Assembly (NCBI GenBank): GCA_963730935.1
Contig: CAVSTP010000004.1
Location: 384,001 to 448,000, forward strand
Origin: an uncultured Nitrospiraceae bacterium
GTDB taxonomy: Bacteria; Nitrospirota; Nitrospiria; Nitrospirales; Nitrospiraceae
Direction: 5' to 3'
Length of the DNA: 64,000 bases
Part shown: piece by piece, positions 1-64,000 of the stretch
How the letters are laid out: every line of letters starts with the position of its first letter
How positions within the stretch are numbered: the first letter of the stretch is position 1
Translations under genes and position numbers: made by a program
The notes under the pieces: model-generated
What the model saw: only the letters and a program-made list of their open reading frames with translations
What the model was told of the DNA's origin: nothing
Database searches by the model: none

Positions 1-436
1 TTATGTCCCGAGGCCGGAGTTAAGGACTATCCGAAGCATGACAGACGATAGGCGCCACAGTGGAACCGTCTTGACCAACTATCTGGCTGGGCCGGGAAAC
101 AAGATGATGCATGTTCGAATACCTGGCATTCCTTTCAGCGAGTTTGCTGGAGAGAAGGGGAATGACGAGTACTTTCTGAGAACTCAATTGAAGAATGGCT
201 GGACGGTGGCTGGAGCTACAATGCTCAAGAATCCGGTCAACGTCACGGTGAGCGCGGCACAGGCCGGAACGTATCAGTGGCTAGGCGACGGGTACATCCA
301 GGAGCAGGGCACTGGCTCTAACCCGTACCTCAATGTCAGGTGGTGGGTAAACGCCTTCACGCCATTTACCATCTACTATTTCCTGATCGATATCGTCGGT
401 CCGGAAGGGATTCCGGACGGCGTGGTGATTCCGTAG
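1..436 (+). CDS. 3' part of a hypothetical protein, probably starting before the window
   Basis: Frame of ORF 38..436 stays open to the window edge (YVPRPELRTIRS before the Met); no RBS before 38. Confidence 0.6.
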   Translation, partial: YVPRPELRTIRSMTDDRRHSGTVLTNYLAGPGNKMMHVRIPGIPFSEFAGEKGNDEYFLRTQLKNGWTVAGATMLKNPVNVTVSAAQAGTYQWLGDGYIQEQGTGSNPYLNVRWWVNAFTPFTIYYFLIDIVGPEGIPDGVVIP

Positions 437-470
437 CCTAGCTTGTTCGGCGGCCTGTGGGAGGAAGACG

Positions 471-740
471 ATGAAATTTCATGGAATCTCACTCTTGCTC
501 ATTTTCACGGTCCTTTGGCTGCCTGCAGCCAGTATTGCCGGCGATGTTGCACAGTCGCCGGCCACTCAAGGGACGCAGCCGCAAAGTGGTTCACCGGCTT
601 CAAAAGAAAAGACTGCCAAGAAGCCTAATCAAGATGACGTAAAATCCCGCGGTCTGTTCAAAAAGAAGAAAAAGAAACAGAAAGGGGGCTCGGCAGCCCA
701 TTCACAGCCTTCGGAAAAGACAGATTCGCCGACACAGTAG
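471..740 (+). CDS. Small secreted protein with DDVKSRGL tag followed by a poly-Lys tract
   Basis: GGAGG RBS; signal peptide MKFHGISLLLIFTVLWLPAASIA; low-complexity mature part. Confidence 0.75.
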   Translation: MKFHGISLLLIFTVLWLPAASIAGDVAQSPATQGTQPQSGSPASKEKTAKKPNQDDVKSRGLFKKKKKKQKGGSAAHSQPSEKTDSPTQ

Positions 741-824
741 TTGGAACGTGAACAAGTCCACGATGAGCCGCCTACACATGACCGGGGAACAAGACGAGAA
801 TCATCACATTGGTATGGAGGATGT

Positions 825-1355
825 ATGAAGCGAACAGGGCTTGTTCTTCTGCTCATGGTGGGCACATCCGTCATGTGTGGATTGCCTGCACATGCCGCGC
901 CGGAATTTGCCGTCTCGGTCGCGGGGCAGATTCAAGGGAAGTTTAAGGGCGAGGGGAGGAAGGGATTCGAGGACAAAATCATGGGGCTGAGCTTCGATCA
1001 GGAGGTGGTCAGTCCACGTGATGTGATCACCGGACAGGCCATTAACAAGCGTTCCCACAAACTCATCAAAATTAAGAAGGTCTGGGGGCCGGCGTCCCTG
1101 CAATTCGTGGCCGCCGTCACAAAGAATGAATTACTTACAGTGGTGATGGACTTCTTCGTCACCGATCAGAGCGGCATGGCCGTTCTGGACCATACCGTCA
1201 AATTGACTAACGCATCCGTTGCATCCTACAAGACAAGTTCCGACGTGAGCACCACGGCTCCACAAACCGATACCATCGAGTTCGTTTTTCAGCAGATCGA
1301 GATCACCGATCACCGCGGGAAGGGCGCTCTCATCGATAACTGGATCGCACCGTAG
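825..1355 (+). CDS. hcp: Hcp/TssD-family tube protein with N-terminal Sec-type signal peptide
   Basis: GGAGG RBS before ATG 825; leader ending AHA; Hcp hallmarks GQIQGKFKGE, EDKI..SFDQEVVSPRD..TGQ..KRSHK, TVKLTNASV, IEFVFQQIEI. Confidence 0.85.
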   Translation: MKRTGLVLLLMVGTSVMCGLPAHAAPEFAVSVAGQIQGKFKGEGRKGFEDKIMGLSFDQEVVSPRDVITGQAINKRSHKLIKIKKVWGPASLQFVAAVTKNELLTVVMDFFVTDQSGMAVLDHTVKLTNASVASYKTSSDVSTTAPQTDTIEFVFQQIEITDHRGKGALIDNWIAP

Positions 1356-1367
1356 TATCGGGGTCCC

Positions 1368-2093
1368 ATGGATCGTGTTCAGTATTTCGAAAAGAGCTAT
1401 GCAAGAGAAAGCCCTTTCTCGTATGCATGTCACGCCTGCCGTCGCTGTTGCTACGACAAGATCATACACGTGAATCCGTACGAAGTTGGGCGGTTGGCTC
1501 TGAATCGTCGGATGAGCACCACGGAATTCCTGTCCCGCTATACAACGTCGAACGGGACCACCTTGAAACAGACCGGGCGGGGAGCCTGTGTATTCCTGAC
1601 GCCACAAGGTTGCGGTGTTCATCCAGACCGGCCTCTGGTATGCCGGCTCTACCCCTTAGGACGGAAGGTCAGCGCCGACGGCGTGGAGCGATTCCACGAA
1701 GTGACACCTCACCCGCAAACGGAAGGTGAGTATGGAGCCGATGGTACCGTGCAAGACTTCCTGAGCAAGCAAGGAGCTCAGCCCTTTATCCACGCGGTGG
1801 AGCGCTATGTTGACCTGATCAGCCGAGCGGCCACTAGGATGCGAGACGTTATAAATAACAGCAACTTACACGATGATGTAAAACAATTACTTGAAGGTAT
1901 TCCTCAGGAGGGGTCCGGCCAGGTGCCTTCATGGCTCGACATGGACCAGGAGGTGGCGCGTTACTGTGACGCGCGTCATCTGCCAGTGCCGGGCGACGTG
2001 GAAGCCAAAATGGAAGTGCATCTGCAGGCCATTGAAGACTGGATAGGCAATTCACAATCACACGGGGAGGAAGACCATGGCAGAAGGAGATGA
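1368..2093 (+). CDS. YkgJ-family CxxCxxCC cysteine-cluster (Fe-S/Zn) protein
   Basis: CHACRRCC, CVFL...GCGVHPDRPLVCRLYP motifs. Confidence 0.85.
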   Translation: MDRVQYFEKSYARESPFSYACHACRRCCYDKIIHVNPYEVGRLALNRRMSTTEFLSRYTTSNGTTLKQTGRGACVFLTPQGCGVHPDRPLVCRLYPLGRKVSADGVERFHEVTPHPQTEGEYGADGTVQDFLSKQGAQPFIHAVERYVDLISRAATRMRDVINNSNLHDDVKQLLEGIPQEGSGQVPSWLDMDQEVARYCDARHLPVPGDVEAKMEVHLQAIEDWIGNSQSHGEEDHGRRR

Positions 2094-2370
2094 ACGAGGG
2101 CGCGTGCATGGACTCGCGGTAGCGGCGGCACTGACGGTGTTGAGTGCGTCTGTCGGCGTCAAGATGCAGGAAGTGATTGCGGCAGACCCGCCGGACCAAC
2201 TTCGATCCAATCAATCGAAAATCACCCCTCCCCCTATACCGGGATCACAGCAATCGAAGTTCGACAGCACGCAGTCCAAACTGGACCGGAATCAGCAGAA
2301 CTTGCCCTCGAAGCAGAGCAAGGAGCCGGTCATGCCCGGAGTGAGGCCGCCGATCGATCCGCCTCGATAG
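2077..2370 (+). CDS. Small exported/membrane-anchored protein with SxQSK repeats
   Basis: GGAGG RBS, overlaps upstream stop; hydrophobic N-terminal segment; repeats SNQSK, SQQSK, STQSK, SKQSK. Confidence 0.7.
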   Translation: MAEGDERGRVHGLAVAAALTVLSASVGVKMQEVIAADPPDQLRSNQSKITPPPIPGSQQSKFDSTQSKLDRNQQNLPSKQSKEPVMPGVRPPIDPPR

Positions 2371-2425
2371 CGAAGGGGCCGCATCGTCGATTGATTTGAG
2401 GGTACTGCGATCACAGGAGGCATTC

Positions 2426-4483
2426 ATGCGTCCAGTTCTGAGCTATGTTTGCTTGTCAATGTTGTTGATTCCCGGCATCGCGCTTGCCGGTGCGAACCCG
2501 GTCGTGGACGCCTTAGCGGCCGGGACAGTCGTGCAATTTTCCGGGAAGGAAGCCGTGTCCCAGGCGTACGAGTTCGATGTCATGGTTGCAACCAGCGACA
2601 AGAATCTTAGTCTGTCCTTGGCCCTGGGGCAGCCCATCGCAGTTCCCGTGGCCGCCGGGCGGGCGATTGTTGGAATGATCGAGCGGATCGAGCAGATCGA
2701 TGGGGCGGCGGCGCAGGGCTTGTATCGTCTCCGGATTGTCTCGGGCATGAACCGCCTGAAATATCGGAGCGCGAATCGCACGTTCTATCTCAAAAAAGTC
2801 AGCGACATTGTTCAGCAGGTCCTCAAGGACGCGGGCATCTCGAATGTGGAATTCCGCCTGGCCGGTTCCACAGAGGCCGAAGAGATGACCATGCAGTACC
2901 AGGAATCGGATTTTGCTTTCGTGTCCCGCCTCCTGGAGGGCGCAGGCATCCACTATCACATCGAGCCGACACCGGCCGGCGACAAGGTGGTCTTCAGTGA
3001 TACGAATACCGCCTTCCCGCCTTCGCCTGCCGGAAAAATTGTCTTTGCCGTCAGCAGCTCGCCTTCAGTGAATTCCTTCACGCGCGGTGTGTCCCTCCAT
3101 TCGGGCCAGATTCAGGTCGGCGATTACAATTGGCAGACTCCCGAGACGAATCTGACGTCCACGACCCAGGGCCCGGCCTTCGTGGATCTCACGGAGGGAG
3201 TATTCCCCGGCAGGGTCGAGACGGCAGCCGAATCCCAGGCGGTGGGCAATCTCCGTCTTGGCGCGCGCATCGCCGATGCGCAGGCGTGTGCCGGAGAGTC
3301 CACCTATCCGCAGCTTCAGGCCGGGCAGCGCGTGGTGTTGGGCAATCATCCGCGCGCGGATTTCAATCAGGAGTATGTCATCACGGCGGTCGAGCATCAG
3401 CGAACGGGCAAAGACTACCGCAATTCATTCCGTTGTCTGCCTGCCCAGGTGGCCTTTCGGCCGCTCCTCGCCACAGCGATTCCGGTCATCGGGGGGCTCG
3501 TGCCGGCGATCGTCACAGGGCCGGCAGGGGAAACCAAATTCGTGGACAAATACGGCCGAGTCAAGGTGCGGTTTCCTTGGAGAGCTGCGGCGGGAAACGC
3601 TGGAATCGAGGGTGATGCCGGATTCGTGCGCGTCGCTCAAATTGCGACCGGCGCTGGCTCTGCAGCCATGTGGCTGCCGGATGTGGGCGATGAAGTCTTG
3701 GTGGCGTTTGAGCATGGCGATCCCCGCCGTCCGGTCGTCGTGGGCAGCGTCTATAACGCCAAGGACATGCCGCCGGTCGCCTTGCCCGCCAATAAACATC
3801 TTTCGATTTTGCGCCACCAGGGTGCCAACGGCGTCAGAACGGAATTGGTCCATGATGGTACTCCGGGAAATGAACGGATGTTCATCCAGTCAGGTCAAAC
3901 GGCGCTCACACTTGCGAGCGGCGGTGGTACGCAGGTCCCCAGTGCCTTACTCACTTCGGCGGGCGACGTGGTCCAAAAGGCCGGCCGCGTCTTGTCGATG
4001 GATGCGGGGACTGATCTGGTGGTCAAAACAGCTCAATCCCTTTCGGTCACCAGCCAGAAAGATGCTGTGGTCACCGTTGCGGGGAATACGAACTTCACGA
4101 CGGGTGTCGCTCTGAAGGCCACGGTGGGAGCCGACGCCCAAGTGACCGTCGGAGGGAACGCTGTCGTCGACAGCGCAAAGGATTTCTCTATTCGGACGGG
4201 ACAAAACTTCCTCTTACAGAGCGCGAAGATGGCGCGGTTCACAGTGGGGGAGGACGCCTTCTTTCAAACCGCAAGATCCTTTGTCACGAATTCTGGAGCG
4301 ATGTTCCAATTTGTGGCGGGAGAAACAGGAACGTTCAAGGTCGGCGACGCCTCGTTCTTGAGCAGGAAGGACGGAACGATCAATCTGACTGGGAAGGACA
4401 TCGCGATTGTGGGCAACGGGACGACGACAGTGAGAGCCAGCGGCGATCTCATCCTAAAAGGATCCAAGATCAACCAGAATTAG
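2426..4483 (+). CDS. vgrG: VgrG/TssI-family spike protein with N-terminal Sec-type signal peptide
   Basis: AGGAGG RBS; leader ending IALA; motifs FSGKEAVSQAYEF, QYQESDFAFVSRLLE..GIHY, DKYGRVKVRFPW, PDVGDEVLVAFEHGDPRRPVVVGSVYN; beta-helix C-terminus ending LKGSKINQN. Confidence 0.92.
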   Translation: MRPVLSYVCLSMLLIPGIALAGANPVVDALAAGTVVQFSGKEAVSQAYEFDVMVATSDKNLSLSLALGQPIAVPVAAGRAIVGMIERIEQIDGAAAQGLYRLRIVSGMNRLKYRSANRTFYLKKVSDIVQQVLKDAGISNVEFRLAGSTEAEEMTMQYQESDFAFVSRLLEGAGIHYHIEPTPAGDKVVFSDTNTAFPPSPAGKIVFAVSSSPSVNSFTRGVSLHSGQIQVGDYNWQTPETNLTSTTQGPAFVDLTEGVFPGRVETAAESQAVGNLRLGARIADAQACAGESTYPQLQAGQRVVLGNHPRADFNQEYVITAVEHQRTGKDYRNSFRCLPAQVAFRPLLATAIPVIGGLVPAIVTGPAGETKFVDKYGRVKVRFPWRAAAGNAGIEGDAGFVRVAQIATGAGSAAMWLPDVGDEVLVAFEHGDPRRPVVVGSVYNAKDMPPVALPANKHLSILRHQGANGVRTELVHDGTPGNERMFIQSGQTALTLASGGGTQVPSALLTSAGDVVQKAGRVLSMDAGTDLVVKTAQSLSVTSQKDAVVTVAGNTNFTTGVALKATVGADAQVTVGGNAVVDSAKDFSIRTGQNFLLQSAKMARFTVGEDAFFQTARSFVTNSGAMFQFVAGETGTFKVGDASFLSRKDGTINLTGKDIAIVGNGTTTVRASGDLILKGSKINQN

Positions 4484-4504
4484 GCGAGCGACCGGTTCCT
4501 GTTC

Positions 4505-5062
4505 TTAGAACGCTTGGTTTTTCGCCAAATCCCATCCGCCCACCGAAGGCGATTGCTGCACTGGTTGTCCTGTGGCTGGATTGAATTTGAACGCCGTCCA
4601 ACGAATACGGCTGTAGCTGAGCTTCACTTCTTCAGTAGGTACCTCACCCTGTGAACGTCCTGCAGTGGAATACGCTGCCACTCTGACATCGAACAGTTCC
4701 AGTTTGAGAAAGACGTGAGAGGTGGCACCGGTGGTTTTTACAATTTCCACCACTGCAGTGGAAAACGGTAGACCGCTGGCTGCGGCCATGGCCAAGGCCG
4801 GCGAAATGGAATCCGTGAGCTTGACAATCGCCAAGGGTTGGAACAGGACTTTCGCCGTACCGGGTGGAACGCCCAGAGCGCTGGGCAATCCAAGTGCCGA
4901 ACTGTAGGAACTAATGTTTGTCCAATTCGTCCGACCAGGAAAAGTCGATTCTCCCTGTAAACCCTGAATCAGCAAGAACCCGTCTACCGCGCCAAAACTC
5001 ACTTGAACAGCAACGAATGACCATACTATTGTGCAAACGAGAGTGAGCAATGCTCTCTTCAT
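4505..5062 (-). CDS. hcp: Hcp1-type tube protein with N-terminal signal peptide
   Basis: GGAGGGG RBS; leader MKRALLTLVCTIVWSFVAVQVSFG; DGFLLIQGLQGES, IVKLTDSISPALAMAAASG, PTEEVKLSYSRIRW, GWDLAKNQ. Confidence 0.88.
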   Translation of the reverse strand: MKRALLTLVCTIVWSFVAVQVSFGAVDGFLLIQGLQGESTFPGRTNWTNISSYSSALGLPSALGVPPGTAKVLFQPLAIVKLTDSISPALAMAAASGLPFSTAVVEIVKTTGATSHVFLKLELFDVRVAAYSTAGRSQGEVPTEEVKLSYSRIRWTAFKFNPATGQPVQQSPSVGGWDLAKNQAF

Positions 5063-5134
5063 GACCGTCCCCTCCATCAGTTCGTGATGTTTCCTATCGC
5101 CGGGCAGTCGTCGGTGTCGATCCAGAGAACCTCT

Positions 5135-7015
5135 TTATTGACCCAGATTGACCGACAAGGGCTGACTCACCATCCCCGAACGGTTAACGATGACGGTGTT
5201 TTGGCTGACCGGCACTGGGTTCAATCGAACGCGAAGCACCGTATTGTTCGCTGTCAGGAAATCTCCAGGAGATGACGATCCTGTGACCACCCGTGGAGAT
5301 CCGTTGGCGCCTGTGACGACGACAGTCAGTCGGCACACTTCTGTCATATCCCCTAGATTCGTCCCGCTGATCTCCAGGCCATCAGCGGTTCGTACCGCCG
5401 AAGTAATGACTGGCGTGTATTGGGGCCACGTCGCCGGGAATGTGAACGAAAGAGGTTGGGACGTTCTGGCGGAAAGCGTGCCGTAGCCACTGGTGACAGC
5501 CACCTGGTTCGGAGTGCCACGCACAAGGGGCAGCGTTTGACATCCCGTGCCGTAATTCACCGCGATTTTTGTATTGCTCACTTCACGAAAATATGCCGTC
5601 GCAAATCCCTGGGAGGGAATGAATATCCCGGTCGATCCCGCCACGAATGACATGAAAGTCGAGGGCGGGTTATTGCCGAAATTGGCGCCCAGTACGTCGA
5701 ATCCATAGTTGGTCAACTGGATCGTGGTGATTGCAGGCGTGGGAGTGTGATTGATGGTAAGGGCTCGACTCATACCACCGGCGCCTGGGGCGATGCTGCT
5801 GATCCGATGGGAGATGGTGCCGTTAATGCCAGGATTGTTCACCTGGATGCGAACGGTATTCGTGTTCAGCCCGGTGACGACCTGGAGCGAAAGTTGCGAC
5901 TGCGGGACTGTATTGTTGTTTTCGAGGAGACGCAATTGGTTCACATCCGATCCAAGACTGGCCTCCGGTCCTTCCAGAATGTACCCCCCGGGAATTGATA
6001 CACCGTTGGTAAGAACGAGTCGTTTCGGTAGAACGGCTGTGACGACGTTGCTCTGCACAGTCCCATAGTGGGAATCTGGCGCGGTGATGACATGCGTGGT
6101 AGCGCCCTGCACGATTTCGTCTCGAACACGGAGTGTATTGTCATCGATCACCTGGATTTGGGCCCCGGTAATCACCTTTCCAACAGTACCGTCCGCCAAC
6201 CGTTGATTGGTCGCGGCTGCGGCTGTGATTTGTAGCTGGGCAACCTGCTTTCCGAGGCCCGGCCCAACGATGTCGTATCCCAATGGTTGGTCAGTGGAAA
6301 TTGGGAGAGACTGCACCCTTTGGATCACCGGAGGATTCGGCACGAAGACGAATTCCTGGTACGGGAGGCTCTGGGGGCCAAGAACTTGAGTATAGACAAC
6401 CCTCCCCTGAACAACTTCTTGTTTTGGAACCCTCCGTTGTACGACAAACGTGTAGCAACCCGATTGCTGTATTGAGGGTGCGTTGATGAAGAACCCGCCA
6501 AGAGACTGACTTTGGACGACCGCGTTATTGACGATGAGCTGAGGAATCGTCTGGGTGAGGGATGCGGTGTCATTTGGCAAATAGCCTTCGCTGAAGTCGT
6601 TGCCATTGATCTCAAGGACCTTGCCGTCAAAATTCCATGCGACTCTGGTGATGAGCGGCAATTGCACAGTAGGAAGTGTCAGTTTGGAGGACGGAAGGGA
6701 AGGGGGGGACGGCGGTGTGAAAGGGGATGGCGGCGATGGGCTTGAGGACTTTGGCGGAGCGGCCGACGCCTGGAATGCAGCTTTGGAAACAAATTGTCCA
6801 TTCACGGTGTATCCCGTTGGGCAGGTTGCCGGTGTCTTGCCTCCCAATGACAGATTGGGAATCGGCGATTGGATCAATGGCTGGGTCTGGGGGAGGTTCC
6901 CACGGGTCGTCACGTCCTCTTGTTCTGTTTGAGCCACCGCCTCGAGGCTTCCAGTAGAGCCTGCCGACAAGGCGAACAATAAGAAGATTGATAGACAGTG
7001 CCAACGCCTTCTCAT
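5135..7015 (-). CDS. Secreted protein with several IPT/TIG-like beta-sandwich repeats
   Basis: Signal peptide; EDVTTRGN tag; Pro/Ser linker; recurring P.IT...(L)EI.G.N(F/L)G units. Confidence 0.7.
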   Translation of the reverse strand: MRRRWHCLSIFLLFALSAGSTGSLEAVAQTEQEDVTTRGNLPQTQPLIQSPIPNLSLGGKTPATCPTGYTVNGQFVSKAAFQASAAPPKSSSPSPPSPFTPPSPPSLPSSKLTLPTVQLPLITRVAWNFDGKVLEINGNDFSEGYLPNDTASLTQTIPQLIVNNAVVQSQSLGGFFINAPSIQQSGCYTFVVQRRVPKQEVVQGRVVYTQVLGPQSLPYQEFVFVPNPPVIQRVQSLPISTDQPLGYDIVGPGLGKQVAQLQITAAAATNQRLADGTVGKVITGAQIQVIDDNTLRVRDEIVQGATTHVITAPDSHYGTVQSNVVTAVLPKRLVLTNGVSIPGGYILEGPEASLGSDVNQLRLLENNNTVPQSQLSLQVVTGLNTNTVRIQVNNPGINGTISHRISSIAPGAGGMSRALTINHTPTPAITTIQLTNYGFDVLGANFGNNPPSTFMSFVAGSTGIFIPSQGFATAYFREVSNTKIAVNYGTGCQTLPLVRGTPNQVAVTSGYGTLSARTSQPLSFTFPATWPQYTPVITSAVRTADGLEISGTNLGDMTEVCRLTVVVTGANGSPRVVTGSSSPGDFLTANNTVLRVRLNPVPVSQNTVIVNRSGMVSQPLSVNLGQ

Positions 7016-7060
7016 GCCAACCTCCTTTTGTCCCCAGCCGCACGTATCGTCGCTTGTTTG

Positions 7061-8764
7061 CTATCTCCGGGCAGCCGTCTCGGCGAATTGCCTCACACTG
7101 TCGTTGTAATCGAACAGCGCTAGCTGCATCTCTCGGATGGATCGATCTCTTGTCGCGAAAGCGATCACCACCTCACGGGTAGGGAAGGCATCGACGATTG
7201 ACGCGAAGGCGCCCATCTGCTGGCGCGCCTGCCGTGGGTCGTATTTCTGGATGTAGGCCTTTGCGATCTCGTTGATGAGCTGATCGAGCGCACCATGCAT
7301 CACGTTTGAAATGAGAATCTTCATGCCTTCGGGGGTGACATAGTTGTAGGCGACTTCGACCAATTGCTTGAAGATCGCACACACGGCCGCACCGGCTTCA
7401 GGGATCAGGCCGCAGGCGGCTTCCACCACGTTGCCGACCGTATCTTTTGAGGTCCCTATTGTGGATACCGCCAGATTCGCGACGAAGGCCCCGGCGCCGG
7501 GCATGTCGCTGTCAACCCATTTGTGGCCGGAGAACCGCAGGATTTCCATGGCAACCTGGATTGCCACTTCTTCCGGCCAAATCTCCTGCTTGTCCAGGGC
7601 GCGCTGCAGGGCAGCCAGCGTTGCCTGCGTCTGCTGGGGATTTCCGAGAGCAGTGGACATCGCTTTGACCTTTTGGGCGACGGACCGGACGTGGCCGGGC
7701 CGTATTAACTGCTCCGCCGCCACCCCGCGAATAATCCGGTCCAGTTCTTTCTGGTTCGGCAGGAGTGATCCCAGACTTCCGCCGGTCGCATCGGATTGCA
7801 TAATCTGGCCGAAAACCTGACTGAGCTGTTGACCGACAGGATCGAGAATCGCCGGCAGAACCTTCGTCTGCAGTAGATTCATCGCTTTGTCCGCAATCTG
7901 CTTCTGGACGTCGCGGGCGAGCTGTTTCATCGCGGGGATATGCGGCTCCATGGCGGCATAGATGCATTTGGCCGAAGGGTCGCGCTCGGCAAGCTTCTTG
8001 AGCGCTCGCACGGAGCGATCGAGCACAAGGTCCACCTGAGGCAGCTTGCCGTTCCTCGCGGATTCCCGTAATCCCGCTAGTTCTTCCTGCATGACCAGAT
8101 CGAAGTTGGTTTCCATCTGACGCCAGACTTCCATCATGATGTAGGGTGGAAACGCCGGCGGATTGGAGGCAAAACGCTGCGTCAGATGGACCATGTCGCG
8201 TTGTGCGGCGGACGCCGCCGTGAGACAGGCGTCCACGGAGTCCAGGTTCATCGTGCCAAGCACGGCGAGCGATTGAAGGTCCTTCTGGAACTTTACGGCC
8301 AGTGGTCCCAGCGGGTTGGCCTTCTGCATATCGGCCAATTGCTGCTGGAGAGTGTCCCTTTGCCGCTCCAGTTGCTTGAGATCCAATTCGACTTTGGCCC
8401 GGGCTTTCGCGGTCTCAATGGCGATTTCTCTCCCGACTCGGTCATTGAGACAGGCCGTTGTTTGATTCATATCGGGTGTGATGCGACAGCCCATAAATGG
8501 TGTCCGCCCCATCGCGTCGATGGAATTACGCAAGTCGTCGATCTGTCCCTTGAGCGGTCGCGTGGCATCTTTGATCATGTCGTCGAATTTATCTTCAAGA
8601 CAGCGTTTGACCGCATTGATGTCCGGCGTAATTTCACACCCGAATACCTTGATCGACCGGCCCTGGATCTCATCGCCGGGCTCGGGCGGGGTCAGCTGTG
8701 ACTGGGCGGGCAGTGGCATGAGGCACAGGACGAAGCCGAGAGCAAGCCGGATGCCATATCTCAT
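7061..8764 (-). CDS. Secreted alpha-helical/coiled-coil protein of unknown function
   Basis: Signal peptide ending AQS; GDEIQGRS tag; two GC.ITPD.N....CL repeats; coiled coil; Cys-bounded hydrophobic segment near C-terminus. Confidence 0.75.
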   Translation of the reverse strand: MRYGIRLALGFVLCLMPLPAQSQLTPPEPGDEIQGRSIKVFGCEITPDINAVKRCLEDKFDDMIKDATRPLKGQIDDLRNSIDAMGRTPFMGCRITPDMNQTTACLNDRVGREIAIETAKARAKVELDLKQLERQRDTLQQQLADMQKANPLGPLAVKFQKDLQSLAVLGTMNLDSVDACLTAASAAQRDMVHLTQRFASNPPAFPPYIMMEVWRQMETNFDLVMQEELAGLRESARNGKLPQVDLVLDRSVRALKKLAERDPSAKCIYAAMEPHIPAMKQLARDVQKQIADKAMNLLQTKVLPAILDPVGQQLSQVFGQIMQSDATGGSLGSLLPNQKELDRIIRGVAAEQLIRPGHVRSVAQKVKAMSTALGNPQQTQATLAALQRALDKQEIWPEEVAIQVAMEILRFSGHKWVDSDMPGAGAFVANLAVSTIGTSKDTVGNVVEAACGLIPEAGAAVCAIFKQLVEVAYNYVTPEGMKILISNVMHGALDQLINEIAKAYIQKYDPRQARQQMGAFASIVDAFPTREVVIAFATRDRSIREMQLALFDYNDSVRQFAETAARR

Positions 8765-8820
8765 ACAAGTCTCCCGAATGATCGTGTGACGTTCGCTGTG
8801 AACACTGTTTGAAATAGTTG

Positions 8821-9630
8821 CTAGTTGCCTTGTATCGATGGGTTACCGGTCGTCACGTATCCGAGCGGCTGCCCTGGTATCTGGACCTGGCTGCCGACGG
8901 TGACAAGTGGCTTTCCACCGCCGTTGTGTCTGATGAGACCGCCCTTGAGATCCAGTGTTTGTGTCCCCTCCATCCATGCCGTTGATGTCGCTTTGATTGC
9001 AGCGGAGCCCGCACTCTTGACATCGAACGAGGTACCGGCCTCGATCGCCACGAGCCTTTTTGAATTAATGTTGATGGTCTCAAGACCAAAAATCGACAAG
9101 TTTGGAGCCTGAAGGACGGCGCCTGTCGGCGTCACTTTGAGCACCGATTGGAGAGCAGCGACTTGACCGGTAAGGGCCTGAACCTGTTGTTCGAGGAACG
9201 CCACTCGTTGCTCCAGCGGGAGTGGTGCAGTACCGGCTCTCGCTCCGGCACTGGGTGCTCCGCCTGCTGCTCCGGGAAAGGCTCCAGCTGCCGCGCCACC
9301 GGAGGCACCCCCGCCAGCTGAAGCTCCAGCGCCGGCCGCTGCTCCGCCAGCAGCAGCACCTGGTGCTGCTCCCCCTGCCGCTGCACCCCCTGAAGCGGCC
9401 GCTCCTGCTGCACCGCCCGTAGCGGCCCCTGCCGTGGCGCCGCCCATGGCTGCTCCGCCGGACGCGCCTCCTCCCGATTTGCTGCCGGCCGACGCACCCG
9501 CCGATAGGCCTCCTGCAGCAGCGCCAGGCACCGCACGTTCACTCACCTCATCCGCCGCTTCGCCTAGGGAGATTGGGATACACAGAGCCGTGCAGATCAG
9601 GATCGGCCGTAACAGTCGCATGAGCACCAT
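8821..9630 (-). CDS. Secreted Gly/Ala-rich protein with coiled coil and gp5/spike-like beta-helix C-terminus
   Basis: Signal peptide; DEVSERAV tag; GGAAAG repeats; LEQRVAFLEQQV coil; alternating beta repeats ending NGGGKPLVTVGSQV...GYVTTGNPSIQGN. Confidence 0.7.
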   Translation of the reverse strand: MVLMRLLRPILICTALCIPISLGEAADEVSERAVPGAAAGGLSAGASAGSKSGGGASGGAAMGGATAGAATGGAAGAAASGGAAAGGAAPGAAAGGAAAGAGASAGGGASGGAAAGAFPGAAGGAPSAGARAGTAPLPLEQRVAFLEQQVQALTGQVAALQSVLKVTPTGAVLQAPNLSIFGLETININSKRLVAIEAGTSFDVKSAGSAAIKATSTAWMEGTQTLDLKGGLIRHNGGGKPLVTVGSQVQIPGQPLGYVTTGNPSIQGN

Positions 9631-9668
9631 CCTTCCCGCGTCGAGTGTCTATGGGGTGGTGGGTTTCC

Positions 9669-9902
9669 TCAGTCCATAAGGCTGCTCCTAAAGGACCGCT
9701 TCCTTGCCGGAATACTTCGCGACGAGCGGTATTGGCCTGGACCCAGGAAGGTATTGGGACCATCGGCCGTTTAAAAATACAGATTCTGCTCGAAGGCGAC
9801 GACGTTCAGATCGGGTGGGACTGGTTTGGATGCTTGGTCCGTGGCGCATCCGGCGAACAAACCGACCACGACGACCGCTCGACACCATCGTTGTTTCATC
9901 AT
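9669..9902 (-). pseudogene. Interrupted lipoprotein gene related to the N-terminal domain of 11205..12833
   Basis: GGGAGG RBS; MMKQRWCRAVVVVGLFAGC lipobox; in-frame TAA at 9771-9773; read-through VAFEQNLYF*TADGPNTFLGPGQY aligns with LTLERRVHFLAPDGTDVVVEAGTY. Confidence 0.6.
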
Positions 9903-9994
9903 CGCCTCCCTGGCCCACGACCATTGTCTTCCGCAGTTTTATATCCTGCCATCCTCATGGGTATCGTTCCTGGCCGGAACTCCATGAAATTCCC

Positions 9995-11017
9995 TCACGC
10001 GACTTTGCCTGGAGTCAACGTAATCTGCTCGCAGTACATCTCGACCTTGACGCGCCTGATGGTGTCGCTGGCGCTTGTTGCCCTGTCAGGAGAGAATCCG
10101 AAAATCCCCAGGTGCTGGAACGTCACGGTCAGGAGTGTGCCTTTCATGGTTGGATCCAGAAGTTCCAACGTCCCGACTCGCTCGTTTTGCTCTCCGGAAT
10201 TGCCTTTGAGCACCATATCTTGGAACCAGGAGTAAAACGTACCGGCTGATGCTTCACCGACATAGAGACTCAGGTTCGGAAACTCCAGCTTGCCGGGTTC
10301 CTTGACAAAATCACGTATTTGGCCAAGAGGATCCTGCACGACCTTCTGCTTGATCGTGAAGGCGTCGATCTTGCTGACTCTGCTACAGTCGAGGCCTGGA
10401 ATCGTCAGTTTGAAATTCGCCGTCAGCCAGCCTTTCGTTCTCTTGGCGAGCAACCCGGACACATCGTTCCCTTTGCCCGACAGCAGTGTCGTAAATTCCG
10501 GAGCGAATTTCACGGTGAGATGTCCGGGGTCTTTCGAACTAGCATCGAAGGCCGGAAAGGCGATTTCGGAGATCACGGCGTTGTTGAACTGCAACCGGCT
10601 TTGCTCCTTGCGATTGAAGTCCGCGGTAATAAGTGCGCCGGTTTTTCTTAATGGAGTCATGTTGAGCGCGCTGTTCACCCAATCGAAAAGCGGTTTGGGC
10701 ATGACGGGATCGCACTCGATGGCGATCTCCTCGAACCTTGGCTGACCGATGTGTTTTTTGACGAAAGGTGCTGTCGGCTCAGCGATCACATCGGCTTTTG
10801 GAAAGCCACCCTCGGCCGCGTTCAGCGTCTCGACGATCTGTCCGTCGAGTTCGAGCAGGAACCCTCCGACGGCATAGTTGCGCTGCAGGGCCGCGTGGGT
10901 GAGCCCAGGCCTGAGACCGGGAATTCCGAAAACCGCCATGCCGCCCGCCAAGAGCCCTGCACGAGTCAAGAATTCCCGGCGCGAAGGCGGACCGTCTTGC
11001 GATTGCCCGTTATCCAT
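9995..11017 (-). CDS. Phage tail-tube (T4 gp19/eCIS tube-like) protein, two tandem domains, with Tat signal
   Basis: SRREFL twin-arginine leader; domain 1 FLLELDG..KKHIGQPRFEEI..LFDWV..RKTGALI; domain 2 NFKLTIPG..KEPGKLEFPNLSL..FYSWF..ERVGTLELLD. Confidence 0.8.
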   Translation of the reverse strand: MDNGQSQDGPPSRREFLTRAGLLAGGMAVFGIPGLRPGLTHAALQRNYAVGGFLLELDGQIVETLNAAEGGFPKADVIAEPTAPFVKKHIGQPRFEEIAIECDPVMPKPLFDWVNSALNMTPLRKTGALITADFNRKEQSRLQFNNAVISEIAFPAFDASSKDPGHLTVKFAPEFTTLLSGKGNDVSGLLAKRTKGWLTANFKLTIPGLDCSRVSKIDAFTIKQKVVQDPLGQIRDFVKEPGKLEFPNLSLYVGEASAGTFYSWFQDMVLKGNSGEQNERVGTLELLDPTMKGTLLTVTFQHLGIFGFSPDRATSASDTIRRVKVEMYCEQITLTPGKVA

Positions 11018-11204
11018 GAAAGTCCCTCCGTGAAGTTTATGCCCACGTGTCTTAGCTCGAACGAATACCTCTGGCGGTTCGATTGCCCGTTCCTACTTTG
11101 TCCAGATCCTCATTTCCGCTACTCGATTCTCTAATCGTGCGGTGGAATCGTCACCGTGGTCAGCGGACTCGTCCTGGTGCCTGGAACGAGTTTCCCGATA
11201 CCTC

Positions 11205-12833
11205 TCATGGACATGTGGTCGTCAGCCTGGTGTAGAGCTCATCCAGATTGATGCGGTCCGTTCGATCGTCGGCGAGGACGGTTTGGCCGGTAGCCAACTT
11301 AATTTCCTTGGACCAGCCTCTGGGCACGTTTCCATGACGGTACCCGCGCGCTTTCGCATCGGCCGCGTAGCGGTTGCGAAGATATTTTGTGCTGAAATTT
11401 CCGAGATTGCTGAAATAGTGCGCGGTGAGGTGCGCGGGATCGAGTGCCATCTCGCCGACGTATGAAGGACCGTCGTCCTGATCGTCCCATCCCCAGGGCG
11501 GGTGCGGCGAGTCGGTCGAACACTCGACGGTCACCCCGTTGCCGCAGCCCCCGCCCTTATCGCCTTTGAAGGCTCCCCACCGTGCGAAGGTCTGGGCCTG
11601 GTCCCGTGATAATGTAGCCTCGCTGAGTTGCTGCTGCCAGAGTCCATTGGACGCAAAAAAGTCGATCAGCATGTAGTCCACCTGCCGGTCGTTTCCAGAT
11701 TGCGGGATCTCGGCCCTACTTCTTGAAGGAAAGTAGATGATGCCGTCCTCATTCGGCTTGCCGTGGAAATCAGAGGTGAAGGGAAAAGCTTTGAGCCCAT
11801 GTCCTTTGGCCTGCTGCACAGTCAACGGATGCCACGCACCATCATGCTGCTGTAGGGTAAGCGTCCCGTCGATGTTTTCGTGGCCGTTTTGAAGTTGGCT
11901 GCCGGCAGGGACGAACGAATAGAAATCGTTGTGGAAGACCGTCACCATTCCTTCAAGGCGCCCGTACGGGGTTCCGTCCTTTCGGACGATCGTCAACTGG
12001 CCTTCCATGTCGTTCTCATGTTCCTGATCGAAGCTGGAATCGGTCCAATCGCGTGGATGAAAAAATCCATAGGCGATGAACCAGTGGGTGCAGGTTTCCA
12101 CAACCGAATAATACGCGTGGGCGGCCAACGGGAACCTGGTGAGATTTTCCCAGTTGTCGGTGGCGATCATGTTCCCGTCATAATCGAATCGAGTAATGTA
12201 ATCGGCCCGATAGTTCGTGCTGTCCGTATCCTGATAATGGATGGGAGCGTAGCGGTAGGCGAGATCATAATCGGTCGGTCCCCGAATACCCACGACCGGC
12301 GCCTGCTTCAGTACGGCTAACTGAATCTGCGAGGCGGAAAGGAGCGCGGGGTTCACGCCGCGTGCGCGGGTTCCGGAAAGAGATCCTACGGCATCCAACG
12401 CCCGTCCTTCCGGCAGCACAACCACGGCGTGGACAAGATCCATGTTCTCGTCCGGCACCGCAAGGGCGATGGGTTGATCGATCCTTTCATCATGCTTCAC
12501 GGTCTGGGCCTCGAGCGCAATTGAAGCCTGCCCCTGGGCGGTCAGCGTGATCTGGGAGGTCTGAGACGTGTCAGCCGTATACGTGCCGGCCTCCACGACG
12601 ACATCCGTGCCGTCCGGTGCCAGAAAATGAACCCGCCGCTCCAGAGTGAGGGAAGGCATTGTGGGTATACCTCTCGCCGACTCAGAGGCGACCTTCGCAT
12701 CGGAGTGAGTAGGGGGTGCCTGTTCAGTAGTTTCCGGAACCACAGGCTCCTCGGCTAGACCGACCCCCGGCATAAGGAGCCACATCATGACTAACGCCAG
12801 GCTGCAACGCAGCCTCATACGGGAAAGATTCAT
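11205..12833 (-). CDS. Secreted two-domain protein; C-terminal domain with YAP/FHPRDW/HENDMEG motifs (putative hydrolase or toxin-like)
   Basis: GGAGG RBS; signal peptide; SARGI and RARGV tags flank the N-domain; LAYRYAPIHYQ, YYSVVET..H.FI.Y.FFHPRDW, HENDMEG. Confidence 0.7.
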   Translation of the reverse strand: MNLSRMRLRCSLALVMMWLLMPGVGLAEEPVVPETTEQAPPTHSDAKVASESARGIPTMPSLTLERRVHFLAPDGTDVVVEAGTYTADTSQTSQITLTAQGQASIALEAQTVKHDERIDQPIALAVPDENMDLVHAVVVLPEGRALDAVGSLSGTRARGVNPALLSASQIQLAVLKQAPVVGIRGPTDYDLAYRYAPIHYQDTDSTNYRADYITRFDYDGNMIATDNWENLTRFPLAAHAYYSVVETCTHWFIAYGFFHPRDWTDSSFDQEHENDMEGQLTIVRKDGTPYGRLEGMVTVFHNDFYSFVPAGSQLQNGHENIDGTLTLQQHDGAWHPLTVQQAKGHGLKAFPFTSDFHGKPNEDGIIYFPSRSRAEIPQSGNDRQVDYMLIDFFASNGLWQQQLSEATLSRDQAQTFARWGAFKGDKGGGCGNGVTVECSTDSPHPPWGWDDQDDGPSYVGEMALDPAHLTAHYFSNLGNFSTKYLRNRYAADAKARGYRHGNVPRGWSKEIKLATGQTVLADDRTDRINLDELYTRLTTTCP

Positions 12834-12942
12834 CACAGCTCGTCCTCCATTTGCAATCAGCATCGATTGAGATGCCTGATCGTTGGTCCTCGTCACGGGA
12901 AAACCAGCTCTCCAGTGAAGGCCCCGGCGTTTGTCGTACCGG

Positions 12943-14370
12943 CTATTTGGTCTCACTGGGCTTTTCTACTTGCTCTGTTGCCATGCCTTCAGAAGGATCA
13001 AAGGGGCTCGGCTGCACAATTTCCGGCTCTTCCGTCTTACCCTCCTCAACACCGCGGCTCATGACGGCCATGTTGGCCCCGGTAATAGCTCCTGTTGCTG
13101 CAACAAAACCCGACGACACTTGGCAGGTGAATTCACGTGACGTACCGGCCGGGAGCGAACCAAAGAAACTGGCGAGATTGCCGGAAACGGGAAGTGACTG
13201 TACCTGCGAGCCGCTTGACGTGGTGGTTCTCATGGTGAATCCGGTGAGCTGGGGCGGCCCGAATTTTGACGAGGTTTGATTCTTATCGAGGGTACACATG
13301 ACGGTCTGCGTCTGACCGGCTTCGCACAGGGCGCCTTCTTCGACGCCGACGACGTTGAGCGGACCAACGAGGTTCGCGCCGCTCGGATTGAAGCAGGCAA
13401 CCACCATCGTTCCACGCGCGGAGCTGCCACTCCAACGCAGGCGGGTGTTACCCGTCAGTGAGGCATCATTCATCCCCATCTTCTGTAGAATCCAGCCGCG
13501 GAAATTATAGACATCCGTGAACGTGGCTTCACCGGTTGGGGTCTTACAATCGCTGACCGTTCCTTGCGAGGCGATCCCCCGGACCGTTGCGCGTCCATAC
13601 TCTACGGTGACGAAGCCCGATCCACTGTCGCCCTCACACAACGATGCGTTGGCTGCCGCCGCTGTAATGTAGAACTTTGGGGGGAAGCTGTCTGGCCCAA
13701 TAGGAGCTCGGAAAATGGCGAACTGTCCAGCCGGCGTATTGAGATTGTGACTGAAGTTGGCGACGGTTCCCACCACGCCTGCATGGCGCGAATCTCTCGG
13801 CAAGCCGACGGTTTGGATATAGGGGGTGATCGAAAAGGGCTGTGGCAGCTTGATCAGCGCGATGTCGTTGGCCTGATCGCTGGAAGGTGAATACTGCTCA
13901 TGGACGTAAATACCGCCTGAGCCGGAACCTGTCTGGCGAGTCTCTGTTTGACTCTGGTTGGTGTATGGATCGGTACGGGTGTAGGTGACTTTGGCGCCGC
14001 TGATCTGCACGCAATGAGCGGCGGTCAACACCCATCGTGGATCGAGGAGCACGCCTCGGCACGATAATCTCGATTGCACGCTGACGACCCAGGGATATCT
14101 GTAATCGGGTTCGAAAATACCACCGGTGGGCGGCAGCACGATCGGCGTAGGGGCGCTCGGTGCCGGTGGCGGAGCCGTTTTTGACGGCAGCCTACCTGTA
14201 TCAAGCTGGGCGCGGCTCACCGCACGTTCCTGAACTGCGTTGGGGTCGCCAGACGGCGCCGATGACGTCGCCGGATCGCCTGCGCAGCCGCTGACGAGCC
14301 CGGCAATCAAAATCGCTGTTGCCGACAGAGACACCGCTTGCTTTGCCTTCTGACGTTCAGCCGAAATCAT
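12943..14370 (-). CDS. Trypsin-like (S1) serine protease lipoprotein
   Basis: AAGGAGG RBS; LVSGC lipobox; triad LTAAHC, NDIALI, GDSGSG; VQERAV and VMSRGVEEG tags. Confidence 0.9.
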   Translation of the reverse strand: MISAERQKAKQAVSLSATAILIAGLVSGCAGDPATSSAPSGDPNAVQERAVSRAQLDTGRLPSKTAPPPAPSAPTPIVLPPTGGIFEPDYRYPWVVSVQSRLSCRGVLLDPRWVLTAAHCVQISGAKVTYTRTDPYTNQSQTETRQTGSGSGGIYVHEQYSPSSDQANDIALIKLPQPFSITPYIQTVGLPRDSRHAGVVGTVANFSHNLNTPAGQFAIFRAPIGPDSFPPKFYITAAAANASLCEGDSGSGFVTVEYGRATVRGIASQGTVSDCKTPTGEATFTDVYNFRGWILQKMGMNDASLTGNTRLRWSGSSARGTMVVACFNPSGANLVGPLNVVGVEEGALCEAGQTQTVMCTLDKNQTSSKFGPPQLTGFTMRTTTSSGSQVQSLPVSGNLASFFGSLPAGTSREFTCQVSSGFVAATGAITGANMAVMSRGVEEGKTEEPEIVQPSPFDPSEGMATEQVEKPSETK

Positions 14371-14454
14371 AAGAACCTCCTTCTTCGAGACACATAAGAA
14401 CGATTTGTCAGCGTCAGATTCACACCGTGTGATGAAGCTGACCAGCAAGAGCAC

Positions 14455-15045
14455 TCACTGCTTTCCTGAAATAGTTCCTTTCGGGTACGAGCAGGTGCCG
14501 GTACATGTATCACCGTCCCCTTTGTGACATGTAGAGGTCTTTCCGTCTTTGGACGTGACCGAGCAGCTTCCTTGTCCGCCATCGCATGAACAGCTCATCA
14601 TCACGTTGCCAGGCTGTGATGCCAGTGCGGCTGACTCATCCCCCTGGCCAGAAGGTGTTTGGGTCTCGCCCTCAACCCCTCGGCTCATGACCGAAAGGTT
14701 GGTGTTTGGAATCGTACTGAGCATCGCCCTGGTCCCACCAGGTTTGTAGGCTCCACAATACTTAGTTGTCCCAGATATCGTGGCGCCATTTTCGTCTGTG
14801 CCCGTACATGGTCGATTGTTATACATTCCACAAGCGACCCCTGCACTGTTCCTAATGTCGAGGATCGTTCCAAAACCAGACGCAGGTGTGTAACAGGCAC
14901 AGGCACATTCGTTGTAAATCGGGTCCTTAGGTTTGGCGTAAGTGACGTCCGGCGCGACGATGGTCAATCCCACTCCGACTCCGACCGTCAATACCAGAAA
15001 GAATCTCAAAACCCCCTGGCTGCCATGTTGCGTTCTAAGTAACAT
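14455..15045 (-). CDS. Secreted protein with two 6-Cys domains separated by VMSRGVEGE linker
   Basis: AAGGAGG RBS; signal peptide; 12 Cys in two clusters. Confidence 0.8.
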   Translation of the reverse strand: MLLRTQHGSQGVLRFFLVLTVGVGVGLTIVAPDVTYAKPKDPIYNECACACYTPASGFGTILDIRNSAGVACGMYNNRPCTGTDENGATISGTTKYCGAYKPGGTRAMLSTIPNTNLSVMSRGVEGETQTPSGQGDESAALASQPGNVMMSCSCDGGQGSCSVTSKDGKTSTCHKGDGDTCTGTCSYPKGTISGKQ

Positions 15046-15121
15046 GATGATCCTCCTTCATCGAAAGGTTGCAGCGTGACGCATCTCTCTCGCTGTGGCA
15101 ACTCACTTACCTTCAAGCTCG

Positions 15122-15137
15122 TGCATTTGATCTGCCA
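15122..15137 (-). promoter_or_regulatory. Putative sigma54 (-24/-12) promoter upstream of 14455..15045
   Basis: Minus strand TGGCAGATCAAATGCA has GG and GC separated by 10 nt, about 77 nt upstream of the ATG. Confidence 0.45.
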
Positions 15138-15151
15138 ATCCTCAACCTCGA

Positions 15152-15238
15152 TCAGAATTGATCCAACGTCATCAGCGTGCCGATGATGCGGTAGTTAATG
15201 CGCCCTTTGCACCCACGGTATCGACCTGTGACTTCACT
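15152..15238 (-). pseudogene. Orphan 3' fragment of the 16585/17632/26624 paralogue family
   Basis: Translates ..GCKGRINYRIIGTLMTLDQF*, matching GCQAEITYTIIRALMPFDQF* of 17632..18663. Confidence 0.7.
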
Positions 15239-16467
15239 CATCGAAGAACCGGCGGTGACGCCAAGCCATACACCACCAATTGAAACTTTTCATTTGCTGT
15301 CGCAGCTCCGTCTCTGCGGGTCGTGAGCAACATGTAGCCATTCGGATCCTTGAAAATGCCGACAAAGAAGCCGCTCGAGGTTTGAATGGCATACGTGCAA
15401 TTTCCCTGATCGATGACTCGGAATTTCTCCCAGGCTTTGACCTGCGTCGCATCGGTATGGAAAACCGTGGTGAAACCGCCGATGCAAGCGCTGAAGAGCC
15501 CACAATCCGGGGGAAGGTATTTCTGAACCTGCCCGCCGCCGCCAGTGGCCGTCACGTAATTCCTGCCGTTCGCTGTCTGAAGCGCATACGTACCGTCCCC
15601 TTGATTGATAAATTTGAACTTCGTCTCCATGGTCGTCGGATTACTCAGCAAGATGGCTTCAGTCGTCTGCCCCCCACTACTCCGGGCCCAGAAGAACCCG
15701 CCGTTGGCTGCCATGACGCCATACTCCTGTCCCGATTCCAAGTCGCCGCATTTCACGATCCTGAACTGTTCCCAGGCTTTGATTTGAGTGGCATCCGTAT
15801 GGATCGCATCCTGATATTTTCCGCCACCCCCGACGGCTGTCAGATAATTGCTCTTTATAGTCTGTATGCCATAGTAGGCAGGGACCGCGGGTATGCCGAC
15901 CCCTAGATCGAGGAGGCGGAATCGTTCCCAGTCTTTGGCCTGCGTCGCATCCGTATGAAGGACGTTCGCGGTCATCCCGCCGCCATTCACCGCAGTGACA
16001 AAGTTTCCGGTGGGCGCCGTTTGCACCGTCTTGTCGTGCGGCGAGGGAGGCGTTGCAATGGCCAATTTGAATTTTTCCCAGGGACCCGCAGATGTGGCGC
16101 TGGTAATGACGGTCGGATCTCCGCTCCGTCCGCCGCCGTTGATTGCCGTGAGGTAGTAGCCTTTCTGAGTCCGAAATGCGAATTCGCCCGGGTAGGCGCT
16201 TGCGGCAGGGGTGACAAGAACACCCTGCACGGCCATGCCGGAGGCAAGTGCACCTGGTGCAATCTTACTCACTCCACGCTCTTGCACTTCACCGGACAAT
16301 TCGGAAGGTTGCGACTCCTGACGTGCCGAGGGTTCGGCTGGAATCACGGGAACTTCCATGACGGACAGATCTGCGCGCTCAGCCGGAGCTTGCTCCGTCG
16401 TCGTACAGCCGTTCGTGAAGAAACACAAACCGATCAGGAGCAGCGGCGTGAGTATCCTGGCTTTCAT
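15238..16467 (-). CDS. Lipoprotein with fascin-like beta-trefoil repeats
   Basis: FTNGC lipobox; EVQERGV tag; repeated T..G.(Y/F)(L/V)TA..GGG....HTDATQ..(A/D)WE.F units. Confidence 0.82.
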   Translation of the reverse strand: MKARILTPLLLIGLCFFTNGCTTTEQAPAERADLSVMEVPVIPAEPSARQESQPSELSGEVQERGVSKIAPGALASGMAVQGVLVTPAASAYPGEFAFRTQKGYYLTAINGGGRSGDPTVITSATSAGPWEKFKLAIATPPSPHDKTVQTAPTGNFVTAVNGGGMTANVLHTDATQAKDWERFRLLDLGVGIPAVPAYYGIQTIKSNYLTAVGGGGKYQDAIHTDATQIKAWEQFRIVKCGDLESGQEYGVMAANGGFFWARSSGGQTTEAILLSNPTTMETKFKFINQGDGTYALQTANGRNYVTATGGGGQVQKYLPPDCGLFSACIGGFTTVFHTDATQVKAWEKFRVIDQGNCTYAIQTSSGFFVGIFKDPNGYMLLTTRRDGAATANEKFQLVVYGLASPPVLR

Positions 16468-16584
16468 GGGAAGTCCCTCCCTCAAAGGCAGCGCCTCATT
16501 TCTCAGGATCACTTGTTCACCAAAGGTTCCTGGAACATTTCTATTTTCCATCACATGGTCCATCTGCTCGGAATGAGAAAATAC

Positions 16585-17583
16585 TCAGAGCAGGGTGAGC
16601 ACGATCCGATAGGTGACTCTCGCTTTACAAAATTTGTCGTAATCTTCATACACGATATAGTTGAAATCTTTGATCGGTGGTGGAGTGAGCTTTTTGGTCA
16701 ACGTGATCCCATTAGGTGTAAATTGACCTATAGGATCTTTCTCGTTGAACCTCATGCCAGGCTCGAACAAATTTGCGAGGCCAATATTGCGAGCGGACCA
16801 TCCGAACTCCGCGATTTCTCGCGTCTGTCCGCCACTTAGCTTAAACTCTTTCATATGATCTCGTCCGTCAGGTGAGGCCCAATATAAATGGATGTCACTT
16901 TTTCCCACCGTATCGCAGTCGGCATACAAAAAGAATTTGAGAGGTGTGACAGTGACATTGAACCTCGGTGTCATGGTGAATTGAGTACTAAACGTGAAGG
17001 ACTTCCCGTTCGGAATGAGTTCCCGAAGGGCGATATCGAGGCGCATGAGCCTGGACAGCCCGTCTCTCAAGTCATCCGCGTACCGAACTTGTATACCGGT
17101 CGTGGGTTTGTAGGTCTCTGTCAGGCGCTGTCCGGAGGTGCTGTAGGCGACGCTGATCTCGACCGGAACTGTGAGGGCTGGATTTTCGGGCACTCGGAGG
17201 TCGACCGTGTTGGTTGCGGGGAAGGATACCTGAATCGCGTTGGCGACGAAATTGAGGGTGGGCGTGGGAGCAGTGTAACTCGGGAGACGGATGAAGCTGC
17301 CTCCCTGGATCGCTCCCGACGAGAGCTTCGGCGGTAGTAGTCCCCGTTCCTGAATGTCGCCAGCCTCCGCCGACGGAGCGGGCTCTTCGGGTATCGTAGC
17401 CGCCGCACCAGGCGATGCCGGTTCCTGAGCACCGGTTGCTGTGCCGATCTCAACCCCGGTGCCAGTGGCGGATGGACTTTCGAGCGTCGGCTGATCCGCC
17501 AGCAACCGCGGAACGAGCGGCACGCTCACAAGACCACCGGTCAACAGCGCGATTGTTAGTATGGAGATCGTGATCGATCGCAT
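16585..17583 (-). CDS. Secreted protein, paralogue family A (copy 1)
   Basis: GGAGGGAG RBS; MRSITISI signal peptide; EAGDIQERGL tag; co-linear with 17632..18663. Confidence 0.8.
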   Translation of the reverse strand: MRSITISILTIALLTGGLVSVPLVPRLLADQPTLESPSATGTGVEIGTATGAQEPASPGAAATIPEEPAPSAEAGDIQERGLLPPKLSSGAIQGGSFIRLPSYTAPTPTLNFVANAIQVSFPATNTVDLRVPENPALTVPVEISVAYSTSGQRLTETYKPTTGIQVRYADDLRDGLSRLMRLDIALRELIPNGKSFTFSTQFTMTPRFNVTVTPLKFFLYADCDTVGKSDIHLYWASPDGRDHMKEFKLSGGQTREIAEFGWSARNIGLANLFEPGMRFNEKDPIGQFTPNGITLTKKLTPPPIKDFNYIVYEDYDKFCKARVTYRIVLTLL

Positions 17584-17631
17584 GGTGTTCTCCCTCCGCA
17601 CGAATCGGCGCGCCGCCATCTCAACCGCCGC

Positions 17632-18663
17632 TCAGAATTGATCAAACGGCATCAGTGCGCGGATGATCGTGTATGTAATCTCCGCCTGACACCCCCCGCC
17701 GGATTTGCTTGGCTGCCCGGGCGGCCCTGCCGTCTCCTCCTTCAAGAAAAAATGATGTTTGGTAGTCGGTCCCGGCACCAACGGTCTGCCTGACCTACCG
17801 AGAGGGGGGGTGTATTCCCCGAAGTCACGCTCGTCAAAGAACACAGACGGTTCCTGGAGTTTGTCCCGCGTAGTGATCTCCTTGCGGGTCCAAGAAAATT
17901 GTGTGATCCCTTTTGCCTCGCCCTGACCGAGTTTGAACTTTTGCTCATGGAATTGACCATCAGGCGAATGCCACTTGAAGGTGATGTCACCTTTCCCAAC
18001 GGTATCGCATCGGTTAACCATGACGAATCTCAAATCCGTGACAAAGACGTCATAGAGCGGGGTGATCGTGAACTCCTTGTTGATCCCGAATCCTTGCCCA
18101 TTGGGGACCAGTTCCCTCACAGTAATAACGAGCTTCATCGGCCGTGGGTCCCCGTTCCCTTCAGCGTCGCGGTACGAGAGGGTCAGGCCGCTGGTGGAAC
18201 TATAGGTTCCTTTCTGGATCTGTGATCGGAACGGAGAGCTATAGAAGACTTCGACCTCGACGGGCACTGTCACCGGCAGGTTCGGGGGAATGCGGAGGTT
18301 CACGGAGATGCTCTTCGACGTGATCCGCATCGCGTTTCGGATCGCGCTTAAACTTAGTGTCGGCGCGCTAAATTGAGTTGGTGAGTTAGGTTGAAGGTTG
18401 GGCGCCACTTGCCCAGGCAGGACCCCCCGTTCCTGAATGTCGCCAGCCTCCGCCGACGGAGCGGGCTCTTCGGGTATCGCGGTAGGCGCACCAGGCGATG
18501 CCGGTTCTTGCGCGCCAACCGCTGTGCCGACCTCGTCTCCGGTGCCGGTGGATGGGGTACTCAGGACCGGCGGCTCGTCAGCCAGCGCCCATGTTACCTG
18601 CGGCACACCCAACAGACCGCCGGTCAGCAGAAGCGTTGCTATGGACATAGTGATCGATCGCAT
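17632..18663 (-). CDS. Secreted protein, paralogue family A (copy 2)
   Basis: GAGGAG RBS; MRSITMSI signal peptide; EAGDIQERGV tag; shared VPVE, RELVPNG, CDTVGK.DI...W.SPDG motifs. Confidence 0.8.
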   Translation of the reverse strand: MRSITMSIATLLLTGGLLGVPQVTWALADEPPVLSTPSTGTGDEVGTAVGAQEPASPGAPTAIPEEPAPSAEAGDIQERGVLPGQVAPNLQPNSPTQFSAPTLSLSAIRNAMRITSKSISVNLRIPPNLPVTVPVEVEVFYSSPFRSQIQKGTYSSTSGLTLSYRDAEGNGDPRPMKLVITVRELVPNGQGFGINKEFTITPLYDVFVTDLRFVMVNRCDTVGKGDITFKWHSPDGQFHEQKFKLGQGEAKGITQFSWTRKEITTRDKLQEPSVFFDERDFGEYTPPLGRSGRPLVPGPTTKHHFFLKEETAGPPGQPSKSGGGCQAEITYTIIRALMPFDQF

Positions 18664-18760
18664 GATGGTCTCCTCTGCCTGGGGATACCAAACGGTTCCT
18701 CGAACCGATAGGCCTTGGAACACTCCGAAACCAGTTCCGTGCTGAGCACAACTCCGAGTA

Positions 18761-19171
18761 TCACTTGCCTTCCTTTTCTGAAGGTGTCGACTCCTCGCCT
18801 TCGACGCCACGGCGCTGGATTGGATTATCTGCACCCGCCTTTGGCGTCTGGCTGGTCCTTGGCTGCAGCTGCGGCAGGTTGTTCGATGGCTTGATGGCCG
18901 CCGGCCCCGATGTGCAAGTGCAGACATAGGTGCCGCTCGGGTTGGGATTGCAGTGAATTTGATAACGTTGGTCGCAGCCGCTTCTGCATTTCGCGTCGGA
19001 CGGAGGGCAGCTCTGAATGCATGCGTTGTGCAGACCTTCGCACTTCTTGATCTCAGCATCGTTGTTTGGCACCGCGGCAACTTCCAAACTCGTCGCCATG
19101 ACGAAGCCAATGCACAACATCAAACACCACACGGCCAGCGTGACTCTACCCAGCGAACATCTGTTTTTCAT
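18761..19171 (-). CDS. Small secreted Cys-rich protein with IQRRGVEGE...EKEGK tail
   Basis: GGGAGG RBS; signal peptide; 8 Cys in mature domain. Confidence 0.78.
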   Translation of the reverse strand: MKNRCSLGRVTLAVWCLMLCIGFVMATSLEVAAVPNNDAEIKKCEGLHNACIQSCPPSDAKCRSGCDQRYQIHCNPNPSGTYVCTCTSGPAAIKPSNNLPQLQPRTSQTPKAGADNPIQRRGVEGEESTPSEKEGK

Positions 19172-19246
19172 CACGAACCTCCCGGTAGTTGTGGGTGGAC
19201 CATCTGCAGTCAGAACAGTATCTTCCAATCGTCCCTCTGTAATGAG

Positions 19247-19333
19247 TCACGGTTTCTTCTCCGTCTCCGCCGAAGGAATTTCCTCTTCGGCTGGCCGGTC
19301 TTCCACGCCCCGGCGCATGACTGGAGCGTTCAT
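19247..19333 (-). other. 28-codon mini-ORF or remnant consisting only of the C-terminal tag (MNAPVMRRGVEDRPAEEEIPSAETEKKP)
   Basis: Manual translation; matches MNAPIMRRGVEGE of 24594..25055; preceded by GAAGGAAGG of an EKEGK* remnant. Confidence 0.6.
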
Positions 19334-19664
19334 GTCACTTGCCTTCCTTCTCTGAGGATGTCGGCGTCTGCCATCGGACCCTTATCGCCTTGCGGTGGAT
19401 CGTTTCTGTGGAGTCTGTCGACGGGATGAGAGAAAGGGTTCACGGGAGAAGAAAGCGATTCGGAGTAAGGATAAGGAAAAGAGAGTTGAACTGACGGCCT
19501 TGCGCTCACGGACAACCTCCTGGCTGCCAATACGGACGACCGCAGTTGCTATTGCTGGGGGAGGAAGAATACGGTAGGGAATCGGCCTAGGTCAACACTT
19601 GTGAGCAGGTCTAAAATGTTTAGCCGGCTTCCTCATGCCGATCCGAGACCTCGAAACAGACTAT

Positions 19665-20366
19665 TTACTTGCGGCTATGTCCTGAAATGAGCGCCCACTT
19701 GAGCAAGCTTCCCAATGCGTACACTCCGTCCTTCCAAGTGATTTTCTTGCCCTCGTCGTAAGTTCGTCCTGTGTAGGTGATCGGGATCTCATACACACGA
19801 TAGCCGTATCGGAATAGCTTGACTGTGATTTCCACCTCGATGTCAAAGCCGTCGGACTTGAGCGCAAGCGCCTTGAGCACGCCGGTGCGAACCATCTTGA
19901 AGCCGGTTTCCATGTCGCTCAAGATACCGGAAGTCATCAGATTGCACATGCCCGTGAGGAAGCGGTTCCCCAGGTAATGCCAAAGGAGGAACGCTCGATG
20001 AGGGCCTATGAACCTGGACCCATACACGGCATCGGCATGCCCTTGCTCAATCAACCGAAGCGCAGCGGGATAGTCTTCGGGATGGTATTCGAGATCGGCA
20101 TCCTGAATCATCACCACATCCCCGCTGACCCGTTCGAGAGCGGTTCTGAGGGCAGCGCCCTTTCCTAGATTTCGGTCATGATAGAGAAGATGTACGGACG
20201 CCGGATACTTGTCTAGGAGTACCTTGACCAGGTGTTGGCTGCCGTCTGTCGATCCGTCATCCACCACGATGACTTCATAAGGGCGCGCGACCGACCACAC
20301 GCGATCAATGACCGCCTTGATGGTCTCGCGCTCATTGTAGAGTGGAATCACCACCGACAGACGCAT
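19665..20366 (-). CDS. Glycosyltransferase family 2 (polyprenol-phosphate glycosyltransferase-like)
   Basis: LSVVIPLYNE, VVDDGSTDGS, NLGKGAAL, QDADLEYHP, YGSRF, DMETGFK motifs. Confidence 0.92.
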   Translation of the reverse strand: MRLSVVIPLYNERETIKAVIDRVWSVARPYEVIVVDDGSTDGSQHLVKVLLDKYPASVHLLYHDRNLGKGAALRTALERVSGDVVMIQDADLEYHPEDYPAALRLIEQGHADAVYGSRFIGPHRAFLLWHYLGNRFLTGMCNLMTSGILSDMETGFKMVRTGVLKALALKSDGFDIEVEITVKLFRYGYRVYEIPITYTGRTYDEGKKITWKDGVYALGSLLKWALISGHSRK

Positions 20367-20447
20367 CTGCTCTGTTCTTCATCCGGAGAACCCAGGCCTT
20401 CTGCTGATTTTAGGCAGGAAGCCTGGGTTGATGATCCCTCCTTCCGG

Positions 20448-21293
20448 TTACTTCTGGTCCTTTCCTTCACTTGGAATTTCCACTTCTTGCGTTGCGCTGG
20501 GATCCGCGCCGGCTTCTTTCTCAACACCCCGTGGCATGATCAATCCTCCCGGCGCAGGGGGAAGAATAAGCTGTCCAGGAAGCTTGCCTGGAATCGGTCC
20601 TCGTTCAGGCGTCTCCACGATCACCTTACGAAGTTGGTCCATACTCTGGCCCCTGAGCATGAAACCGACCCCGCCCTGCGCCGCAGGCTCAACCTTGCTG
20701 TCCGGTCGAATCAGGAGGCGTGTGGTGGGGGAAAGAAGGGAGTGCGTCGCGATCGGTTGTCCCTTCATCTGAACCTGCGGTCCTTCTCGAAGGAACAAGA
20801 GGTATCGCTCACCCGGTCGGTACTGTGGATCATCGTGAATATTGACCGTATTTGCGACGAACGGCACTATTTGCGCCGGCGGGTCAATCCCGTCCTTAGG
20901 TTTGGGCGGAGCGCTTTTCATCGGTGGAGGAGCTTCAAATCCGGCCGGCATACCAAGGGTATGAAACACTTTGATCTCTTGCCCCTGCTCACCTTTCAGC
21001 TTTCCCACTGTGTTGAGGGTCACGACTTCCACGGCAATGTGTATCGCATCGCCCGGTTCACCCGGAGCCTTGATGACAATATCGTCGGCTCGTTCCGCTC
21101 TGACCACCTGTGCTTCAACGATCTGTTGGGCCAGTGCCTTGGCCTCAGCAATGTCTCGAGGATCATACGCCCAGGCGGCAGTCATGAGCGGCGGTCTGTA
21201 CAGATAGGTATTGATCGCGATCTGGGCCAGAAATCCCGCGCCCAGGACGACGATCGCCGCTATTAGAACTCGATTGAGTAGGTGGTATTTCAT
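20448..21293 (-). CDS. Exported/membrane-anchored hypothetical protein with IMPRGVEKE tail
   Basis: AGGAAGG RBS; N-terminal hydrophobic helix; PGERYLLFL motif; follows the metalloprotease gene. Confidence 0.7.
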   Translation of the reverse strand: MKYHLLNRVLIAAIVVLGAGFLAQIAINTYLYRPPLMTAAWAYDPRDIAEAKALAQQIVEAQVVRAERADDIVIKAPGEPGDAIHIAVEVVTLNTVGKLKGEQGQEIKVFHTLGMPAGFEAPPPMKSAPPKPKDGIDPPAQIVPFVANTVNIHDDPQYRPGERYLLFLREGPQVQMKGQPIATHSLLSPTTRLLIRPDSKVEPAAQGGVGFMLRGQSMDQLRKVIVETPERGPIPGKLPGQLILPPAPGGLIMPRGVEKEAGADPSATQEVEIPSEGKDQK

Positions 21294-21350
21294 GGTCCCC
21301 TTCCTCCTTCTTCGTCGCATCAATTGACGCGCAGAGTCCACCGAGCTTGC

Positions 21351-21878
21351 TCAATATTTGGCGTTAATATCCGACCAATTGTGGGGGGACGTGAAATTGG
21401 TGCTCGGGCTGTAATATCCCTTCGCCATGCAATCTCCTGTCGCACTATGGTCTAAACCGAAGGTATGGCCGACTTCCTGACATTGAACTCCTTGCACACC
21501 TTGAGAGGAATAACTGTAATAGGAATTGAAGGTGGCATGAGCGTGAGTGACCCTGCAAAAACACCAGTTGTGCCACCAGTCGAACTCATAGTTGATGATC
21601 GATGCAAGGCCGGCCCATCCGGTCGCGCCGGCGTTTGCACCGTACACGCTCACATCGGTATGAGAGCTGGCGAGCGGCAGGCTGAGGTCAGTATGAGAGT
21701 CCCAATCAGCGATGGCCGCTTTGGATTCATTCTGATGGCTTCCATACACCCACATTCTTATTGTGCTCTTATCCCAGTGCCAGCTCCCCCAGTTATGGGC
21801 CTGTAAAGCCTGAATGTTGACCATGAGCAGGCCTAGGACGATTCCGGCGAGAACGATCGCTTTAGCCCTCGATGTCAT
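21351..21878 (-). CDS. Small secreted matrixin-like (metzincin) metalloprotease
   Basis: Signal peptide; CQEVGHTFGLDH (HExxHxxGxxH with first His as Gln) and DCM Met-turn. Confidence 0.75.
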   Translation of the reverse strand: MTSRAKAIVLAGIVLGLLMVNIQALQAHNWGSWHWDKSTIRMWVYGSHQNESKAAIADWDSHTDLSLPLASSHTDVSVYGANAGATGWAGLASIINYEFDWWHNWCFCRVTHAHATFNSYYSYSSQGVQGVQCQEVGHTFGLDHSATGDCMAKGYYSPSTNFTSPHNWSDINAKY

Positions 21879-22005
21879 GACTGCCTCCCTTCTGTGTATG
21901 CCCAGCGACGCAGCAGATGTTCCGAAATTCTCACTTGATCCCTCGCTTCGCCTAATGATCTCGGCGAGAGCGTCATCTGCTCACCTCCCTCCATGTGACG
22001 GCACG

Positions 22006-22464
22006 TTACTCACCTGCGATCTGGTGGCCCACCACAGGCTCCAACGCGCGGGTGACTTGCGGATTTTTCCCCACGTACAGAACGAGCAGTTTCCCTTTCC
22101 TGAAGAAATGAGGCGGCTCCACCCACCCGATTCGGGTTTCGCCGATCGTTGAGCCATCCGGGGCGATCTTTGCCACCGCGGCCTTGGCTGATTTTTCACT
22201 GTCGTATTCGAACGTTTGGACGTCGCTGCCATCGATACTGACAAATTGACCCGGGACGGACAGAAAAGGTTGGACAACCGGCCCCTTGGCCTCAACCGCA
22301 TGACCGGCTTTTTTCAGATCTTCGATGAATGTCGCGCGAGTCGATTCCGCGCCGGCTTGGCCGCTCTCGGAATCTTGAGATCTCACACACCCGGCCCCAC
22401 TGAGCAGTAGGCTGATGAGAAGCACGTCGCACAAGAACGCGCTGCTCCACATTCGATCAGTCAT
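22006..22464 (-). CDS. Hypothetical lipoprotein
   Basis: GGAGGAAGG RBS; LLLSGAGC lipobox; globular composition. Confidence 0.75.
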   Translation of the reverse strand: MTDRMWSSAFLCDVLLISLLLSGAGCVRSQDSESGQAGAESTRATFIEDLKKAGHAVEAKGPVVQPFLSVPGQFVSIDGSDVQTFEYDSEKSAKAAVAKIAPDGSTIGETRIGWVEPPHFFRKGKLLVLYVGKNPQVTRALEPVVGHQIAGE

Positions 22465-22744
22465 GGCAAGAAAACCTTCCTCCCGGACCAGTCAAGCTAT
22501 GGCCGGGCTCCAGAACAATGGCCTATCAGTGGGTCGTCCGAACGCTCGAAGAGGTTCATAAAATAGAGGCGGGTGTAGGATCTAACAATGCGACGCACGC
22601 TGAGCAGGATTGCAGAGCTGGGAACTACACCATGGGGATCGACCATGATTCGACCACGTCCCTATGAAGAGACCGGTGTGAAGCAGGGGTGGACAGGCTA
22701 CGAATTTCTCCCATATAAGTCAATGCCAATTGAGCCAAAAGGAT

Positions 22745-24436
22745 TCATGGATCTTTAATGGGATCTGAATCGCAGGCTGACGACGGCACGTCGAGACGAT
22801 AGAGCGCGACCGCCTTATCGTCATGGACTAGACGAACGAACCTCTCGAAACCACTGATCGATTCCCTGTGTCTTACCAACCAGCTTTGGTCGATGGCCAG
22901 AGTGGTTACGTGCAGATTTTTGGTCATCAGACAGAGCAAGGGGAGGCTTGGAAACTCACGTGCCATGTCCGCCTGGAAGCGCAGGTAACCAGGCGGGAAA
23001 AAGCCGGAATATCCATTGATAAGCGGTTTGTTGTGATCGATCTGTGCAAAAAGCCGCCAGGCCTCAATCTCATAGTGGGAGACGTGCCGGCCGCTGGGGA
23101 ATGGGATGTGGGCTACTATCGCGGCCTCTTGCCTAGACTTGAGCCATGCAGTCCACTCTGTGCGGGGAGTCGCCGGTATTTGGACCAGAGGAGCAGGAAC
23201 CGCCATGTTTTCCACAGCGGCCAGGATTCCCAGCGTCATGGCTAATACCATTCCGGCAGAGCGAAGAGGCCATTCCTTTAGCCGAGCCAGAGCCACAGGG
23301 GCCAGCAAGCAAAGACCAAGCTGGGTAAACAGCGCGAATCGGAAGGGGCTCCGCAATTGGCTGAAGCCCGGTATTAGGTTTTTCAGGGTCCAAAATGGGT
23401 GCCATCCGCCGATGCTGACATTAAGGCCCAGAGCAAGAACACTGGACCCGATGATCATCGCTCCGAAAAGAAGGACCCAGGGCCGCTGCTCCGCATGTTG
23501 AAGGGCGAGGCTGAATCCCCAGGCGGCCAGCAGTAGGACGAAAAGGCCGGGAAAGAGCCCGGCCGTATCCCCATCCGTTGACTCTCGTGGAGGAATCGAG
23601 AGAGAAGCGGTGGCCGGCCTAGTAAAAAAATCAGACGGTTTCGCTGAAAGCGCCGCGACGACGTCGAAGGGACGTTCGAATTCCAGGGAGCTGTGGAATG
23701 ATAGAATCTGCGTCGCTAGCGGGGCAATGAGAGCCACCCAGAGCAGGGCGGCCAGGACCAATTTGCCGACCGCGCGGCGATCGTCACGGAGCAGCCATAC
23801 GGTCATCAGACCCGCCCCGGCGACCCAAGGAGCACCGAGTAATGCCAGCTGTTGGGAGGTGAGAAACTGCGCAACGTATCCGGCGCACGCCCACAGCGCG
23901 TGACCGAGCCGACGAGTCTGGGAGAATCTCACGAGGCCCTCGAAGGTCCACAGAGCCCCAAAGACAGGAAGCATGGGAAGCACCCCGAGAACTTTCGCGA
24001 TGAAGGGCAGCGTAACAATGAAGAGCCCGCCGAGGGCGGCTGCAAACGGCGGAAGGTGCAAGGCGCGAAGCAGACGATAGGCAAACCACCCGTTGAGCGT
24101 CAGAATCAGAAGCAGAGCACAGTTATAGGCAAGCGCGGGCGGGAAGCCGAGGGCCCATAAGGGCGAGACCATGAGGCCCGTCAGCGGCTGGGGCTCGGAA
24201 TAGGTAAAAACTCCCTCGTTCGGATAAAAGATGGGAGCATTCCAGTACGAGCTGAAGCCGTGGCTTACTCGGTCTGATGTCCACCAGAGGATCCAAAGAT
24301 TGAACAGCGGAACCGTAGCCTCCCGCTCAGTCCCGAGCGGGATGGCTAAAGACATATGGAAGACCAGAGGCCAAGTTGCCGCGATCGCGCCGAGGAGGCA
24401 GAGAGCCGGCGCCACGAAGACTCCTTGATCTCTCAC
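22745..24436 (-). CDS. Polytopic membrane protein, GT-C/YfhO-like putative glycosyltransferase
   Basis: About 11-12 hydrophobic segments; LWILWW, WNAPIFYP, YSE, LRSPFRF, INGYSGFFP motifs. Confidence 0.7.
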   Translation of the reverse strand: MRDQGVFVAPALCLLGAIAATWPLVFHMSLAIPLGTEREATVPLFNLWILWWTSDRVSHGFSSYWNAPIFYPNEGVFTYSEPQPLTGLMVSPLWALGFPPALAYNCALLLILTLNGWFAYRLLRALHLPPFAAALGGLFIVTLPFIAKVLGVLPMLPVFGALWTFEGLVRFSQTRRLGHALWACAGYVAQFLTSQQLALLGAPWVAGAGLMTVWLLRDDRRAVGKLVLAALLWVALIAPLATQILSFHSSLEFERPFDVVAALSAKPSDFFTRPATASLSIPPRESTDGDTAGLFPGLFVLLLAAWGFSLALQHAEQRPWVLLFGAMIIGSSVLALGLNVSIGGWHPFWTLKNLIPGFSQLRSPFRFALFTQLGLCLLAPVALARLKEWPLRSAGMVLAMTLGILAAVENMAVPAPLVQIPATPRTEWTAWLKSRQEAAIVAHIPFPSGRHVSHYEIEAWRLFAQIDHNKPLINGYSGFFPPGYLRFQADMAREFPSLPLLCLMTKNLHVTTLAIDQSWLVRHRESISGFERFVRLVHDDKAVALYRLDVPSSACDSDPIKDP

Positions 24437-24593
24437 TGCGGAGGCTTCAAGTCTTCAATAGGACCAGTGGACGGACTCTGCCAGTTCATTTTGAGTCTCC
24501 TTCGCATTCACTTCGTCACGGGACAGTATCTCCACCTTGTGGCTGAAAACTGATACCCCGTTGGCACACGCCGGTACAGGTACCGGCGCTACA

Positions 24594-25055
24594 CTATTTC
24601 TTTCCCTCGGGTTGTTCATGAGAACCTGATGGAGCCGGTGTGGAATCGGCGGGCTGCTCGCCTTCGACTCCGCGCCGCATGATTGGAGCATTCATCCCGG
24701 CTTTCGGGACAGGGGTTGTTCGCGGAGGAGGATTTGTCGGCGCGACCTGAAGCTGCCCTCCCTGAACTGCGCCTATATTGGCTTTTGGATTCTTGGGAGT
24801 CTGAAAGCTTTCGATCTGCTCACAATCTTTCCCGCCCTCCGCATTAGGGGCGCAGCACATATAGTCTCCGCTACCGTTGCACTCGACCCACTGCCCAGGC
24901 TTGTTCAGACAATGGAAGGCTCCGTCTGGAACACCCCCCTTGCAGTTCTGTGGATTTTTTATGGGTTCCGCTTTAGCCGGTATCGCGTGAACCAGGCATG
25001 CATACATCAGAAACATCGCCACACCGCCGCATCGGATCGAGCTTCTGCTCCTCAT
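24594..25055 (-). CDS. Small secreted Cys-rich protein with IMRRGVEGE tail
   Basis: GAGG RBS; signal peptide ending AKA; 6 Cys; Pro-rich linker and tag. Confidence 0.78.
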   Translation of the reverse strand: MRSRSSIRCGGVAMFLMYACLVHAIPAKAEPIKNPQNCKGGVPDGAFHCLNKPGQWVECNGSGDYMCCAPNAEGGKDCEQIESFQTPKNPKANIGAVQGGQLQVAPTNPPPRTTPVPKAGMNAPIMRRGVEGEQPADSTPAPSGSHEQPEGKK

Positions 25056-25101
25056 TGCGCACCGTCCTCTCTGGCCTTTGGCCTGTTAAGATCCTCGTTT
25101 G

Positions 25102-25515
25102 TCACTTGCCTTCCTTCTCTGAAGACGTCGGCTGCTCACTCTCGACTCCGCGATGCTGCAGGACCGGCGCGTCCGCCTTAGGGACAACAGAGGGACGGGT
25201 CTTGCCTAATTGAGGCTTTTGTTCGAAACAACCACTATTGCAGCCGACGGGTCCCTGCGAGGGAACACACCCGTGCACTGCGCTAAATACACACATTCCC
25301 GCTGGGCTGGTACACACGCATACAGGTGACTCTCCAGGAGCTGCCCCTTGTCGAATGGCACGCTCTTGCACGTCTCCGGATACCGGCGGTGATTGCTCCG
25401 GGGAAGCCACAGGCGACGATTCGTCTGCCGCTTGAGCAAATGAAGATCCGGTCATCAAGAGAACGAAGGCAAAAGAAGCCAGCACATATGGTCTCTTCCT
25501 ACCCAGTGAAGGCAT
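25102..25515 (-). CDS. Small secreted 6-Cys protein with both N-type (DVQERAI) and C-type (QHRGVESE...EKEGK) tags
   Basis: AAGGAG RBS; signal peptide ending SFA; CVC..C..C..CNSGC. Confidence 0.78.
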   Translation of the reverse strand: MPSLGRKRPYVLASFAFVLLMTGSSFAQAADESSPVASPEQSPPVSGDVQERAIRQGAAPGESPVCVCTSPAGMCVFSAVHGCVPSQGPVGCNSGCFEQKPQLGKTRPSVVPKADAPVLQHRGVESEQPTSSEKEGK

Positions 25516-25574
25516 CTCCGACTCCTTTCGCGATGATGTCCTTCCAACTACGGCAATCCTTGAAACCTGTGGTG

Positions 25575-26036
25575 TCACTTGCCTTCTTTCTCTGAAGAAG
25601 TGGGCTGCTCACCCTCAACGCCTCGGGGCATGACGGTCCCAGCGCTTGGAGCCATCGGAGCGCGTTGAAACTTACTCGGTGGTACGCCCGGTGACACAGG
25701 AGCCTGCTGCAGGACCCCGCCGGTCGGAGGAACAACGGTCCCCGACTGAGGTCCCTTCATTGCGGCCGGCTTGCAGTCCCTCACATTCGAGTAGCTCGTC
25801 TTTTCGTAACATTTCCCAGCAGGAGGCAGACCACCCTCGCACTCATCGTATTTGCAGTAGTCGGCGGTGCACTTCATGGCTTTGCCGGTACCTTCTTCTG
25901 TACCGTTTACGGTGGTGGTGCCGGATGACTTGCATGTCTGACCAGCCGGACCTTTCGGCACGGCCAGGGCAATGTCTGGCATCCCAATCACTGCCGCGAG
26001 CAATCCGATGACCCAAATCCGTCTCCGATCAGTCAT
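25575..26036 (-). CDS. Small secreted Cys-rich protein with VMPRGVEGE...EKEGK tail
   Basis: AAGGAGG RBS; signal peptide ending ALA; 6 Cys. Confidence 0.78.
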   Translation of the reverse strand: MTDRRRIWVIGLLAAVIGMPDIALAVPKGPAGQTCKSSGTTTVNGTEEGTGKAMKCTADYCKYDECEGGLPPAGKCYEKTSYSNVRDCKPAAMKGPQSGTVVPPTGGVLQQAPVSPGVPPSKFQRAPMAPSAGTVMPRGVEGEQPTSSEKEGK

Positions 26037-26231
26037 GGGCAGGTCCTCCTTAACGTCCTTCCGAGTGGAGTCACGGTTTCTTGTCTGTTTCCTCCGACGG
26101 AATTCCCGGTTCGTCGGGCCGGTCATCCAGCCAAAATAAGGGGAACGGATCAGCAGCGCTGCTGCCCGCTATTGTTCTGCTCGTTACTCTCCGCCAAAAG
26201 CGGGCCGTCGGTCGGCCTGTCTCTTTCTTCT

Positions 26232-27202
26232 TCAAAAAAAAGTGATACCTGTTATTCGGTCCAGCCACCATGTCTCTGTATTTGCTAAGGATATCCACCT
26301 GCACGGAAGCATCGGTGGAGAAATCGGTCTGGTAAAGGAGAACACCAACGTGTGCACCTTGAGGTTGGCCTGGTGCTGACCTCCAGGCCGGCACAAGAAA
26401 TGTGTGGAACTCCCGTAGCGTGCCTCGGCTCGCTCCGAGGCTGCAACTTCCATTTCGATGTTGCCCTGATTCTCCGGCTTATGCCACAGGAAGACGATCT
26501 CACTTTTCGAGTTGAGAATGTTGGCAAACTGCGATCGCATCCGCTAGCTATAAAGAACCTCAAATGTGAGACAAAGAAGTCGTAGAGCGGGATAAGCGTG
26601 AACTGCTTGGTGACCAAGAAGGATTACCCATTGGGGACCAGCTCGCGCAGAGTGATATCGAGGCGCATGAAACGGGGCCTCCCGTCCCCCTCTGCCTCAC
26701 GATACGAGATGATCAGGCCGGTGGTGGGACTATAGGTCTTCTTCAGGCGCTGAACTCGGAAGGAAGAGTTGTAGGAGACGCTGATCTCGATCGGGACCGT
26801 CACCGGCACGTTTGCGGGGACGCGGAAGTTCACGGAGATGCTCTTCGACGTGATCCGGATCGCCTGTACGATGGCGTTTAAACTCGGAGTCGGCGCGATA
26901 GAACCAGTAGATTGAAGGGTGCCGCTGGGCGCCACGGGCGCCGTAAGCCCAGGCAGGAGCCCTCGTTCCTGAATGTCGGTGGCCTCCTCCGCCGGCGGAG
27001 CCGGCTCTTCGGGCATCGTGGGCGGCGTGGATTGCGATGCCGGCGCTGGTGCGTCGGTTGTTGTGGCGGACTCACCACCGGTGCCAATAGATGGGATAGT
27101 CTGAAGCGGCGACTCGTCCGCCAGAAGCAGGCTCGCTGACGGGATGCTCAACAGGCCACTGATCATCAGGATTGCTGTTATCCACATGGTGATCGCGATC
27201 AT
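26232..27202 (-). pseudogene. Disrupted third copy of paralogue family A
   Basis: Signal peptide, DIQERGL tag and strong similarity to 17632..18663 up to in-frame TAA (26624-26626) where the paralogue has Gln; homology continues (FTLIPLYDFFVSHLRF..GCD; SEIVFLWHKP) across frameshifts. Confidence 0.75.
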
Positions 27203-27241
27203 AAAGTCTCCTCCACGCTGCGCCACTGGAGACAGTTCATG

Positions 27242-27764
27242 TTAACGTCCCCTGGGAGGGCCTCCCTTACTCGGCGGACCGCTGCTCCATTCGCATTTGC
27301 CGTTACAAGGACCCTGCGGATACTTGCGACAGATTGCGACGTCGTCTTTGGACACAACCATGCACATCCCCGTTCCACTAGTACACCCGCAGGTCATGAC
27401 CGTCTCATTTGTGACCGCACCACCGGCTTTTCGCTTTGCCGTCATTTGGTTATTCGCACCCTTTTCTAACAAGTACCCCGGCGAGGCCCTGAGTTGATCC
27501 CCCTGCACGATGAATCCTTGAGGCGGCACGCCGCGTTCCTGCACGTCTCCCGATGAGGCATACTGCAATTCTGCCTCTGTTGCACCGTACGGTCCTATCG
27601 GATCGCGGAAGCCGCCGCGCGATTGAATTTCCGTCCGGTTCTCCTGTTGGGCGCTCTTCGATGGTGCCAACGGATGATTTCGAGGGCTCAGGCGTTTCAC
27701 CGAAGGCTGAACCAAGTAGGAGTAGCCATATCAATGCAACGCTCACGGGGATTGGGCTCATCAT
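27242..27764 (-). pseudogene. Secreted 6-Cys-domain protein with a +1 frameshift near 27632 (pseudogene or sequencing error)
   Basis: AAAGGAG RBS and signal peptide in one frame; EIQSRG, DVQERGV and Cys domain in another; removing one G at 27631-27632 joins them as GEPDEIQSRG. Confidence 0.7.
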
Positions 27765-27946
27765 GTATCATCTCCTTTCATCTGAAACGGAAAATTGTTC
27801 CAACGGGAATAGGACAGAGACCAGTTAATCCACTTCACGGTCACCCCGCGCGTGAGAGCGTGATAGCCCTAAACGTGCTTCATTCGAGGCATTTCCCATG
27901 ACTGCCTCGGTTTCGATCTCCCGATTCAGCGAACTCCAACCAGTCT

Positions 27947-28325
27947 TTACTGAGCCCTTAGGCAACTACACTCGACGCCGCTCGTCGTGTCGCAGACCGC
28001 ACTGCTCCCGCAGACACTTGAGGAAAACATGTTCTCACAACGGCGTCGCCTCGACAGGTGCAGGAAGATGTTCAGGAAAAATGCATATGCCGCCTTTGGG
28101 CGGGAGCGGAGTGCGTGGTCCCTGATATCGTGGGACTTTCATAAAGCCCGACTTTTGCATAGGCTTGGTCTGCATTGACAGGCCGCGAACCTGCATCGAT
28201 TGGTCAGACGAAGGCGGCGGAGCGGTCGGGTCGTCCGCCCATACCGAGGCAGTCCCGTTAATCAGAAGAGCCATCGTAAATACAGCGAAACCAAATACTC
28301 CAATGTTCATCTCGGAACGTTTCAT
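27947..28325 (-). pseudogene. Secreted Cys-rich protein with probable double frameshift near 28040-28065
   Basis: GGGAGG RBS, signal peptide, MQVRGL tag; alternative frames give CTCRGDA then CENMFSSSVCGSSAVCDTTSGVECSCLRAQ*. Confidence 0.55.
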
Positions 28326-28436
28326 ACATCCCTCCCGTGGGTTTCATAAAAGTTGCTGACTGGTTGTTCCAAGAGATGATATTTCTCCCTATTCTCCGAT
28401 GATGGGTCGGCGACACATTAGCCGGTGTTACTTTCT

Positions 28437-29190
28437 TCAACTCGCTCGCGCAATCAGCTCTTTCAGTCCCTTTAGATCCAGGCGCTCCTGGTTGCAGTTC
28501 GGTTCCGACTATGAATCCCGGTGTGCCGTTGATGCCGAGCTCCTTGGCCAGCGCGCGATTACGATCGATGACCATCTGCCACTCCGAGTTCGCCATGTCG
28601 GCTTCGAGTCGTTTGGTGTCAAGCCCGACCTCGGTCGCGACGCGCAGCACTTCTTCCTTTGTCATCTCGTTCTTGCTGGCGAGCAGCGCTTCATGAAACT
28701 GTTGATGTTTGCCTTGTGCGCGCGACGCCAGAGCGGCTTTCGCGGCAAGTTCGGAGGGCTCGCCGAGAATCGGGAAATCCTTATAGACGACGCGCACTCT
28801 CGAGTCTTCTTTTTGCAGCTGCGTCACGGCTGGTGCTGCTCTCTTGCAGAATCCGCAGCGGTAGTCGAAAAACTCGACGAGAGTGACCTCGCCGTCGGGA
28901 TTCCCGCTTACCGGCGAGCTTGGATCGCGAAGCAGGTCTTGCTGCCGTTTGCCGATGGCCGCCTTCTGCCGCGCCTTTTCCTCCGCCTCCCGCTTAGTCT
29001 CAAGTGCCTGCAGAGATTGCTCGATCACTTCAGGGTGCGAGCGGATGTACTGCTCGATGGCACGTTCCAGTTCCGGTGTGAGCTTCGAGTCAGTCACTGT
29101 CGGTTCGGCCCATACATTGGATGGACTCAGCAGGCATATTGCCGCACAACCTGCAGCTAGTAACCCGCAACCACCTGAGGAAGAGATCAT
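28437..29190 (-). CDS. DsbA-family thiol-disulfide oxidoreductase with a +1 frameshift near the 3' end
   Basis: VEFFDYRCGFCK, YKDFPILG, LGINGTPGF; deleting one base at 28481-28482 gives the natural-looking end PGALDLKGLKELIARAS*. Confidence 0.88.
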
Positions 29191-29227
29191 GTTTGAAGCT
29201 CCTGTTCGTTGGATTGACGCTCTCCGG

Positions 29228-29450
29228 ACGTCTGTCGCCCTGTGTCTTTCAAAGGTTCATGCCAAAAATTGAAGATTCCCGATGCCGTTATGAACCTATT
29301 GGCAGCGCCTCATGACATACAGGATGAGAGGACATTCAGTCCTCCCAGTTCAAAGGAGGCACACCATGTGGATCATCGCCATCGTTTTCCTCCCGCTCAT
29401 CGTCATAGCCCTCACTTCACTTCTGTGCGAGACCTTGGAAAGGGAGTAGG
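29228..29450 (+). repeat. About 220-bp duplicated element, copy 1 (inverted repeat, hairpin, RBS, small hydrophobic ORF)
   Basis: Aligns by eye along its length with 31134..31357. Confidence 0.85.
29366..29449 (+). CDS. 27-aa hydrophobic peptide MWIIAIVFLPLIVIALTSLLCETLERE
   Basis: AAGGAGG RBS; differences from copy 2 are mostly synonymous or conservative. Confidence 0.6.
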   Translation: MWIIAIVFLPLIVIALTSLLCETLERE

Positions 29451-29502
29451 GAGTGCCGACCACTCCTAATTCCCCATCCAATGGGTCGCACCGGGGCTCG
29501 CC

Positions 29503-30467
29503 TCACCGAATCCCTGGCGGAAACACGACACCGATCGATGCTTGCCCCCCCGCAGCTTGACCTAACGGGACAATTTGACCGGCCGGACCGGCCTGACGGA
29601 TTTGCGTGCTCATCTGTTGGATGACGTTTTCGAATTCCAGGCTGAACTCCGTCGTAAACGTTTGGCAGGTAATGATCACGCAGCCGACAAAGCTACCCTT
29701 TTCATGCTTGCAGTCGGGATCATAAGGACAGGCGTCGTCAGCGTTACGGGTCCCATCGCCATCGCAATCTCCGTCCGGCCCTTTATCCTGGCAATTGTCC
29801 CTCGTTGTCTTTTGCTGTTGTTCGTTCTTGTGGTTCTGCCACCAGGCCGCTATCCAGTTCCAGGCATCTTGGAAAAAGCCCCAAACGGTAAACACGTTAG
29901 TCCCGAAAGGCTGTGGGCCGGCCAATCGAGTCCGGAGCACGTACACGAAGCGCATCCAGTCCCACCATGCGCATGACATCTGCTCTCGGTATCTGAATGA
30001 CATCGGCGAACTGATTCGGCGTAAACACCATCGCGACATCCGTTCTGCCCGCTATTACGGAATCGAGAGTTTGAAGACCGCCGGGCGTGTTCCGCAGCGT
30101 ATTTGCGAGAGATGCGCGCACGGGAGCCTGCGAGTACACGACGGATATATCAACGGGGGTGATCCAATACCCGTTGACGAATGCAATCGGTGGGATGGTG
30201 CGTAGTTGGCGGCGAATCTCGCGCGTCGACCGCGCTGCGTACAACCGGCTGGTTCAGGGCGGCACGGTACGCCGACATGACCTGAGGTGATGGTGGGGGA
30301 ACTCGAGAAGTGCCGGAGGGACGACCTGGAAATTGCGGCACCGCCCGCTCTTCGATGCCTCCTTGCTTCGAGGTGTCGTCCGCCTGCACAAATGTGGCTT
30401 CCATATTGAACATCACTAAGCCACAAATGAAGAAGCCTGCCCAACGAACACTGTCGACCGTATTCAT
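29503..30467 (-). pseudogene. Secreted protein with TSP3-like Ca-binding motif, split by two +1 frameshifts
   Basis: GGAGGG RBS, signal peptide, GIEERAV tag; single extra bases near 30220 and 29920 separate three consecutive frames; DCDGDGTRNADDACP motif. Confidence 0.65.
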
Positions 30468-30523
30468 AATCGCCCTCCAGTCATCCGCGTGTCTCCCCCG
30501 TGCATTGCCGTAGCGGCCGCCGC

Positions 30524-31084
30524 TTAGTGCGGACCCAACACCTTTCTGATCTTATTGTTGGCGCTATTGAGTTCTGCACAATTGTTGGGAGGGTTGCAAA
30601 TGATAGTGACTTCGACAATGACTGTCTCTGCCGCGGTAAACTTTGGGTCGACTTTGAATTTCTTCGATTGATCGGGCGCGAGCGGAGCCACAGTTCGCTG
30701 ATCCCTGATCGTGCAATTGTTGTTCGCAATGCACTGGCTTGGATTGGGCGGTGTGCTCAGAGGGTTGTACCGCATACCTAACGTCAGAACCTGTACGGAT
30801 GGCATCGGCACGTTACCCTTGTTTACGATCTTGATCTCCGCCTTGTACTGGGCATGCAAGACATCGAGCCATTCTTGATCGATGGAGGCTGTCACATCCG
30901 GCAGAGGGAAGTGTTGTGGAACAGGCAGGCCTCTTTTCTCAACCTGTCCCTCTTGGCTGTTCGGTTCGGTGTTGGCCGGTTGGTCTTGAGCTAACAGAGA
31001 AGCAGTCGTCCAGCACGGAAATACTGCTAGCGCACACAGTGAGAGTATCAACGATAGCCTGCTCCACCGCGGGGCTAGGTGCAT
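30524..31084 (-). CDS. Secreted CARDB-like Ig domain protein
   Basis: AAGGAG RBS; signal peptide; QVEKRGL tag; LPDV, IVNKGN, PLAPDQS, ELNSANN motifs. Confidence 0.75.
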   Translation of the reverse strand: MHLAPRWSRLSLILSLCALAVFPCWTTASLLAQDQPANTEPNSQEGQVEKRGLPVPQHFPLPDVTASIDQEWLDVLHAQYKAEIKIVNKGNVPMPSVQVLTLGMRYNPLSTPPNPSQCIANNNCTIRDQRTVAPLAPDQSKKFKVDPKFTAAETVIVEVTIICNPPNNCAELNSANNKIRKVLGPH

Positions 31085-31133
31085 GTCGGTCTCTCCTTAT
31101 CCTTAGGAGCTTCGTCAGGTGGAATCTTTTGGT

Positions 31134-31357
31134 ACGTCTGTCGTCCTGTATCCTTCAAAGGTTCATGCCCAAAAATCGAAGGGATCATACACCTGCATGA
31201 ACCTTTGAGTGGCGCCTCGTGACCTACCGACGAGAGGACATTCAGTCCTCCCCGGCTCAAAGGAGGCAGATCATGTGGGTCATCGCCATCGTTTTCGTCC
31301 CGCTCATCCTCATCGCCGTCAGCTCGCTGGTGTGCGAGTCCTGGGAGTGAGAGTAGG
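31134..31357 (+). repeat. About 220-bp duplicated element, copy 2
   Basis: Perfect 14-bp inverted repeat TCAAAGGTTCATGC (31155-31168) / GCATGAACCTTTGA (31195-31208); GAGGAC-ATTCA-GTCCTC hairpin; AAGGAGG. Confidence 0.85.
31273..31350 (+). CDS. 25-aa hydrophobic peptide MWVIAIVFVPLILIAVSSLVCESWE
   Basis: AAGGAGG RBS; paralogue of 29366..29449. Confidence 0.6.
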   Translation: MWVIAIVFVPLILIAVSSLVCESWE

Positions 31358-31358
31358 A

Positions 31359-31988
31359 TTATTTCCCTCCCGTACGCACTCCATCCGCCCAACTCCGTGC
31401 CGCCTTGGCATCCGTGGGAGCCGGTTTCGTGCATTTCTTCCCCCGCACTCCATAGCTGATGGTCTCTGTCTTGATCGGGCAGGTGCCGAAGGGGGTGCCG
31501 AATTGGACGACTCCCTCAATGACGGTCAGAATGCTTTGCCCGTCGTTCTGCACCTTCAAATTGAACTCAGTTTCCTTTACAGATGCGGTTGCCACAGGCG
31601 TTTCCACTTCAAACCGCTTGGGTCCGCCGGCGGTTTTTGCCCACACCTCGCCCTGCGATAGTCGGAGAATCCGTGTCATGGGCTTGCCCTTTTCCCATCG
31701 AGAGATCAGCTTGAACGTGGTGCTTTCGTTCAAGGCGACCTGAATGCCTTCCTGAAACTCGATGAGGGCCTGGCTGCTCTCATCCGTCTTGAGCACGTCG
31801 CCCTCGTACAATGGCACATTGCCCTTTCCTTGAAGACGTTGCTGCACGCCGTCGGTTCGAACGATCGTCAGCGTACCGATCGCATTGGTCGCTGCACCGA
31901 GGGGAGTATTCTGGGCGATGGCAGTGCCGGTTACCGCAACGCAAAAGGTCATCAGAGCTGCGATGATGTTCCATGGATTCGATGTCAT
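31359..31988 (-). CDS. Secreted FecR-domain protein
   Basis: AAGGAG RBS; signal peptide; LYEGDVLKT..SQALIEF, LRLSQGEVW, FEVETPVATASVKETEF, LTVIEGVV. Confidence 0.85.
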   Translation of the reverse strand: MTSNPWNIIAALMTFCVAVTGTAIAQNTPLGAATNAIGTLTIVRTDGVQQRLQGKGNVPLYEGDVLKTDESSQALIEFQEGIQVALNESTTFKLISRWEKGKPMTRILRLSQGEVWAKTAGGPKRFEVETPVATASVKETEFNLKVQNDGQSILTVIEGVVQFGTPFGTCPIKTETISYGVRGKKCTKPAPTDAKAARSWADGVRTGGK

Positions 31989-32028
31989 GTGTTTCTCCTT
32001 CACGTTGATGCCGTTGCAAGCGTCTCGC

Positions 32029-33051
32029 TCATCGCGACACCACCACGCGAATCGGTTTGCGGCCGACCGGAACGGTCGCCAAGGTCTGGCCCGTACCTGT
32101 ATCGATGACCCGTATTTCATTGCCTTTGTCGTGGGCGACGAAGAGCCTGGTCCCCTCAGGATTCGACCAGATGCCGTTCGGCCCGTCACCGACGGAGATC
32201 TCATCCACGACTTTCAGATTTGTCGGATCTCCCGACAGGCCGACGACTTTGTTGAGGCTTCCGACCGTCACATAGGCGATGGGACCTTGGGTGCCTTTAT
32301 AGGCGAAGGCGATCTGTTGAGGCTTGTCACCCACCGTGAAGGCGCCGACTTTTTCATGGTTTTCCGAATCCAGTACATACACATCGTTCTCGCCGGTATT
32401 GACTCCCCACACGAATCCGCTGCGGCTCACGACGAGGAAATGGGGATTGGCGCCGACGGGGATGGTCTTGATCACTTGATGCGAGGCCGTGTCAATGACT
32501 CCCACGGTTTTCTCACCTTGGCTGCTGACGAACGCATAGCGGCCGTCGTGCGAGAAGGTGAGACCGGTCGGTCCCTTGCTCACCGGGATGGTGCCAAGGA
32601 TTCTGAACGTGGTGGTATCGACAATGGAGATGGTGTTGTCGCCGATATTGGCCACCCAGAGCTGGCTGTCGTCATTGCTCAAGGCCACCACGTGGCATCG
32701 CTCGCCGGTATAGATCGACGCGATTGTTTCTCTTTTTGTCGTGTCGATTACGGACACCCGCCCTGAAGCGAGGTTTGTCGCATAAAGGCGTCGACCGTCA
32801 CGGCTGATGGCGAGGTCATGGGTCGAGTGGTTCATAGCTGCGATCGTCCCGACGGGCTCGAAGGTCGTCGCATCGATGACGCTGACGTCATTGCTGCTCT
32901 CGTTCGCCACGTAAATCCGGGACGGTAGAGACGCCGAATCGGACTTCACCGCATAGGAGCCGATTTTTGAAGGTTCGAATGAATCCGCGCAACCCGCAAG
33001 CGTGAGAGCCAATATCGACAGCAGACCAAGATGATGACGTGAGCCAATCAT
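32029..33051 (-). CDS. YVTN/YncE-family beta-propeller lipoprotein
   Basis: LAGC lipobox; about 7 repeats of YVAN..SN.VSVID / IPVG..P. Confidence 0.88.
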   Translation of the reverse strand: MIGSRHHLGLLSILALTLAGCADSFEPSKIGSYAVKSDSASLPSRIYVANESSNDVSVIDATTFEPVGTIAAMNHSTHDLAISRDGRRLYATNLASGRVSVIDTTKRETIASIYTGERCHVVALSNDDSQLWVANIGDNTISIVDTTTFRILGTIPVSKGPTGLTFSHDGRYAFVSSQGEKTVGVIDTASHQVIKTIPVGANPHFLVVSRSGFVWGVNTGENDVYVLDSENHEKVGAFTVGDKPQQIAFAYKGTQGPIAYVTVGSLNKVVGLSGDPTNLKVVDEISVGDGPNGIWSNPEGTRLFVAHDKGNEIRVIDTGTGQTLATVPVGRKPIRVVVSR

Positions 33052-33083
33052 GATGCCTCCATAAATGGAATGGCCGCCTGAGA

Positions 33084-36000
33084 TCAGTGCACTTGGCCGA
33101 GCACCAGTTGGCCCTCGACCTCGCCTTTCTTGACGGGATGTTGATTTTGCCCGGTCACTTCCGGAACTTTTTTTGAGACATACCCGTACACTTCGTCGAC
33201 CGTCACGATTCCATCCTTGTCAGCGTCGGCCTTTCCGCGCAATCCCTCCAGAAGATAATAGGTAAATACGCCGTGGCCGAGCTCCTCCCGCTCCTCGCTT
33301 ACTTCGCTGGCTTTGCTGGCGCTCAGCACGATGCGGCCTTTTCCTTTTGACAGACGGTTGAGAAACGTTTCCGAAACGACAGCCCGCCGTGATGCGGTGG
33401 CAAACGTGCGGCCTGCCGTGGCGCCGCTATAGCACGAGTCGCTGATAAAGATGATGCGCTCAGGTGTGAGTCGCTGAAAAATCGTTTCGATCTCTCTCAT
33501 CGGAAGACCCGTTGTGTAGAGATCACGTGGGTCAGCGTCATATGGCACGATGTATTTTTCCAAGCCGTCGTCGTCGCCGGCCGAGGCATCCGCTTCCGGC
33601 GCCCCGTGGCCGGCGTAGTACACGATCACCGTATCCTTCTCTCCCGCCTTCCGCCTGAGGTCGGTCCCCAGCGTGCGCTTGAGGTTCATCAACGTGGCTT
33701 GCTCGTTCAGCAGCAGCGTGGTCTGTTCCTTCGGAATGCCGATGTACTGCCCGAGGTATTCGTAAAAGGCCAGCGCGTCCTTGTCCGCATAACGGAGTGG
33801 TTGGACTGTCTTGTACTGTGAGATCCCGATGACGACCGCCCAAATTTTGCCCCGATCGACCAGGCGGGTTACGTGCAACGTCCGGCTGGCGGACAGATTG
33901 TCACGATCGATTGCCGTCACGACGATTTGGTTTCTGCCTTCCAGCAGAGCGAGGCGTTCGGAAAATTCGAGATTGGTGGAGACATCGGGCACGCCGGGTT
34001 TAACGGCGACACCACGGTGCTCACGCTGTGTGAGCAGCTGGCCGTTGAGACGGATCTCAACTCGCGCGACGCCTTTCTCGCTGGCGGCCGCCCCGGCAAG
34101 ATTGATGCGATCCATGCCAACTTCCATTCCGTCGGTGGGAGTGGCCAGTGCGATCACGGGCGGCGCGTTTTGATACAGCTTGACGACCGGTGTGCCTGAA
34201 ATGCTCGGAACTGGCATCTCGCCTTTGATTGGCTCCTGCGGCTCTTTCACATCGGCTTTGGCCACCCATCCGATTTCCTTCGGAGAAAGTTGCACCCGGT
34301 ACCAATCGCCTAATTCACCGGTGACGGCGAGGCCTTGGTCTTTAACACCGGACGCGATGACCAATGTTTCCGCGCCGGCGCCGCTGTGAATTTTAATCGA
34401 GGCCGGGCCGATGGCGACCAGTTTATTGGTGGCGATGATCTGCGGAGCAACTCGATGATCGATCTCGATCTTGACCATCTCCTCCAGCGTGGTGTTCGAA
34501 CCGCGTTCCTTGATGAACAGTCGAAGGGGAAGGTGTTCATCCCGGATGTCCCGGCCCACAAAGAGGTTGGCGCTGGCATGCTTAGTCTCGTCAGGCTTCA
34601 GCGTGCCGAATTCTAGCAGGGTCTTATTTAATTTCACGCTGAGATTCGGCGGAAATGTGATTTCGACCGAAGTATGTTGAGCAGGCACCGCTCCGACATT
34701 TTTGACCGTGACTAGCAGATCGACGGCTTCTCCCTTTTGGATGCGCCCGTCCCCGTTGCCGACCGAGATGCCGCTGCCGTCGTCAATGATTTGCAAGGTA
34801 TACGCAAAGCGGGGGCGTGGAAGGCCCTTGAATGCGAGCATGGCTTTGAGATGATCCGGAACGAATCCATTATATTCTTCGAATTCCACACGCACCGGAA
34901 TGGATCCGTCCGGACGGTCGGCGGGAATCCGGACCGTCACCACATCATCAGCGGTCTGTCCACCATCGATCTTTCCCAAATAGAACAGATGTCCGTCGAG
35001 CGACGGATCGTCGCTCTTGATTCTTGCTTGAAATCGATAGAGTGGTCCCTTGCCTCTATTTGTCACTGAAAGCGTGAGGGTCACAGTGCTACCGGCTTTC
35101 ACTTCAGTCGGCTGGATGGCGAGATCGGCTTCAGGCCGCGGCGGTGGAGAAGGCACGGCACCGATTTCGTTGCCGCGCCGCTGAATCTTTTCGGACAGCT
35201 GTGCGCTGAGCGCCGGAGGTGTTGGCGGTTGAATTCTCACAGAACGGTCGCGACCGCCTGAAGCCACAAGCCCGCCATCCGGAGAGACCGCAACCGACCA
35301 GACCGGGCCTTTGTGGCCGCCAAGGGAATGCCGTTCGTTCCCCGTTGCCACGTCCCAAACACGCACCGTGCCATCGGCACCAGCCGAGATAAGGGTACGG
35401 CCGTCCGGGGAAAACGTGATGGCATACACTTCCCCTTTATGACCGGTGAGTGTGAAGCGTTCTTCTCCGCTGGCGAGGTCCCACAGTCGAATGGTGGAGT
35501 CGGCCGAGGCGCTCGCGAGCCACTGGCTGTTGGCGTGAAACGCAATGCCGTGGACGGCGCGCGTATGGCCGGTGAGCGTGTGTTTTTGCCTGCCGGTTGC
35601 CAGATCCCATAGGTGAATCTGCGTGTCGCTGCTGCCGGTCGCCAGCATTTTTCCGTCAGGTGAGAACCGAAGGGCAAACACGATGCCGAATTGCCCGCGC
35701 ACGGATTTCAATTCTTTGCCGGTTGAGGCATCCCACAATCGAAAGCTGCCGTCGTTGCCGCCCGTGGCGAGTGTTTTGCCATCGGATGAAAACGTCACGG
35801 AACGGACTGCACCGAAAGCGGAGGTGACAGCCAACAGCTCCCGCCCGGATGACACATCCCAGACGCGAATCGACGTATCGGCGCTGCCGGAGGCAAGAAG
35901 CGCCCCGTCCGGGGAGAAGGCGACGGCGTGCACCGCCCCCATGTGGTTGCGCAATACGCGGAGATCGCGACCGGTGTCGGATTCCCAGAGTCGAATGGTT

Positions 36001-36197
36001 TGATCGGTGCTGGCGGAGGCGACTACACGGCCGTCCGGGGAGAAGGCGACGGCAAGAACATCGTTGGTGTGACCGGTGAGCAGGCGAGGCGCCTGCTCAA
36101 GCGCCAAGCCCGTTGCAGGGAAAAGGAAAAGTCCCCACGCTGCCAACCAGAGACAAGGACGCGCGCGCATGATGCGGATACGGCCCTTTCCGCTCAT
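33084..36197 (-). CDS. Exported WD40 + Ig-like + SH3-like + caspase-family (C14) peptidase
   Basis: Signal peptide; 7 WD40 repeats (GH..V.AVAFSPDG..WD); WAVVIGIS.Y, YYAGHG, SDSCYSG, HGVFTYYLLEGLRGKAD. Confidence 0.92.
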   Translation of the reverse strand: MSGKGRIRIMRARPCLWLAAWGLFLFPATGLALEQAPRLLTGHTNDVLAVAFSPDGRVVASASTDQTIRLWESDTGRDLRVLRNHMGAVHAVAFSPDGALLASGSADTSIRVWDVSSGRELLAVTSAFGAVRSVTFSSDGKTLATGGNDGSFRLWDASTGKELKSVRGQFGIVFALRFSPDGKMLATGSSDTQIHLWDLATGRQKHTLTGHTRAVHGIAFHANSQWLASASADSTIRLWDLASGEERFTLTGHKGEVYAITFSPDGRTLISAGADGTVRVWDVATGNERHSLGGHKGPVWSVAVSPDGGLVASGGRDRSVRIQPPTPPALSAQLSEKIQRRGNEIGAVPSPPPRPEADLAIQPTEVKAGSTVTLTLSVTNRGKGPLYRFQARIKSDDPSLDGHLFYLGKIDGGQTADDVVTVRIPADRPDGSIPVRVEFEEYNGFVPDHLKAMLAFKGLPRPRFAYTLQIIDDGSGISVGNGDGRIQKGEAVDLLVTVKNVGAVPAQHTSVEITFPPNLSVKLNKTLLEFGTLKPDETKHASANLFVGRDIRDEHLPLRLFIKERGSNTTLEEMVKIEIDHRVAPQIIATNKLVAIGPASIKIHSGAGAETLVIASGVKDQGLAVTGELGDWYRVQLSPKEIGWVAKADVKEPQEPIKGEMPVPSISGTPVVKLYQNAPPVIALATPTDGMEVGMDRINLAGAAASEKGVARVEIRLNGQLLTQREHRGVAVKPGVPDVSTNLEFSERLALLEGRNQIVVTAIDRDNLSASRTLHVTRLVDRGKIWAVVIGISQYKTVQPLRYADKDALAFYEYLGQYIGIPKEQTTLLLNEQATLMNLKRTLGTDLRRKAGEKDTVIVYYAGHGAPEADASAGDDDGLEKYIVPYDADPRDLYTTGLPMREIETIFQRLTPERIIFISDSCYSGATAGRTFATASRRAVVSETFLNRLSKGKGRIVLSASKASEVSEEREELGHGVFTYYLLEGLRGKADADKDGIVTVDEVYGYVSKKVPEVTGQNQHPVKKGEVEGQLVLGQVH

Positions 36198-36452
36198 CGT
36201 GTTCTCCTCGGCCTACGAGGAGAACACCAGCCAACGTCTATGTATCAATCAACGAATGCAAATCCTTTAAGCATTGTCAAATTGCTACTTCTCGTATTTC
36301 CGGTCGAAAGTTGCCCGCGCTGCCCAGCCACGCGTGTGTCGAGCAACTATTACGTAAGGTTCAACCGCTGGGAGCGCAAGTCTATTGATGGGGGTATGAA
36401 GAAGTCAACGAAGCGGCTGGTTCACCATACAAAAGAGGGGGATAAAAACCAT

Positions 36453-38939
36453 TTAGCTGCCTTGGGGCACAAAGATAAAGTCCCCGAGGCTTTCGTGGCC
36501 GGCCATGTGGATGGGATCGTAGGTGGGGATCTGTTCGGTATTCAGTTTTTGGGACAGACTGACAACGCGTGTGCGCACGGCCCAGAATAGACGCTCTGCT
36601 TCAAGGACTGACATGTTTTCCTCTAGGACGCCGAGAAACGCGTCGGCGAAGACCGAGTGTCCGCTGCCGCCGGCATCCAGCACGGGTTTGACGCCGCCGG
36701 ATGTCATGGCGGTGCGAACCCGCTTCTGAGACAGCGTCTTGAGGAGATCGAGGCGGGCATCTTCCGTGAGCCCGGGTTTCAATTGTGCGAGAGTCGTGCG
36801 CGTCAGCTTCCCGCTAAAACAGGAGTCGGCCACCACGAGAACGTGCTTGGCGGACATTAATTGGAGCATATCTGTGACGCCGGGGAGCAACAGCCATTCC
36901 GAATTGTCGTTAACCTCCGCATCCACCGGAATCCAGTACCCGCGATCGATGCCCTGTTCAAGATGGCCGTGACCGGCATAATAGATCAACAAATTGTCTT
37001 TTTCGGTCAACATCTTCCGATACTGGTTCAGGGCCTTCATGATCTGGGAGCGGGTGGCATCCTTGAGCAACGTCACCTGAAAGCCGTAATTGGATTCCAG
37101 CACCTTAGCGACGGCGGACGCATCGGCGATGGCATTCATCAGCTCGGGCCAATGCCTGTAGTGGTCGTTGCCGATGACGAGCGCATGGTAGCGGCCGAAA
37201 CCGGCCAATTCCTGTTTGGGAGTCGTGGGAACCAATTTGGCGCCGCCACGCCCTTTCAATGAGAACTTCATCGCCGCGCGCTTGTTTTGCGTGTCGATGG
37301 CCAGGATTTGGACGGCTATTTCTTCCGTGTTGGATCGGATCGGCGGCAGGATGGTCGTGAAGATACCATCGGCATTGGGGTTCACGGATTCACCGTTGAC
37401 GGTCAGACTGCGCAGGCCGGCCGGAGCAAGCACACGCCCGGTGATGGATCGCCGGGCCCCCAAGCCGACTGGAATCACTGCCTGATCCGTGGTGACCTGA
37501 ATGCCCCTTGTCCTGGCCAGCGGAGGATCAATGATGTCCAAGGAAGGACCCTCAAACCCCAGATCGACGGTCGAGGCAGCCTGTAGCGCGTTCGCCTGTT
37601 TCGCCGCATCGGCTTCAAGCTGGGCGATTTTCTGTTGCAACTGCGCGATCTCTTGCTGACGTTGCTCGTTCTCGCGCTTCGTCTTTCCCAGGTCTTGCTG
37701 GAGATTCCTGACCGTCTCTTCATACGTACCGATCGTCGCAGACTGATCAGGTTTGGCCCGCAGCTGCTCGAGCTCGACGCGCGCCTCCTGATAGCGCCGC
37801 TCCGTGTCCTCGATCTTCCGCTGACCTTCCTGAGCCTGTTGCTGGCGCTCGGCAACCAGAGTATTCAACCGGCTGAGTTCCAGATCGGCCGTCGATAACT
37901 GTGTCCGGAGCCGTTGTGCTTCCGTGTCCTTCCTGGCGACGGTCTGCTCCAAGATTTGGATACGTTCCGCATTCTTCTCCAAAATGCCGACGCGAGTCTG
38001 GAGCCTGGCGACCTCTGAATCCCGTTCTGCAAGATGGCGCTGGTTTTGCTGCATGGCTGTCTTCGCGTCCTGGAGCTGACTCTCGAGTGAAGCCACTCGA
38101 GGGGTCGCATCCGGTTTAGCTTTGAGCGCTGCCAGATCCTTCTCGAGCGATCTAACGTGGTCTTCCTGCTGCCGGACTTTCACTCGAGCCTGTTGTGTTT
38201 CCGTCGTGCGGTCGTTCAGCTCCCGCCGGACGGTTTCCATCTCGCCGTTGACCCGTCCAAGCTCACGATTGAGAGTCCTGATTTCCTCATCCTTGGCCGC
38301 GACAGTCTGTTCCAAATCTTGTACACGAGTCATTGATTGAGGTTGTGCTAAAGGCTTGATCGAGAGGTTCAGCAGGGCGGCTTTGCTTAAATCGGACGCC
38401 GTGGCATACCACCGGAACGCCTCGGCAGGGTCCTTCGCCACTCCCAACCCCTGCTCGAAGAGCCGGCCGAGGGATATGGCCGCACGTTTGTCGCCCTGGT
38501 CGGCCGATTTTCGATACCAGGCTGCCGCCTGCGGGTAATCCGCCGTAGCGCCCAGACCCCTCTCATAAATGGTTCCAGCATAATATTGGGCTTCGGCGGA
38601 ACCTTTTTCTGCCTCTCCGAGCCAGATCTTCAGCGCTGACCGATAGTCCCCACGATCGGCCAAAACGTATTCGCCGCCGCGGATGGCACAATCTTCCTTG
38701 GTTGTTCGTACCGGCCGACGCTCGGTGACATAGGTCGTCATCGTGCCAAGCTGACGGATCTGACCGGGAAGGAGACAGTCCACGATCTCATAGGCATCGG
38801 CATTTCCTGGTCGATTGACGGCATCGCTGACGGCGGTGACCGAATCGGCGGCAGGGTCTGACGCACAGGCGAACAGCGCCATTGCCAGGAGAGACGAGGT
38901 GAAGTTCGTACAAAATTGGTCGCGTTTAGAGTGAGCCAT
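36453..38939 (-). CDS. Lipoprotein with Sel1 repeats, long coiled coil and caspase-family (C14) peptidase
   Basis: LFAC lipobox; Sel1 (AQYYAG.IYERGLG, A.AWYRKSADQG); YHALVIGN..Y, YYAGHG, ADSCFSG, HSVFA. Confidence 0.92.
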   Translation of the reverse strand: MAHSKRDQFCTNFTSSLLAMALFACASDPAADSVTAVSDAVNRPGNADAYEIVDCLLPGQIRQLGTMTTYVTERRPVRTTKEDCAIRGGEYVLADRGDYRSALKIWLGEAEKGSAEAQYYAGTIYERGLGATADYPQAAAWYRKSADQGDKRAAISLGRLFEQGLGVAKDPAEAFRWYATASDLSKAALLNLSIKPLAQPQSMTRVQDLEQTVAAKDEEIRTLNRELGRVNGEMETVRRELNDRTTETQQARVKVRQQEDHVRSLEKDLAALKAKPDATPRVASLESQLQDAKTAMQQNQRHLAERDSEVARLQTRVGILEKNAERIQILEQTVARKDTEAQRLRTQLSTADLELSRLNTLVAERQQQAQEGQRKIEDTERRYQEARVELEQLRAKPDQSATIGTYEETVRNLQQDLGKTKRENEQRQQEIAQLQQKIAQLEADAAKQANALQAASTVDLGFEGPSLDIIDPPLARTRGIQVTTDQAVIPVGLGARRSITGRVLAPAGLRSLTVNGESVNPNADGIFTTILPPIRSNTEEIAVQILAIDTQNKRAAMKFSLKGRGGAKLVPTTPKQELAGFGRYHALVIGNDHYRHWPELMNAIADASAVAKVLESNYGFQVTLLKDATRSQIMKALNQYRKMLTEKDNLLIYYAGHGHLEQGIDRGYWIPVDAEVNDNSEWLLLPGVTDMLQLMSAKHVLVVADSCFSGKLTRTTLAQLKPGLTEDARLDLLKTLSQKRVRTAMTSGGVKPVLDAGGSGHSVFADAFLGVLEENMSVLEAERLFWAVRTRVVSLSQKLNTEQIPTYDPIHMAGHESLGDFIFVPQGS

Positions 38940-39162
38940 CGGCAGCCGTGGAGGTTTCTCTCTCAGGTCTTAATCGGTCGGCCAGCAAGAAAGGTTCAAT
39001 CGGGATGCCAGCTAATGGTTACACCCGAGTGCTCGTTGCAGACGGCTCCCAGTCTACCTATAATGGGCTCCCACGCCAAGGGCCTATTCAGGAAAATCGC
39101 GTTTGAACAGTTTCCAGAAGCTGCACGACACACGTTGTGTGGGAACCAGACGAGGAGGCCGC

Positions 39163-40539
39163 ATGATTGAAAGGATGGTCGCGCAGCTGCGGATGCCCGG
39201 GCATCACCGGCCGTTAGTCACCGGTGTGCTGTTCGGCTTGGTCAGTGTCTTCGCGATGTCTCCATTCGCCGACGCGCAAGTCCTCAATGACAAAGTCAAC
39301 TCGTTATTGGCCAACAACTGCGCCCAGCTGTTGCAAGGAGCTGGATCAGCAGTGCTTGGTCCCAATTTGGCGGCAGCCTGTACAGGTAGTACCGGTGCTA
39401 CCGGTTCGGGAAATTCGGCAGGGGGCGGCGCCACCGCCGTTCAAACGACGGCAGCGTCAATTCTGAATCGCAATATCCTGTCCCGTTTGGAGGACGTCCG
39501 TAACGAAGAGGATTCGTCAAAAAAGTCTTCTTCTGCGATGGCGATGAATCCGTTCGGAATGTTGGCGCCGGGCATGATCCGCGGCTTTGGCACATTGGCA
39601 CCGGTGAATCAGACAGGGGATGGCTCTTCGGCGAATTTTGCCACCAGCAGTCAGAGCCGCATGAAAGGGTTTGGATTCTTCGCCTCCGGCTTGGTGGAAG
39701 CGTTGAATCGCGACGTCACGACATTCCAGGACGGTTATAAGTCCATGATTCTGGGGATCACAGCCGGCGCTGACTATCGCTTCAACCGACAGACCGTTGG
39801 CGGTGTCGCCGTCAACTATGCCAACACACATGGCGATTTCAAAAATGGGGGTGATTTCAACACAAATAGTGTCGGAATGCTTCTCTTTGGATCGTACCTA
39901 CCGACCGATCGGACGTTCGTCCAAGTGACCGGTGGATACACGCATAACAGCTATCTGGTGTCGCGCACAGCTCAAGCTTTCATTCCTGGGGTAGGTGGTG
40001 GGCCCAATCGAAATCTCGCGGGTATTCCGAGCAGCAATTCAAACGGCGACGTGTTCCGGACTAGCTTATTGGCCGGCTACGATCATCCCATCGGCATGTT
40101 CACGGTCGGTCCCCGTGTGGGAGTGAACTACACGAACACTCACATCGGCAGTTACTCGGAAACCAGCGGTGGCGGTCTTGGATTACGATTTGACGACCAA
40201 TGGGTGAACTCGCTCCAGAGCGTGTTGGGGGTCCAGGCACAAGCGGCCATCGGCACGTCCATGGGCGTGCTCGTTCCGCAAGCCAATGCTGATTACATTC
40301 ATGAATTCGCGAACTCGCAACGCTTCATCAACGTGGCCTTCTTCGAAGACAACCGGGCCAATCCGCTCAAATTCACCTTTCAAAACGACGTACCAGTCAG
40401 GAATTACTTTAATCTGGGCACCGGCCTCGTCATGGTGTTGCCCAACGGCTGGCAGCCTTTTGTGAATTTCCGCGCGATGGTGGGGAACACTCAGTTCAAC
40501 AACTACGCCGGCACATTTGGGTTGAGAATCGACTTGTAG
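39163..40539 (+). CDS. Autotransporter beta-barrel domain protein with very short passenger
   Basis: GAGGAGG RBS; signal peptide ending ADA; linker helix ILSRLEDVR; GITAGADYRF, amphipathic strands, C-terminal GTFGLRIDL. Confidence 0.85.
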   Translation: MIERMVAQLRMPGHHRPLVTGVLFGLVSVFAMSPFADAQVLNDKVNSLLANNCAQLLQGAGSAVLGPNLAAACTGSTGATGSGNSAGGGATAVQTTAASILNRNILSRLEDVRNEEDSSKKSSSAMAMNPFGMLAPGMIRGFGTLAPVNQTGDGSSANFATSSQSRMKGFGFFASGLVEALNRDVTTFQDGYKSMILGITAGADYRFNRQTVGGVAVNYANTHGDFKNGGDFNTNSVGMLLFGSYLPTDRTFVQVTGGYTHNSYLVSRTAQAFIPGVGGGPNRNLAGIPSSNSNGDVFRTSLLAGYDHPIGMFTVGPRVGVNYTNTHIGSYSETSGGGLGLRFDDQWVNSLQSVLGVQAQAAIGTSMGVLVPQANADYIHEFANSQRFINVAFFEDNRANPLKFTFQNDVPVRNYFNLGTGLVMVLPNGWQPFVNFRAMVGNTQFNNYAGTFGLRIDL

Positions 40540-40630
40540 TGTAGGCAGCAGGGTCACGATTCTCACCCATACCTGATGTTCTCATAACGGTGTAGACTGC
40601 TTCGTTTCCCCGAGAATTCTTCGCCGTCTC

Positions 40631-40673
40631 GCGCCCGTAGCTCAGTTGGGTAGAGCATCAGCCTTCTATCTGA
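40631..40673 (+). repeat. 5'-half copy of tRNA-Arg(TCT), att-like scar
   Basis: GCGCCCGTAGCTCAGTTGGGTAGAGCATCAGCCTTCTA matches the tRNA at 47909 up to the anticodon loop, then diverges. Confidence 0.88.
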
Positions 40674-40809
40674 CTAGAGGATTGCCTAAGTCGTTGATGG
40701 CCTGGGCAATCCCTTCGTCATTCTTGGCGATTCTCGGTTTTTGAGCCTTCCGCTCTCTTTGTCTCATCTTCGTGTCATCTAATTCCAATTTAGCGCGTTT
40801 TCTAACACC

Positions 40810-41166
40810 CTAATAACACCTGCTCCGATGCCCCCGGCACCAAAAAATCGCAGGCCGTCGGCTCGCGATATCAGCACTTCGATGCGGCGGTAAGTTTCGA
40901 CGCAGTGGAGGGTTAGCACTAAGCTCGTTCTCTAACTCGTAAGTTTTGCCGTTTCTCACATCACGCAAACCCATGTGGTCTACATGCCCTGAACGATAAA
41001 CCGTCGCCATGTGTCGTCCGGCCTCATGAACGGCTGCGTTGTTTATAGGACCGATGGTAAAGAAGTTCATAAGACCGCGAACCATCACAACGATTGGCTG
41101 TGTCTCATAGACTGCCAGAAGCCTTGCTGCCTGCAATGCCATGTCCTCTCGTCGGAATTGATACAT
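40810..41166 (-). CDS. Hypothetical protein
   Basis: GAGG RBS before ATG; no recognisable motif. Confidence 0.4.
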   Translation of the reverse strand: MYQFRREDMALQAARLLAVYETQPIVVMVRGLMNFFTIGPINNAAVHEAGRHMATVYRSGHVDHMGLRDVRNGKTYELENELSANPPLRRNLPPHRSADIASRRPAIFWCRGHRSRCY

Positions 41167-41266
41167 AAGAGTCCTCGCTATGGCTAAGGGTTAGCACTGG
41201 GGCACATCCAATCGGTTGTTTAGAACTCGTGGTGCTGATCTAGGCGATCCTTGGCGCCAGGCCATA

Positions 41267-41485
41267 CTATTTTCGGCCCCCCATGAACTTCTTGTACTTT
41301 GCCAACCGCCGGTCAATGTTCTCTTCGTTGTCCGTCAGCCAGGAATGGCAAATATGGACGATCACGTCTGACAACGAGGTCCCATGCGTGCCAATCAGTT
41401 CTTTGAGTTCATGTTGCAGAAACGAAGGCACGGTAATGCTGAAGTGCTCGGTTCGAGAATGGTCCGGCGATGCTGACTTGCCCAT
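41267..41485 (-). CDS. Small ribbon-helix-helix/CopG-like DNA-binding protein
   Basis: HFSITVP..LQHELKELI..HGTSLSDVI pattern. Confidence 0.5.
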   Translation of the reverse strand: MGKSASPDHSRTEHFSITVPSFLQHELKELIGTHGTSLSDVIVHICHSWLTDNEENIDRRLAKYKKFMGGRK

Positions 41486-41636
41486 AACGCCCCCGGTGGT
41501 ATAGGATATTACCGGTTCAATATAGCACCAATATCGAACCGTAACAAGCCAAACATCAAAAACCACTACCTAGCCCACACGCTTGGTAGAAAACAGGAAG
41601 GGACATCAGCGCCGCGCATCATGACGAGAGGGCGGT

Positions 41637-42035
41637 ATGACTCGTGAAGAGATTATTCGGATCTTATTGGTCGACGACGTCGAACTTGTCCGGCATACGT
41701 TGCGGACGATCCTCTCGGCCTATCCGCGTTTGGCAATTGTGGGCGAAGCCTGCGATGGAGAAGAAGCTCTTGCGTGGGTCCAGCGATGCGATCCCTTGGT
41801 GGTGGTGATGGACATTCAAATGCCGCGCCTCAACGGCATTCAGGCGACGACGCTCATTAAACGGTATTTCCCTTACGTGATCGTAGTGGGGCTGTCCGTC
41901 CACGCCACCGAGGACCTGCGTCAAGAGATGATTACAGCTGGCGCTAGCAGTGTGCTCTCCAAAGACCATGCCTGTGCGCGGCTCCATGAGGAAATCACGA
42001 AAGCCGTGAATTACCGGTCCGCGTTGCTATCGTAA
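41637..42035 (+). CDS. Stand-alone response regulator receiver (NarL-like REC)
   Basis: ILLVDD, VGEA.DGEEA, VVMDIQMP.LNGI, LSK. Confidence 0.88.
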   Translation: MTREEIIRILLVDDVELVRHTLRTILSAYPRLAIVGEACDGEEALAWVQRCDPLVVVMDIQMPRLNGIQATTLIKRYFPYVIVVGLSVHATEDLRQEMITAGASSVLSKDHACARLHEEITKAVNYRSALLS

Positions 42036-42058
42036 CGGCATTCCGTGGGGAGGTGGTT

Positions 42059-42493
42059 ATGCGACATGAGGAAGCCTGCCTTGGGATGTTCGTCAGGCTC
42101 CTTTCGGACTGGCACGGCATTCCCAAGGGCACGGTGGGAAGCATCGACACGGTGGAGACAGGGGTAGACGGTTCATGGTGTTTCACGATTTTTTGGGAAC
42201 TGCATCGCCCTTTGCGTTCAACGATGCCAGGCCGGACTCGGGCGCGCACCGGCCTCCAATCCGGATCCCTCGGCCTGCGACTATGGGAAGAGGATCTCCC
42301 GCGCTTCGAAGTTATTAGTCAGGAGCAGCGGGATGTGACCGCCCTGCACGTTGCGCCACCAGCCGACACGAGCCCCACGACAATGTGCTTGTTCAGCTCC
42401 CAGGCCGTGGACCAACTGACGTTACCATTTACTGACCGAGAACTCGTTGAAGAAGATCACCCACAACTGACCTTTGCCTTGGTTGGAGCGTGA
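42059..42493 (+). CDS. Hypothetical protein
   Basis: GGGAGG RBS; ORF track. Confidence 0.5.
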   Translation: MRHEEACLGMFVRLLSDWHGIPKGTVGSIDTVETGVDGSWCFTIFWELHRPLRSTMPGRTRARTGLQSGSLGLRLWEEDLPRFEVISQEQRDVTALHVAPPADTSPTTMCLFSSQAVDQLTLPFTDRELVEEDHPQLTFALVGA

Positions 42494-42669
42494 GATGGGG
42501 CGCTCGGAGAGCGAGGATCAGAGGCCATCCTTGGGAAGGGGTGTCTGCCATGTGACGGGTTGCCAGTCAGGCAAAGGCAGATACAGGGCCGGAAGAAAAA
42601 CAAAGACTAGTCGGGGATATTTGAAAACTCTCTGGTCTCACACAGATGAGTGTGCCTTGGCACATTCTC

Positions 42670-43002
42670 CTAGAACTCCCGCTGAGTCTTAATCCATTCA
42701 GTGCTAAAGATTAGGCGGCAACCGATTATATGACGGGACGAGCGTTTTTGCTGTGACCACCGAACTTCAAAAACCTCGGTTGTTGACTGCTCACCGGGCT
42801 GTTGCCATTGGACTTCGATGGTGTCACCCGCATGCAAGGGACCAGACATCTGGAGGAGTGCGCCATTTTCACTTCTATTCAACATTACCACCGGACCATC
42901 CTCAAAAGTAGTCCTATCTCCGTTAGTCAGACTTTTGAGGTATGTTCCATTCTGGCGAGATCTATGACGCATCTCGCTTCGCGATGAGAGTTGGGTGTTC
43001 AT
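42670..43002 (-). CDS. PilZ-like domain protein
   Basis: EMRHRSR, NRSENGA, EVRWS, IGCRL. Confidence 0.65.
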   Translation of the reverse strand: MNTQLSSRSEMRHRSRQNGTYLKSLTNGDRTTFEDGPVVMLNRSENGALLQMSGPLHAGDTIEVQWQQPGEQSTTEVFEVRWSQQKRSSRHIIGCRLIFSTEWIKTQREF

Positions 43003-43513
43003 GATGTGTCTCCCGAACGGGGCATGCATACAAAAAAACAGCTCGCACAGATTGTGTGCGGATTCAGTCGGTACCTACAAGGCAGCAGTGGGGGGATCTG
43101 TCTGTGAGGGGCTCGATGTGTAACGGTGATGCTCTTCGGCTGGCATGGTACTTCCTGTCAATGCGACATGGTCCATAATGGGGCCACGCTAAGCCAGAAG
43201 GCACAACGCATCAATACCTCATTTGAGGGAGGAAGAAAGCCCCTAGGGTAATACTTGAAATGAGTTATAGATGCATCTCTACCGTTTTACGTAGAAGCGG
43301 GGGGCAATTGCCCGTATTGAAAGGATCGATGGGCCGAATGGATGTGTTACGCAGTCTTGTGGAGTCGCTGACACAACGTTAGAACGAGAAATGAACAAGG
43401 ACGGACGGATGTACACAACGGAATCATGGATAGGCGGGTGAATCCTTACTCACAGATCCATTCAAATCTCCTACACTAACGCCGCAATGCACCGCTAGCA
43501 CCCGTGCTCACCT

Positions 43514-43699
43514 TCACGAGCCTTTCCCTCTCGGCGGCAGATGGCCTTTACGTTCAAGCTCAGCGACATGGTCAAGCAGCAGTTGGACGACGTATTTTTG
43601 GATGCTTTGCCCTCCGCTTAAAGCAGCGGCAGCCTTCAATTTGTTCACGAGATCAGCGGGGACATTTCGTAGATACACAACCTTAGGTTTAGTAGCCAT
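43514..43699 (-). CDS. Small Arc/FitA-like ribbon-helix-helix protein
   Basis: VVYLRNVPADLVNKLKAAAAL.GQSIQKYVVQLL. Confidence 0.6.
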   Translation of the reverse strand: MATKPKVVYLRNVPADLVNKLKAAAALSGGQSIQKYVVQLLLDHVAELERKGHLPPRGKGS

Positions 43700-43836
43700 G
43701 GGGCGGTGATGTTACCGCAACCACTTCGGCCGACACAAGCTCACTTTACCTGCTCACTAGGAAAGACTATACTATGCTAGCACCTGTCGCATTGCTGGCA
43801 TCTCTGGTAGGCCTGCCAGATAAAGCGGAGGATGAT

Positions 43837-44037
43837 ATGGCAAAGAGCATCAAACCGGACTTTCTAACAGAGGAGCGGCTCCTAGCGTGCCTGATGTTCC
43901 TGAGCAAACTGCGCAAGAGCGGCGTAACAAATATGTTCGAAATTCGGCTGAAACTGCGCCATGCATTCCCCGATCTCACGACGACTCAAGCTGCCGAAGT
44001 CCTTGCGTACTGGATGCACACGTTCGCCGCGGCATGA
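43837..44037 (+). CDS. Small hypothetical (phage-like) protein
   Basis: GGAGG RBS before MAKS; LSKLRKSGVTNMF motif. Confidence 0.5.
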   Translation: MAKSIKPDFLTEERLLACLMFLSKLRKSGVTNMFEIRLKLRHAFPDLTTTQAAEVLAYWMHTFAAA

Positions 44038-44379
44038 CCGAGCAGCACTAAGACCCCAGTCCTCATAAACTCCCCCCTTATTAATGGTTAGGTTATTCAC
44101 AGGCATATTCGAGAAGGCGCCTAGGTAGGATGCGATAGGGCTAAATTGTGAATGCGTGTATATTTCCGAAGGCTCGCGCACCATTGCGACAGGGAGTCAT
44201 CTGCATGGTCGACTGCCGGTCGGGTGAAGCCGCATACATGGGCAGCCCAAAACTATATGCACAAAATGGCAGAGGAGGATGAGCATGTTTTAGGGTTGCG
44301 AAGACAGCGGACGCATGACTAGGATAACCGGGGTAGAAATCCTAGGCGGCTGCTTATTCGCTCCGTTCTTGGGCGGTCC

Positions 44380-44814
44380 ATGGAATCCGAAAGCCGGTCA
44401 AGCCGTTCATCCTTCGTTTGCCTTCTGACCTTGACAACAGCCATGTCAGCGGTGTGGATACCCGGCTGTGCAACTATCCCTGATCCTTCCTATCAAACGG
44501 ACTGGATTGAGATCGGCAAAACAACGAAGGCAGACGTGGTCGAGCGCTACGGGGATCCCCAGGTTGCTCAGAAGTTAGCGAAAGGGACAATTGTGACTTA
44601 TTTTCCCGTATGGAAACATCCTCCATCCCCACCCGCAATCCCAACAATCCGGACCATGCAACCTACCCCCGCTGGGTTCGGCGTGGCGATGACGAATCCG
44701 ATTGAGCATAGACTCCCTATAATGGACGTTGGCAGTGAAGCCCACGGACAGCCCAGGCAAGGGTTGAGTATCCGTTACGACGCGCAAGATATCGTGAGAG
44801 AAATCCTTGAGTAA
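44380..44814 (+). CDS. Putative lipoprotein, SmpA/BamE-like
   Basis: IPGC lipobox; IEIGKTTKADVVERYGDP; LSIRYD..DIVRE. Confidence 0.6.
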   Translation: MESESRSSRSSFVCLLTLTTAMSAVWIPGCATIPDPSYQTDWIEIGKTTKADVVERYGDPQVAQKLAKGTIVTYFPVWKHPPSPPAIPTIRTMQPTPAGFGVAMTNPIEHRLPIMDVGSEAHGQPRQGLSIRYDAQDIVREILE

Positions 44815-45098
44815 CAGCTAACTGTCGCGAGCGGACGTAGTGGCGCATCTCAGGGCTCACCAACTACTTCAACACCGCGTTGGTCCATAAGTGCAAAGGT
44901 AGTCTCAGCATAACGTATGACGCGGATCTTGGTGCCATAAGTCAAAGCGTATGCACCGGCGATATAACACCGTGGAGCCTGAGGAGCTCCAGAGAGCAGT
45001 TTCCCATCTTCAGCCTTATCAGGCTAAGACTCTACTACTGATAACACTGGACGCAGTGGCGTCAGGTGACGAAACTGTAAGTGCTCGTCTTCCCTCAA

Positions 45099-45140
45099 CG
45101 CGCCGTAGTTCAGTTGGATAGAGCATCGGCCTTCTAAGCC
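45099..45140 (+). repeat. Second, diverged 5'-half copy of a tRNA-Arg(TCT)
   Basis: CGCGCCGTAGTTCAGTTGGATAGAGCATCGGCCTTCTAAGCC; no T-arm follows. Confidence 0.8.
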
Positions 45141-45793
45141 AAATTCCGTCAAAAGGGATTTCAAACACTTACCGCCATCACGTGGGATTTCTGTACGTTT
45201 TTCTGGAGGACAGAAGACTCAGGCGAGGACAGAAGGGCACAGGATTCTCCGTCTTTTCACTATAGAATGACACATAGATTGGCACATCAGGAGTAGGACA
45301 TGGTTACACTAAGACTCAAAACAGCAGGCTTATCAATTCTTCAAGGAAAGTTGCGGATGAGATGACTGAACCAATGCAGTACGACCGATGTTCCATCGAG
45401 AGCATGGCAGCATTTTCACTCTTATATTCCTTTTCGATCCTCCGGGTGTTCCTGGCAAAGAGTGCAGCAGCGGATGCCAGAGCATTGTGCACACACTAGA
45501 ACTCAACGCTTTGTTGAGCGAGAGCTTCGAAACGAGAAAAGTGCTGCACGATGGAGAGCATTCTTAAAGTTCTTCGTCACAGCTGTGTTCGTATCAGTGA
45601 CGGCCATTGCGGTTCAATTTTGGAGAGATCAGCCTTAGGAAGCTTCGTTTTGCACAAGCGTCTTAGGCCGCCTGCTCGTTACGGTTCCGCTCACTATCCT
45701 AGGCTTCAGTAATAAGGATGATGCAATCGATTCGCCGTAGCGCGCTAGACGAGCGCGGTACCCCATCGCAAGAATGGGCATTCGTTGATACCC

Positions 45794-47363
45794 TTACAGC
45801 CCGTCGAACACGTAGACGGCCCCGCTATTGGGAGCGTTGTTGTCGGCCTGAATGCCATTCACCCCAGTCGCATTACTATCTTCAAATACTGCTCCAACGG
45901 CCAGCGTATTGCCAGAAAGAGCGACACTTATCCCAAACTCATCTCCCGCGCCCGTGTTGGAGGCTTTCAGATAAGCTGTCTCCTCCCAAACCCCGGCAGT
46001 ACGCTTGAACACATAGACCGCGCCGCTGTCCGGTGCGCTATTGCTCACCTGATTACCATTGATCCCGGTCGAACCGCTGTCCTCGAGCCGTGCGCCAACA
46101 GCCACGATGTCTCCAGCAATGGTAATGGCTCCGGCGAAATTGTTACTATTTTCAGCGTGGGAGGCTTTGAGATAGGCTTGCTGAGACCAGACTCCCGCAG
46201 TACGCGTGAACACATAGGCAGCTCCCGAGTTGTTCACACTATTGTCGGCTTGATTGCCGTTGACCCCGCTCGAAGCACTGGATTCAAACCGCGCTCCGAC
46301 CACGACCGTATCACCGTCAAGATCGAGGCCCAGCCCAAACCTGTCGCCAGCATCGGTATTCGAGGCTTTGAGATAGGCCTGCTGAGTCCAGACCCCTCCG
46401 GTCCGCGTGAACACATACACCGCTCCGGCGAGCGGCGCACTATTGTCCGCCTCGTTGCCATTCACACCCGTTGCATTACTGGCCTCAAAGGGAGCTCCCA
46501 CCGCGAGCGTGTCGCCCGCGAGTGCAAGACCGTATCCGAACAAGCCCCCCGCGTTTGAGGCTTTGACATAGGCTTGCTGAGACCAGACCCCTGCGGTCCG
46601 CGTGAACACGTAGACGGCACCGCTGCCTGGCGCGTTATTGTTACTCCCATCATGATTGATGCAGCACGCTTCGCTGGCCTCGGCGATACGCTCCGACGGC
46701 TAACGTGTCGCCTTCCACGGCCACGCTGACGCCGAACTGGTCGCCCGCTTCAGTATTATGGCCTTTGAGGTAGGCCTGCTGCGACCACGCCCCTCCGGCC
46801 CGCGTGAACACATAGACGGCTCCGCTGTCTTGCGCGCTATTGTCGCTCTGACTGCCATTACTGTCCTCAAACTGAGCGCCCACCGCGATCGTGTCGCCTG
46901 AGATCGCCACGCTCACCCCGAACTGGTCGTTAGCGTCGGTATTCGAGGCCTTGAGATAGGCCTGCTGGCTCCAGACTCCCGCGGTCCGCGTGAACACATA
47001 GACGGCTCCGCTGTTTTGCGCGTTATTGTTCGCTTGGTCGCCATTCACCCCGGTCGCACTACTTCCCTCCTGCGGGGAGCCGACAACCAGCGTATCGCCG
47101 GAAAGTGCGACACTATACCCAAGGGTATCGTTAGCGCCGGTATTGGACGCTTTGAGATAGCCTTGTTGAATGAGCTGTGCCACGGGCGGTGGGGGTGGAG
47201 GTGGGGGTGGAGGTGTAGACGGCGGAGTGCTTCCCGGCGAAGTGCTTTCCGGCGGAGTGCTTGCGCTTCCATCCCCACCACCACTACACGCGCTAAGGAA
47301 CAGGCCTGCCAACAGCAATAGTGAGAGTGTTGAGGACAGTGGCCTTCTGGACAATCGCGTCAT
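45794..47363 (-). pseudogene. FG-GAP (integrin alpha beta-propeller) repeat lipoprotein with a +1 frameshift near 46688
   Basis: LSAC lipobox, poly-Pro linker, about 7 repeats YLKASNT..D.FG.SVA.SGDT.AVGA..E.S..SGAVYVFTR; removing one base restores AVGAIAEAS..NNAPGSGAVYV. Confidence 0.82.
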
Positions 47364-47729
47364 TTCTAGCTCCTACGGTGAAAATTGCCTCATATCACTA
47401 CCTACCGCCTACCGCGCGTGCATCATATACTCTCAATGTCAGATTTTCCAAAACCATTAAGGGGGGGACCCCCATCTTTTGGATGTAGGTGAAGTATATT
47501 ACTTAAAAAAATACCGTGAAGCATTTGAACGGCTCGAAACGCGCATCCGACATCCCGAACCTTCGGTCATAATGGCTGATCATGGCGTGGATGCACCAAT
47601 TTCGCGCATCTTCCAGCGTGTCAAAAACCAACCCATCCAGGGGCTGATCGCTCCCTCTTGCCGTTTGGCAGCATCATCGTGTAGCCGAAGGCGACGTGCT
47701 TGATCCGCTTCCCGAAGGCATCCTTGGTT

Positions 47730-47897
47730 GTCCATTCACGCATGACGCTTCGGTACGCACACCTAAGTCCCATGCACCTGCGCACGGCTGTAAAATCCTT
47801 GGATGGACCCACTCCTTTGTTTGACAAGAATGACCAATTGGCACATAAATTGGCACAAAGAGTAAAATCAGAGCATGCCTCTCAGCTAAACGATTGA
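47730..47897 (+). pseudogene. C-terminal remnant of a tyrosine recombinase/integrase
   Basis: HSRMTLRYAHLSPMHLRTAVKSLD (catalytic Tyr box II) directly upstream of the tRNA. Confidence 0.7.
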
Positions 47898-47908
47898 TCT
47901 TCAAGCAT

Positions 47909-47985
<77 letters not shown>

Positions 47986-48351
47986 AGTTTTCCAAGGGGT
48001 TATCCGAAGGAAAAATGGAAAATAGTGAAGATGGTGCGCGGGTGGTGCGCATCCTCACAGTGTCAATAGCGCGTCAGTCGTCGATTTTCCATTCTCATTG
48101 CCTTATGCTACCCGGAGAAGAAACCGTGGTAACAGCAAGAGGGCTGTTTAAGCTTTTTAGCATTTCCTGAGACGGGTCTCGCACTTCTTCCTTCCTTTTC
48201 TCTCCCCGCAAATGTCCTTGACCCTCAGTTAAGCAGACTCAAGGGTCAGCGAGCCAAGACGTGGTGCGCGGGTGGGGCGTGGAGAGGGTGTGAGAGGATC
48301 TACTTTGTGGGCACCGGCTAAGCCAACGGTGTTGTGCCAGCGGAGCAGCGC

Positions 48352-49293
48352 TTAGAGGGAGGCCAGTTTTTTGCACATGTCTGCGATCTGGCGCTGCACA
48401 CTGGGACGCAGTTTGGTAAAGGCGAGCCCAAACTCGTGAGGACGACTCCACTGGACAGTGGCCTCCTCCACACTGAACGGGTTGCCTCCCTGCGGATAGA
48501 TCCAGCATTCGAGGGTGGTGCCAAGAGGTACTCCCGCAGGACTGGAAATGCGGCAGCCACACGGCGAGAGGTCTCGGAGTTGACCCTCACCGGCCACGAC
48601 CTGACTTTTCGAGGAAAACTGGCTCAAGAGCTGGACGGCCACACGACCATGACGGCGTTTCTCTCGGTGACCTCTCTCAGCCTGGACGGATCGATTCGCT
48701 GGGACTAGCGAATTGCCGCGCTTCAGAACGCTCTCTAGTTTTCCCCGAGCAGCCGTGCCCCAGCGAGGGATCTCGAGCGTCTCCGTGTACGACACGAGCC
48801 GCTGCAAAGTCTGACTCATCAGAGAAGCTAGCTGGGGCTTGAGTTGTTCCCAGATGTACACGACGTCTACTTCCTCACGAGACGCCTCTGGTGGGGGAGG
48901 GGCTTCCATTTCTAGTGGGCCCGCACTCAATTTTTGAATCCGAGTCTCGACGTCCTGGAAAGTCGGATCCTCGCGTCGAATCCGCCGATAGACGACCAAG
49001 GCCTCGAAGTCCCGATCGAGCGATTCTAACGTCTGGGCAAGCATATACAGGATGTGCACGCGTTCCTTGGTGGAAAAAGGCCCCGTCTCGAAGGCCTGAC
49101 GAAAGGCCGTGACCGCTTCCTCCGGACGATTCAGAGTCTTAAGGCAAAGCGCGACCTGCGCAAAGGCTTTCCCGGCCTGCTGCGGGTCCTTCGTCGCTTG
49201 CTGAAATTCCTTGAGCGCCGCGTCGAAGCTTTGGACTTTCTTCATGAGTAGCCCGCGCTCATAATGCTCGGCTCCGGGCGTGTCCTGTGCCAT
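48352..49293 (-). CDS. TPR + PilZ domain protein (copy 1)
   Basis: GGAGGAGG RBS; TPR helices; EKRRHGRV, GEGQLRDLSPCGCRI, EFGLAF. Confidence 0.85.
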   Translation of the reverse strand: MAQDTPGAEHYERGLLMKKVQSFDAALKEFQQATKDPQQAGKAFAQVALCLKTLNRPEEAVTAFRQAFETGPFSTKERVHILYMLAQTLESLDRDFEALVVYRRIRREDPTFQDVETRIQKLSAGPLEMEAPPPPEASREEVDVVYIWEQLKPQLASLMSQTLQRLVSYTETLEIPRWGTAARGKLESVLKRGNSLVPANRSVQAERGHREKRRHGRVAVQLLSQFSSKSQVVAGEGQLRDLSPCGCRISSPAGVPLGTTLECWIYPQGGNPFSVEEATVQWSRPHEFGLAFTKLRPSVQRQIADMCKKLASL

Positions 49294-49642
49294 ACGGACC
49301 TCCTCCAGGCTGGCGGTGTGACTCGGAGGAATAGGTGAGCAAGAATAACGCCGGTCTGACGCGCCCCGTGTGAGCCCGAAATCAATCAGTTCGCCATTCA
49401 CGCGCGCCGCGGAGGTGATGGCCAGGTCCAACACAACGCCCGGAAACGTACGCCAGGCGGGCGTCAGCGGGAATGTCTTTCCTGTCGGCGAGAGGGGGTG
49501 CCCTGACCCTCAGCTAACCGAGCAGAGGGGGCATCGAGGGAGAAAAACATGGTGCGTGGAGGGGGGTCAATGGGATCGATTTTGCCGCGTCCTGCACACC
49601 GAGGTCGTTGAACTTCTTACTCCCTCGAAATTTCGGATCGAA

Positions 49643-49687
49643 CTTCTAAGTTGAGGGTCGCTGGTTCGATTCCAGCCGGGCGCACCA
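49643..49687 (+). repeat. 3'-half duplicate of tRNA-Arg(TCT) (attR-like)
   Basis: CTTCTAAGTTGAGGGTCGCTGGTTCGATTCCAGCCGGGCGCACCA, one mismatch to the tRNA 3' half. Confidence 0.92.
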
Positions 49688-50229
49688 CAAAATCAACGGC
49701 TTATCTCTCTCCTGCCTCTGCTACGAGCAACGCGCCACGATGCGCTGCCTCGATAGCTGTTGGTTTGACGATCCGATCCAGCTACCGATCCCGAACAAAC
49801 GGAGGCGCTGAATGGTCCGAAGCGGTTGGTCATCCAACAAACACGATCGTCAATGCAGTAGAGAGAGAAAGCGGACGCCGATCATGAACAGGGTGATGCC
49901 GCTGGCCACGATCAACAGGTTTAGGATGATGTCCCCGATGTACGGGAGTGCACTGGAAGGGAATGCGAGACGCACGCGATCCAATAACCAAGTTGTCATG
50001 AAATGGTCCCTCAATGTGAGAGCTAAGTCTGCATCAAAACCTAATCAAATGATATAGGTCTGAAGGGGGGTATTGTATGGACGAATGCCTAGTCCAGGTC
50101 AACATCGGCAATGCCTCCTCCTAGAGCCTGAAATTCCTCAATCTAGAGCGTTTCCTAGTCCTCTTCCTGACCTGCCTGCCCCCTCTCTATTACTGACACA
50201 ATTGCCCCTTACATCATTGAGGAACCTCT

Positions 50230-50691
50230 ATGGCTGGCTCCAAGACTACGACTGTCCTACTCATGGATCCCAACAAAGATGACCGGCAACATTGGAGGAA
50301 ACGACTCAAAAGCTCTTCTTCACACTATAAAGTTTTCGCGGCCAAGGACGCTGAAACGGGGCTAGCCGTCTGTCAATCTGAGCGAATCGACTGCGTCGTG
50401 ATGGAACTTCATCTTCCTGATATGTCGGGGTTTCAGGTACTTCTTCGTTTGAATCCAATCATATGCCGTTCTCTTCAAACTCCGGTCGTCGCACTATCTA
50501 ATTTCACGGACCCATCGATTGCCGAGGCGGCAAAACAACTTGGCGCACAATCGTACCTCATCAAATCTCAGGCATCCGGCGATGATCTACACCGAGCCAT
50601 CCAGACAGCAATTCTTAGAGTAGAGGAAACCCGCAAGGAAGTTTACAAGCTGAAGACCGAGACGCACTTTGCTGAGAAGTCTGCAGCCTAA
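50230..50691 (+). CDS. Response regulator receiver protein (atypical; Glu at the phosphoacceptor position)
   Basis: VLLMD, DCVVMELHLPDMSGFQVL, LGAQSYLIK. Confidence 0.8.
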   Translation: MAGSKTTTVLLMDPNKDDRQHWRKRLKSSSSHYKVFAAKDAETGLAVCQSERIDCVVMELHLPDMSGFQVLLRLNPIICRSLQTPVVALSNFTDPSIAEAAKQLGAQSYLIKSQASGDDLHRAIQTAILRVEETRKEVYKLKTETHFAEKSAA

Positions 50692-50789
50692 ACCGCTGTC
50701 TAAATCAGTTCGCAGCGATCTTCGGTTCGGCTTTCCGTAGCCGACAGGCTCTCGGAAGTCTTAAGATGGAGTTCGCGCCGTGGAGGATC

Positions 50790-51176
50790 CTAAATCGCTG
50801 GATGAACGGCTTTAATCGCAGGGTACAGTTCTTCCAACGCCATTGATTTCAGATAGACCCCTACTGCCCCAGCTCGTTCCATCGCATCGGTGTTGTAATC
50901 ACCCGCATACTCTGACAAGCCGATAATTTTCACATGGGGATACTTGGCGCGAATCTCCCGAGCCGCAGCGATCCCATCTAATGCGGGCATGCGAATATCC
51001 ATCACCACAATGTCTGGTTGAAGTCTTTCCACGGCGGCAATGGCTTCTTCACCATTGGCTGCCTCGCCAACCAATTCCATATCGCGGTAGCTTGTGAGGA
51101 TATTCTTGAGAATCCGCCGGACCAAGGATTCATCATCTACGAGTAACACGCGTATAGGTGCTCGTGTAGATGTCAT
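50790..51176 (-). CDS. Stand-alone response regulator receiver (NarL-like REC)
   Basis: VLLVDD, VGEAANGEEA, PDIVVMDIRMP.LDGI. Confidence 0.9.
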   Translation of the reverse strand: MTSTRAPIRVLLVDDESLVRRILKNILTSYRDMELVGEAANGEEAIAAVERLQPDIVVMDIRMPALDGIAAAREIRAKYPHVKIIGLSEYAGDYNTDAMERAGAVGVYLKSMALEELYPAIKAVHPAI

Positions 51177-51748
51177 AGTTCACCCCGATGTTAAGTGGGG
51201 GACCTCAGTCAAGGACAACATAACATGGCTGACCATTTTGTTTTACTAGCCAAACGCATAGGTGACGTGATCCTACAGCGTTGTAGCCGAACGTTACCAG
51301 GCTCGAAATGGCATCTATTTCGGAGACGGCATCGGGCATTCCGAAGGATCGCGGCCAAGCGGGACCAACAGTCCTACAGGACAATGCGAAGCCCTCACTG
51401 GATCAAGAACAAACGAAATTGCACGTTATGCTGTGGCCACGGGCGTGAGAAAACGAGAGGACGCCTGCACAACCAGGCTACGCCGCTTGGATTTTCTGGG
51501 CGAAGTAGTCGTAACACGCAGGGCAGAAGCTATGCGCCAGACGGCAGGTGGTGGGATCGAGCCCCGTTGCGTCTCGATAGTCTTTCTTGCTGAGCCAGCC
51601 CGCTTGCCATGTCTCTCGATCGTCATGCACCAGCCCACAGAGATGACGGATCAGAAGTACGTGGGCGTCCGTTCCGAGGTGAGAAGTGGACATATAACTA
51701 ACCTCTAACTAACCTCACTCGATGCAATGAAAGTAGACGACCTTCTCA

Positions 51749-51940
51749 TCAAGCGGCGCTGGCCAACTTCGACCTGTCACCGGCGTACCATCGACAATCG
51801 CAGGCGTGACAGACGAGAAACTCGACGGATACGCCACTGTACACGTCGTTCTCAGTTTCGGGGGTGAGCATGCCGCCGCACATCCAGCATCGCGAGATCA
51901 AGTATCCCATGGGAGGATTTGTTTTGGCGCGAGTGTTCAT
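51749..51940 (-). CDS. Small Zn-ribbon-like protein
   Basis: CWMCGG.L ... CHAC..RW. Confidence 0.4.
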   Translation of the reverse strand: MNTRAKTNPPMGYLISRCWMCGGMLTPETENDVYSGVSVEFLVCHACDCRWYAGDRSKLASAA

Positions 51941-52385
51941 GCTCTCAGCCTACGCCCAAGGGAGGGGGAGGCGCCTATCAGGAAAGACCCGCGAGGGGAT
52001 CTCACAGGTGAGGTCGCTCACTGGCGACACGGCGGCAGGACAATGCGCGGAATCCTCACTGGATCAAGATCAAGGATCCGGTACAGTCAGAGGGAAGGCC
52101 GAGCGGACTTGTTCAAGCGAGTAGGGTAGATCCTCGGTAGTTAACCAGCGCGCGAAACGACATGAAAAATCGGGCTTACAAGTTGGCAGCGAATACCGTC
52201 CAAATGCTCACGAACCGTGCAGGGCAGACCGGCACTATGGCAAGGAAGCGGCAGCATGGAGCAGACCAATGTGACGTATACAGGAGTGGCTTGCAAATGC
52301 CTCTCTGTGCCCATTGAGATACAGCGAATAGCGACTTATCGCACAGCCAATCTCACAACAACTCACTACTTCAGAGAATAGTGAA

Positions 52386-53303
52386 TTACGCCGGATTTGC
52401 GCAGAGGCGTGCGATTTGTCGTTCGACTTGCGGGGAGAGCTGGGCAAAGGCCAGGCCAAATTCCTGCGCATGACTCCAGCGCACCGTGGCGCCTTCGATC
52501 GTCAACGGTTCTACCCCGTTATGTGGAAAGATCCAACACACGATCTTGGCTCCGACAGGGACGGCGACGGAGCTTCTCAGCCGACAGCCCCCTGGGGACA
52601 GGTCTCGGAGCTCTCCCTCTCCGGCGAACGTCTGACTGCTGGAGGCGAACTGGCTTCGGCATCGAATCCCCACCCGCTTATGGCGGCGCTGTACCATCGG
52701 ATTGCGCTGAATCACTGCGGGACGGCCGGAAGCCACGAGGGGTGTGGCACGTCGCAGTGTGACTGCCTCCGGAGGGGTCTTTCGGCGCAACTTCTCCTTT
52801 TCAGTTGGTAACGCTGTCGGTTGCCGCTTCCAGTTGAGCAGCGACAGACTCCGGCGTTGAAGATAGCGGCAGATACCGAGCAAATCGGCCGATCTGAACG
52901 GACGGGTCAAGAACGTGGCACGTGTCCGGCTTCCACAGAGCTGTTTGATCCGATCATCGACATCGAGAAAGCCGCCGTCCGCCTGCCGAACCCAACCATA
53001 GGCTTCCAGCGCGTCCGCGTGGCGCCCTAACGATTCCAGGGTCTGTCCCAAGAGATAGAGTACATGCACCTGCTCATTGGGCGACAGAGTTGACGAGGCG
53101 AGCGCTTTCTCGAGTGCCGTGGCGGCTTCACCGTGACGACCCATGGCACGGAAGCAGAGGGCCGTCTGTGTATGGGCTTTGCCAGCATAGTTTGGATCCT
53201 GAATCGCGCTTTGGAAATCCGCCAGGGCTCGGTCGTACATCTTGGTCTGCCGTAGCATTCGACCGCGTTCATACAACTCACGTGCCGACATGCGTGTGTC
53301 CAT
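52386..53303 (-). CDS. TPR + PilZ domain protein (copy 2)
   Basis: GGAGG RBS; co-linear paralogue of 48352..49293; RRHKRV, GEGELRDLSPGGCRL. Confidence 0.85.
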   Translation of the reverse strand: MDTRMSARELYERGRMLRQTKMYDRALADFQSAIQDPNYAGKAHTQTALCFRAMGRHGEAATALEKALASSTLSPNEQVHVLYLLGQTLESLGRHADALEAYGWVRQADGGFLDVDDRIKQLCGSRTRATFLTRPFRSADLLGICRYLQRRSLSLLNWKRQPTALPTEKEKLRRKTPPEAVTLRRATPLVASGRPAVIQRNPMVQRRHKRVGIRCRSQFASSSQTFAGEGELRDLSPGGCRLRSSVAVPVGAKIVCWIFPHNGVEPLTIEGATVRWSHAQEFGLAFAQLSPQVERQIARLCANPA

Positions 53304-53687
53304 GCCTGGTCCTCCGTCATGGCGCCTCCAGAACGATTTGTGTCACCATTGAGCAAAAACAAGACCTGGCCATTCTCGCCCTCGATCCAGAAAACCAAAC
53401 ACTTAGGCGATGGACGCATGCACGCCGTGAGTTTTGGCGATCATAAACGTGCATTCGAGTGGGCTGACGTACACTCACACAGTGATTGACAAAAAATGTT
53501 CCACAGCATCTCTCGAAGGATCTCAGCCAGGTGTTGCAGTAAAGATGACAGGCCCGTAGAAGAAAATGGCTCCAATTAGGCGAAATACCGGGGGAAACCC
53601 GGTTCCTGCCAGGCTGGTATTACGAACCTCGAATATGAAAAGATAGAGATTCTAGTCCTTAAGCTGTCGATAGCGATTCGAAGCCCC

Positions 53688-56648
53688 ATGCGTAGGTTCT
53701 TTCGACCGATCCCACTCGCGATCTCCGCTCTCACGCTACTCTTGGTCTACACCCTGGCCGGTTTCTTCCTCGTTCCCCACATTATTAAGACCAAGGTCTT
53801 GCCGGCTGTGTCGGATCAGCTCCGCCGCCCTGTGACAGTCAAAGATGTCGAATTCAATCCTTTCGTGCTGTCGCTCAAAATGACCGAATTTGAAATCCAA
53901 GAGCAGGACAGCACTCCGCTAATCGGGTTCCAGGAATTCTTCATCAATTTTCAAACGAGCTCAATCTTTCACCGCGCGTATGTCTTTGATGAAATTCGAT
54001 TTGCACTTCCGTACGTTTCCGTCAAGGTAGGAAAAGACGGCCATGTCAATCTGGCCGCTTTAGGGCACTCGGAAGAGACTGCCCCATCTCCAGAAAAGGC
54101 AGCATCTTCCGAGGAGCCAGCCGCTCCTTCCTCTAGCCCTGCGACGGGATCTGACACTAGCGCGGAACTGCCCGCGGTCATAATCGGACATTTTGAAATC
54201 GCCCAAGGCATTGTGGAATATCGCGATGCGTCGAAAGCGAACCCCGTGTCGGTCGATGTGGTTCCCATCAATCTTAGTCTCAAGAACTTTCATACAAGAA
54301 GGGGAGGCGACAACAGCTATTCATTCGTTGCTGAGCTGGGCAAGAACGAGATCCTCGACTGGAATGGAACGGTGTCCCTTGAGCCGATCGCGTCGGAAGG
54401 CACCCTGTCGCTCAGCGGCGTTAGAATCGCGACACTGTTTCAGTACGTGCGGGACCAGTTTCAATTCGACATTCCCGAGGGAAACATCCGGGCGATCGGG
54501 CGATACCGGTTCGCGTTGGGCTCATCGCTCGACTTCGAAGTCAGCGAAACACTGCTGCACCTCACCGACGTCGGAATCGTGGAAAAAGGAAACCCCTCCC
54601 CTGTCATCACCCTCCACACGCTCTTCCTCGACGGAATTCATGCCGACCTTGCGCAGCGCAAAGTCGAAATTGAGAGTCTGAGTTTGAGCAAGGGAACAGA
54701 ACACATCTGGCGCAATGCCGACGGTTCGATCAATGTTCAGACCCTTTTCGTGCCGGCACACACCGAGACCAAAGAGGAACGTCCGGCACCCCGCAAGAGC
54801 CCGTCCTGGACCGTCTCACTCGCGGACGCGAAGATTGTGAACCACACTATTGAATTTGAAGACCGCACGCTGACGCTTCCGGCACGGATGAAGATTACCG
54901 ACCTCTCGGTGCACACGCATGACGTGGTCTTTCCATTCAAAGGACCCATTCCGGTGACTCTTGACCACCATCTCAACGAGACAGGGACCGTGTCGGCCGA
55001 GGGGAAGGTCGTCATGCAGCCGTTGCAGGCAGAGGTGACGATGGCGTTGAAGGATATCGCCATTCAGCCTTTTGAGCCCTACCTCGAGCCGTTCGCGCGT
55101 ATCACCGTCGACAGCGGCGCCATCGACCTCGATGGAACGCTCCGCTTCGCTTCCGAACATCCGAAGGGGCCGCTAATGGCCTTTGAGGGGAATCTTAGCG
55201 TGAAGACCTTGGCGATTGCTGAACGCGACGAGGGGGCTCTCGTGGCCTCATGGAAACAGGTTGGGTTGCGCGACATCGCACTCACGCTTGACCCGACGAG
55301 CGTCACGATCGAAGAAGTAGGCATCAACCAACCGACGGTGCATCTGGTGATTGATCGGGACGGCAAGCCTAACATCAAGAAATTGCTTCCTCCCCCCGGG
55401 GCGGCACACACGCCACCTCCTGCCGAACGACCGGCAGTGCAAACGAAAAAAGGACCGCCCCCTTCGATCGCGATCAAAACAGTCAAGGTGCTCAGGGGGA
55501 CGGCCACGTTCGAGGACCAATCTATCTCTCCGGCCGTGCAGGCCGGAATGTACGATCTGACGGGAACTGTGAAAGGCCTCTCGTCAAAACAGGTCGCAAA
55601 GGCGGAGGTGGACCTTTCCGGAAAGATCGATAAGGTGGCCCCGTTGAAGATCGCAGGAACGATCAATCCGTTGACGGAGAACGCTTTCACAGACTTGACG
55701 ATCAAATTCGACAATCTCGATCTCACCACAGCCACGCCTTACAGCGGTAAGTACGCGGGCTACCCAATCAAGAAAGGAAAATTGTTCCTGGCTCTGGCCT
55801 ACAAAGTATCGCAAAAGCAATTGGAAGCCGAAAACAAGGTAACGGTTGATCAACTCACGTTTGGAGAAAAGACCGACAGTCCCGACGCCACGTCCTTGCC
55901 GGTCCCTCTGGCGGTGGCGCTCTTGAAGGACCGTCAAGGCCGCATCGACATTGATCTCCCGATCCGAGGGGATCTCAATGATCCGGATTTCAAATACGGC
56001 AAAGCGGTCTGGGCGACCTTGGGAAATCTTCTGACCAAGATGGTGGCGTCGCCCTTCAGCCTCATGGGCAAGCTGGTTCCCGGCGGCGGAGATGGAGAGG
56101 AGTTGCAGCACCTGACCTTCGAGCCCGGGTCGGCGGCCATCGCTCCGTCAGAACTAAAGAAGATCGATGCACTGATGAAAGGGCTGGAGGAACGGCCCGG
56201 TCTGCGTCTCGAAATCACCGGCACCGCCGATCCCAGCCGCGACCGCCAGGCGATGGCGCTACAGAAATTGCACGAATTGCTCCGCAGTCGTTGGCGGCAG
56301 GAGAACGGCAGCACAGTAGAGGCTGACCTGCCCGTGAGTGCGGAAGGACGGCTGATCACCCAGCTCTTCGACCAATTGCCTCGCCAACAGTCATCCGAGT
56401 CTAAACCACCGGATGCCGCGTTCAAGCCGCCCACCATGGAGGAGATGAAGCGCCAACTGGCGGAATCAATTCGAGTCGATGACGACGCGCTTCGCGCTCT
56501 GGCCCGCACGCGCGCCGCGCAGGTGCAAACTCTCATGATAGGGGACGGCAAACTGCCGGAGGAACGCGTGTTTTTGACCGATGTGGACCTTACCACGTCC
56601 AATCATGACAAAGTGGAAAGCCGTCTTAATATCACGACCGGATCGTAA
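53688..56648 (+). CDS. DUF748-domain (AsmA-like) envelope protein
   Basis: N-terminal TM YTLAGFFLVP; V.FNPF.L; PYSGKYAGYPI.KGKL.L.L.Y; LPVPLAVALLKDRQGRIDIDLPIRGDLNDPDF; OmpA-like tail. Confidence 0.88.
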   Translation: MRRFFRPIPLAISALTLLLVYTLAGFFLVPHIIKTKVLPAVSDQLRRPVTVKDVEFNPFVLSLKMTEFEIQEQDSTPLIGFQEFFINFQTSSIFHRAYVFDEIRFALPYVSVKVGKDGHVNLAALGHSEETAPSPEKAASSEEPAAPSSSPATGSDTSAELPAVIIGHFEIAQGIVEYRDASKANPVSVDVVPINLSLKNFHTRRGGDNSYSFVAELGKNEILDWNGTVSLEPIASEGTLSLSGVRIATLFQYVRDQFQFDIPEGNIRAIGRYRFALGSSLDFEVSETLLHLTDVGIVEKGNPSPVITLHTLFLDGIHADLAQRKVEIESLSLSKGTEHIWRNADGSINVQTLFVPAHTETKEERPAPRKSPSWTVSLADAKIVNHTIEFEDRTLTLPARMKITDLSVHTHDVVFPFKGPIPVTLDHHLNETGTVSAEGKVVMQPLQAEVTMALKDIAIQPFEPYLEPFARITVDSGAIDLDGTLRFASEHPKGPLMAFEGNLSVKTLAIAERDEGALVASWKQVGLRDIALTLDPTSVTIEEVGINQPTVHLVIDRDGKPNIKKLLPPPGAAHTPPPAERPAVQTKKGPPPSIAIKTVKVLRGTATFEDQSISPAVQAGMYDLTGTVKGLSSKQVAKAEVDLSGKIDKVAPLKIAGTINPLTENAFTDLTIKFDNLDLTTATPYSGKYAGYPIKKGKLFLALAYKVSQKQLEAENKVTVDQLTFGEKTDSPDATSLPVPLAVALLKDRQGRIDIDLPIRGDLNDPDFKYGKAVWATLGNLLTKMVASPFSLMGKLVPGGGDGEELQHLTFEPGSAAIAPSELKKIDALMKGLEERPGLRLEITGTADPSRDRQAMALQKLHELLRSRWRQENGSTVEADLPVSAEGRLITQLFDQLPRQQSSESKPPDAAFKPPTMEEMKRQLAESIRVDDDALRALARTRAAQVQTLMIGDGKLPEERVFLTDVDLTTSNHDKVESRLNITTGS

Positions 56649-56735
56649 GTAGTTCCCTCTTGAACTTGCTTCCGAGGGGACAGTATCGTAGATCGGTCAT
56701 TCGCTCATCAGACTTTGATCACAAGGAGGTCAGTC

Positions 56736-57371
56736 ATGGCTCTACGATTGGGAGATGAAGCCCCGAATTTTACCGCTGAGACCACCGAAGGCACGATTAA
56801 CTTTCATGAATGGCTGGGTAACGGCTGGGGTATCCTCTTTTCTCACCCCAAGGATTACACCCCCGTTTGTACGACCGAACTGGGGACGGTGGCAAAGATC
56901 ACGAACGACTTCAAAAAGCGGGGAGTCAAGGTGATTGCCATCAGCGTCGATCCACTGGACTCTCACAAGGGATGGATCAACGACATCAATGAGACCCAGC
57001 ACACGACAATGAATTACCCCATCATTGCGGATCCGGACAAGAAGGTCGCCACCCTGTATGACATGATCCACCCCAATGCGTTGGATAATATGACGGTCCG
57101 CTCGGTCTTCGTGATCGGGCCGGACAAAAAAGTCAAGTTGACCTTGACCTATCCGGCGTCATGTGGACGGAATTTCGATGAATTATTGCGCGTGATCGAT
57201 TCACTCCAGTTGACCTCGAAGTTCAAGGTGGCCACTCCGGCTAATTGGAAAGACGGCGAAGACTGCATCATTACGCCAGCGGTCAACAACGATGAAGCCA
57301 AGACCCTGTTCCCGAAAGGCTTCAAGACGGTGAAACCCTATCTCCGGTACACGCCACAGCCCAACAAGTAA
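56736..57371 (+). CDS. Peroxiredoxin (Prx6/1-Cys type)
   Basis: AAGGAGG RBS; FSHPKDYTPVCTTE; YPASCGRNFDELLRVIDSLQ; ATPANW. Confidence 0.95.
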   Translation: MALRLGDEAPNFTAETTEGTINFHEWLGNGWGILFSHPKDYTPVCTTELGTVAKITNDFKKRGVKVIAISVDPLDSHKGWINDINETQHTTMNYPIIADPDKKVATLYDMIHPNALDNMTVRSVFVIGPDKKVKLTLTYPASCGRNFDELLRVIDSLQLTSKFKVATPANWKDGEDCIITPAVNNDEAKTLFPKGFKTVKPYLRYTPQPNK

Positions 57372-57386
57372 TCTCAGCGCGGTAGA

Positions 57387-57432
57387 ACAGAGGGCGGGAA
57401 GGCGCAGTGGCTTCTCCCGCCCTCTGTGTTTC
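57387..57432 (+). terminator. Probable intrinsic terminator after peroxiredoxin
   Basis: ACAGAGGGCGGGA ... TCCCGCCCTCTGT stem followed by GTTTCT. Confidence 0.65.
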
Positions 57433-57451
57433 TGAGCCGTGGAGCACCGTC

Positions 57452-58465
57452 ATGAAGGCCGTCGGACTCTATCAATACCTGCCCATCGAAAAGCCGGACA
57501 GTCTGGTTGACCTTGAACTGCACAAACCGGAACCCACTGGACGGGACCTGTTGGTTCGCGTCGAGGCCGTTTCCGTGAATCCAGTCGATACCAAGGTTCG
57601 TGCTCCCGGCAAACCGGCGCGCACGACGCCGCTCGTGCTCGGGTGGGATGCCGCTGGAGTAGTCGATTCGGTCGGGCCGGCGGTTGAGCGCTTTAAACCG
57701 GGGGATACGGTTTTTTATGCGGGCGATATCACCAGGCAGGGAAGCAATAGCGAATACCAGCTCGTGGATGAGCGGATTGTGGGACACAGACCCCGGTCAC
57801 TCGCTGTCGAGGAAGCGGCGGTTCTCCCTCTGGTCTCCATTACGGCGTATGAAGCTTTGTTCGATCGGTTGGGCATTGATGCGGCGGGGCAGTCCCGCGG
57901 CCGTACCGTGCTCATTATTGGTGGCGCAGGAGGTGTCGGCTCGATGGCGATTCAATTGGCGAAGCACGCCGGCCTGACGGTGCTCGCCACCGCATCCCGC
58001 CAGGAATCGACTGACTGGGTGAAGCAGCTCGGTGCGGACCATGTACTGAATCACCGGCAGCCGTTGCCTCCGCAGCTCGAGGCCGTTGGATTGAAGACCG
58101 TCGACTCTATCCTGAACTGTGCCGATACGGACGGCTATTGGGACGTCATGGCGGATTTGATCGTCGCTCAAGGCAAGATCTGCACGATTGTCGAAAATAA
58201 GGGGGCGCTGAATCAACAGCTCATGAAGCTGAAAAGCGCGACCCATGTCTGGGAGCTGATGTTTACGCGCTCCAAATACCAGACCGCAGATATGACCGAG
58301 CAGCAGAAGTTGCTTGACCGCATCGCGGACTGGACCGATCGCGGTACGCTCAAAGGAATTCTGCGGGACACGCTACAACCGATTAATGCGGAAAACCTCA
58401 GGAAGGCGCATGCCAGGCTGGAGTCTGGCACGATGATCGGCAAGATTGCGTTAAAAGGCTGGTGA
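57452..58465 (+). CDS. Zinc-type alcohol dehydrogenase-like / quinone oxidoreductase (MDR family)
   Basis: AVSVNPVDTKVR, LGWDAAGVV, IIGGAGGVGS, WELMFTRS. Confidence 0.92.
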   Translation: MKAVGLYQYLPIEKPDSLVDLELHKPEPTGRDLLVRVEAVSVNPVDTKVRAPGKPARTTPLVLGWDAAGVVDSVGPAVERFKPGDTVFYAGDITRQGSNSEYQLVDERIVGHRPRSLAVEEAAVLPLVSITAYEALFDRLGIDAAGQSRGRTVLIIGGAGGVGSMAIQLAKHAGLTVLATASRQESTDWVKQLGADHVLNHRQPLPPQLEAVGLKTVDSILNCADTDGYWDVMADLIVAQGKICTIVENKGALNQQLMKLKSATHVWELMFTRSKYQTADMTEQQKLLDRIADWTDRGTLKGILRDTLQPINAENLRKAHARLESGTMIGKIALKGW

Positions 58466-58484
58466 CGGCGGGATGGCCTATCGC

Positions 58485-60662
58485 TCACACCAGTAAGAGT
58501 CCGGAGGCCCTAATCCTTTTCCAGGACGGCTGTTTCACAAACGAGGTGAACTCGGCTGTGCTCCCTGGAAATGCCCGCCTGAGTTCGCGCCACGACGGAT
58601 ACGTTCCTCCCCGCTCACTCCGAAGCCGCCCCTCTCGAAGGAGACCGCTCAGCCACATCGCGTGCGCCGAAGGGAGCGTCATAGTCGTTTCCTTCCCGCC
58701 ACCGGGAACATGGAGTCTTGCGCGTTTGCCTTGGGCTTCAACAACCGGTACCCCACCGATCCAGACACAGTGCCGTTCTACAGCGGCGACGTCATCACTG
58801 CGACGTTTCTGGAGAGTGCGGTTCGCCCATTTGGATGAGACGCGAGGGCGGGGAGTGCGGTAATCGAACCACTTTCTCACGTCCATGGACAAGCCTCTGC
58901 CTTCGATGAAGTTCAGCATGGAACGGCGCAATCCTTCGCCGATCCATTCGGGCGTTTGACCCCGTCGATCGAGATGGATGAGGTCGTTTTCGGCAAAGCC
59001 CTGAAAGTCAGGCCCGAGAATGCGCAGCCCGTTGGCCCTGGGGTCCAGGCCAATGGGACTGTGCGCGGTTGCGGTAAAGCGATGCCAAAACGCCGATTGG
59101 ACAAGATCGGCGGAGAACAACTGGCGGACTCGTTCCAAGGAGTCGATGGTTTCCTGCACGGTTTCCGATGGAAAGCCGTACATGAGATAGGCGTGCACGA
59201 GAATATCTGCCTCTCTGAAGGCTGCGGCAACCCGTGCGGTCTGATCGACCGTGATGCCCTTTTTCATTTTGACGAGCAAGCGATCCGAGGCGGCTTCGAG
59301 CCCAGCTGTGACGGCAATGCACCCGGACGCAGCGAGCAGACGGCACAGATCCGGCGTGAACGCTTCTTCGAAGCGGATGTTGCCCCACCATGAGATGCGG
59401 ACGTCACGTTCCAGCAACGCAATCGCCAGGGATTTCAACGCCGCCGGCGGCGCGGCTTCGTCCACGAAGTGGAAGGTTCGCCGGCCGGTCTCCTCGATCA
59501 GACGCTCGATCTGGCCGACGAGGTGCTCGGTCGGAGTGATTTCGTAGCGGTTGATGTAATCGAGCCCGACATCGCAAAAGGTACATTGTTTCCAATAGCA
59601 GCCGTGCGCCACGGTCAGTTTGTTCCAATGGCCTTCCGACCAGAGGCGATGCATCGGATTCGCGCTGTCGAGGATGCACAAGTAGCGGTCGAGCGCCAAT
59701 CCCTGATACGTCGGACACCCCAAGTCGCTCAAGGAAAAATTCCGGAGGTTGGGGTCACTGGCAAACTGCACGCGATCGTGGTTGCGGTAATAGGTGCGGC
59801 AGAGTGATGCGAGCGGCCGCCGGCTGTCGAGATGCTCAAGCACGGACAGTAAGGGCCGTTCACCGTCATCCAACGTGATGAAATCGACATAGTCGAAGAC
59901 ACGCGGATCGGACACGCGGCGCAATTCCGTATTGACGTATCCACCTCCGAGCGCGACGGCGATGCCGGGATGCCGCTCCTTGACCGCTTTCGCGATGCGA
60001 AAGGCTCCGTAGACGTTTCCTGGAAATGGCACCGAGAGGCCGAGGAGGCCGGGCTTGATCCGGTCAATGTGTTGCCACAAGGCCTCGAGCATGAATTGAT
60101 CGGTCAGACTCGGCGTCTCCTGAAGAGCGGCTAGCAGCCCATCGAATGACGAGGCGGATCGTGCAATGTGTTCTGCGTAACGGCTGAGCGCAAAGTGGGG
60201 CGTGATCGTCGCCTGAACCAGATCGGCAAGGTCTTCGAGTAACAAGGTCGCTGTCTGCTTGGCCTTGTCCTCGGTTGAGGCGTTGCGAGGCAACGGCGGC
60301 CGAGTGCGAAATCGCGGTCCTTGGGGCACAGACCCGCGCCGCGCCAGCGAACCCGTCAGTGACGGGGCTTTGCCTTGCAGGTATGCCACAACGGGATCGA
60401 TGTGATCGAGAATCGCTGCCCGATTCACCAGCATCCGGCGCGCTTCCGGATGGAGCAAATGTTTCTTCGACTGAAGCTCATCAAAGACTTGGCTCAGTCC
60501 CTGCCGGCTGAACAGGCGTAGGACCATCTCAATCCCTAGGTCGGCCTGTTCACAGTGAATGCCTTTGGAGCGAAGAAAACCGGTCAAATAGGCAGTCGAA
60601 GGGTAGGGAGTGTTCAGTTGCGTCAGTGGAGGAATCAGAAGTAAGACAGTGGGCATGCCCAT
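58485..60662 (-). CDS. B12-binding-like radical SAM protein
   Basis: PPLTQLNTPYPSTAYL; GCYWKQCTFCD (CxxxCxxC); FHFVDEAAPP. Confidence 0.92.
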   Translation of the reverse strand: MGMPTVLLLIPPLTQLNTPYPSTAYLTGFLRSKGIHCEQADLGIEMVLRLFSRQGLSQVFDELQSKKHLLHPEARRMLVNRAAILDHIDPVVAYLQGKAPSLTGSLARRGSVPQGPRFRTRPPLPRNASTEDKAKQTATLLLEDLADLVQATITPHFALSRYAEHIARSASSFDGLLAALQETPSLTDQFMLEALWQHIDRIKPGLLGLSVPFPGNVYGAFRIAKAVKERHPGIAVALGGGYVNTELRRVSDPRVFDYVDFITLDDGERPLLSVLEHLDSRRPLASLCRTYYRNHDRVQFASDPNLRNFSLSDLGCPTYQGLALDRYLCILDSANPMHRLWSEGHWNKLTVAHGCYWKQCTFCDVGLDYINRYEITPTEHLVGQIERLIEETGRRTFHFVDEAAPPAALKSLAIALLERDVRISWWGNIRFEEAFTPDLCRLLAASGCIAVTAGLEAASDRLLVKMKKGITVDQTARVAAAFREADILVHAYLMYGFPSETVQETIDSLERVRQLFSADLVQSAFWHRFTATAHSPIGLDPRANGLRILGPDFQGFAENDLIHLDRRGQTPEWIGEGLRRSMLNFIEGRGLSMDVRKWFDYRTPRPRVSSKWANRTLQKRRSDDVAAVERHCVWIGGVPVVEAQGKRARLHVPGGGKETTMTLPSAHAMWLSGLLREGRLRSERGGTYPSWRELRRAFPGSTAEFTSFVKQPSWKRIRASGLLLV

Positions 60663-60698
60663 GTGGTCAGATTACACAGGGAAGGAAACGAAAGCCAG

Positions 60699-61502
60699 AT
60701 GCGTCATTCATGGAGGACGACCATGCTGCAGCCGATCCCGTGCTTGAGCCTCCTGTTGTTTATGACGGCCGCGCCGGCCTTGGCCGGAATTGATGAAAGC
60801 AAGCTCGTGGATCTGACGTATCCGCTCGACGAACGGACGGTCTTCTGGCCTTCCAACAAGCCGTTTACCTGGGAAAAATCCTCTTGGGGCAAGACCACAC
60901 AGGGATACTGGTATGCGTCCGCGGAGTTTTCGATGTCTGAACATGGAGGCACGCACATTGATGCGCCAATTCATTTCGCAGAGGGACGGCAGGCGGTCGA
61001 TGAAATTCCTCTGCAGAAGTTGATTGCTCCGGCTGTGGTCATCGACGTTCGGCCGGCGGTTGGCGGAGATCGGGATTATCGGTTGTCCAGACAGGATCTC
61101 GAGAAGTGGGAGCGCGGGCACGGTCCGATTCCGCAAGGCGCGGTAGTCCTGATGCTGACGGGATGGGGGCAGCGATGGCCGGATAAATCGCGTTACCTCG
61201 GAAGTGCGACGCCATCGGATCCGAAGACGCTGCATTTTCCCGGCTTCTCAAGAGAAGCGGCGGAATTTCTCGTCAAGGAGCGCCACATTGACGGCATCGG
61301 CATTGATACACCGAGTATAGACTTCGGTCCTTCTCAGGACTTTATCGTGCACCAGATCATCAACGGAGCCAACTGCTATGGGCTCGAAAACGTTGCCAAC
61401 CTGGAAAAGGTTCCGCCCAAGGGTGCCATCTTGATGGCATTGCCCATCAAGATCAAAGGGGGAACAGGCGGACCAGTCCGAATAATCGCGATTCTTCCCT
61501 GA
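60699..61502 (+). CDS. Cyclase-family (kynurenine formamidase-like) metal hydrolase, exported
   Basis: Signal-like leader; EHGGTHIDAPIHF; GIDTPSID; GGTGGPVRIIA; start uncertain. Confidence 0.9.
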   Translation: MRHSWRTTMLQPIPCLSLLLFMTAAPALAGIDESKLVDLTYPLDERTVFWPSNKPFTWEKSSWGKTTQGYWYASAEFSMSEHGGTHIDAPIHFAEGRQAVDEIPLQKLIAPAVVIDVRPAVGGDRDYRLSRQDLEKWERGHGPIPQGAVVLMLTGWGQRWPDKSRYLGSATPSDPKTLHFPGFSREAAEFLVKERHIDGIGIDTPSIDFGPSQDFIVHQIINGANCYGLENVANLEKVPPKGAILMALPIKIKGGTGGPVRIIAILP

Positions 61503-61533
61503 ACGCCATGGACGTCCTATTCACGCTGTTCAA

Positions 61534-62439
61534 TCACTCCTGACGGCCTTTGAAGGTCAGCTCGGCAATGCCGGATTTGTCTAGATCACCACGGCCCAAA
61601 GCGACGAGCCGTTGATATTGATCGTAGGTGGCTTGTGCCAAAGGCAAGTCCAGTCCAGCAGCCCTGGCCAGCGCGAGAGCAATGCCTGAATCCTTCGCAG
61701 CATGGGCCGCCGAGAAATAGCATTCGTGGGCACGAGCCTGCATGTCCTCGCCGTCTGTCTCCAACACACGCGACGCGGCGCCGGTTTGACCGAACACTTC
61801 GCGCAGCACCGTAAGGTCCAAGCCGAGTGCAGCTCCAAGGCCCAAGCCTTCCGCCAAGGCCGCCGTGTTGCAATTCATGACCATGTTGACCAGTGCCTTG
61901 ACTTTGGCGGCTTCGCCGGCGCCGCCAATGTACCGGATCGTTGACCCGAGCGCCTCCAGCAGCGGTTTGGCGTGAGCGAATGCGGCCGGTTTGCCTCCAC
62001 ACATCAAATAGAGCGTGCCTTGGCGCGCCTGAGTGATGCTGCTGGCCATGCAGGCTTCGAGGCATGCGCCGCCTTGCCGTTCAACAGCCTCTTCGACCTC
62101 GACATGCACCGACGGTGTGATGGTGGCGCAATTGATGAACAACCGGTGTTTTGCAAAGGCCAACAGGCTCGACGGAGTCTCCTCGGCATAGATCGCGCGC
62201 ATCGCCGCATCATCCGACACTACCGTGACGATCACTTGCGACACCTCAGCCACGCGTGCCGGCGTCGGTGCCACCTCGCAGCCGAGTTCACGCGCAAGTG
62301 CTTGCGCGACTGGAGGATCGCGATCCTGGACTGCGGTAATGCGATGGCCCTGATCATGGAGCCGACGAGCCATATTGGCTCCCATGCGCCCAACTCCGAC
62401 AAACCCGATGTGGCCCATACCCGTGCTCCTAGTTACCAT
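61534..62439 (-). CDS. NAD(P)-dependent 3-hydroxyisobutyrate/6-phosphogluconate dehydrogenase-family protein
   Basis: IGFVGVGRMGANMA; GAGEAAKVKALVN; AAKDSGIA. Confidence 0.9.
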   Translation of the reverse strand: MVTRSTGMGHIGFVGVGRMGANMARRLHDQGHRITAVQDRDPPVAQALARELGCEVAPTPARVAEVSQVIVTVVSDDAAMRAIYAEETPSSLLAFAKHRLFINCATITPSVHVEVEEAVERQGGACLEACMASSITQARQGTLYLMCGGKPAAFAHAKPLLEALGSTIRYIGGAGEAAKVKALVNMVMNCNTAALAEGLGLGAALGLDLTVLREVFGQTGAASRVLETDGEDMQARAHECYFSAAHAAKDSGIALALARAAGLDLPLAQATYDQYQRLVALGRGDLDKSGIAELTFKGRQE

Positions 62440-62562
62440 GTGATGAAGTGATCGTTTCGCTGATATGCCTGACCGCTTTGACGATCGTCAAGGACGATAT
62501 CTCTCTAACAGGAAGAAAGGAAGGGCGTGGAGGGTGGCGGCGAAGCTGCTCTCACGGATGAG

Positions 62563-63084
62563 TCACGGGGCTGGCTTTCCACTGAAGAGGTTACAGACGG
62601 CACAGGACTTTCGCTGCGCGACTTGTTCTTCATATTCACGCACGCGTCGCTTCCCTTCAGCGATCTGCTCTACTGACATTTTTTCGCTGATATACTCTCT
62701 GGCGTCCATCGCATGTTGATTGCCGTGACTCGCCGACAAACTGACCCAATAGTATGCTGTGACTAGGTCCGGTGGGACGCCTTGACCATTGAGATGCATG
62801 AGGCCGAGGTTGTACTGCGCCCGTGGCTCTCCCTGTTCGGCAGCGCGCTCATACCACTGCAACGCTTCCGCATCGCTCTGCGGCACGCCCTGTCCCTTGT
62901 CATACATCAACCCAAGGTCGTACTGCGCTCTTGCTTCACCGCTATGCGCGAGGAATTGGACGTCGACAACCGCCTTGTCGTAATCACCGCGGAGATAGGC
63001 TTTATCGGCACGACGGTCTTCGCAGGCGGCGAAGGTACAGAGAAGAACGAGGAAGGAAAACGTAAGGAGCCGCCGGTTTGCCAT
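62563..63084 (-). CDS. Sel1-repeat lipoprotein
   Basis: FAAC lipobox; AQYDLGLMYDKGQGVPQ, AQYNLGLM. Confidence 0.88.
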   Translation of the reverse strand: MANRRLLTFSFLVLLCTFAACEDRRADKAYLRGDYDKAVVDVQFLAHSGEARAQYDLGLMYDKGQGVPQSDAEALQWYERAAEQGEPRAQYNLGLMHLNGQGVPPDLVTAYYWVSLSASHGNQHAMDAREYISEKMSVEQIAEGKRRVREYEEQVAQRKSCAVCNLFSGKPAP

Positions 63085-63085
63085 T

Positions 63086-63508
63086 TTATGTGGCTGGCAC
63101 GAATTTCAGCGCTGCGCCGTTGATGCAATACCGGAGGCCGGTCGGTTTTGGCCCGTCTTTGAAAACATGCCCCTGATGACCTTCACAGCGGGCACAGTGG
63201 ACTTCCGTACGAGGAATGATCAGTTTGAAGTCGGTGCTCGTCTCAACGACTTTGGGGTCGATCGGCTGCCAGAAACTGGGCCAGCCGGTGCCGCTATCAA
63301 ATTTGTGTTCGGAGGAGTAGACGGGGAGATCGCAGCCGGCGCAGTGGTAGATGCCCGCTTCCTTGTTGTCGTGAAGGTGGTTCGCAAATGCGCGCTCGGT
63401 CGCCTCGTGTCTCAAGACTTGATAGGCTTCAGGCGCCAGCAGCTTTTTCCATTCGTCATCCGTTTTTATCACCTTCGAGATCGGTCCGATCTCAATCTTT
63501 TTGGACAT
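63086..63508 (-). CDS. msrB: Peptide-methionine (R)-S-oxide reductase
   Basis: KFDSGTGWPSF; RTEVHCARCEGHQGHVF.DGPKPTGLRYCING. Confidence 0.95.
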   Translation of the reverse strand: MSKKIEIGPISKVIKTDDEWKKLLAPEAYQVLRHEATERAFANHLHDNKEAGIYHCAGCDLPVYSSEHKFDSGTGWPSFWQPIDPKVVETSTDFKLIIPRTEVHCARCEGHQGHVFKDGPKPTGLRYCINGAALKFVPAT

Positions 63509-63621
63509 GGACAACTCCGTCGTCGCACAGGTGAGACATCCTGACACAGGGACCGACCCTTGAGCAAGGCGGGCGACGTCATGCCGCCCGCCGCTACAAC
63601 AAGGGCGATACCCTATGCCAC

Positions 63622-64000
63622 TTACGCATGGGCGGCGGCCGGCGCCACCTCATGATCGAACGCGGATCGAAGCACTTCTTCAACCCGCTCGGCCAAGATG
63701 AACGTCAGGTCATCCCGCACTTCCTGCGGCACATCCTTCAAGTCCTTCTCATTGGGCTTGGGCAGGATGATTCGTTTGATGCCGGCGCGATGAGCCGCCA
63801 GCACCTTTTCTTTGATCCCGCCGACCGGCAGCACCAATCCGGCCAAGCTAATTTCGCCCGTCATGGCCGTATCACTGCGGACCGGTTTACCCACGTACGA
63901 CGACGCCAGCGCGGTGGCCATGGTCACCCCGGCAGAGGGACCATCTTTGGGAATGGCCCCGGAAGGCACGTGAATATGTACGCCGTTCCGTTTAAAGCGC
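63622..64000 (-). CDS. lon: Lon protease, C-terminal proteolytic domain (partial)
   Basis: [35 protein letters not shown]; runs off the window end. Confidence 0.93.

Follow-up and report, generated by a model that had tools for sequence, protein, structure and literature searches.

A putative arginine cleavage tag common to exported proteins, an anti-sigma factor and caspase-family proteases of a Nitrospiraceae genomic island

Organization of the locus

The window analysed here is a 64,000-nucleotide stretch of a Nitrospiraceae contig, and the features below lie on its reverse strand unless marked (+). Positions 38..436 (+), which were considered and rejected as a separate 132-aa gene, are the 3′ end of an exported protein of 522–534 aa, whose start lies upstream of the window and which has three tags, VESR|GV, VRSR|GL and ITSR|AI (the bar marks the putative scissile bond). 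An 89-aa micro-protein (471..740, +) has a signal peptide, a linker, an N-terminal tag (N tag) DVKSR|GL (Arg codon 648–650) and a lysine-rich tail; tag and tail are kept in genomes G006 and G025. Untagged cargo comprises an Hcp-like tube protein (825..1355, +), VgrG (2426..4483, +) and a second Hcp-like protein (4505..5077), each with a signal peptide, and a T4 gp19-type tail-tube protein with a Tat-type signal (9995..11017). The sheath families of type VI secretion and other contractile injection systems (PF04984, PF05943) were not found in this 99.9% complete genome by searches with positive controls.

N tags are present in an exported protein at 5135..7015 (a loose DVTTR|GN, Arg 6902–6904), an exported coiled-coil protein at 7061..8764 (EIQGR|SI, Arg 8657–8659; the G006 orthologue has EIQSR|SI) and a spike-like exported protein at 8821..9630, where EVSER|AV (Arg 9535–9537) stands immediately behind the signal peptide. 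The exported product of 11205..12863 has two loose tags, SESAR|GI (Arg 12672–12674) and GTRAR|GV (Arg 12360–12362). Further N tags occur in a beta-trefoil lipoprotein (15238..16467; EVQER|GV, Arg 16276–16278), in the paralogous exported proteins 16585..17583 (DIQER|GL, Arg 17344–17346) and 17632..18663 (DIQER|GV, Arg 18427–18429) with their broken paralogue 26624..27202 (DIQER|GL, Arg 26963–26965), and in the exported protein 30524..31084 (QVEKR|GL, Arg 30932–30934). The broken gene 27242..27764 has its signal peptide in one frame and the tags EIQSR|GG (27617–27619) and DVQER|GV (27533–27535) in another; the exported ORF 30150..30467 (GIEER|AV, Arg 30345–30347) seems to run on in another frame, and the short exported ORF 28035..28325 (loose tag SMQVR|GL, Arg 28185–28187) is possibly truncated.

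A second, C-terminal class (C tag) contributes 8 sites in the window and 6 further ORFs or fragments. It is found in Cys-rich exported proteins at 14455..15045 (VMSR|GVEGE, Arg 14680–14682), 18761..19171 (IQRR|GVEGE, Arg 18809–18811; missing from the initial annotation), 24594..25055 (IMRR|GVEGE, Arg 24672–24674) and 25575..26036 (VMPR|GVEGE, Arg 25623–25625), in an exported protein at 20448..21293 (IMPR|GVEKE, Arg 20529–20531) and in a gene fragment at 19247..19378, of which only VMRR|GVED (Arg 19310–19312) and an acidic tail remain. Both classes occur together in the Cys-rich exported protein 25102..25515 (DVQER|AI, Arg 25360–25362; LQHR|GVESE, Arg 25150–25152) and in a chymotrypsin-type S1 protease lipoprotein (12943..14370; AVQER|AV, Arg 14224–14226; VMSR|GVEE, Arg 13054–13056). 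Four or five tagged ORFs are broken (26624, 27242, 30150, the 19247 fragment and possibly 28035). Gene fragments are common here, and some neighbouring genes have near-identical tails (PTSSEKEGK).

ECF-type promoters lie at 19417..19442 (TGAACC-N16-CGAC, upstream of the gene run 19378–4505), 22533..22558, 29234..29259, 31140..31165 and 36338..36363, and a DsbA-like exported thioredoxin (28258..29190) is a promoter-proximal gene. The last of these sites, ranked second in the genome, is upstream of an exported WD40-CARDB-SH3-Ig-C14 protease (33084..36170, the WD40 caspase) with sites of its own, QREHR|GV (34014–34016) and ATASRR|AV (33384–33386); its companions are a FecR-domain protein and a YVTN beta-propeller lipoprotein (31359..33051). 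A Sel1-coiled-coil-C14 lipoprotein (36453..38939, the Sel1 caspase; own site LARTR|GI, 37506–37508) is an optional member and has as its divergent partner an autotransporter beta-barrel (39103..40539, +), with weak promoter-like sites on both strands (38998, −; 39104, +). The island reaches 22 kb upstream of the window, where it encodes an ECF sigma factor, an anti-sigma factor and, 20–22 kb upstream, an exported metacaspase-DUF4384 protein (G000:C4:361488-363764). The anti-sigma factor, the promoter and the C tags were absent from the initial annotation, as was this metacaspase, which lies outside the window.

Form, enrichment and conservation of the tag

The N tag, [DE][VI]QER|G[VL], and the C tag, [VI][ML]xR|GVE[GE], have in common a core [VI]-x-x-R|[GAS]-[VIL] and are placed where a folded cargo domain adjoins a disordered, acidic segment. 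The segments that would be removed have net negative charge in 46/47 N linkers and 26/28 C tails. Position P2 is variable, with Glu in N tags (41/47), Ser, Arg or Pro in C tags and Thr, Glu or Ser in the anti-sigma factor.

All 17 motif instances of the initial annotation were recovered in the 15 ORFs to which it had assigned them, and its figure of about 20 tagged proteins is reached only once the C-terminal class is added. The tagged proteins are largely unrelated, as it had stated, with 20 tagged ORFs in 18 BLAST groups, 16585, 17632 and 26624 being paralogous; placement right after the signal peptide fails for TRARGV of 11205, at residue 168. As to its fold labels, trypsin was upheld and beta-trefoil partly so (DUF7910 passes, ricin-type lectin falls below the cut-off); CARDB (E = 0.025) and the spike-like assignment (E = 1.6e-4) are weak, and IPT had no match.

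With genes and signal peptides called by a simple purpose-made caller, the generic motif [VI]xxR[GAS][VILM], which was refined after the relatives had been seen, occurs 13 times in the 23 exported proteins of the window island, or 16.9 per 10,000 aa. Shuffles of the same proteins gave 2.8 ± 1.7 (maximum 7 in 200 shuffles), and the 935 other exported proteins of the genome have 3.7 per 10,000 aa, which equals the shuffle value; the enrichment over other exported proteins is thus borne out. Ten related islands (224 exported proteins) hold 162 generic motifs versus 29.8 ± 5.6 in shuffles, and in controls the count was 18 with Lys replacing Arg and 42 or 38 with the aliphatic residue moved to P3 or P5. 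A strict N or C tag is carried by 65/224 of these proteins versus 0/68 in the flanks, and elsewhere in the genome by 2/935 (N) and 0/935 (C) exported proteins. Leave-one-out scoring placed 6/16 training sites below 10 bits, so some of the initially listed sites (e.g. SESARGI, EDVTTRGN) are to be considered loose, and the upstream part of the island, held out from training, gave 1/7 at the strict threshold (p = 0.02). Untagged cargo is common: 13/23 exported proteins of the window score below 12 bits, and 107/224 in the relatives are without even the generic motif.

Synonymous codons at the tag Arg and Gly vary freely; the tag is therefore not a DNA repeat and is conserved as protein. Among 121 aligned homologues of the S1 protease, every row that covers a tag keeps its Arg (102/102 and 120/120 for the two tags) within divergent linkers; both tags lie within segments of pLDDT < 50.

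The candidate proteases and their distribution

The two proteases of the window bear export signals (by eye and a hydropathy rule), Sec type in 33084 and a lipobox-like LFAC in 36453, and YYAGHG and DSC are intact in both, as initially described. In C14 alignments, the His–Cys dyad (GHG and D-S-C motifs) is conserved in 77/77 and 79/79 sequences, and in 17/17 and 6/6 of further alignments. The α1 Asp and the Asp two residues before the catalytic Cys are likewise invariant (76/76 and 79/79; further alignments 17/17 and 6/6) and correspond in alignments to the Asp residues with which MALT1 and TbMCA2 are described as binding Arg. The metacaspase-DUF4384 model has a caspase–haemoglobinase fold (pLDDT 83.9), with AtMC9 (Foldseek E = 4e-18) and AtMC4 as best structural-model matches; its profile matches Yca1 (E = 4e-35), and several Asp are invariant in the region aligned with Yca1. 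The WD40 caspase matches AtMC4, and the best solved match of the Sel1 caspase is MALT1 (E = 1e-8). Tag-like motifs are also present in the proteases' own linkers: the loop Args of metacaspase-DUF4384 are conserved in 79/79 sequences at each of three sites, and both sites of the WD40 caspase are kept in 17/17.

Across 151 genomes, related ones among which are not independent, at least five strict tags (a threshold picked after the counts had been seen) occur in 10/27 genomes with metacaspase-DUF4384 versus 0/124 without it, and in 10/19 genomes with the WD40 caspase versus 0/132 without. Co-occurrence thus holds for one member of the enzyme pair first proposed, the WD40 caspase, and fails for the other, the Sel1 caspase (2/21 versus 8/130, p = 0.63). 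Metacaspase-DUF4384 is the most constant partner of the tags; 17 of its 27 genomes have fewer than five strict tags, and in five examined islands of these the generic motif is above shuffles. The system recurs in 15 related islands and orphan genes elsewhere share its promoter, contrary to the original view that it is specific to this locus.

An ECF sigma factor, a tagged anti-sigma factor and a common promoter

The anti-sigma factor is of the ZAS type, adjoins the ECF sigma gene and has a single membrane helix plus a periplasmic portion. Its tag is placed just outside the membrane; the tag Arg is the sole invariant column of the alignment (67/67), and P4 is Val or Ile in 66. The promoter of the island operons is bipartite and ECF-type, TGAAC(C/T)-N15/16-CGAC, with 12 sites in the island versus 0.83 expected and 1–3 for wrong-spacer controls. 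When a matrix was trained on other genomes only, 11 of its top 17 matches fell in the island, and 2 of the remaining 6 precede tagged orphan genes outside it; for a further tagged orphan, C4:821804, the promoter is not matched. The promoter is found in silico upstream of the sigma gene and its putative targets, and from this positioning we infer that it is read by the island ECF sigma. A motif and a promoter common to cargo, anti-sigma factor and proteases point to a self-amplifying protease switch that would unmask an exported set.

Interpretation of the tag and alternatives

We consider it likely that the tags are Arg-specific C14 cleavage sites at which acidic masks would be stripped from the cargo, with metacaspase-DUF4384 and the WD40 caspase (33084) the likeliest cutters; cleavage of this kind would probably also release the sigma. 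The Arg|small-aliphatic C14 site proposed initially fits the acidic S1 residues, the linker motifs of the proteases, the disorder of the sites and the co-occurrence. The accompanying idea of sorting is unsupported because the tag is not succeeded by a membrane segment and varies in position. In sorting signals of the PEP-CTERM and LPXTG type, the motif precedes a membrane helix and a tail of basic residues; the C tags are followed by 18–61 hydrophilic, mostly acidic residues, and a C-terminal sorting signal was rejected.

The tags might instead serve for binding, as docking or pseudo-substrate motifs: recognition by the proteases or by DUF4384 domains would assemble or inhibit a complex and leave the cargo uncut. 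DUF4384 proteins themselves bear several tags, and the 471 micro-protein is decoy-like in having little beyond a signal, a tag and a basic tail. We nevertheless regard docking as unlikely, since every tag is flanked on one side by a disordered, acidic segment, in mirror image in the N and C classes, since a small P1′ and an aliphatic P2′ are also found in true MALT1 sites, and since the spike family has only ~6 residues ahead of the Arg.

Cleavage by another Arg-specific protease, whether a CHAT protein, an unlinked C14 enzyme or the island S1 protease, is more improbable still. Candidates do exist, with 1 CHAT, 14 trypsin-family and 9 C14 matches genome-wide; a CHAT protease and four more C14 genes are located outside the island. 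The S1 protease, however, has Ser at the S1-base position in 111/121 homologues and is therefore chymotrypsin-like, clostripain was not found in the genome (the control was positive in 3 genomes), and the tags track the two island caspases across genomes. A search of the genome for C25 gingipains gave no match, but its control was also blank.

Two distinct tag classes with identical P1′–P2′ residues, carried together by the trypsin family and by 25102, would suit a C14 transpeptidase in which a C-tag acyl-enzyme is resolved by the newly formed G-V/L amino terminus of an N-tagged protein, so that cargo becomes linked or cyclised. Clan CD ligases with a Gly-Leu preference exist; we know of no C14 ligase activity, and the trypsin N tag lies ~30 residues ahead of the activation site, so we rate this reading as very improbable. 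That the motif is a functionless passenger of leader or tail cassettes shuffled among genes, as near-identical neighbouring tails and frequent fragments might suggest, is hardly credible given the varying synonymous codons, the invariance of the Arg while its flanks diverge, and the presence of the motif in the anti-sigma factor and caspases, which have no cassette in common with the cargo.

A model for the island

If the tags are C14 cleavage sites, the system could work as follows. Once a protease has been exported by Sec, a signal (Ca2+ perhaps, as with metacaspases) would let it cut its own post-catalytic loop. It would then clip the anti-sigma factor as a site-1 protease and so free the ECF sigma, which would transcribe itself, the proteases and the cargo in a positive feedback loop; the case for anti-sigma clipping and feedback is evenly balanced. 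Finally, cutting of the tags would remove the acidic masks and yield mature protease, lectin-like, Cys-rich and spike-like proteins, and this unmasking and release we hold to be probable. The whole may form a closed, self-amplifying extracytoplasmic circuit run by one exported metacaspase. For its own ECF sigma this enzyme would be the site-1 protease, and it would also act as convertase for a secretome of interchangeable members, which cargo joins by acquiring the promoter and a coded acidic mask; the products would include sheathless Sec/Tat-exported tube and spike proteins. We place this circuit somewhat below an even chance. The boldest form, in which the enzyme would also ligate C-tagged to N-tagged proteins, is very doubtful.

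Comparison with known systems

The His–Cys dyad and acidic S1 residues of the island enzymes are also those of C14B metacaspases (Yca1, AtMC4/9, TbMCA2) and the orthocaspase MaOC1, and type II metacaspases are described as activating through cutting of linker Arg/Lys (PMC9626678). Unlike them, the island enzymes are exported, multi-domain and tied to an ECF sigma, and a putative substrate code is written into many proteins regulated together with them; one study of MaOC1 substrates did not determine the cleavage sites (PMC7935541). The tags resemble the MALT1 consensus L-X-P/S-R|G in their aliphatic P4, Arg at P1 and small P1′, and the C tags VMSR|GV, IMPR|GV and FMSR|GV recall the MALT1 sites of CYLD (FMSR|GV) and Roquin (LIPR|G), as these are given in PMC6237847 and PMC4900422. 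They depart from it in the Glu at P2 of 41/47 N tags (C tags have Ser/Pro in 15/28), and the enzymes differ from MALT1 in being bacterial and extracytoplasmic, the two that track tags being nearer to metacaspases.

Arg-gingipain (clan CD, C25), likewise exported, is reported to mature type V fimbrial lipoproteins by cutting at an exposed Arg, which takes off an N-terminal extension once the signal peptide is gone (PMC5789003). It belongs to another family, and the putative island substrates form 27 BLAST groups with N- and C-terminal sites and a common multi-residue motif. The ZAS-type membrane anti-sigma with an ECF sigma is reminiscent of regulated intramembrane proteolysis of anti-sigma factors and of Myxococcus DdvS–DdvA, for which a caspase-fold site-1 step was proposed; DdvA has a CHAT domain of its own and is described as controlling CRISPR/CBASS genes (PMC11506125). 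In the island, the cut would be made by a C14 enzyme distinct from the anti-sigma, and the regulon consists of a secretome with the same site. Bacterial gasdermins have a caspase-like protease of their own, encoded next door, that cuts off a short C-terminal peptide with inhibitory function, but the system is described as cytoplasmic, with one substrate and, in Runella, Leu at P1 (bioRxiv 10.1101/2021.06.07.447441); no gasdermin is among the Pfam matches of the window.

Implications

Nitrospirae are rich in caspase homologues, which often look exported; bacterial enzymes of this kind are mostly discussed in connection with cell death and have almost no known substrates (PMC3501461). Our literature search found no description of such a tag and caspase system. 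The locus supplies candidate enzymes with a putative cleavage code and dozens of potential substrate families, together with a regulator and its promoter, and makes the substrates of extracellular bacterial metacaspases an experimentally approachable question. If the reading is true, caspases would have a role other than cell death, similar to that of convertases, in the nitrifiers of soil and water treatment, and the system may offer a prokaryotic counterpart to MALT1-type recognition.

Arg-Gly tags in the window and its surrounding island

The window spans G000:C4:384001-448000, and its relatives are Nitrospira and Nitrospirales records. The source genome (G000; 4.05 Mb, 99.9% complete) contains nine C14 matches, five of them inside one 62-kb island that starts 22 kb upstream of the window. 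The upstream part encodes an exported metacaspase-DUF4384 protein (G000:C4:361488-363764, locus L001, C4 being the contig), a ZAS anti-sigma factor, an ECF sigma factor, a DUF4384-type protein, two WD40 caspases and further exported cargo. The C-terminal end of this metacaspase differs from its orthologues, and the gene may be frameshifted there; its catalytic and DUF4384 domains are intact. Beyond the caspases, the window holds an FG-GAP repeat lipoprotein broken over two frames (45794-47363) and two TPR-PilZ proteins (48352-49434 and 52386-53303) amid several response regulators. Genes were called with our own hexamer caller and signal peptides with a hydropathy rule that over-calls (1533 of 3916 before filtering).

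The initial annotation listed 17 Arg-Gly motifs in exported proteins, and all 17 were found, in 15 ORFs. Because codons at the tag sites differ at every position, the motif is kept as protein, and a DNA repeat is ruled out. The carriers had been described as unrelated; the 20 tagged ORFs sort into 18 BLAST groups, three of the carriers being paralogues. As assembled, four tagged ORFs in the window are broken and one further is possibly broken; assembly errors may play a part, and the contigs from sequencing runs compared with them were short stretches from relatives. The sequencing runs listed as matches included no RNA. Neither Pfam nor NCBIfam models the tag or most of the cargo; for the ORF at 16585 the best ESM Atlas score was 0.85, a lead only, with no family.

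Scoring with a matrix derived from 16 sites in the window (6/16 score below 10 bits in leave-one-out) gives at least 12 bits in 10/23 exported proteins of the window, its training set, as compared with 1/7 in the upstream island, 2/935 other exported and 5/2117 non-exported proteins of the genome. The tag observation is genuine, clearly exceeds chance and extends further than first reported.

Two tag classes and conservation of the arginine

Two classes of tag are evident: an N tag ([DE][VI]QER↓G[VL]-like, the arrow marking the presumed cut) behind the signal peptide, and a C tag ([VI][ML]xR↓GVE[GE]) followed by a tail of 18–61 residues. Across ten related islands, which include orthologues of the matrix training proteins, 47/224 exported proteins carry the N tag, 28/224 the C tag and 65/224 either (27 BLAST groups); ten proteins scored for both classes, one of these being a single site counted twice. 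Tags occur in 0/68 exported proteins of the flanks. The segments that cleavage would remove are disordered and acidic in both classes, with a net negative charge in 46/47 (N class) and 26/28 (C class).

A single pattern, [VI]-x-x-R↓[GAS]-[VIL], covers the N tags, the C tags, the site in the anti-sigma factor and several sites within the proteases themselves. The ten islands contain 162 copies of this generic motif, defined only after the relatives had been inspected, versus 29.8±5.6 in shuffles; with Lys replacing Arg the number is 18. Five further islands hold it 4–20 times each (1.1–2.7 in shuffles); their flanks have 5 versus 1.9, inside the shuffle range, and the rest of the source genome is at shuffle level (87 versus 92).

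In the island S1 protease (window 12943..14370, minus strand), which bears both tags, Arg is invariant at each across 121 aligned homologues, in linkers that are otherwise poorly conserved; AlphaFold puts the two tags in segments with pLDDT <50. Close relatives of this protease come from Nitrospira japonica and Nitrospira sp. KM1. In 67 anti-sigma sequences, some from records labelled Gammaproteobacteria or Burkholderiales, the only column without variation is the tag Arg, which sits immediately outside the membrane helix. Three Args of the metacaspase-DUF4384 post-catalytic loop are kept in 79/79 covering rows, and its model has low confidence in the segments around two of these three sites; among its other Args, two are kept in 73/75 and 71/72 and one only in 48/71.

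A shared promoter

On the divergent strand upstream of the sigma operon, 37/43 sequences carry TGAAC(C/T)-N15/16-CGAC. This pattern occurs 12 times in the source-genome island (0.83 expected) and, in 15 related islands, 125 times in 627 kb, as against 3 times in the 235 kb that flank them. Roughly one of these sites per island supplied the pattern itself, and patterns with a wrong spacer average 5 occurrences. When a matrix is trained on the 15 related islands alone, 11 of its 17 best hits in the source genome fall in the island, among them those before the sigma factor, the metacaspase and the WD40 caspase (window 33084..36170, minus strand) and a further four in the window. Of the six top-17 sites outside the island, two lie ahead of orphan exported proteins bearing VQER↓AV and IEDR↓GV; no tagged gene follows the other four. 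The Sel1 caspase (36453..38939, minus strand) has only an imperfect site, at rank 28. From its position, we infer that the promoter is read by the island's ECF sigma factor.

Window stretches 29190-29500 and 31085-31360 are similar intergenic sequences, each with a minus-strand promoter and a weaker plus-strand mirror site (29291 and 31198), suggesting a local duplication.

Our literature search found no description of the tag, promoter or module, subscription papers being largely outside its reach. The main text of the ECF re-classification paper (PMC7826278) does not mention caspase, peptidase, CHAT or Nitrospira.

Which enzyme accompanies the tags

The catalytic dyad and two acidic S1 residues are kept in all three enzymes tested, and the acidic residues correspond in alignment to those reported for MALT1 and TbMCA2 in the accessible part of PMC4357240. 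We counted two strict DNA patterns, which let in false matches (Ser or Met codons), in 151 genomes of the order and compared the counts with orthologue searches. At least five strict tags, a post hoc threshold applied to kin that are not independent, occur in 10/27 genomes with metacaspase-DUF4384 versus 0/124 without; the ten span six genera in three families. The tags track metacaspase-DUF4384, in line with the co-occurrence anticipated for tags and C14 genes.

The initial annotation had named the two window caspases as the enzyme pair, of which only one stands. The WD40 caspase tracks the tags (10/19 genomes with it versus 0/132 without), and all 19 genomes also have metacaspase-DUF4384. 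It is not a strict requirement: two genomes without it by this query (G073 and G085) carry tagged cargo, which adjoins metacaspase-DUF4384. For this reason the sigma/anti-sigma/metacaspase trio is the most constant core. The highest count among genomes without the core enzymes is four strict-pattern matches, in G163; the one locus fetched from it has no N tag.

That a CHAT protease elsewhere in the genome cuts the tags is a formal alternative to the metacaspase and WD40 caspase. The Sel1 caspase is not associated with the tags, whichever threshold between 3 and 6 is applied (p=0.26–0.63; at five or more, 2/21 genomes with it versus 8/130 without). The island S1 protease is ruled out as the cutter by a Ser at the S1 base, and from its sequence is chymotrypsin-like.

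At G000:C4:25206-28306, a separate exported TPR-CHAT protease has as its neighbour an exported protein bearing Arg-Gly/Val motifs of its own, possibly a parallel system. Second caspase loci in three related genomes (G001, G025 and G031; L037-L042) have other caspases and the same promoter, with cargo in a VESR↓G dialect in G001 and G025, hinting at different enzyme-tag pairs.

Proposed mechanism and cargo

Starting from the observed motif, its position and conservation, the enzyme residues, the co-occurrence and the promoter, we infer the cutting steps as follows. The C14 proteases would cut their own loops, one would cut the anti-sigma factor as a site-1 step, and they would remove acidic masks from the cargo. 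Cargo cleavage at the tags is probable; that the sigma factor, anti-sigma factor and protease form a closed loop is about an even proposition, leaning slightly to the doubtful side. The mechanism first put forward is probably right in kind, with one enzyme wrong and the regulator missed.

To the extent that the accessible parts of the sources describe them, the proposed system would parallel the way gingipains mature fimbrial lipoproteins (PMC5789003) and bacterial gasdermin unmasking (bioRxiv 10.1101/2021.06.07.447441), and the anti-sigma step resembles the caspase-fold site-1 step of DdvA, itself a proposal (PMC11506125). The C tags resemble MALT1 sites, whereas the N tags break the MALT1 P2 rule (PMC6237847, PMC4900422, likewise in part).

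In most homologues of the S1 protease the activation site reads P-[VI]-VGG, and the preceding Pro means that a second enzyme is needed. In the S1 protease tail (window 12943-13060), a conserved QPSPFD is the only part with pLDDT >50, a weak hint that it may be an inhibitory peptide freed by the C cut. The predicted post-tag product of a micro-protein (471-740), conserved in G006 and G025, opens with GLF and then a lysine run; the micro-protein is reminiscent of acidic-propiece antimicrobial peptide precursors.

Hcp, VgrG, spike-like and T4 gp19-type tube proteins (825-1355, 2426-4483, 4505-5077, 8821-9630 and 9995-11017) have Sec- or Tat-type export signals that are kept in relatives, and a search of the source genome turned up no sheath gene. 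Together with the protease, a beta-trefoil protein, Cys-rich proteins and a DsbA, these tube and spike proteins suggest that the cargo is an inducible set of proteins for extracellular defence or matrix.

Follow-up and report, generated by a model that had tools for sequence, protein, structure and literature searches.

The major finding was a short motif, [V/I]-x-x-R-G-V-E followed by an acidic, Lys-ended tail, that is common to eight clustered genes for exported proteins in the window (the whole analyzed stretch of 64,000 nucleotides from an uncultured Nitrospiraceae bacterium). We read this C-tag, with slightly more confidence than doubt, as an endoproteolytic pro-peptide site that would be cut between Arg and Gly by metacaspase-type C14 enzymes, with removal of the acidic pro-piece. 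The putative scissile bond was deduced from the invariance of Arg-Gly and from the specificity of the peptidase family. In the proposed mechanism, the substrates would be Sec-exported Nitrospira proteins, and one or both of two C14 enzymes (WD40-C14, encoded at 33084-36197, and C14-DUF4384) would hydrolyze the bond between Arg and Gly, either in the periplasm or on the cell surface. The acidic piece so removed would be a tail at the C terminus, a pro-region at the N terminus or a spacer inside the chain; its loss would free a mature cationic module, for which the piece may until then have served as a neutralizing or solubilizing pro-peptide. The tagged S1 protease would itself be a substrate, resembling a zymogen, and might act as a protease of a second tier. 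The initial annotation had instead proposed sortase-like transpeptidation, chaining or cyclization, for which no sequence comparison made here gave support.

The C-tag and its N-terminal counterpart

All eight motifs that had been assigned to ORFs of this region were found there on the minus strand (Table 1). The stop codon lies 15 to 36 residues past the motif in seven of the eight; the exception is gene 14455-15045, in which the tag is internal and a second Cys-rich domain follows, as the description of a motif between two Cys domains had implied. Most of the motifs had been described as followed by a short acidic, Lys-ended tail. All seven terminal tails are net acidic (charge computed for six, that of 19247 judged from the translation); six end in K and that of 19247 in KP. 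The motif of 19247 is also genuine, but its 44-residue ORF was deduced to be a gene remnant because it has no start region or signal peptide and is directly preceded by what remains of a second tag in a shifted frame (to ~19400).

Table 1. Tags and associated genes by window position. For C-tags the higher coordinate is the start of the P4 residue; arrows mark the putative scissile bond.
Feature	Positions	Strand	Gene or remark
C-tag VMSR↓GVEEG, 36-residue acidic tail ending ETK	12943-13065	-	End of S1 trypsin-like lipoprotein gene 12943-14454; N-tag at 14218-14235
Internal C-tag VMSR↓GVEGE	14665-14691	-	Gene 14455-15045, between 6-Cys domain and second Cys-rich domain
C-tag IQRR↓GVEGE, 15-residue tail ending EGK	18761-18820	-	Gene 18761-19228, 8-Cys secreted protein
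C-tag VMRR↓GVED, tail ending KKP	19247-19321	-	44-residue ORF 19247-19381, 3' remnant of lost larger gene
C-tag IMPR↓GVEKE, 26-residue tail ending DQK	20448-20540	-	Gene 20448-21341, 297 aa, no Cys, no Pfam
C-tag IMRR↓GVEGE, 25-residue tail ending GKK	24594-24683	-	Gene 24594-25055, 6-Cys domain and disordered linker
C-tag LQHR↓GVESE, 15-residue tail ending EGK	25102-25161	-	Gene 25102-25578; N-tag at 25354-25371
C-tag VMPR↓GVEGE, 15-residue tail ending EGK	25575-25634	-	Gene 25575-26126
N-tag-only genes, G[DE][VI]QER↓G[VL]	15238-18657	-	15238-16563, 16585-17619, 17632-18657
N-tag-only genes	26624-27715	-	26624-27226, 27242-27715
DsbA-like thiol-disulfide oxidoreductase	28258-29190	-	Most widely shared accessory gene of the island
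Operon: FecR-domain protein, beta-propeller lipoprotein, exported WD40-CARDB/Ig-C14 peptidase	31359-36197	-	Peptidase at 33084-36197, candidate tag protease
Sel1/coiled-coil C14 lipoprotein	36453-38939	-	Poorly associated with tags

A strict pattern, [VILM][MQ]xRGVE, was searched in six frames of the 4,045,564-base genome and gave 10 matches, eight of them inside this 13.2 kb, where ~0.03 would be expected (Poisson P ~3e-17). Clustering by chance is excluded. The codons for R-G-V-E vary synonymously among the copies and similarity ends at the stop codon, from which it was deduced that the C-tag is not a DNA repeat; the pattern indicates selection on the protein rather than conservation of the DNA. 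An RNA-library contig spans positions 25530-25679, over the C-tag of gene 25575-26126, and is a weak hint only.

The loci of 11 Nitrospiraceae genomes held 50 C-tags, carried by 12 multi-member BLAST groups and by ungrouped proteins. In the 44 terminal tags that were aligned, P4 is always I, V or L, P1 always R, P1' always G, P2' always V or I, and P3' always E or D; the wider consensus is [V/I]-[M/Q]-x-R-G-[V/I]-[E/D]. The tails that follow are 13 to 36 residues long, net acidic and predicted to be disordered, and they lack a hydrophobic stretch, the longest hydrophobic run being three residues; 26 of the 44 end in K, nine in KP and two in RP. Among homologues of 24594-25055, 47 of 48 end in K. 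The carriers comprise many unrelated, net-cationic and mostly Cys-rich domains, and all 49 mature parts listed are net positive (+1 to +20), against an average of -3.5 for the tails. No fold match and no Pfam match was found for the mature modules. AlphaFold2 modeled the Cys domain of 24594-25055 with block-mean pLDDT values of 72 to 90, and residues 85-153, which comprise linker, tag and tail, with values below 57; on this model the C-tag is an accessible linear motif in a predicted disordered stretch. In a survey of the phylum the tag was present in 10 of 401 genomes, nine in Nitrospiraceae and one in a sister family of the same order.

A related N-tag has the consensus G-[D/E]-[V/I]-Q-E-R-[G/A]-[V/L/I], with R in 51 of 51 copies. 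It is found alone in several genes, one of which, 26624-27226, is apparently the first part of a copy broken by a frameshift, with its continuation at ~26071-26617. Both tags occur in the proteins of 12943-14454 and 25102-25578, which agrees with the initial annotation. The core common to the two tags consists of V or I at P4, an invariant Arg at P1, Gly (or Ala) at P1', and V, I or L at P2', and the two profiles match the same 18 of 151 Nitrospiraceae genomes. These sequence comparisons support the view that one Arg-centered site underlies both the C-tag and the N-tag. The tag is also internal in three of the four members of the 14455-15045 family and in L023:957-2810 and L032:4281-5678, and a C-tag, an acidic spacer and an N-tag follow one another in a single chain in L032:10647-11087, L034:10163-10666 and L057:15272-17029. 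The internal tags and these tandems would most simply correspond to polyprotein cleavage.

Candidate peptidases and neighboring genes

The initial annotation had implicated C14 enzymes of clan CD, and comparison across genomes strengthens that suggestion: two exported C14 enzymes with an intact dyad track the tag-bearing genomes and flank the tag island. C14-DUF4384 is encoded ~20 kb upstream of the window. Orthologues of the signal-peptide-bearing WD40-C14 protein were present in 16 of the 18 tag genomes and in five others of the 151 family genomes, and those of C14-DUF4384 in 17 of the 18 and in 11 others without detected tags; neither distribution equals that of the tags exactly. G111, one of the five others, has a tagged protein ~3 kb from the end of its stretch, with the WD40-C14 gene beyond that end, and G150 (99% complete, 180 contigs) has tags and no WD40-C14 match. 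In 13 genomes, among them G000, a distance of ~5-12 kb separates the WD40-C14 gene from the tag cluster. All orthologues of the two enzymes have a signal peptide or lipobox and the intact His/Cys dyad, the C14 domain is 81-94% identical across genera, and its closest solved relatives are metacaspase-4 and Yca1. C14B metacaspases are described as strictly specific for Arg or Lys at P1 (PMC12445089, PMC6426788). On these comparisons, the clan CD C14 enzymes are likely partners of the tags.

The DsbA-like gene has 12 members in 11 of the 15 compared stretches, which come from 11 genomes. Beside the island are genes for two proteins with export signals, one Hcp-like (Sec) and the other tube-like (Tat). 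The genes for GT2 and membrane proteins are peculiar to this genome, which lacks the Lnt paralogue. No conserved anchor-building genes were found among the island genes compared.

Alternative readings of the tag

The same site could be cut by another enzyme: the S1 protease would first activate itself by cutting its N- and C-tags and would afterwards process the remaining tagged proteins, and the C14 enzymes would have some other role; we consider this unlikely. All 11 S1 orthologues read had both tags, conservation extends to the catalytic motifs TAAHC, NDIAL and GDSGSG, and the 12 of 151 genomes with S1 are all among the 18 that have tags. Furthermore, its G-E-A motif has an invariant Glu, which in the alignment to crab collagenase 1azz (the solved structure with the best full-length match) stands opposite an Asp; we take that Asp to be residue 226 at the base of the S1 pocket, conferring specificity for basic residues, so that S1 could also cut after Arg. 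However, no orthologue at E <= 1e-20 was found in six of the 18 tag genomes, including G011 (100% complete, one contig), G075 and G094 (99% complete), which have several tags each. The canonical VVGG N-terminus lies 35 to 45 residues past the N-tag and is not preceded by Arg, and the structure model is too poor for use (mean pLDDT 41.5).

The tag and tail might also stay uncleaved, as a sorting, retention or docking signal or as a guard of disordered ends against tail-specific proteases. Docking could be to the WD40/beta-propeller proteins, to an outer-membrane exporter or to the nearby phage-tail-like proteins with signal peptides, such as the Hcp-like and tube-like proteins. A mere leaving group would not need the degree of conservation seen on the P1'-P7' side (G-V-E-G-E-Q-P) and at the Lys or Lys-Pro end, which suggests that the tail itself may be functional; S1 tails share the additional motif QPSPFDP, and peptide-binding repeats (WD40, beta-propeller) are fused to or adjoin the C14 peptidase. 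This reading was nevertheless deemed improbable. The core is also N-proximal and interdomain, where a C-terminal sorting signal would make no sense, and since whole domains can come after the tag, the tail is dispensable as an end. No known sorting-signal model matched the tags, and the invariant Arg-Gly suits a protease site more than a docking motif.

Least probable, and by our estimate very much so, is that a C14 acyl-enzyme formed at the C-tag is attacked by the new Gly/Ala-Val/Leu N-terminus that cleavage at an N-tag exposes. The products would be ligated, cyclized or anchored to the surface, or spliced by removal of the spacer and rejoining of the ends. The leaving tail does begin with G-V/I (44 of 44), which resembles the N-termini expected after the N-tag (G/A then V/L/I, 51 of 51), a likeness that by our own analogy recalls asparaginyl ligase substrates (cf. 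PMC5834244). The two tags always co-occur, two families carry both, and in three proteins a spacer joins C-tag and N-tag in cis. All of this is equally expected if a single hydrolase recognizes both sites. One of the two families with both tags is an enzyme, S1, with a mature part of ~390 residues, and tags on an enzyme would ordinarily be read as marking pro-pieces to be removed. Internal tags that precede whole domains resemble polyprotein linkers, and anchor-building genes are not conserved in the island. The account of clan CD in PMC12445089, in the part bearing on this point, describes no C14 transpeptidase, a weak argument given a non-exhaustive literature search, and it places sortase in clan CL.

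Relation to known processing systems

Processing by a C14 hydrolase would have a close parallel in the metacaspases and orthocaspases (MEROPS C14B), of which Arabidopsis metacaspase-4 frees the Pep1 peptide from PROPEP1. The likeness consists of the invariant P1 Arg, the His/Cys dyad, the nearest solved relatives and the Arg/Lys specificity given for C14B (PMC12445089). The Nitrospira enzymes differ in having signal peptides, so that they would act outside the cytoplasm, and in having a whole putative substrate set, whose members are marked by a modular, extended motif before or after the mature module. A bacterial orthocaspase substrate set marked by such tags was not found in the literature search. 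In polymorphic toxin systems, caspase-like "releasing peptidases" of clan CD have been proposed as the enzymes that release secreted toxin modules (Zhang et al. 2012, PMC3482391), and the same source lists Sec/T2SS and phage-tail-like (PVC) export, with nitrospirae among the PVC lineages. There the caspase domain is described in cis, just upstream of the toxin in the same polypeptide (PMC3482391), whereas in Nitrospira the peptidases have separate genes and the substrates share a short tag.

Like sortase-type signals, the C-tag is a short conserved motif near the C terminus of many unrelated exported proteins and is restricted to genomes with a candidate partner enzyme. The signals of sortase, exosortase and rhombosortase (LPXTG, PEP-CTERM and GlyGly-CTERM) combine a short C-terminal motif with a hydrophobic helix and a basic end. 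A signal of this type was rejected, as the Nitrospira tails have neither helix nor basic end and are net acidic, and the tag is also internal. The only sortase homologue of the genome is on another contig and is phyletically unlinked to the tags. PorU, the asparaginyl ligases and GPI transamidase are likewise clan CD enzymes that remove a C-terminal signal, and the plant ligases have a leaving group similar to the N-terminus that replaces it. The T9SS signal, whose sortase is PorU, is a folded domain of roughly 80-100 residues; it was rejected here for tails of 13 to 36 disordered residues with no match to the family. Asparaginyl ligases and GPI transamidase belong to family C13 and have Asn/Asp or small residues at the cleavage site, and an asparaginyl-ligase signal was rejected because P1 is Arg; no C13 gene was found in the genome.

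Precursors of cationic host-defense peptides, such as defensins and the apidaecin polyproteins, have anionic pro-pieces and acidic spacers. The tagged proteins resemble them in pairing cationic, often Cys- or Pro-rich mature parts with acidic pieces bounded by basic putative cleavage sites. They differ in that the Nitrospira system is bacterial and would be periplasmic or secreted, and in that the site is a long specific motif rather than a dibasic one.

Conservation of the C-terminal tags

The eight C-terminal tags quoted in the initial annotation (C-tags: a [V/I]-x-x-R-G-V-E type motif followed by an acidic, Lys-ended tail, with the predicted cut between Arg and Gly) were all recovered by six-frame translation on the minus strand, in ORFs with low coordinates of 12943, 14455, 18761, 19247, 20448, 24594, 25102, and 25575. 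The tails were found to end in Lys for six of the seven terminal motifs and in Lys-Pro for the other, and the proteins at 12943 and 25102 do carry both the C-tag and the N-tag, the second Arg-centred tag that lies N-proximally behind signal peptides. The motif of gene 14455-15045 is internal, a second Cys-rich domain coming after it, again as had been described. The distance from motif to stop codon was 15 to 36 residues in seven of the eight. The strict pattern [VILM][MQ]xRGVE gave 10 six-frame matches in the whole genome of 4,045,564 bases, eight of these being the quoted motifs and the remaining two lying deep within large unrelated ORFs. The chance expectation for this pattern in 13.2 kb is ~0.03 (Poisson P ~3e-17). 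The shared core [VIL][QM]xR[GA][VLI] gave 86 matches in genome ORFs of at least 100 residues, with 15 inside the 36-kb island.

Among the eight aligned DNA stretches, the codons for Arg, Gly, Val, and Glu vary synonymously and the similarity is gone beyond the stop codons. A DNA repeat or mobile element as the origin of the tags was thereby ruled out, and selection was deduced to act on the peptide rather than on the DNA. The 19247 ORF is of 44 residues, without a start region or signal peptide, and a second, frameshifted tag remnant lies upstream of it. Because its tail is similar to the tails of larger tagged proteins elsewhere (P0079), this ORF was read as the probable 3' stump of a lost gene.

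Comparison of the loci of ten other genomes with this one gave 50 C-tags and 51 N-tags for the eleven genomes. In the 44 aligned terminal C-tags, the residues were I/V/L at P4, Arg at P1, Gly at P1', V/I at P2', and E/D at P3' (44/44 at each position), with G/E, E, Q/E, and P as the usual residues after this core. The N-tag reads G-[D/E]-[V/I]-Q-E-R, then G/A, then V/L/I, with the Arg present in 51/51. The C-tag tails, in which E, G, and P abound, are 13 to 36 residues in length, contain no hydrophobic run longer than 3 residues, and end in K (26), KP (9), RP (2), or other residues (7). The net charge was 0 to -8 for the tails (mean, -3.5) and +1 to +20, thus always positive, for the mature parts (49 proteins listed). 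An acidic piece joined to a basic mature part and bordered by a processing site has the composition of a pro-peptide, the removal of which is predicted.

The C-tag carriers fall into 12 multi-member BLAST groups, with further ungrouped proteins, and include the S1 protease, several small 6- or 8-Cys proteins, and larger lectin-like proteins. When 48 sequences of the 24594 family were aligned, P-K-A-G-M-N-A-P-I-M-R-R-G-V-E-G-E proved to be conserved as strongly as the Cys domain, and K was the last residue in 47 of them. The AlphaFold2 model of the 24594 protein was confident for the signal helix and Cys domain, while residues 85-153, comprising the linker, tag, and tail, had block-mean pLDDT values of <57. 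A Foldseek search of the PDB with the 24594-25055 model returned no match at E <= 0.001, a search of the ESM Atlas with 25575-26126 returned unnamed clusters only (scores of 0.83-0.85, under the trust level of the tool), and none of the Pfam and NCBIfam models covers the tags. Nitrospira or Nitrospiraceae is the source of every named homologue of 24594-25055. Since 74/74 are "hypothetical" or unnamed, and none is functionally named, the motif could improve annotation.

Position and range of the tags

The tags are not confined to protein ends. The 14455 family has four members, and in three of them a second whole Cys domain lies behind the acidic stretch, the fourth having an ordinary tail at the same place. 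As read by eye, this second domain appears to resemble the N-tagged protein 27242-27715. Internal tags with ~200-250 residues beyond them were also found at L023:957-2810 and L032:4281-5678 (L numbers denote loci fetched from relatives), while the order C-tag, acidic spacer, N-tag within one chain was found at L032:10647-11087, L034:10163-10666, and L057:15272-17029. From these internal and tandem layouts the acidic piece was deduced to be a cassette with an Arg-Gly site on the side or sides facing a mature module. To judge from the sequences, such a cassette is arranged as a cleavable pro-piece, or a spacer in a polyprotein, would be. The protein at L057:15272-17029 is composed of a large N-terminal part, an acidic spacer of ~40 residues between the tags, and a C-terminal piece of ~80 residues. 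It was the only QER/RG[VIL][ED]-type tagged protein found in the island of its genome (G111), where it lies beside the WD40-C14 operon, and this reduced island represents a natural minimal system.

A profile of the eight tags matched 21 of the 151 sampled genomes of the family, with several matches per locus. With a better profile, built from 44 tags, 401 genomes from across the phylum were sampled and 10 gave a match, of which nine belong to this family and the tenth to a sister family in the same order. This 44-C-tag profile is too short to define the full range; searched against 1.84 billion representative proteins, it gave 25 matches at E <= 0.001, among them four repeat artefacts (P0075, P0092, P0094, and P0095), and most of the others lay C-terminally in small proteins. 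The two tags strictly co-occur: a set of 18 genomes out of the 151 is matched by both the C-tag and the N-tag profiles, and matches of either profile outside this set are single and weak. Literature searches on Nitrospira orthocaspases, Nitrospira caspases with a signal peptide, and Nitrospira Cys-rich secreted propeptides yielded no description of the tags. A pro-piece removed by a protease is already known as a kind of feature; the novelty lies in the modular motif with its two faces, in the restriction of this motif to the Nitrospirales, and in its link to exported caspase homologues.

Candidate enzymes and the proposed reaction at the Arg-Gly site

The proposed pathway is as follows. Precursors would be exported by Sec, as predicted from their signal peptides, and their disulfides would be formed by DsbA, which is the most widely shared accessory gene of the island. 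An exported C14 peptidase would then cut the disordered Arg-Gly site, freeing the cationic module from the acidic piece.

Candidate enzymes and neighbouring genes of the island (window coordinates unless a contig of this genome, G000, is named)
Feature	Coordinates	Tag genomes	Other genomes
VgrG-like gene	2396-4483		
Hcp-like protein, Sec signal peptide	4505-5077		
Gly/Ala-rich protein, weak VgrG-tip match	8821-9630		
gp19/tube-like protein, Tat-type signal	9995-11017		
S1 protease orthologue	12943-14454	12 of 18	0
WD40-CARDB/Ig-C14	33084-36197	16 of 18	5
C14-DUF4384 (exported)	G000:C4:361608-363683	17 of 18	11
Sortase (PF04203)	G000:C3:164430-164795	14 of 18	41

The C14 enzymes co-occur with the tagged substrates, the match being imperfect. 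Orthologues of WD40-C14 are full-length both in the tag genomes and in the five others, and in 13 genomes they are ~5-12 kb from the tag cluster. One of the five is G111, in which the fetched stretch extends ~3 kb past the tagged protein and WD40-C14 starts beyond that stretch. The catalytic domain shows 81-94% identity across genera, and the closest solved structures are those of plant metacaspase-4 and yeast Yca1. C14-DUF4384 is lacking from a single tag genome, which is 72% complete, and in several genomes the gene adjoins an ECF sigma/anti-sigma pair. The HxxGHG and DSCxSG motifs, together with a signal peptide or lipobox, were present in the two C14 proteins of the window, in C14-DUF4384 of this genome, and in the members examined from relatives. 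A competent C14 enzyme is thus predicted from these signals to be in the compartment of the substrates. C14B enzymes of the metacaspase type are described as strictly Arg/Lys specific (PMC12445089; PMC6426788). Such Arg or Lys at P1 of metacaspase and orthocaspase sites agrees with the Arg of the C-tags (44/44) and N-tags (51/51). Complex prediction for the WD40-C14 catalytic domain with a C-tag segment, run without controls, gave a score of 0.01 against a mark of 0.32, which counts neither for nor against the pairing.

Two further proteases were considered. The Sel1-C14 protein (36453-38939) was rejected as the tag protease because full- or near-full-length matches were limited to three of the 18 tag genomes (G000, G077, and G150), with partial matches in G096. 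The S1 protease is missing from G011, which is a complete genome, and from G075 and G094, suggesting that it is not the universal enzyme but a conserved substrate. An invariant Glu of the S1 protease aligns with a crab collagenase (1azz) Asp which we take to confer specificity for basic residues, and hence the S1 protease, where present, may also cut after Arg. The AlphaFold2 model of the S1 protease, built from 11 sequences, had a mean pLDDT of 41.5, too low to judge docking of its own tags in the active site.

The initial annotation had suggested sortase-like transpeptidation. In the form considered here, the exported C14 peptidases would be peptide ligases: the C-tag would be cut and the acyl-enzyme resolved by the Gly/Ala-Val/Leu amine exposed at an N-tag. 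Acidic spacers would then be excised and the domains rejoined by splicing in trans or cis, small proteins with both tags would be cyclised, or Cys-rich modules would be chained combinatorially. The leaving group (G-V/I) does resemble the new N-termini (G/A-V/L/I), and the two tags do strictly co-occur. Both, however, are equally expected from one hydrolase with one S1'-S2' pocket, and features that define the sortase, T9SS, and C13 systems were missing. In LPXTG-type signals of sortases (C60), the motif is followed by a membrane-spanning hydrophobic stretch and then by a positively charged terminus, and the C-tag tails have neither. Sortases usually lie near their substrates and co-occur with them, whereas here the sole PF04203 match is on contig C3 and the island is on C4, and of the 55 family genomes out of 151 with a sortase-domain gene, this diderm genome included, 41 are tag-free. 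The sortase-domain gene is unrelated to the tags. The T9SS C-terminal domain is a folded beta-sandwich of ~80-100 residues, in contrast to a tail of 13-36 residues that is predicted to be disordered, and none of the tails of the tagged proteins matched any NCBIfam or Pfam model. Asparaginyl endopeptidase ligases and GPI transamidase (C13) act at Asn/Asp or a small omega residue rather than at the Arg of the C-tags, and C13 (PF01650) had zero matches in this 99.9%-complete genome. Furthermore, the candidate anchoring genes are not conserved, a GT2 glycosyltransferase and a 563-residue membrane protein being specific to this island and an apolipoprotein N-acyltransferase (Lnt) paralogue being missing from it. 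Given these failed features and unconserved genes, ligation in any of its forms is considered very improbable. Were it true, family C14 would have its first transpeptidase, in a sortase-like system that lacks a membrane anchor signal. Conservation of the downstream half of the motif and of the Lys or Lys-Pro end does go beyond the needs of a leaving group; one possibility is docking of the tail on WD40 or propeller proteins, and another is that a charged end is needed simply to escape tail-specific proteases.

Hydrolytic removal of the acidic piece by a C14 peptidase is the preferred reading. We know of essentially no natural substrates of bacterial caspase homologues. Such homologues are abundant in bacteria, and the highest density reported in PMC3501461 is that of the Nitrospirae. 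The island provides a concrete, testable substrate set of ~100 tagged sites from 11 genomes, with an extended consensus on either side of an invariant Arg-Gly bond, and also supplies two exported candidate enzymes. If this reading is true, these Nitrospira lineages would mature an arsenal of their own, consisting of secreted, Cys-rich cationic proteins, via a two-faced pro-peptide code. This would be a bacterial counterpart to pro-protein convertase logic, with a bearing on microcolony defence or building by slow-growing nitrifiers.

Neighbouring genes

About 16-22 kb before the window start (G000:C4:361608-367849), C14-DUF4384 is accompanied by homologues of an ECF sigma factor and a 327-residue protein. 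The three form a conserved module at the far island edge in G040, G001, G094, and G011, and this module could be the regulator of the island. Phage-tail/T6SS-like genes, some with export signals, adjoin the island at 2396-11017, and the families of the Gly/Ala-rich and gp19/tube-like proteins (groups g14 and g15) adjoin the S1 protease in other genomes too. Assignment of 11205-12956 as an NLP-like toxin, made from a motif, was rejected as it was not supported by Pfam and a relative matches Vps62.

An insert at 19665-24436, in the middle of the tag cluster, encodes the GT2 glycosyltransferase, a weak metzincin-like protein, a small lipoprotein, and the 563-residue protein, which is multi-pass and without a Pfam match; tag-gene remnants lie at the insert edge (19229-19400). 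These genes are absent from the loci of 10 other genomes, and the GT2 and membrane proteins were accordingly discarded as a core glycosylation or anchoring partner. Paralogues of Lnt, an amine-acylating enzyme (LNT_N + CN_hydrolase), were found at L023:9565-11187, in L029, L034, and L035, and in two copies in L032, among large C-tagged proteins with Lys-Pro tail ends. Although present in stretches from five other genomes, the paralogue was dismissed as a partner, its only match in this genome being one gene elsewhere with 32% identity.

The N-tagged 26624-27226 resembles the front part of a 16585-17619 family protein, with the continuation split over other frames (26285-26617 and 26071-26394). 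Either a pseudogene with frameshifts or an error of assembly is probable at 26071-27226. In one metatranscriptome run, contigs of at least 95% identity were found over 24799-24977, 25357-25507, and 25530-25679. This is a weak hint of transcription, since a small share is covered and DNA carry-over is possible. Three more exported proteins within 5135-9630 carry, behind the signal peptide, a looser form of the N-tag in which Q-E-R before G/S/A is replaced by T-T-R, Q-G-R, or S-E-R, and a comparable variant, I-T-T-R-A, occurs in a G111 protein. From these variants it was deduced that the tag family is probably wider than the profiles used here.

Follow-up and report, generated by a model that had tools for sequence, protein, structure and literature searches.

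What are the two similar elements of about 220 bp that lie less than 2 kb apart in the 64,000-nt stretch of Nitrospiraceae DNA analysed here (hereafter the window)? The first-pass annotation considered each a structured leader preceding a short hydrophobic peptide, and thus a type I toxin-like element or a small-peptide/RNA switch. We asked which part of this description holds and what the elements might do instead.

Two copies of one cassette

The duplication itself is evident: the copies occupy 29228-29451 and 31134-31357 of the window and are ~80% identical over 225 nt. A genome-wide search with blastn and nhmmer recovered only these two cassettes in the 4.05-Mb genome, the next nhmmer match having an E value of 0.058. 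The cassettes sit inside a variable island of this Nitrospira-family bacterium, and both are divergent from minus-strand genes. As had been annotated, each contains a hairpin, a Shine-Dalgarno (SD) sequence and an open reading frame (ORF) for a peptide with a single transmembrane (TM) helix. The inverted repeat described for both is perfect over 14 bp in copy 2, whereas the version in copy 1 is shorter and imperfect. The features, in window coordinates, are as follows.

19413-19442, minus strand: stand-alone promoter motif
22529-22558, minus strand: stand-alone promoter motif, 65 nt upstream of a 152-aa lipoprotein-like ORF
28258-29190, minus strand: DsbA-like thioredoxin-fold gene with an apparent signal peptide; 3' end possibly frameshifted
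29230-29259, minus strand: ECF-type promoter motif TGAACC-N16-CGACAGAC, facing the dsbA-like gene (ATG at 29190)
29291-29320, plus strand: ECF-type promoter motif TGAACC-N16-TGACATAC, facing peptide 1
29328-29344, plus strand: 6-bp hairpin with ATTCA loop, copy 1 (GAGGAC-ATTCA-GTCCTC), at about the 5' end of the presumed peptide mRNA
29353-29359, plus strand: SD sequence AAGGAGG, copy 1
29366-29449, plus strand: single-TM peptide ORF, copy 1, 27 aa, MWIIAIVFLPLIVIALTSLLCETLERE
30524-31084, minus strand: gene for a 186-aa apparently exported protein (signal peptide by eye) that matches no Pfam family; divergent from the ORF of peptide 2
31136-31165, minus strand: ECF-type promoter motif TGAACC-N16-CGACAGAC, facing the 186-aa gene (ATG at 31084)
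31155-31208: perfect 14-bp inverted repeat (arms 31155-31168 and 31195-31208), formed by two divergent -35 boxes with the bases flanking them
31198-31227, plus strand: ECF-type promoter motif TGAACC-N16-TGACCTAC, facing peptide 2
31234-31250, plus strand: 6-bp hairpin with ATTCA loop, copy 2 (same sequence as in copy 1)
31260-31266, plus strand: SD sequence AAGGAGG, copy 2
31273-31350, plus strand: single-TM peptide ORF, copy 2, 25 aa, MWVIAIVFVPLILIAVSSLVCESWE, with TGA at codon 26
31359-31988, minus strand: FecR-domain gene, convergent on peptide 2 (start codon read from the sequence)
36334-36363, minus strand: stand-alone promoter motif, preceding a run of WD40-caspase, YncE-like and FecR genes

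In copy 2, the stop codon TAG typical of the family lies two codons past the TGA, at 31354-31356, and the FecR-domain gene stops 2 nt beyond this TAG. A 25-aa homologue (P0002) ends in the same way as peptide 2. The peptide gene stands by itself on the opposite strand in the genomes that were inspected, tail-to-tail with an island gene.

The inverted repeat and its candidate sigma factor

The inverted repeat was found to consist of two copies of TGAACC-N16-(C/T/A)GACnnAC, one on each strand. The spacer is 16 nt in all 12 half-sites, in a search that permitted 15-18 nt, and pairing between the arms amounts to 131/153 in the boxes versus 49/117 in the spacer. Over six lineages, the identity is 0.81 in the -35 box and 0.82 in the -10 box, against 0.44 in the spacer and 0.25 in the 3' flank. 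The inverted repeat thus resolves into two divergent promoter-like motifs with a fixed spacer, and the reading of a ~220-bp structured leader is not supported. Motif counts in the genome were highest at a spacer of 16 nt (19 versus 4-10 at other spacers), and a matrix built from 12 sites of other genomes gave 16 genome matches at this spacer versus 0-5 at others. The window alone holds seven sites, where 0.03 are expected. All 13 genome sites that score at least 23 are non-coding (baseline 25%), and 11 fall in C4:365-421 kb. The same motif stands singly before other island genes, and for this reason a reading as an integron attC site or transposon end was dropped.

The distance from the -10 box to the start codon is 43-45 nt in nine of ten leaders and 51 nt in the tenth. 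The motif has the bipartite -35/-10 structure, fixed 16-nt spacer and orientation upstream of genes that mark an ECF promoter, the spacer range of which is given as 16-18 nt in a passage of PMC7776599. It is most likely that each copy holds a pair of promoters facing away from each other, both served by a stress-type (ECF) sigma factor. The first-pass annotation had named a promoter or operator as its fallback, to be recognised by homologues that keep the repeat and lose the ORF; this proved apt for the repeat but not for the ORF, which the homologues keep as well. Since the ORF is retained besides the motif, the repeat and the peptide are both real. More generally, ECF promoters arranged in this way can pass for an RNA hairpin whose loop varies, which calls for caution.

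An ECF33-like sigma factor is encoded ~19 kb before the window (G000:C4:364483-365064), together with a zinc-finger, one-TM anti-sigma factor (zf-HC2, E = 2.4e-7; TM residues 115-133 by hydropathy) and a caspase-domain gene. It is the only one of the genome's 12 sigma genes with an adjoining motif; the motif occurs at offset -15 of this gene in all 12 orthologues, and one site straddles the sigma's own start codon. Within the genus, 62 motif sites were counted in 12 sigma-bearing genomes versus 14 in 21 sigma-less genomes. The strict motif was derived from the genome of the window, whose own count of 13 is therefore circular; leaving out G000 and G047, 38 sites were found in ten genomes. The sigma-less genomes, many of them fragmented, still average 0.67 sites versus 0.30 for a reversed control. 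The motif is hence present at one ECF sigma gene and tracks this gene and its zinc-finger anti-sigma partner across the genus. We consider it very probable that the ECF33-like sigma reads the motif as a promoter.

The best NCBIfam match of the sigma is PRK12515, at 165 bits (cut-off 236). As described in passages of the classification paper, ECF33 (EcfQ class; Casas-Pastor et al. 2021, PMC7826278) recognises a -35 element TGAACCTTT and a variable -10 retaining AC, is accompanied by a zinc-finger, one-TM anti-sigma at +1 and, in some subgroups, a subtilase at +2, and is 100% proteobacterial. The motif here matches this -35 and the conserved AC of the -10, and the island likewise has a zinc-finger, one-TM anti-sigma gene at +1 and a protease gene at +2. 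However, the +2 gene encodes a C14 caspase/DUF4384 protein and no subtilase, and the host belongs to the Nitrospiraceae, outside the Proteobacteria to which those passages assign the group. The proposed regulon takes up a large variable island that encodes exported proteins, the sigma gene has a motif site over its own ATG, and the ECF33 passages of PMC7826278 mention no small peptide. Among plasmid-borne relatives of the sigma, the closest two (39-41% identity, with a zf-HC2 anti-sigma and/or S8 protease nearby) have TGAACC-N16-CGACTAAC or TGAACC-N16-CCACTAAG upstream. The classification paper credits a TGAACC promoter to EcfQ; the passages of the EcfQ paper give no confirmation, its main text containing no 'GAAC' and the own promoter of ecfQ being given as GCAGAC/TAACAAT. 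A literature search found no paper on such an ECF regulon in relatives of nitrite oxidisers.

The peptide family and competing explanations

The peptides, of 25-27 aa, have one TM helix with a maximal 19-residue hydropathy of 2.5-3.0, and 10 of 11 aligned copies are 27 codons long. Among seven close copies, pN/pS was 0.49 for the whole ORF and fell to 0.36 in the TM part. Differences at the three codon positions of the family were 0.41/0.15/0.44. Homologues with as little as 37% identity retain the length, the strong SD, the hydrophobic second codon positions and Ala15. These substitution patterns point to purifying selection, moderate at a pN/pS near 0.5, and the peptide is very likely translated. 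Searches located it in six of 33 genus genomes, each of which carries the ECF33-like sigma. Six of the 12 sigma-bearing genus genomes gave no match, and neither did 35 genomes from other genera that have the sigma; small TM ORFs were also sought by position, 40-55 nt past the motif, on 20-kb stretches of six other genomes. Because of these absences, either the circuit can do without the peptide or divergence has put it beyond detection.

Scans of Pfam, NCBIfam and PHROG gave no family match (best E values 0.13 in Pfam and 0.019 for a PHROG of unknown function), and the best ESM Atlas score, 0.78, is a lead only. Databases list most family members from an incorrect start codon further upstream, as for P0001, P0003, P0004 and P0007. 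Several candidate relatives were rejected: weak DNA matches L010-L022 were judged by eye to be chance, mostly CusA/CzcA-like TM codons; weak profile matches L033, L034, L040, L042, L044, L087, L092 and L104 were chance on reading; three pattern matches in viral contigs were chance, and no relative was present among 15 viral-contig candidates. L126 and L127 are helices within longer proteins, presumably resembling PLDc_N or B. subtilis YxlE, a likeness with no support in Pfam and nothing on point in a literature search. The family is best read as a new group of small single-pass membrane proteins belonging to an ECF33-like regulon of exported proteins.

Could the peptide instead be a type I toxin, or a membrane toxin induced by the ECF sigma, with antisense RNA that reads through from the convergent operon neutralising its mRNA? 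Small size (<60 aa), one TM helix, a polar C-terminus and local duplication are traits used in type I toxin searches (passages of PMC2887945), and the peptide shares them with Ibs, Ldr/Fst, ShoB, ZorO, DinQ and TisB (passages of PMC8309996 and PMC2887945). Antisense overlap is plausible because the FecR gene stops 2 nt beyond the family stop codon. An ATA in place of ATG in one strain (L025/27/28) and a copy without promoter and leader (L026b) could be attenuated alleles, and the SD is often paired in full-length folds (unpaired probability 0.14-0.48). However, the same position of the FecR stop leaves no room for a separate antitoxin gene, and no conserved antitoxin locus was found in the 3' flank, where one is expected (identity 0.25 over six lineages). 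None of the family scans returned a toxin family, and at the ORFs a scan detected neither a terminator nor a sigma70 promoter, although an antisense RNA that is trans-encoded or arises by read-through may still exist. The ~180 nt upstream and <60 nt downstream fall below the thresholds of >400 and >250 nt given in the passages of PMC2887945. Most type I toxins have cationic C-termini, with Fst a stated exception, whereas the net charge here is 0 to -3 in nine of nine scored peptides. The Fst/Ldr motif APXXXGXXX is absent: no Gly lies four residues past Pro10, and 4 of 11 copies lack Pro10 itself. Moreover, transcription of either strand would require one and the same sigma, which fits poorly with a constitutive antitoxin. 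With its short leader, acidic tail, ECF-type promoter, tight gene packing and want of a family match or conserved antitoxin locus, the peptide differs from membrane type I toxins; the toxin claim is thus mostly unsupported, and we regard this reading as unlikely.

The motif could also be a pair of transcription-factor operators, with no sigma promoter and the peptide gene co-regulated with its neighbours. A site over the sigma's start codon is suitably positioned for repression, and the gaps between -35 boxes (22, 22, 31, 31, 32, 33, 33, 33 and 39 nt) are mostly about one helical turn apart, compatible with any pair of DNA-bound proteins. But the site is asymmetric and bipartite, with its 16-nt spacer, and is pointed at start codons, and the published ECF33 -35 match and co-occurrence with one ECF gene also speak against operators, making this explanation improbable. 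The hairpin as a palindromic operator was rejected; its 6-bp form is present only at the two copies.

More doubtful still is an RNA conformational switch, in which the long repeat and hairpin would refold to hide or expose the SD. In its favour, the hairpin is invariant in six close copies, TTCA lies 13-15 nt past the -10 box in all ten leaders, G006 keeps the loop on a different stem, and the fold of the 173-nt region is moderate in copy 2 (z = -2.9), that of copy 1 being unremarkable (z = -1.1). Against it, the symmetry of the long repeat is limited to the promoter boxes, the same motif occurs alone before other genes, and three of ten leaders (G041, G046 and G001) are predicted to fold without the hairpin. 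In distant homologues the hairpin is lost, whereas the motif, the SD and the ORF persist. Rfam gave no relevant match, and a MAFFT alignment, a weak test as it was not fitted, showed no compensatory change (70% paired; 82 of 500 shuffles as high). The alternative pairing of CCTCC with the SD, which had been proposed, did not appear: for W1, W2 and L028, all six folds of lowest energy kept the hairpin, with no anti-SD:SD duplex. Equally improbable is a plus-strand promoter that mainly interferes with, or sends antisense into, the upstream minus-strand operon, as a lone tail-to-tail unit might suggest, since an incidental peptide would hardly be expected to keep its length, SD, hydrophobic second codon positions and Ala15 over such divergence.

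A working model and a possible role of the peptide

Taken together, the sequence patterns make it probable that the copies are bidirectional promoter cassettes of one ECF sigma factor, driving an exported-protein gene and the peptide. The sigma encoded at C4:364483-365064, once freed from its anti-sigma, would transcribe the minus-strand exported-protein gene, and the opposite promoter would give a short mRNA for the single-pass membrane peptide (27 aa). Only ~40 nt of the '220-bp leader' would be transcribed, taking the start deduced from the motif: a 5' hairpin in some lineages, then the SD. Sharing the sigma's promoter, the peptide would thus belong to a regulon that also includes exported proteins, proteases and an oxidoreductase of the DsbA-like type.

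MgrB-type feedback peptides are small membrane regulators of signalling circuits. DimA of P. aeruginosa is described as acting on the protease/anti-sigma/ECF cascade AlgW-MucA-AlgU (PMC12780092). Like these, the peptide here would be a microprotein expressed in a circuit that it possibly tunes. The peptide may tentatively be viewed as a membrane-embedded feedback modulator of the sigma/anti-sigma/protease circuit; no particular partner emerged from the analysis. A complex prediction with anti-sigma residues 92-219 and a 40-aa family member (P0005) scored 0.00, which is evidence neither way. With somewhat less confidence, it may be an accessory subunit that helps to export or fold the cargo; there is a small chance that the peptide is conditionally toxic, and a similarly small one that it does some other job.

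A further reading, speculative as a whole and rather unlikely in its joint form, is that the island encodes a complete signalling circuit driven by proteolysis. Its exported proteases of the C14 type (orthocaspase-type, Arg-cutting) would cleave the anti-sigma at its invariant R144 and exported proteins of the regulon at [DE][VI]xxR[GAS][VILT], a motif common to both. Cleavage of the anti-sigma would free the ECF33-like sigma, which would damp itself via the start-codon site, a site that could also yield anti-sigma mRNA without sigma. The 27-aa peptide would be a dedicated membrane feedback regulator, and the cassette would have been copied within the island, recruiting new cargo genes to the regulon.

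The analysis recasts a toxin or RNA-switch candidate as a promoter code and adds a small-protein family. It predicts an ECF regulon in relatives of nitrite oxidisers, with a testable promoter code; if the link between the Arg motif, the caspases and the anti-sigma is true, it would provide a concrete signalling substrate for bacterial orthocaspases.

Two copies of one element in an island of apparently exported proteins

The first-pass annotation had described a duplicated element with a structured leader and a small hydrophobic peptide, and had read it as a type I toxin-like unit or an RNA switch. We indeed confirmed the observation, including the perfect 14-bp inverted repeat, the GAGGAC-ATTCA-GTCCTC hairpin sequence, the AAGGAGG Shine-Dalgarno (SD) sequence and both peptide ORFs; the interpretation found support only in part. 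A genome-wide search revealed no third copy, leaving two in the 4.05 Mb genome:

29228-29451: element, copy 1
29366-29449: peptide ORF of copy 1, 27 aa
31134-31357: element, copy 2
31273-31350: peptide ORF of copy 2, 25 aa

The window lies in an island (about 361-425 kb of contig C4) whose proteins are mostly unannotated, most with a signal peptide apparent by eye. The island also encodes C14 caspase-domain proteins, a trypsin-like protease, Hcp/VgrG/tube-like proteins and a DsbA-like protein, and the genes between and flanking the element copies vary among genomes. The two Hcp-like, one VgrG-like and one gp19 tube-like genes (window 741-1355, 2396-4483, 4505-5077 and 9995-11017) each carry an N-terminal export signal by eye, which is unusual for parts of a contractile injection system. 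The DsbA-like ORF (window 28258-29190, minus strand) departs at its C-terminus from its counterpart in the related genome G047 past residue ~220; one or both may contain a frameshift or assembly indel.

The relatives are from Nitrospiraceae, with the database protein P0007 named as Nitrospira sp. Among the other 370 family genomes, a DNA search found the full element only in G047, which has two copies, and an exact-pattern scan found it in four metagenome contigs, three of them identical at this locus. Peptide profiles added copies in G041 and G046, and those in G001 and G006 were found by position, as small ORFs behind the promoter motif, within 20-kb stretches of six other genomes. Searching 1.84 billion representatives with a profile yielded eight matches, each a member of the peptide family, as were 11 of the 83 candidates from a word-index search. 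The peptide had no family match in Pfam, NCBIfam or PHROG, and an Rfam scan of the element gave no match. The sole Rfam gathering-level match in the window is a tRNA gene (47909-47982, plus strand), ~8 kb past the right end of the island.

Paired promoter-like motifs and their probable sigma factor

The inverted repeat is probably two promoters, one per strand. Each arm carries TGAACC-N16-(C/T/A)GACnnAC on its own strand, and all 12 half-sites have the 16-nt spacer although 15-18 nt was allowed. Across six lineages, identity is 0.81 and 0.82 in the -35 and -10 boxes, 0.44 in the spacer between them, and 0.61, 0.58 and 0.25 in the leader, ORF and 3' flank. Pairing between the arms is possible at 131 of 153 box positions and 49 of 117 spacer positions, the latter close to chance (9 of 10 copies, leaving out G001, which lacks an opposite -35 box within 60 nt, and including G006, whose opposite -10 box is degenerate). 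The -10 box lies 43-45 nt from the start codon in nine of ten leaders, so the transcribed leader would be only ~40 nt. The gaps between back-to-back -35 boxes (window 29260-29290, 31166-31197 and homologues) are 22, 22, 31, 31, 32, 33, 33, 33 and 39 nt, differing mostly by about one helical turn, and the 39-nt gap contains a short tandem duplication of the box.

Genome-wide, motif counts peaked at spacer 16 (19, versus 4-10 at other spacers), and a matrix trained on 12 sites, all from other genomes, gave 16 matches at that spacer versus 0-5 at others. The top 13 of 33 matrix sites (scores of at least 23 and at least 15, respectively) were without exception non-coding (baseline 25%), and 11 of them fall within C4:365-421 kb, four of the 13 being the element itself, which matches by homology. 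Seven strict sites occur in the window, versus 0.03 expected. Beyond the island, sites at C4:526942, 801639 and 826918 each lie upstream of an apparently exported protein, which suggests outlying regulon members.

Among the genome's 12 sigma-domain genes, the motif adjoins only the ECF gene at C4:364483-365064, followed by a zf-HC2 one-TM anti-sigma gene and a caspase/DUF4384 gene. The ECF has an orthologue in 12 of 33 genus genomes, which hold 62 strict sites versus 14 in the other 21 (10 for a reversed-control motif across all 33), in a comparison of non-independent kin, many with fragmented genomes, using a pattern derived from the source genome. The peptide was found in six of the 12 sigma-bearing genomes and none of the other 21 (Fisher 8e-4), two of the six coming from a search of sigma-bearing genomes only; the four unbiased finds alone give 0.012 by hand calculation. 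Across the family, 47 of 341 genomes carry the sigma; searches of 41 further sigma-bearing genomes did not recover the peptide, so it appears to be an accessory of one genus.

According to Casas-Pastor et al. (PMC7826278), ECF33 promoters have TGAACCTTT at -35 and a variable -10 that keeps AC, and the group has a zinc-finger anti-sigma with one TM helix, joined in some subgroups by a subtilase at +2; the same paper gives TGAACC-type -35 boxes for ECF17 and ECF209, so group membership cannot be read from the box alone. The closest two relatives of the sigma on plasmids (Methylocapsa, Sphingomonas; 39-41% identity) have an anti-sigma-like gene at +1 and an S8 protease nearby, with TGAACC-N16-CGACTAAC or TGAACC-N16-CCACTAAG upstream. 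We call the sigma ECF33-like, from promoter form and gene neighbours rather than formal group placement.

The leader hairpin and the peptide

The hairpin is identical in six close copies and would lie near the 5' terminus of the predicted mRNA. In the six lowest-energy folds of copy 1, copy 2 and the metagenome locus L028, the hairpin occludes CCTCC and not the SD, and a MAFFT alignment contained no compensatory pairs. G006 has another stem around a similar loop, and this fold was not predicted for the leaders of G041, G046 and G001. TTCA lies 13-15 nt past the -10 box in 10 of 10 peptide leaders and at none of the 12 other motif sites listed. A 5'-stabilising stem-loop would be the simplest reading.

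Codon patterns indicate that the peptide is under selection. The ORF is exactly 27 codons long in ten of the 11 aligned copies; a stop at codon 26 ends copy 2 and, likewise, the independent metagenome protein P0002. In nine copies pN/pS is 0.48-0.49 in the peptide frame, the lowest of six (others 0.64-2.66), and 0.36 over codons 2-22 in seven close copies; mean differences at codon positions 1, 2 and 3 are 0.41, 0.15 and 0.44 (11 copies). Against selection stand an ATA start in one strain (L028:2998-3078, plus strand, in three identical contigs) and one extra copy without promoter and leader (L026:1993-2073, plus strand), which carries two Arg residues at the end of its helix. Position 15 is always Ala, and residues 5, 10, 17 and 18 are small in most copies, which suggests that the helix packs on a partner. 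Eight further SD-preceded small TM ORFs occur in the genome, at C2:232921 (minus), C3:859578 (plus) and six other places; the first two encode similar peptides, unrelated to this family.

A type I toxin role is improbable. Size, hydrophobicity and duplication do resemble type I toxins as described in PMC2887945 and PMC8309996, and antisense by read-through from the convergent operon is likely; however, such antisense would need the same sigma, the 3' flank of the ORF is not conserved, and in copy 2 the convergent FecR gene ends 2 nt past the family stop. Moreover, the spacing falls outside the search thresholds given in PMC2887945, the tail of the peptide ranges from neutral to acidic, and the peptide lacks the Fst motif.

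A possible feedback circuit

We propose that sigma release would turn on the island, each cassette firing in both directions to express an exported cargo gene and the peptide. There are circumstantial signs of built-in feedback. In each of the 12 orthologues (L053, L071-L081) the motif straddles the sigma gene's own ATG, at offset -15:

G000:C4:365050-365079, minus strand: self-overlapping motif site in the source genome, outside the window, -10 box over codons 3-5

A transcript from this site would lack the sigma start and retain the anti-sigma; the site may act as an internal promoter that yields anti-sigma-only mRNA, or it may serve for self-repression. In the anti-sigma (L059:18830-19486, minus strand), Arg144 is invariant in 11 of 11, just outside the TM helix and within the motif [DE][VI]xxR[GAS][VILT]. 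This motif, defined from the very genes counted, is found close to the N-terminus in 10 of 51 ORFs of the island (C4:361-425 kb, window 1-41000) and in 26 of 3713 ORFs elsewhere; for a C-terminal RGVE-type motif the corresponding counts are 4 of 53 and 4 of 3883. The island holds five C14 caspase-domain genes, and orthocaspases cleave after basic residues (PMC6426788); Arg-specific processing common to the anti-sigma and island proteins is possible. A microprotein, DimA, drives anti-sigma proteolysis (PMC12780092). Taken together, the site over the sigma ATG, the Arg144 motif, orthocaspase specificity and the DimA precedent favour, tentatively and somewhat short of even chances, the peptide as a candidate feedback modulator acting on a hypothetical partner.

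Our literature search found no description of the peptide or its regulon. An ECF regulon containing a small membrane protein is a known kind of system. What appears undescribed here is the lineage of the host, the pairing with a caspase, the duplication of the bidirectional cassette, and the peptide family itself.
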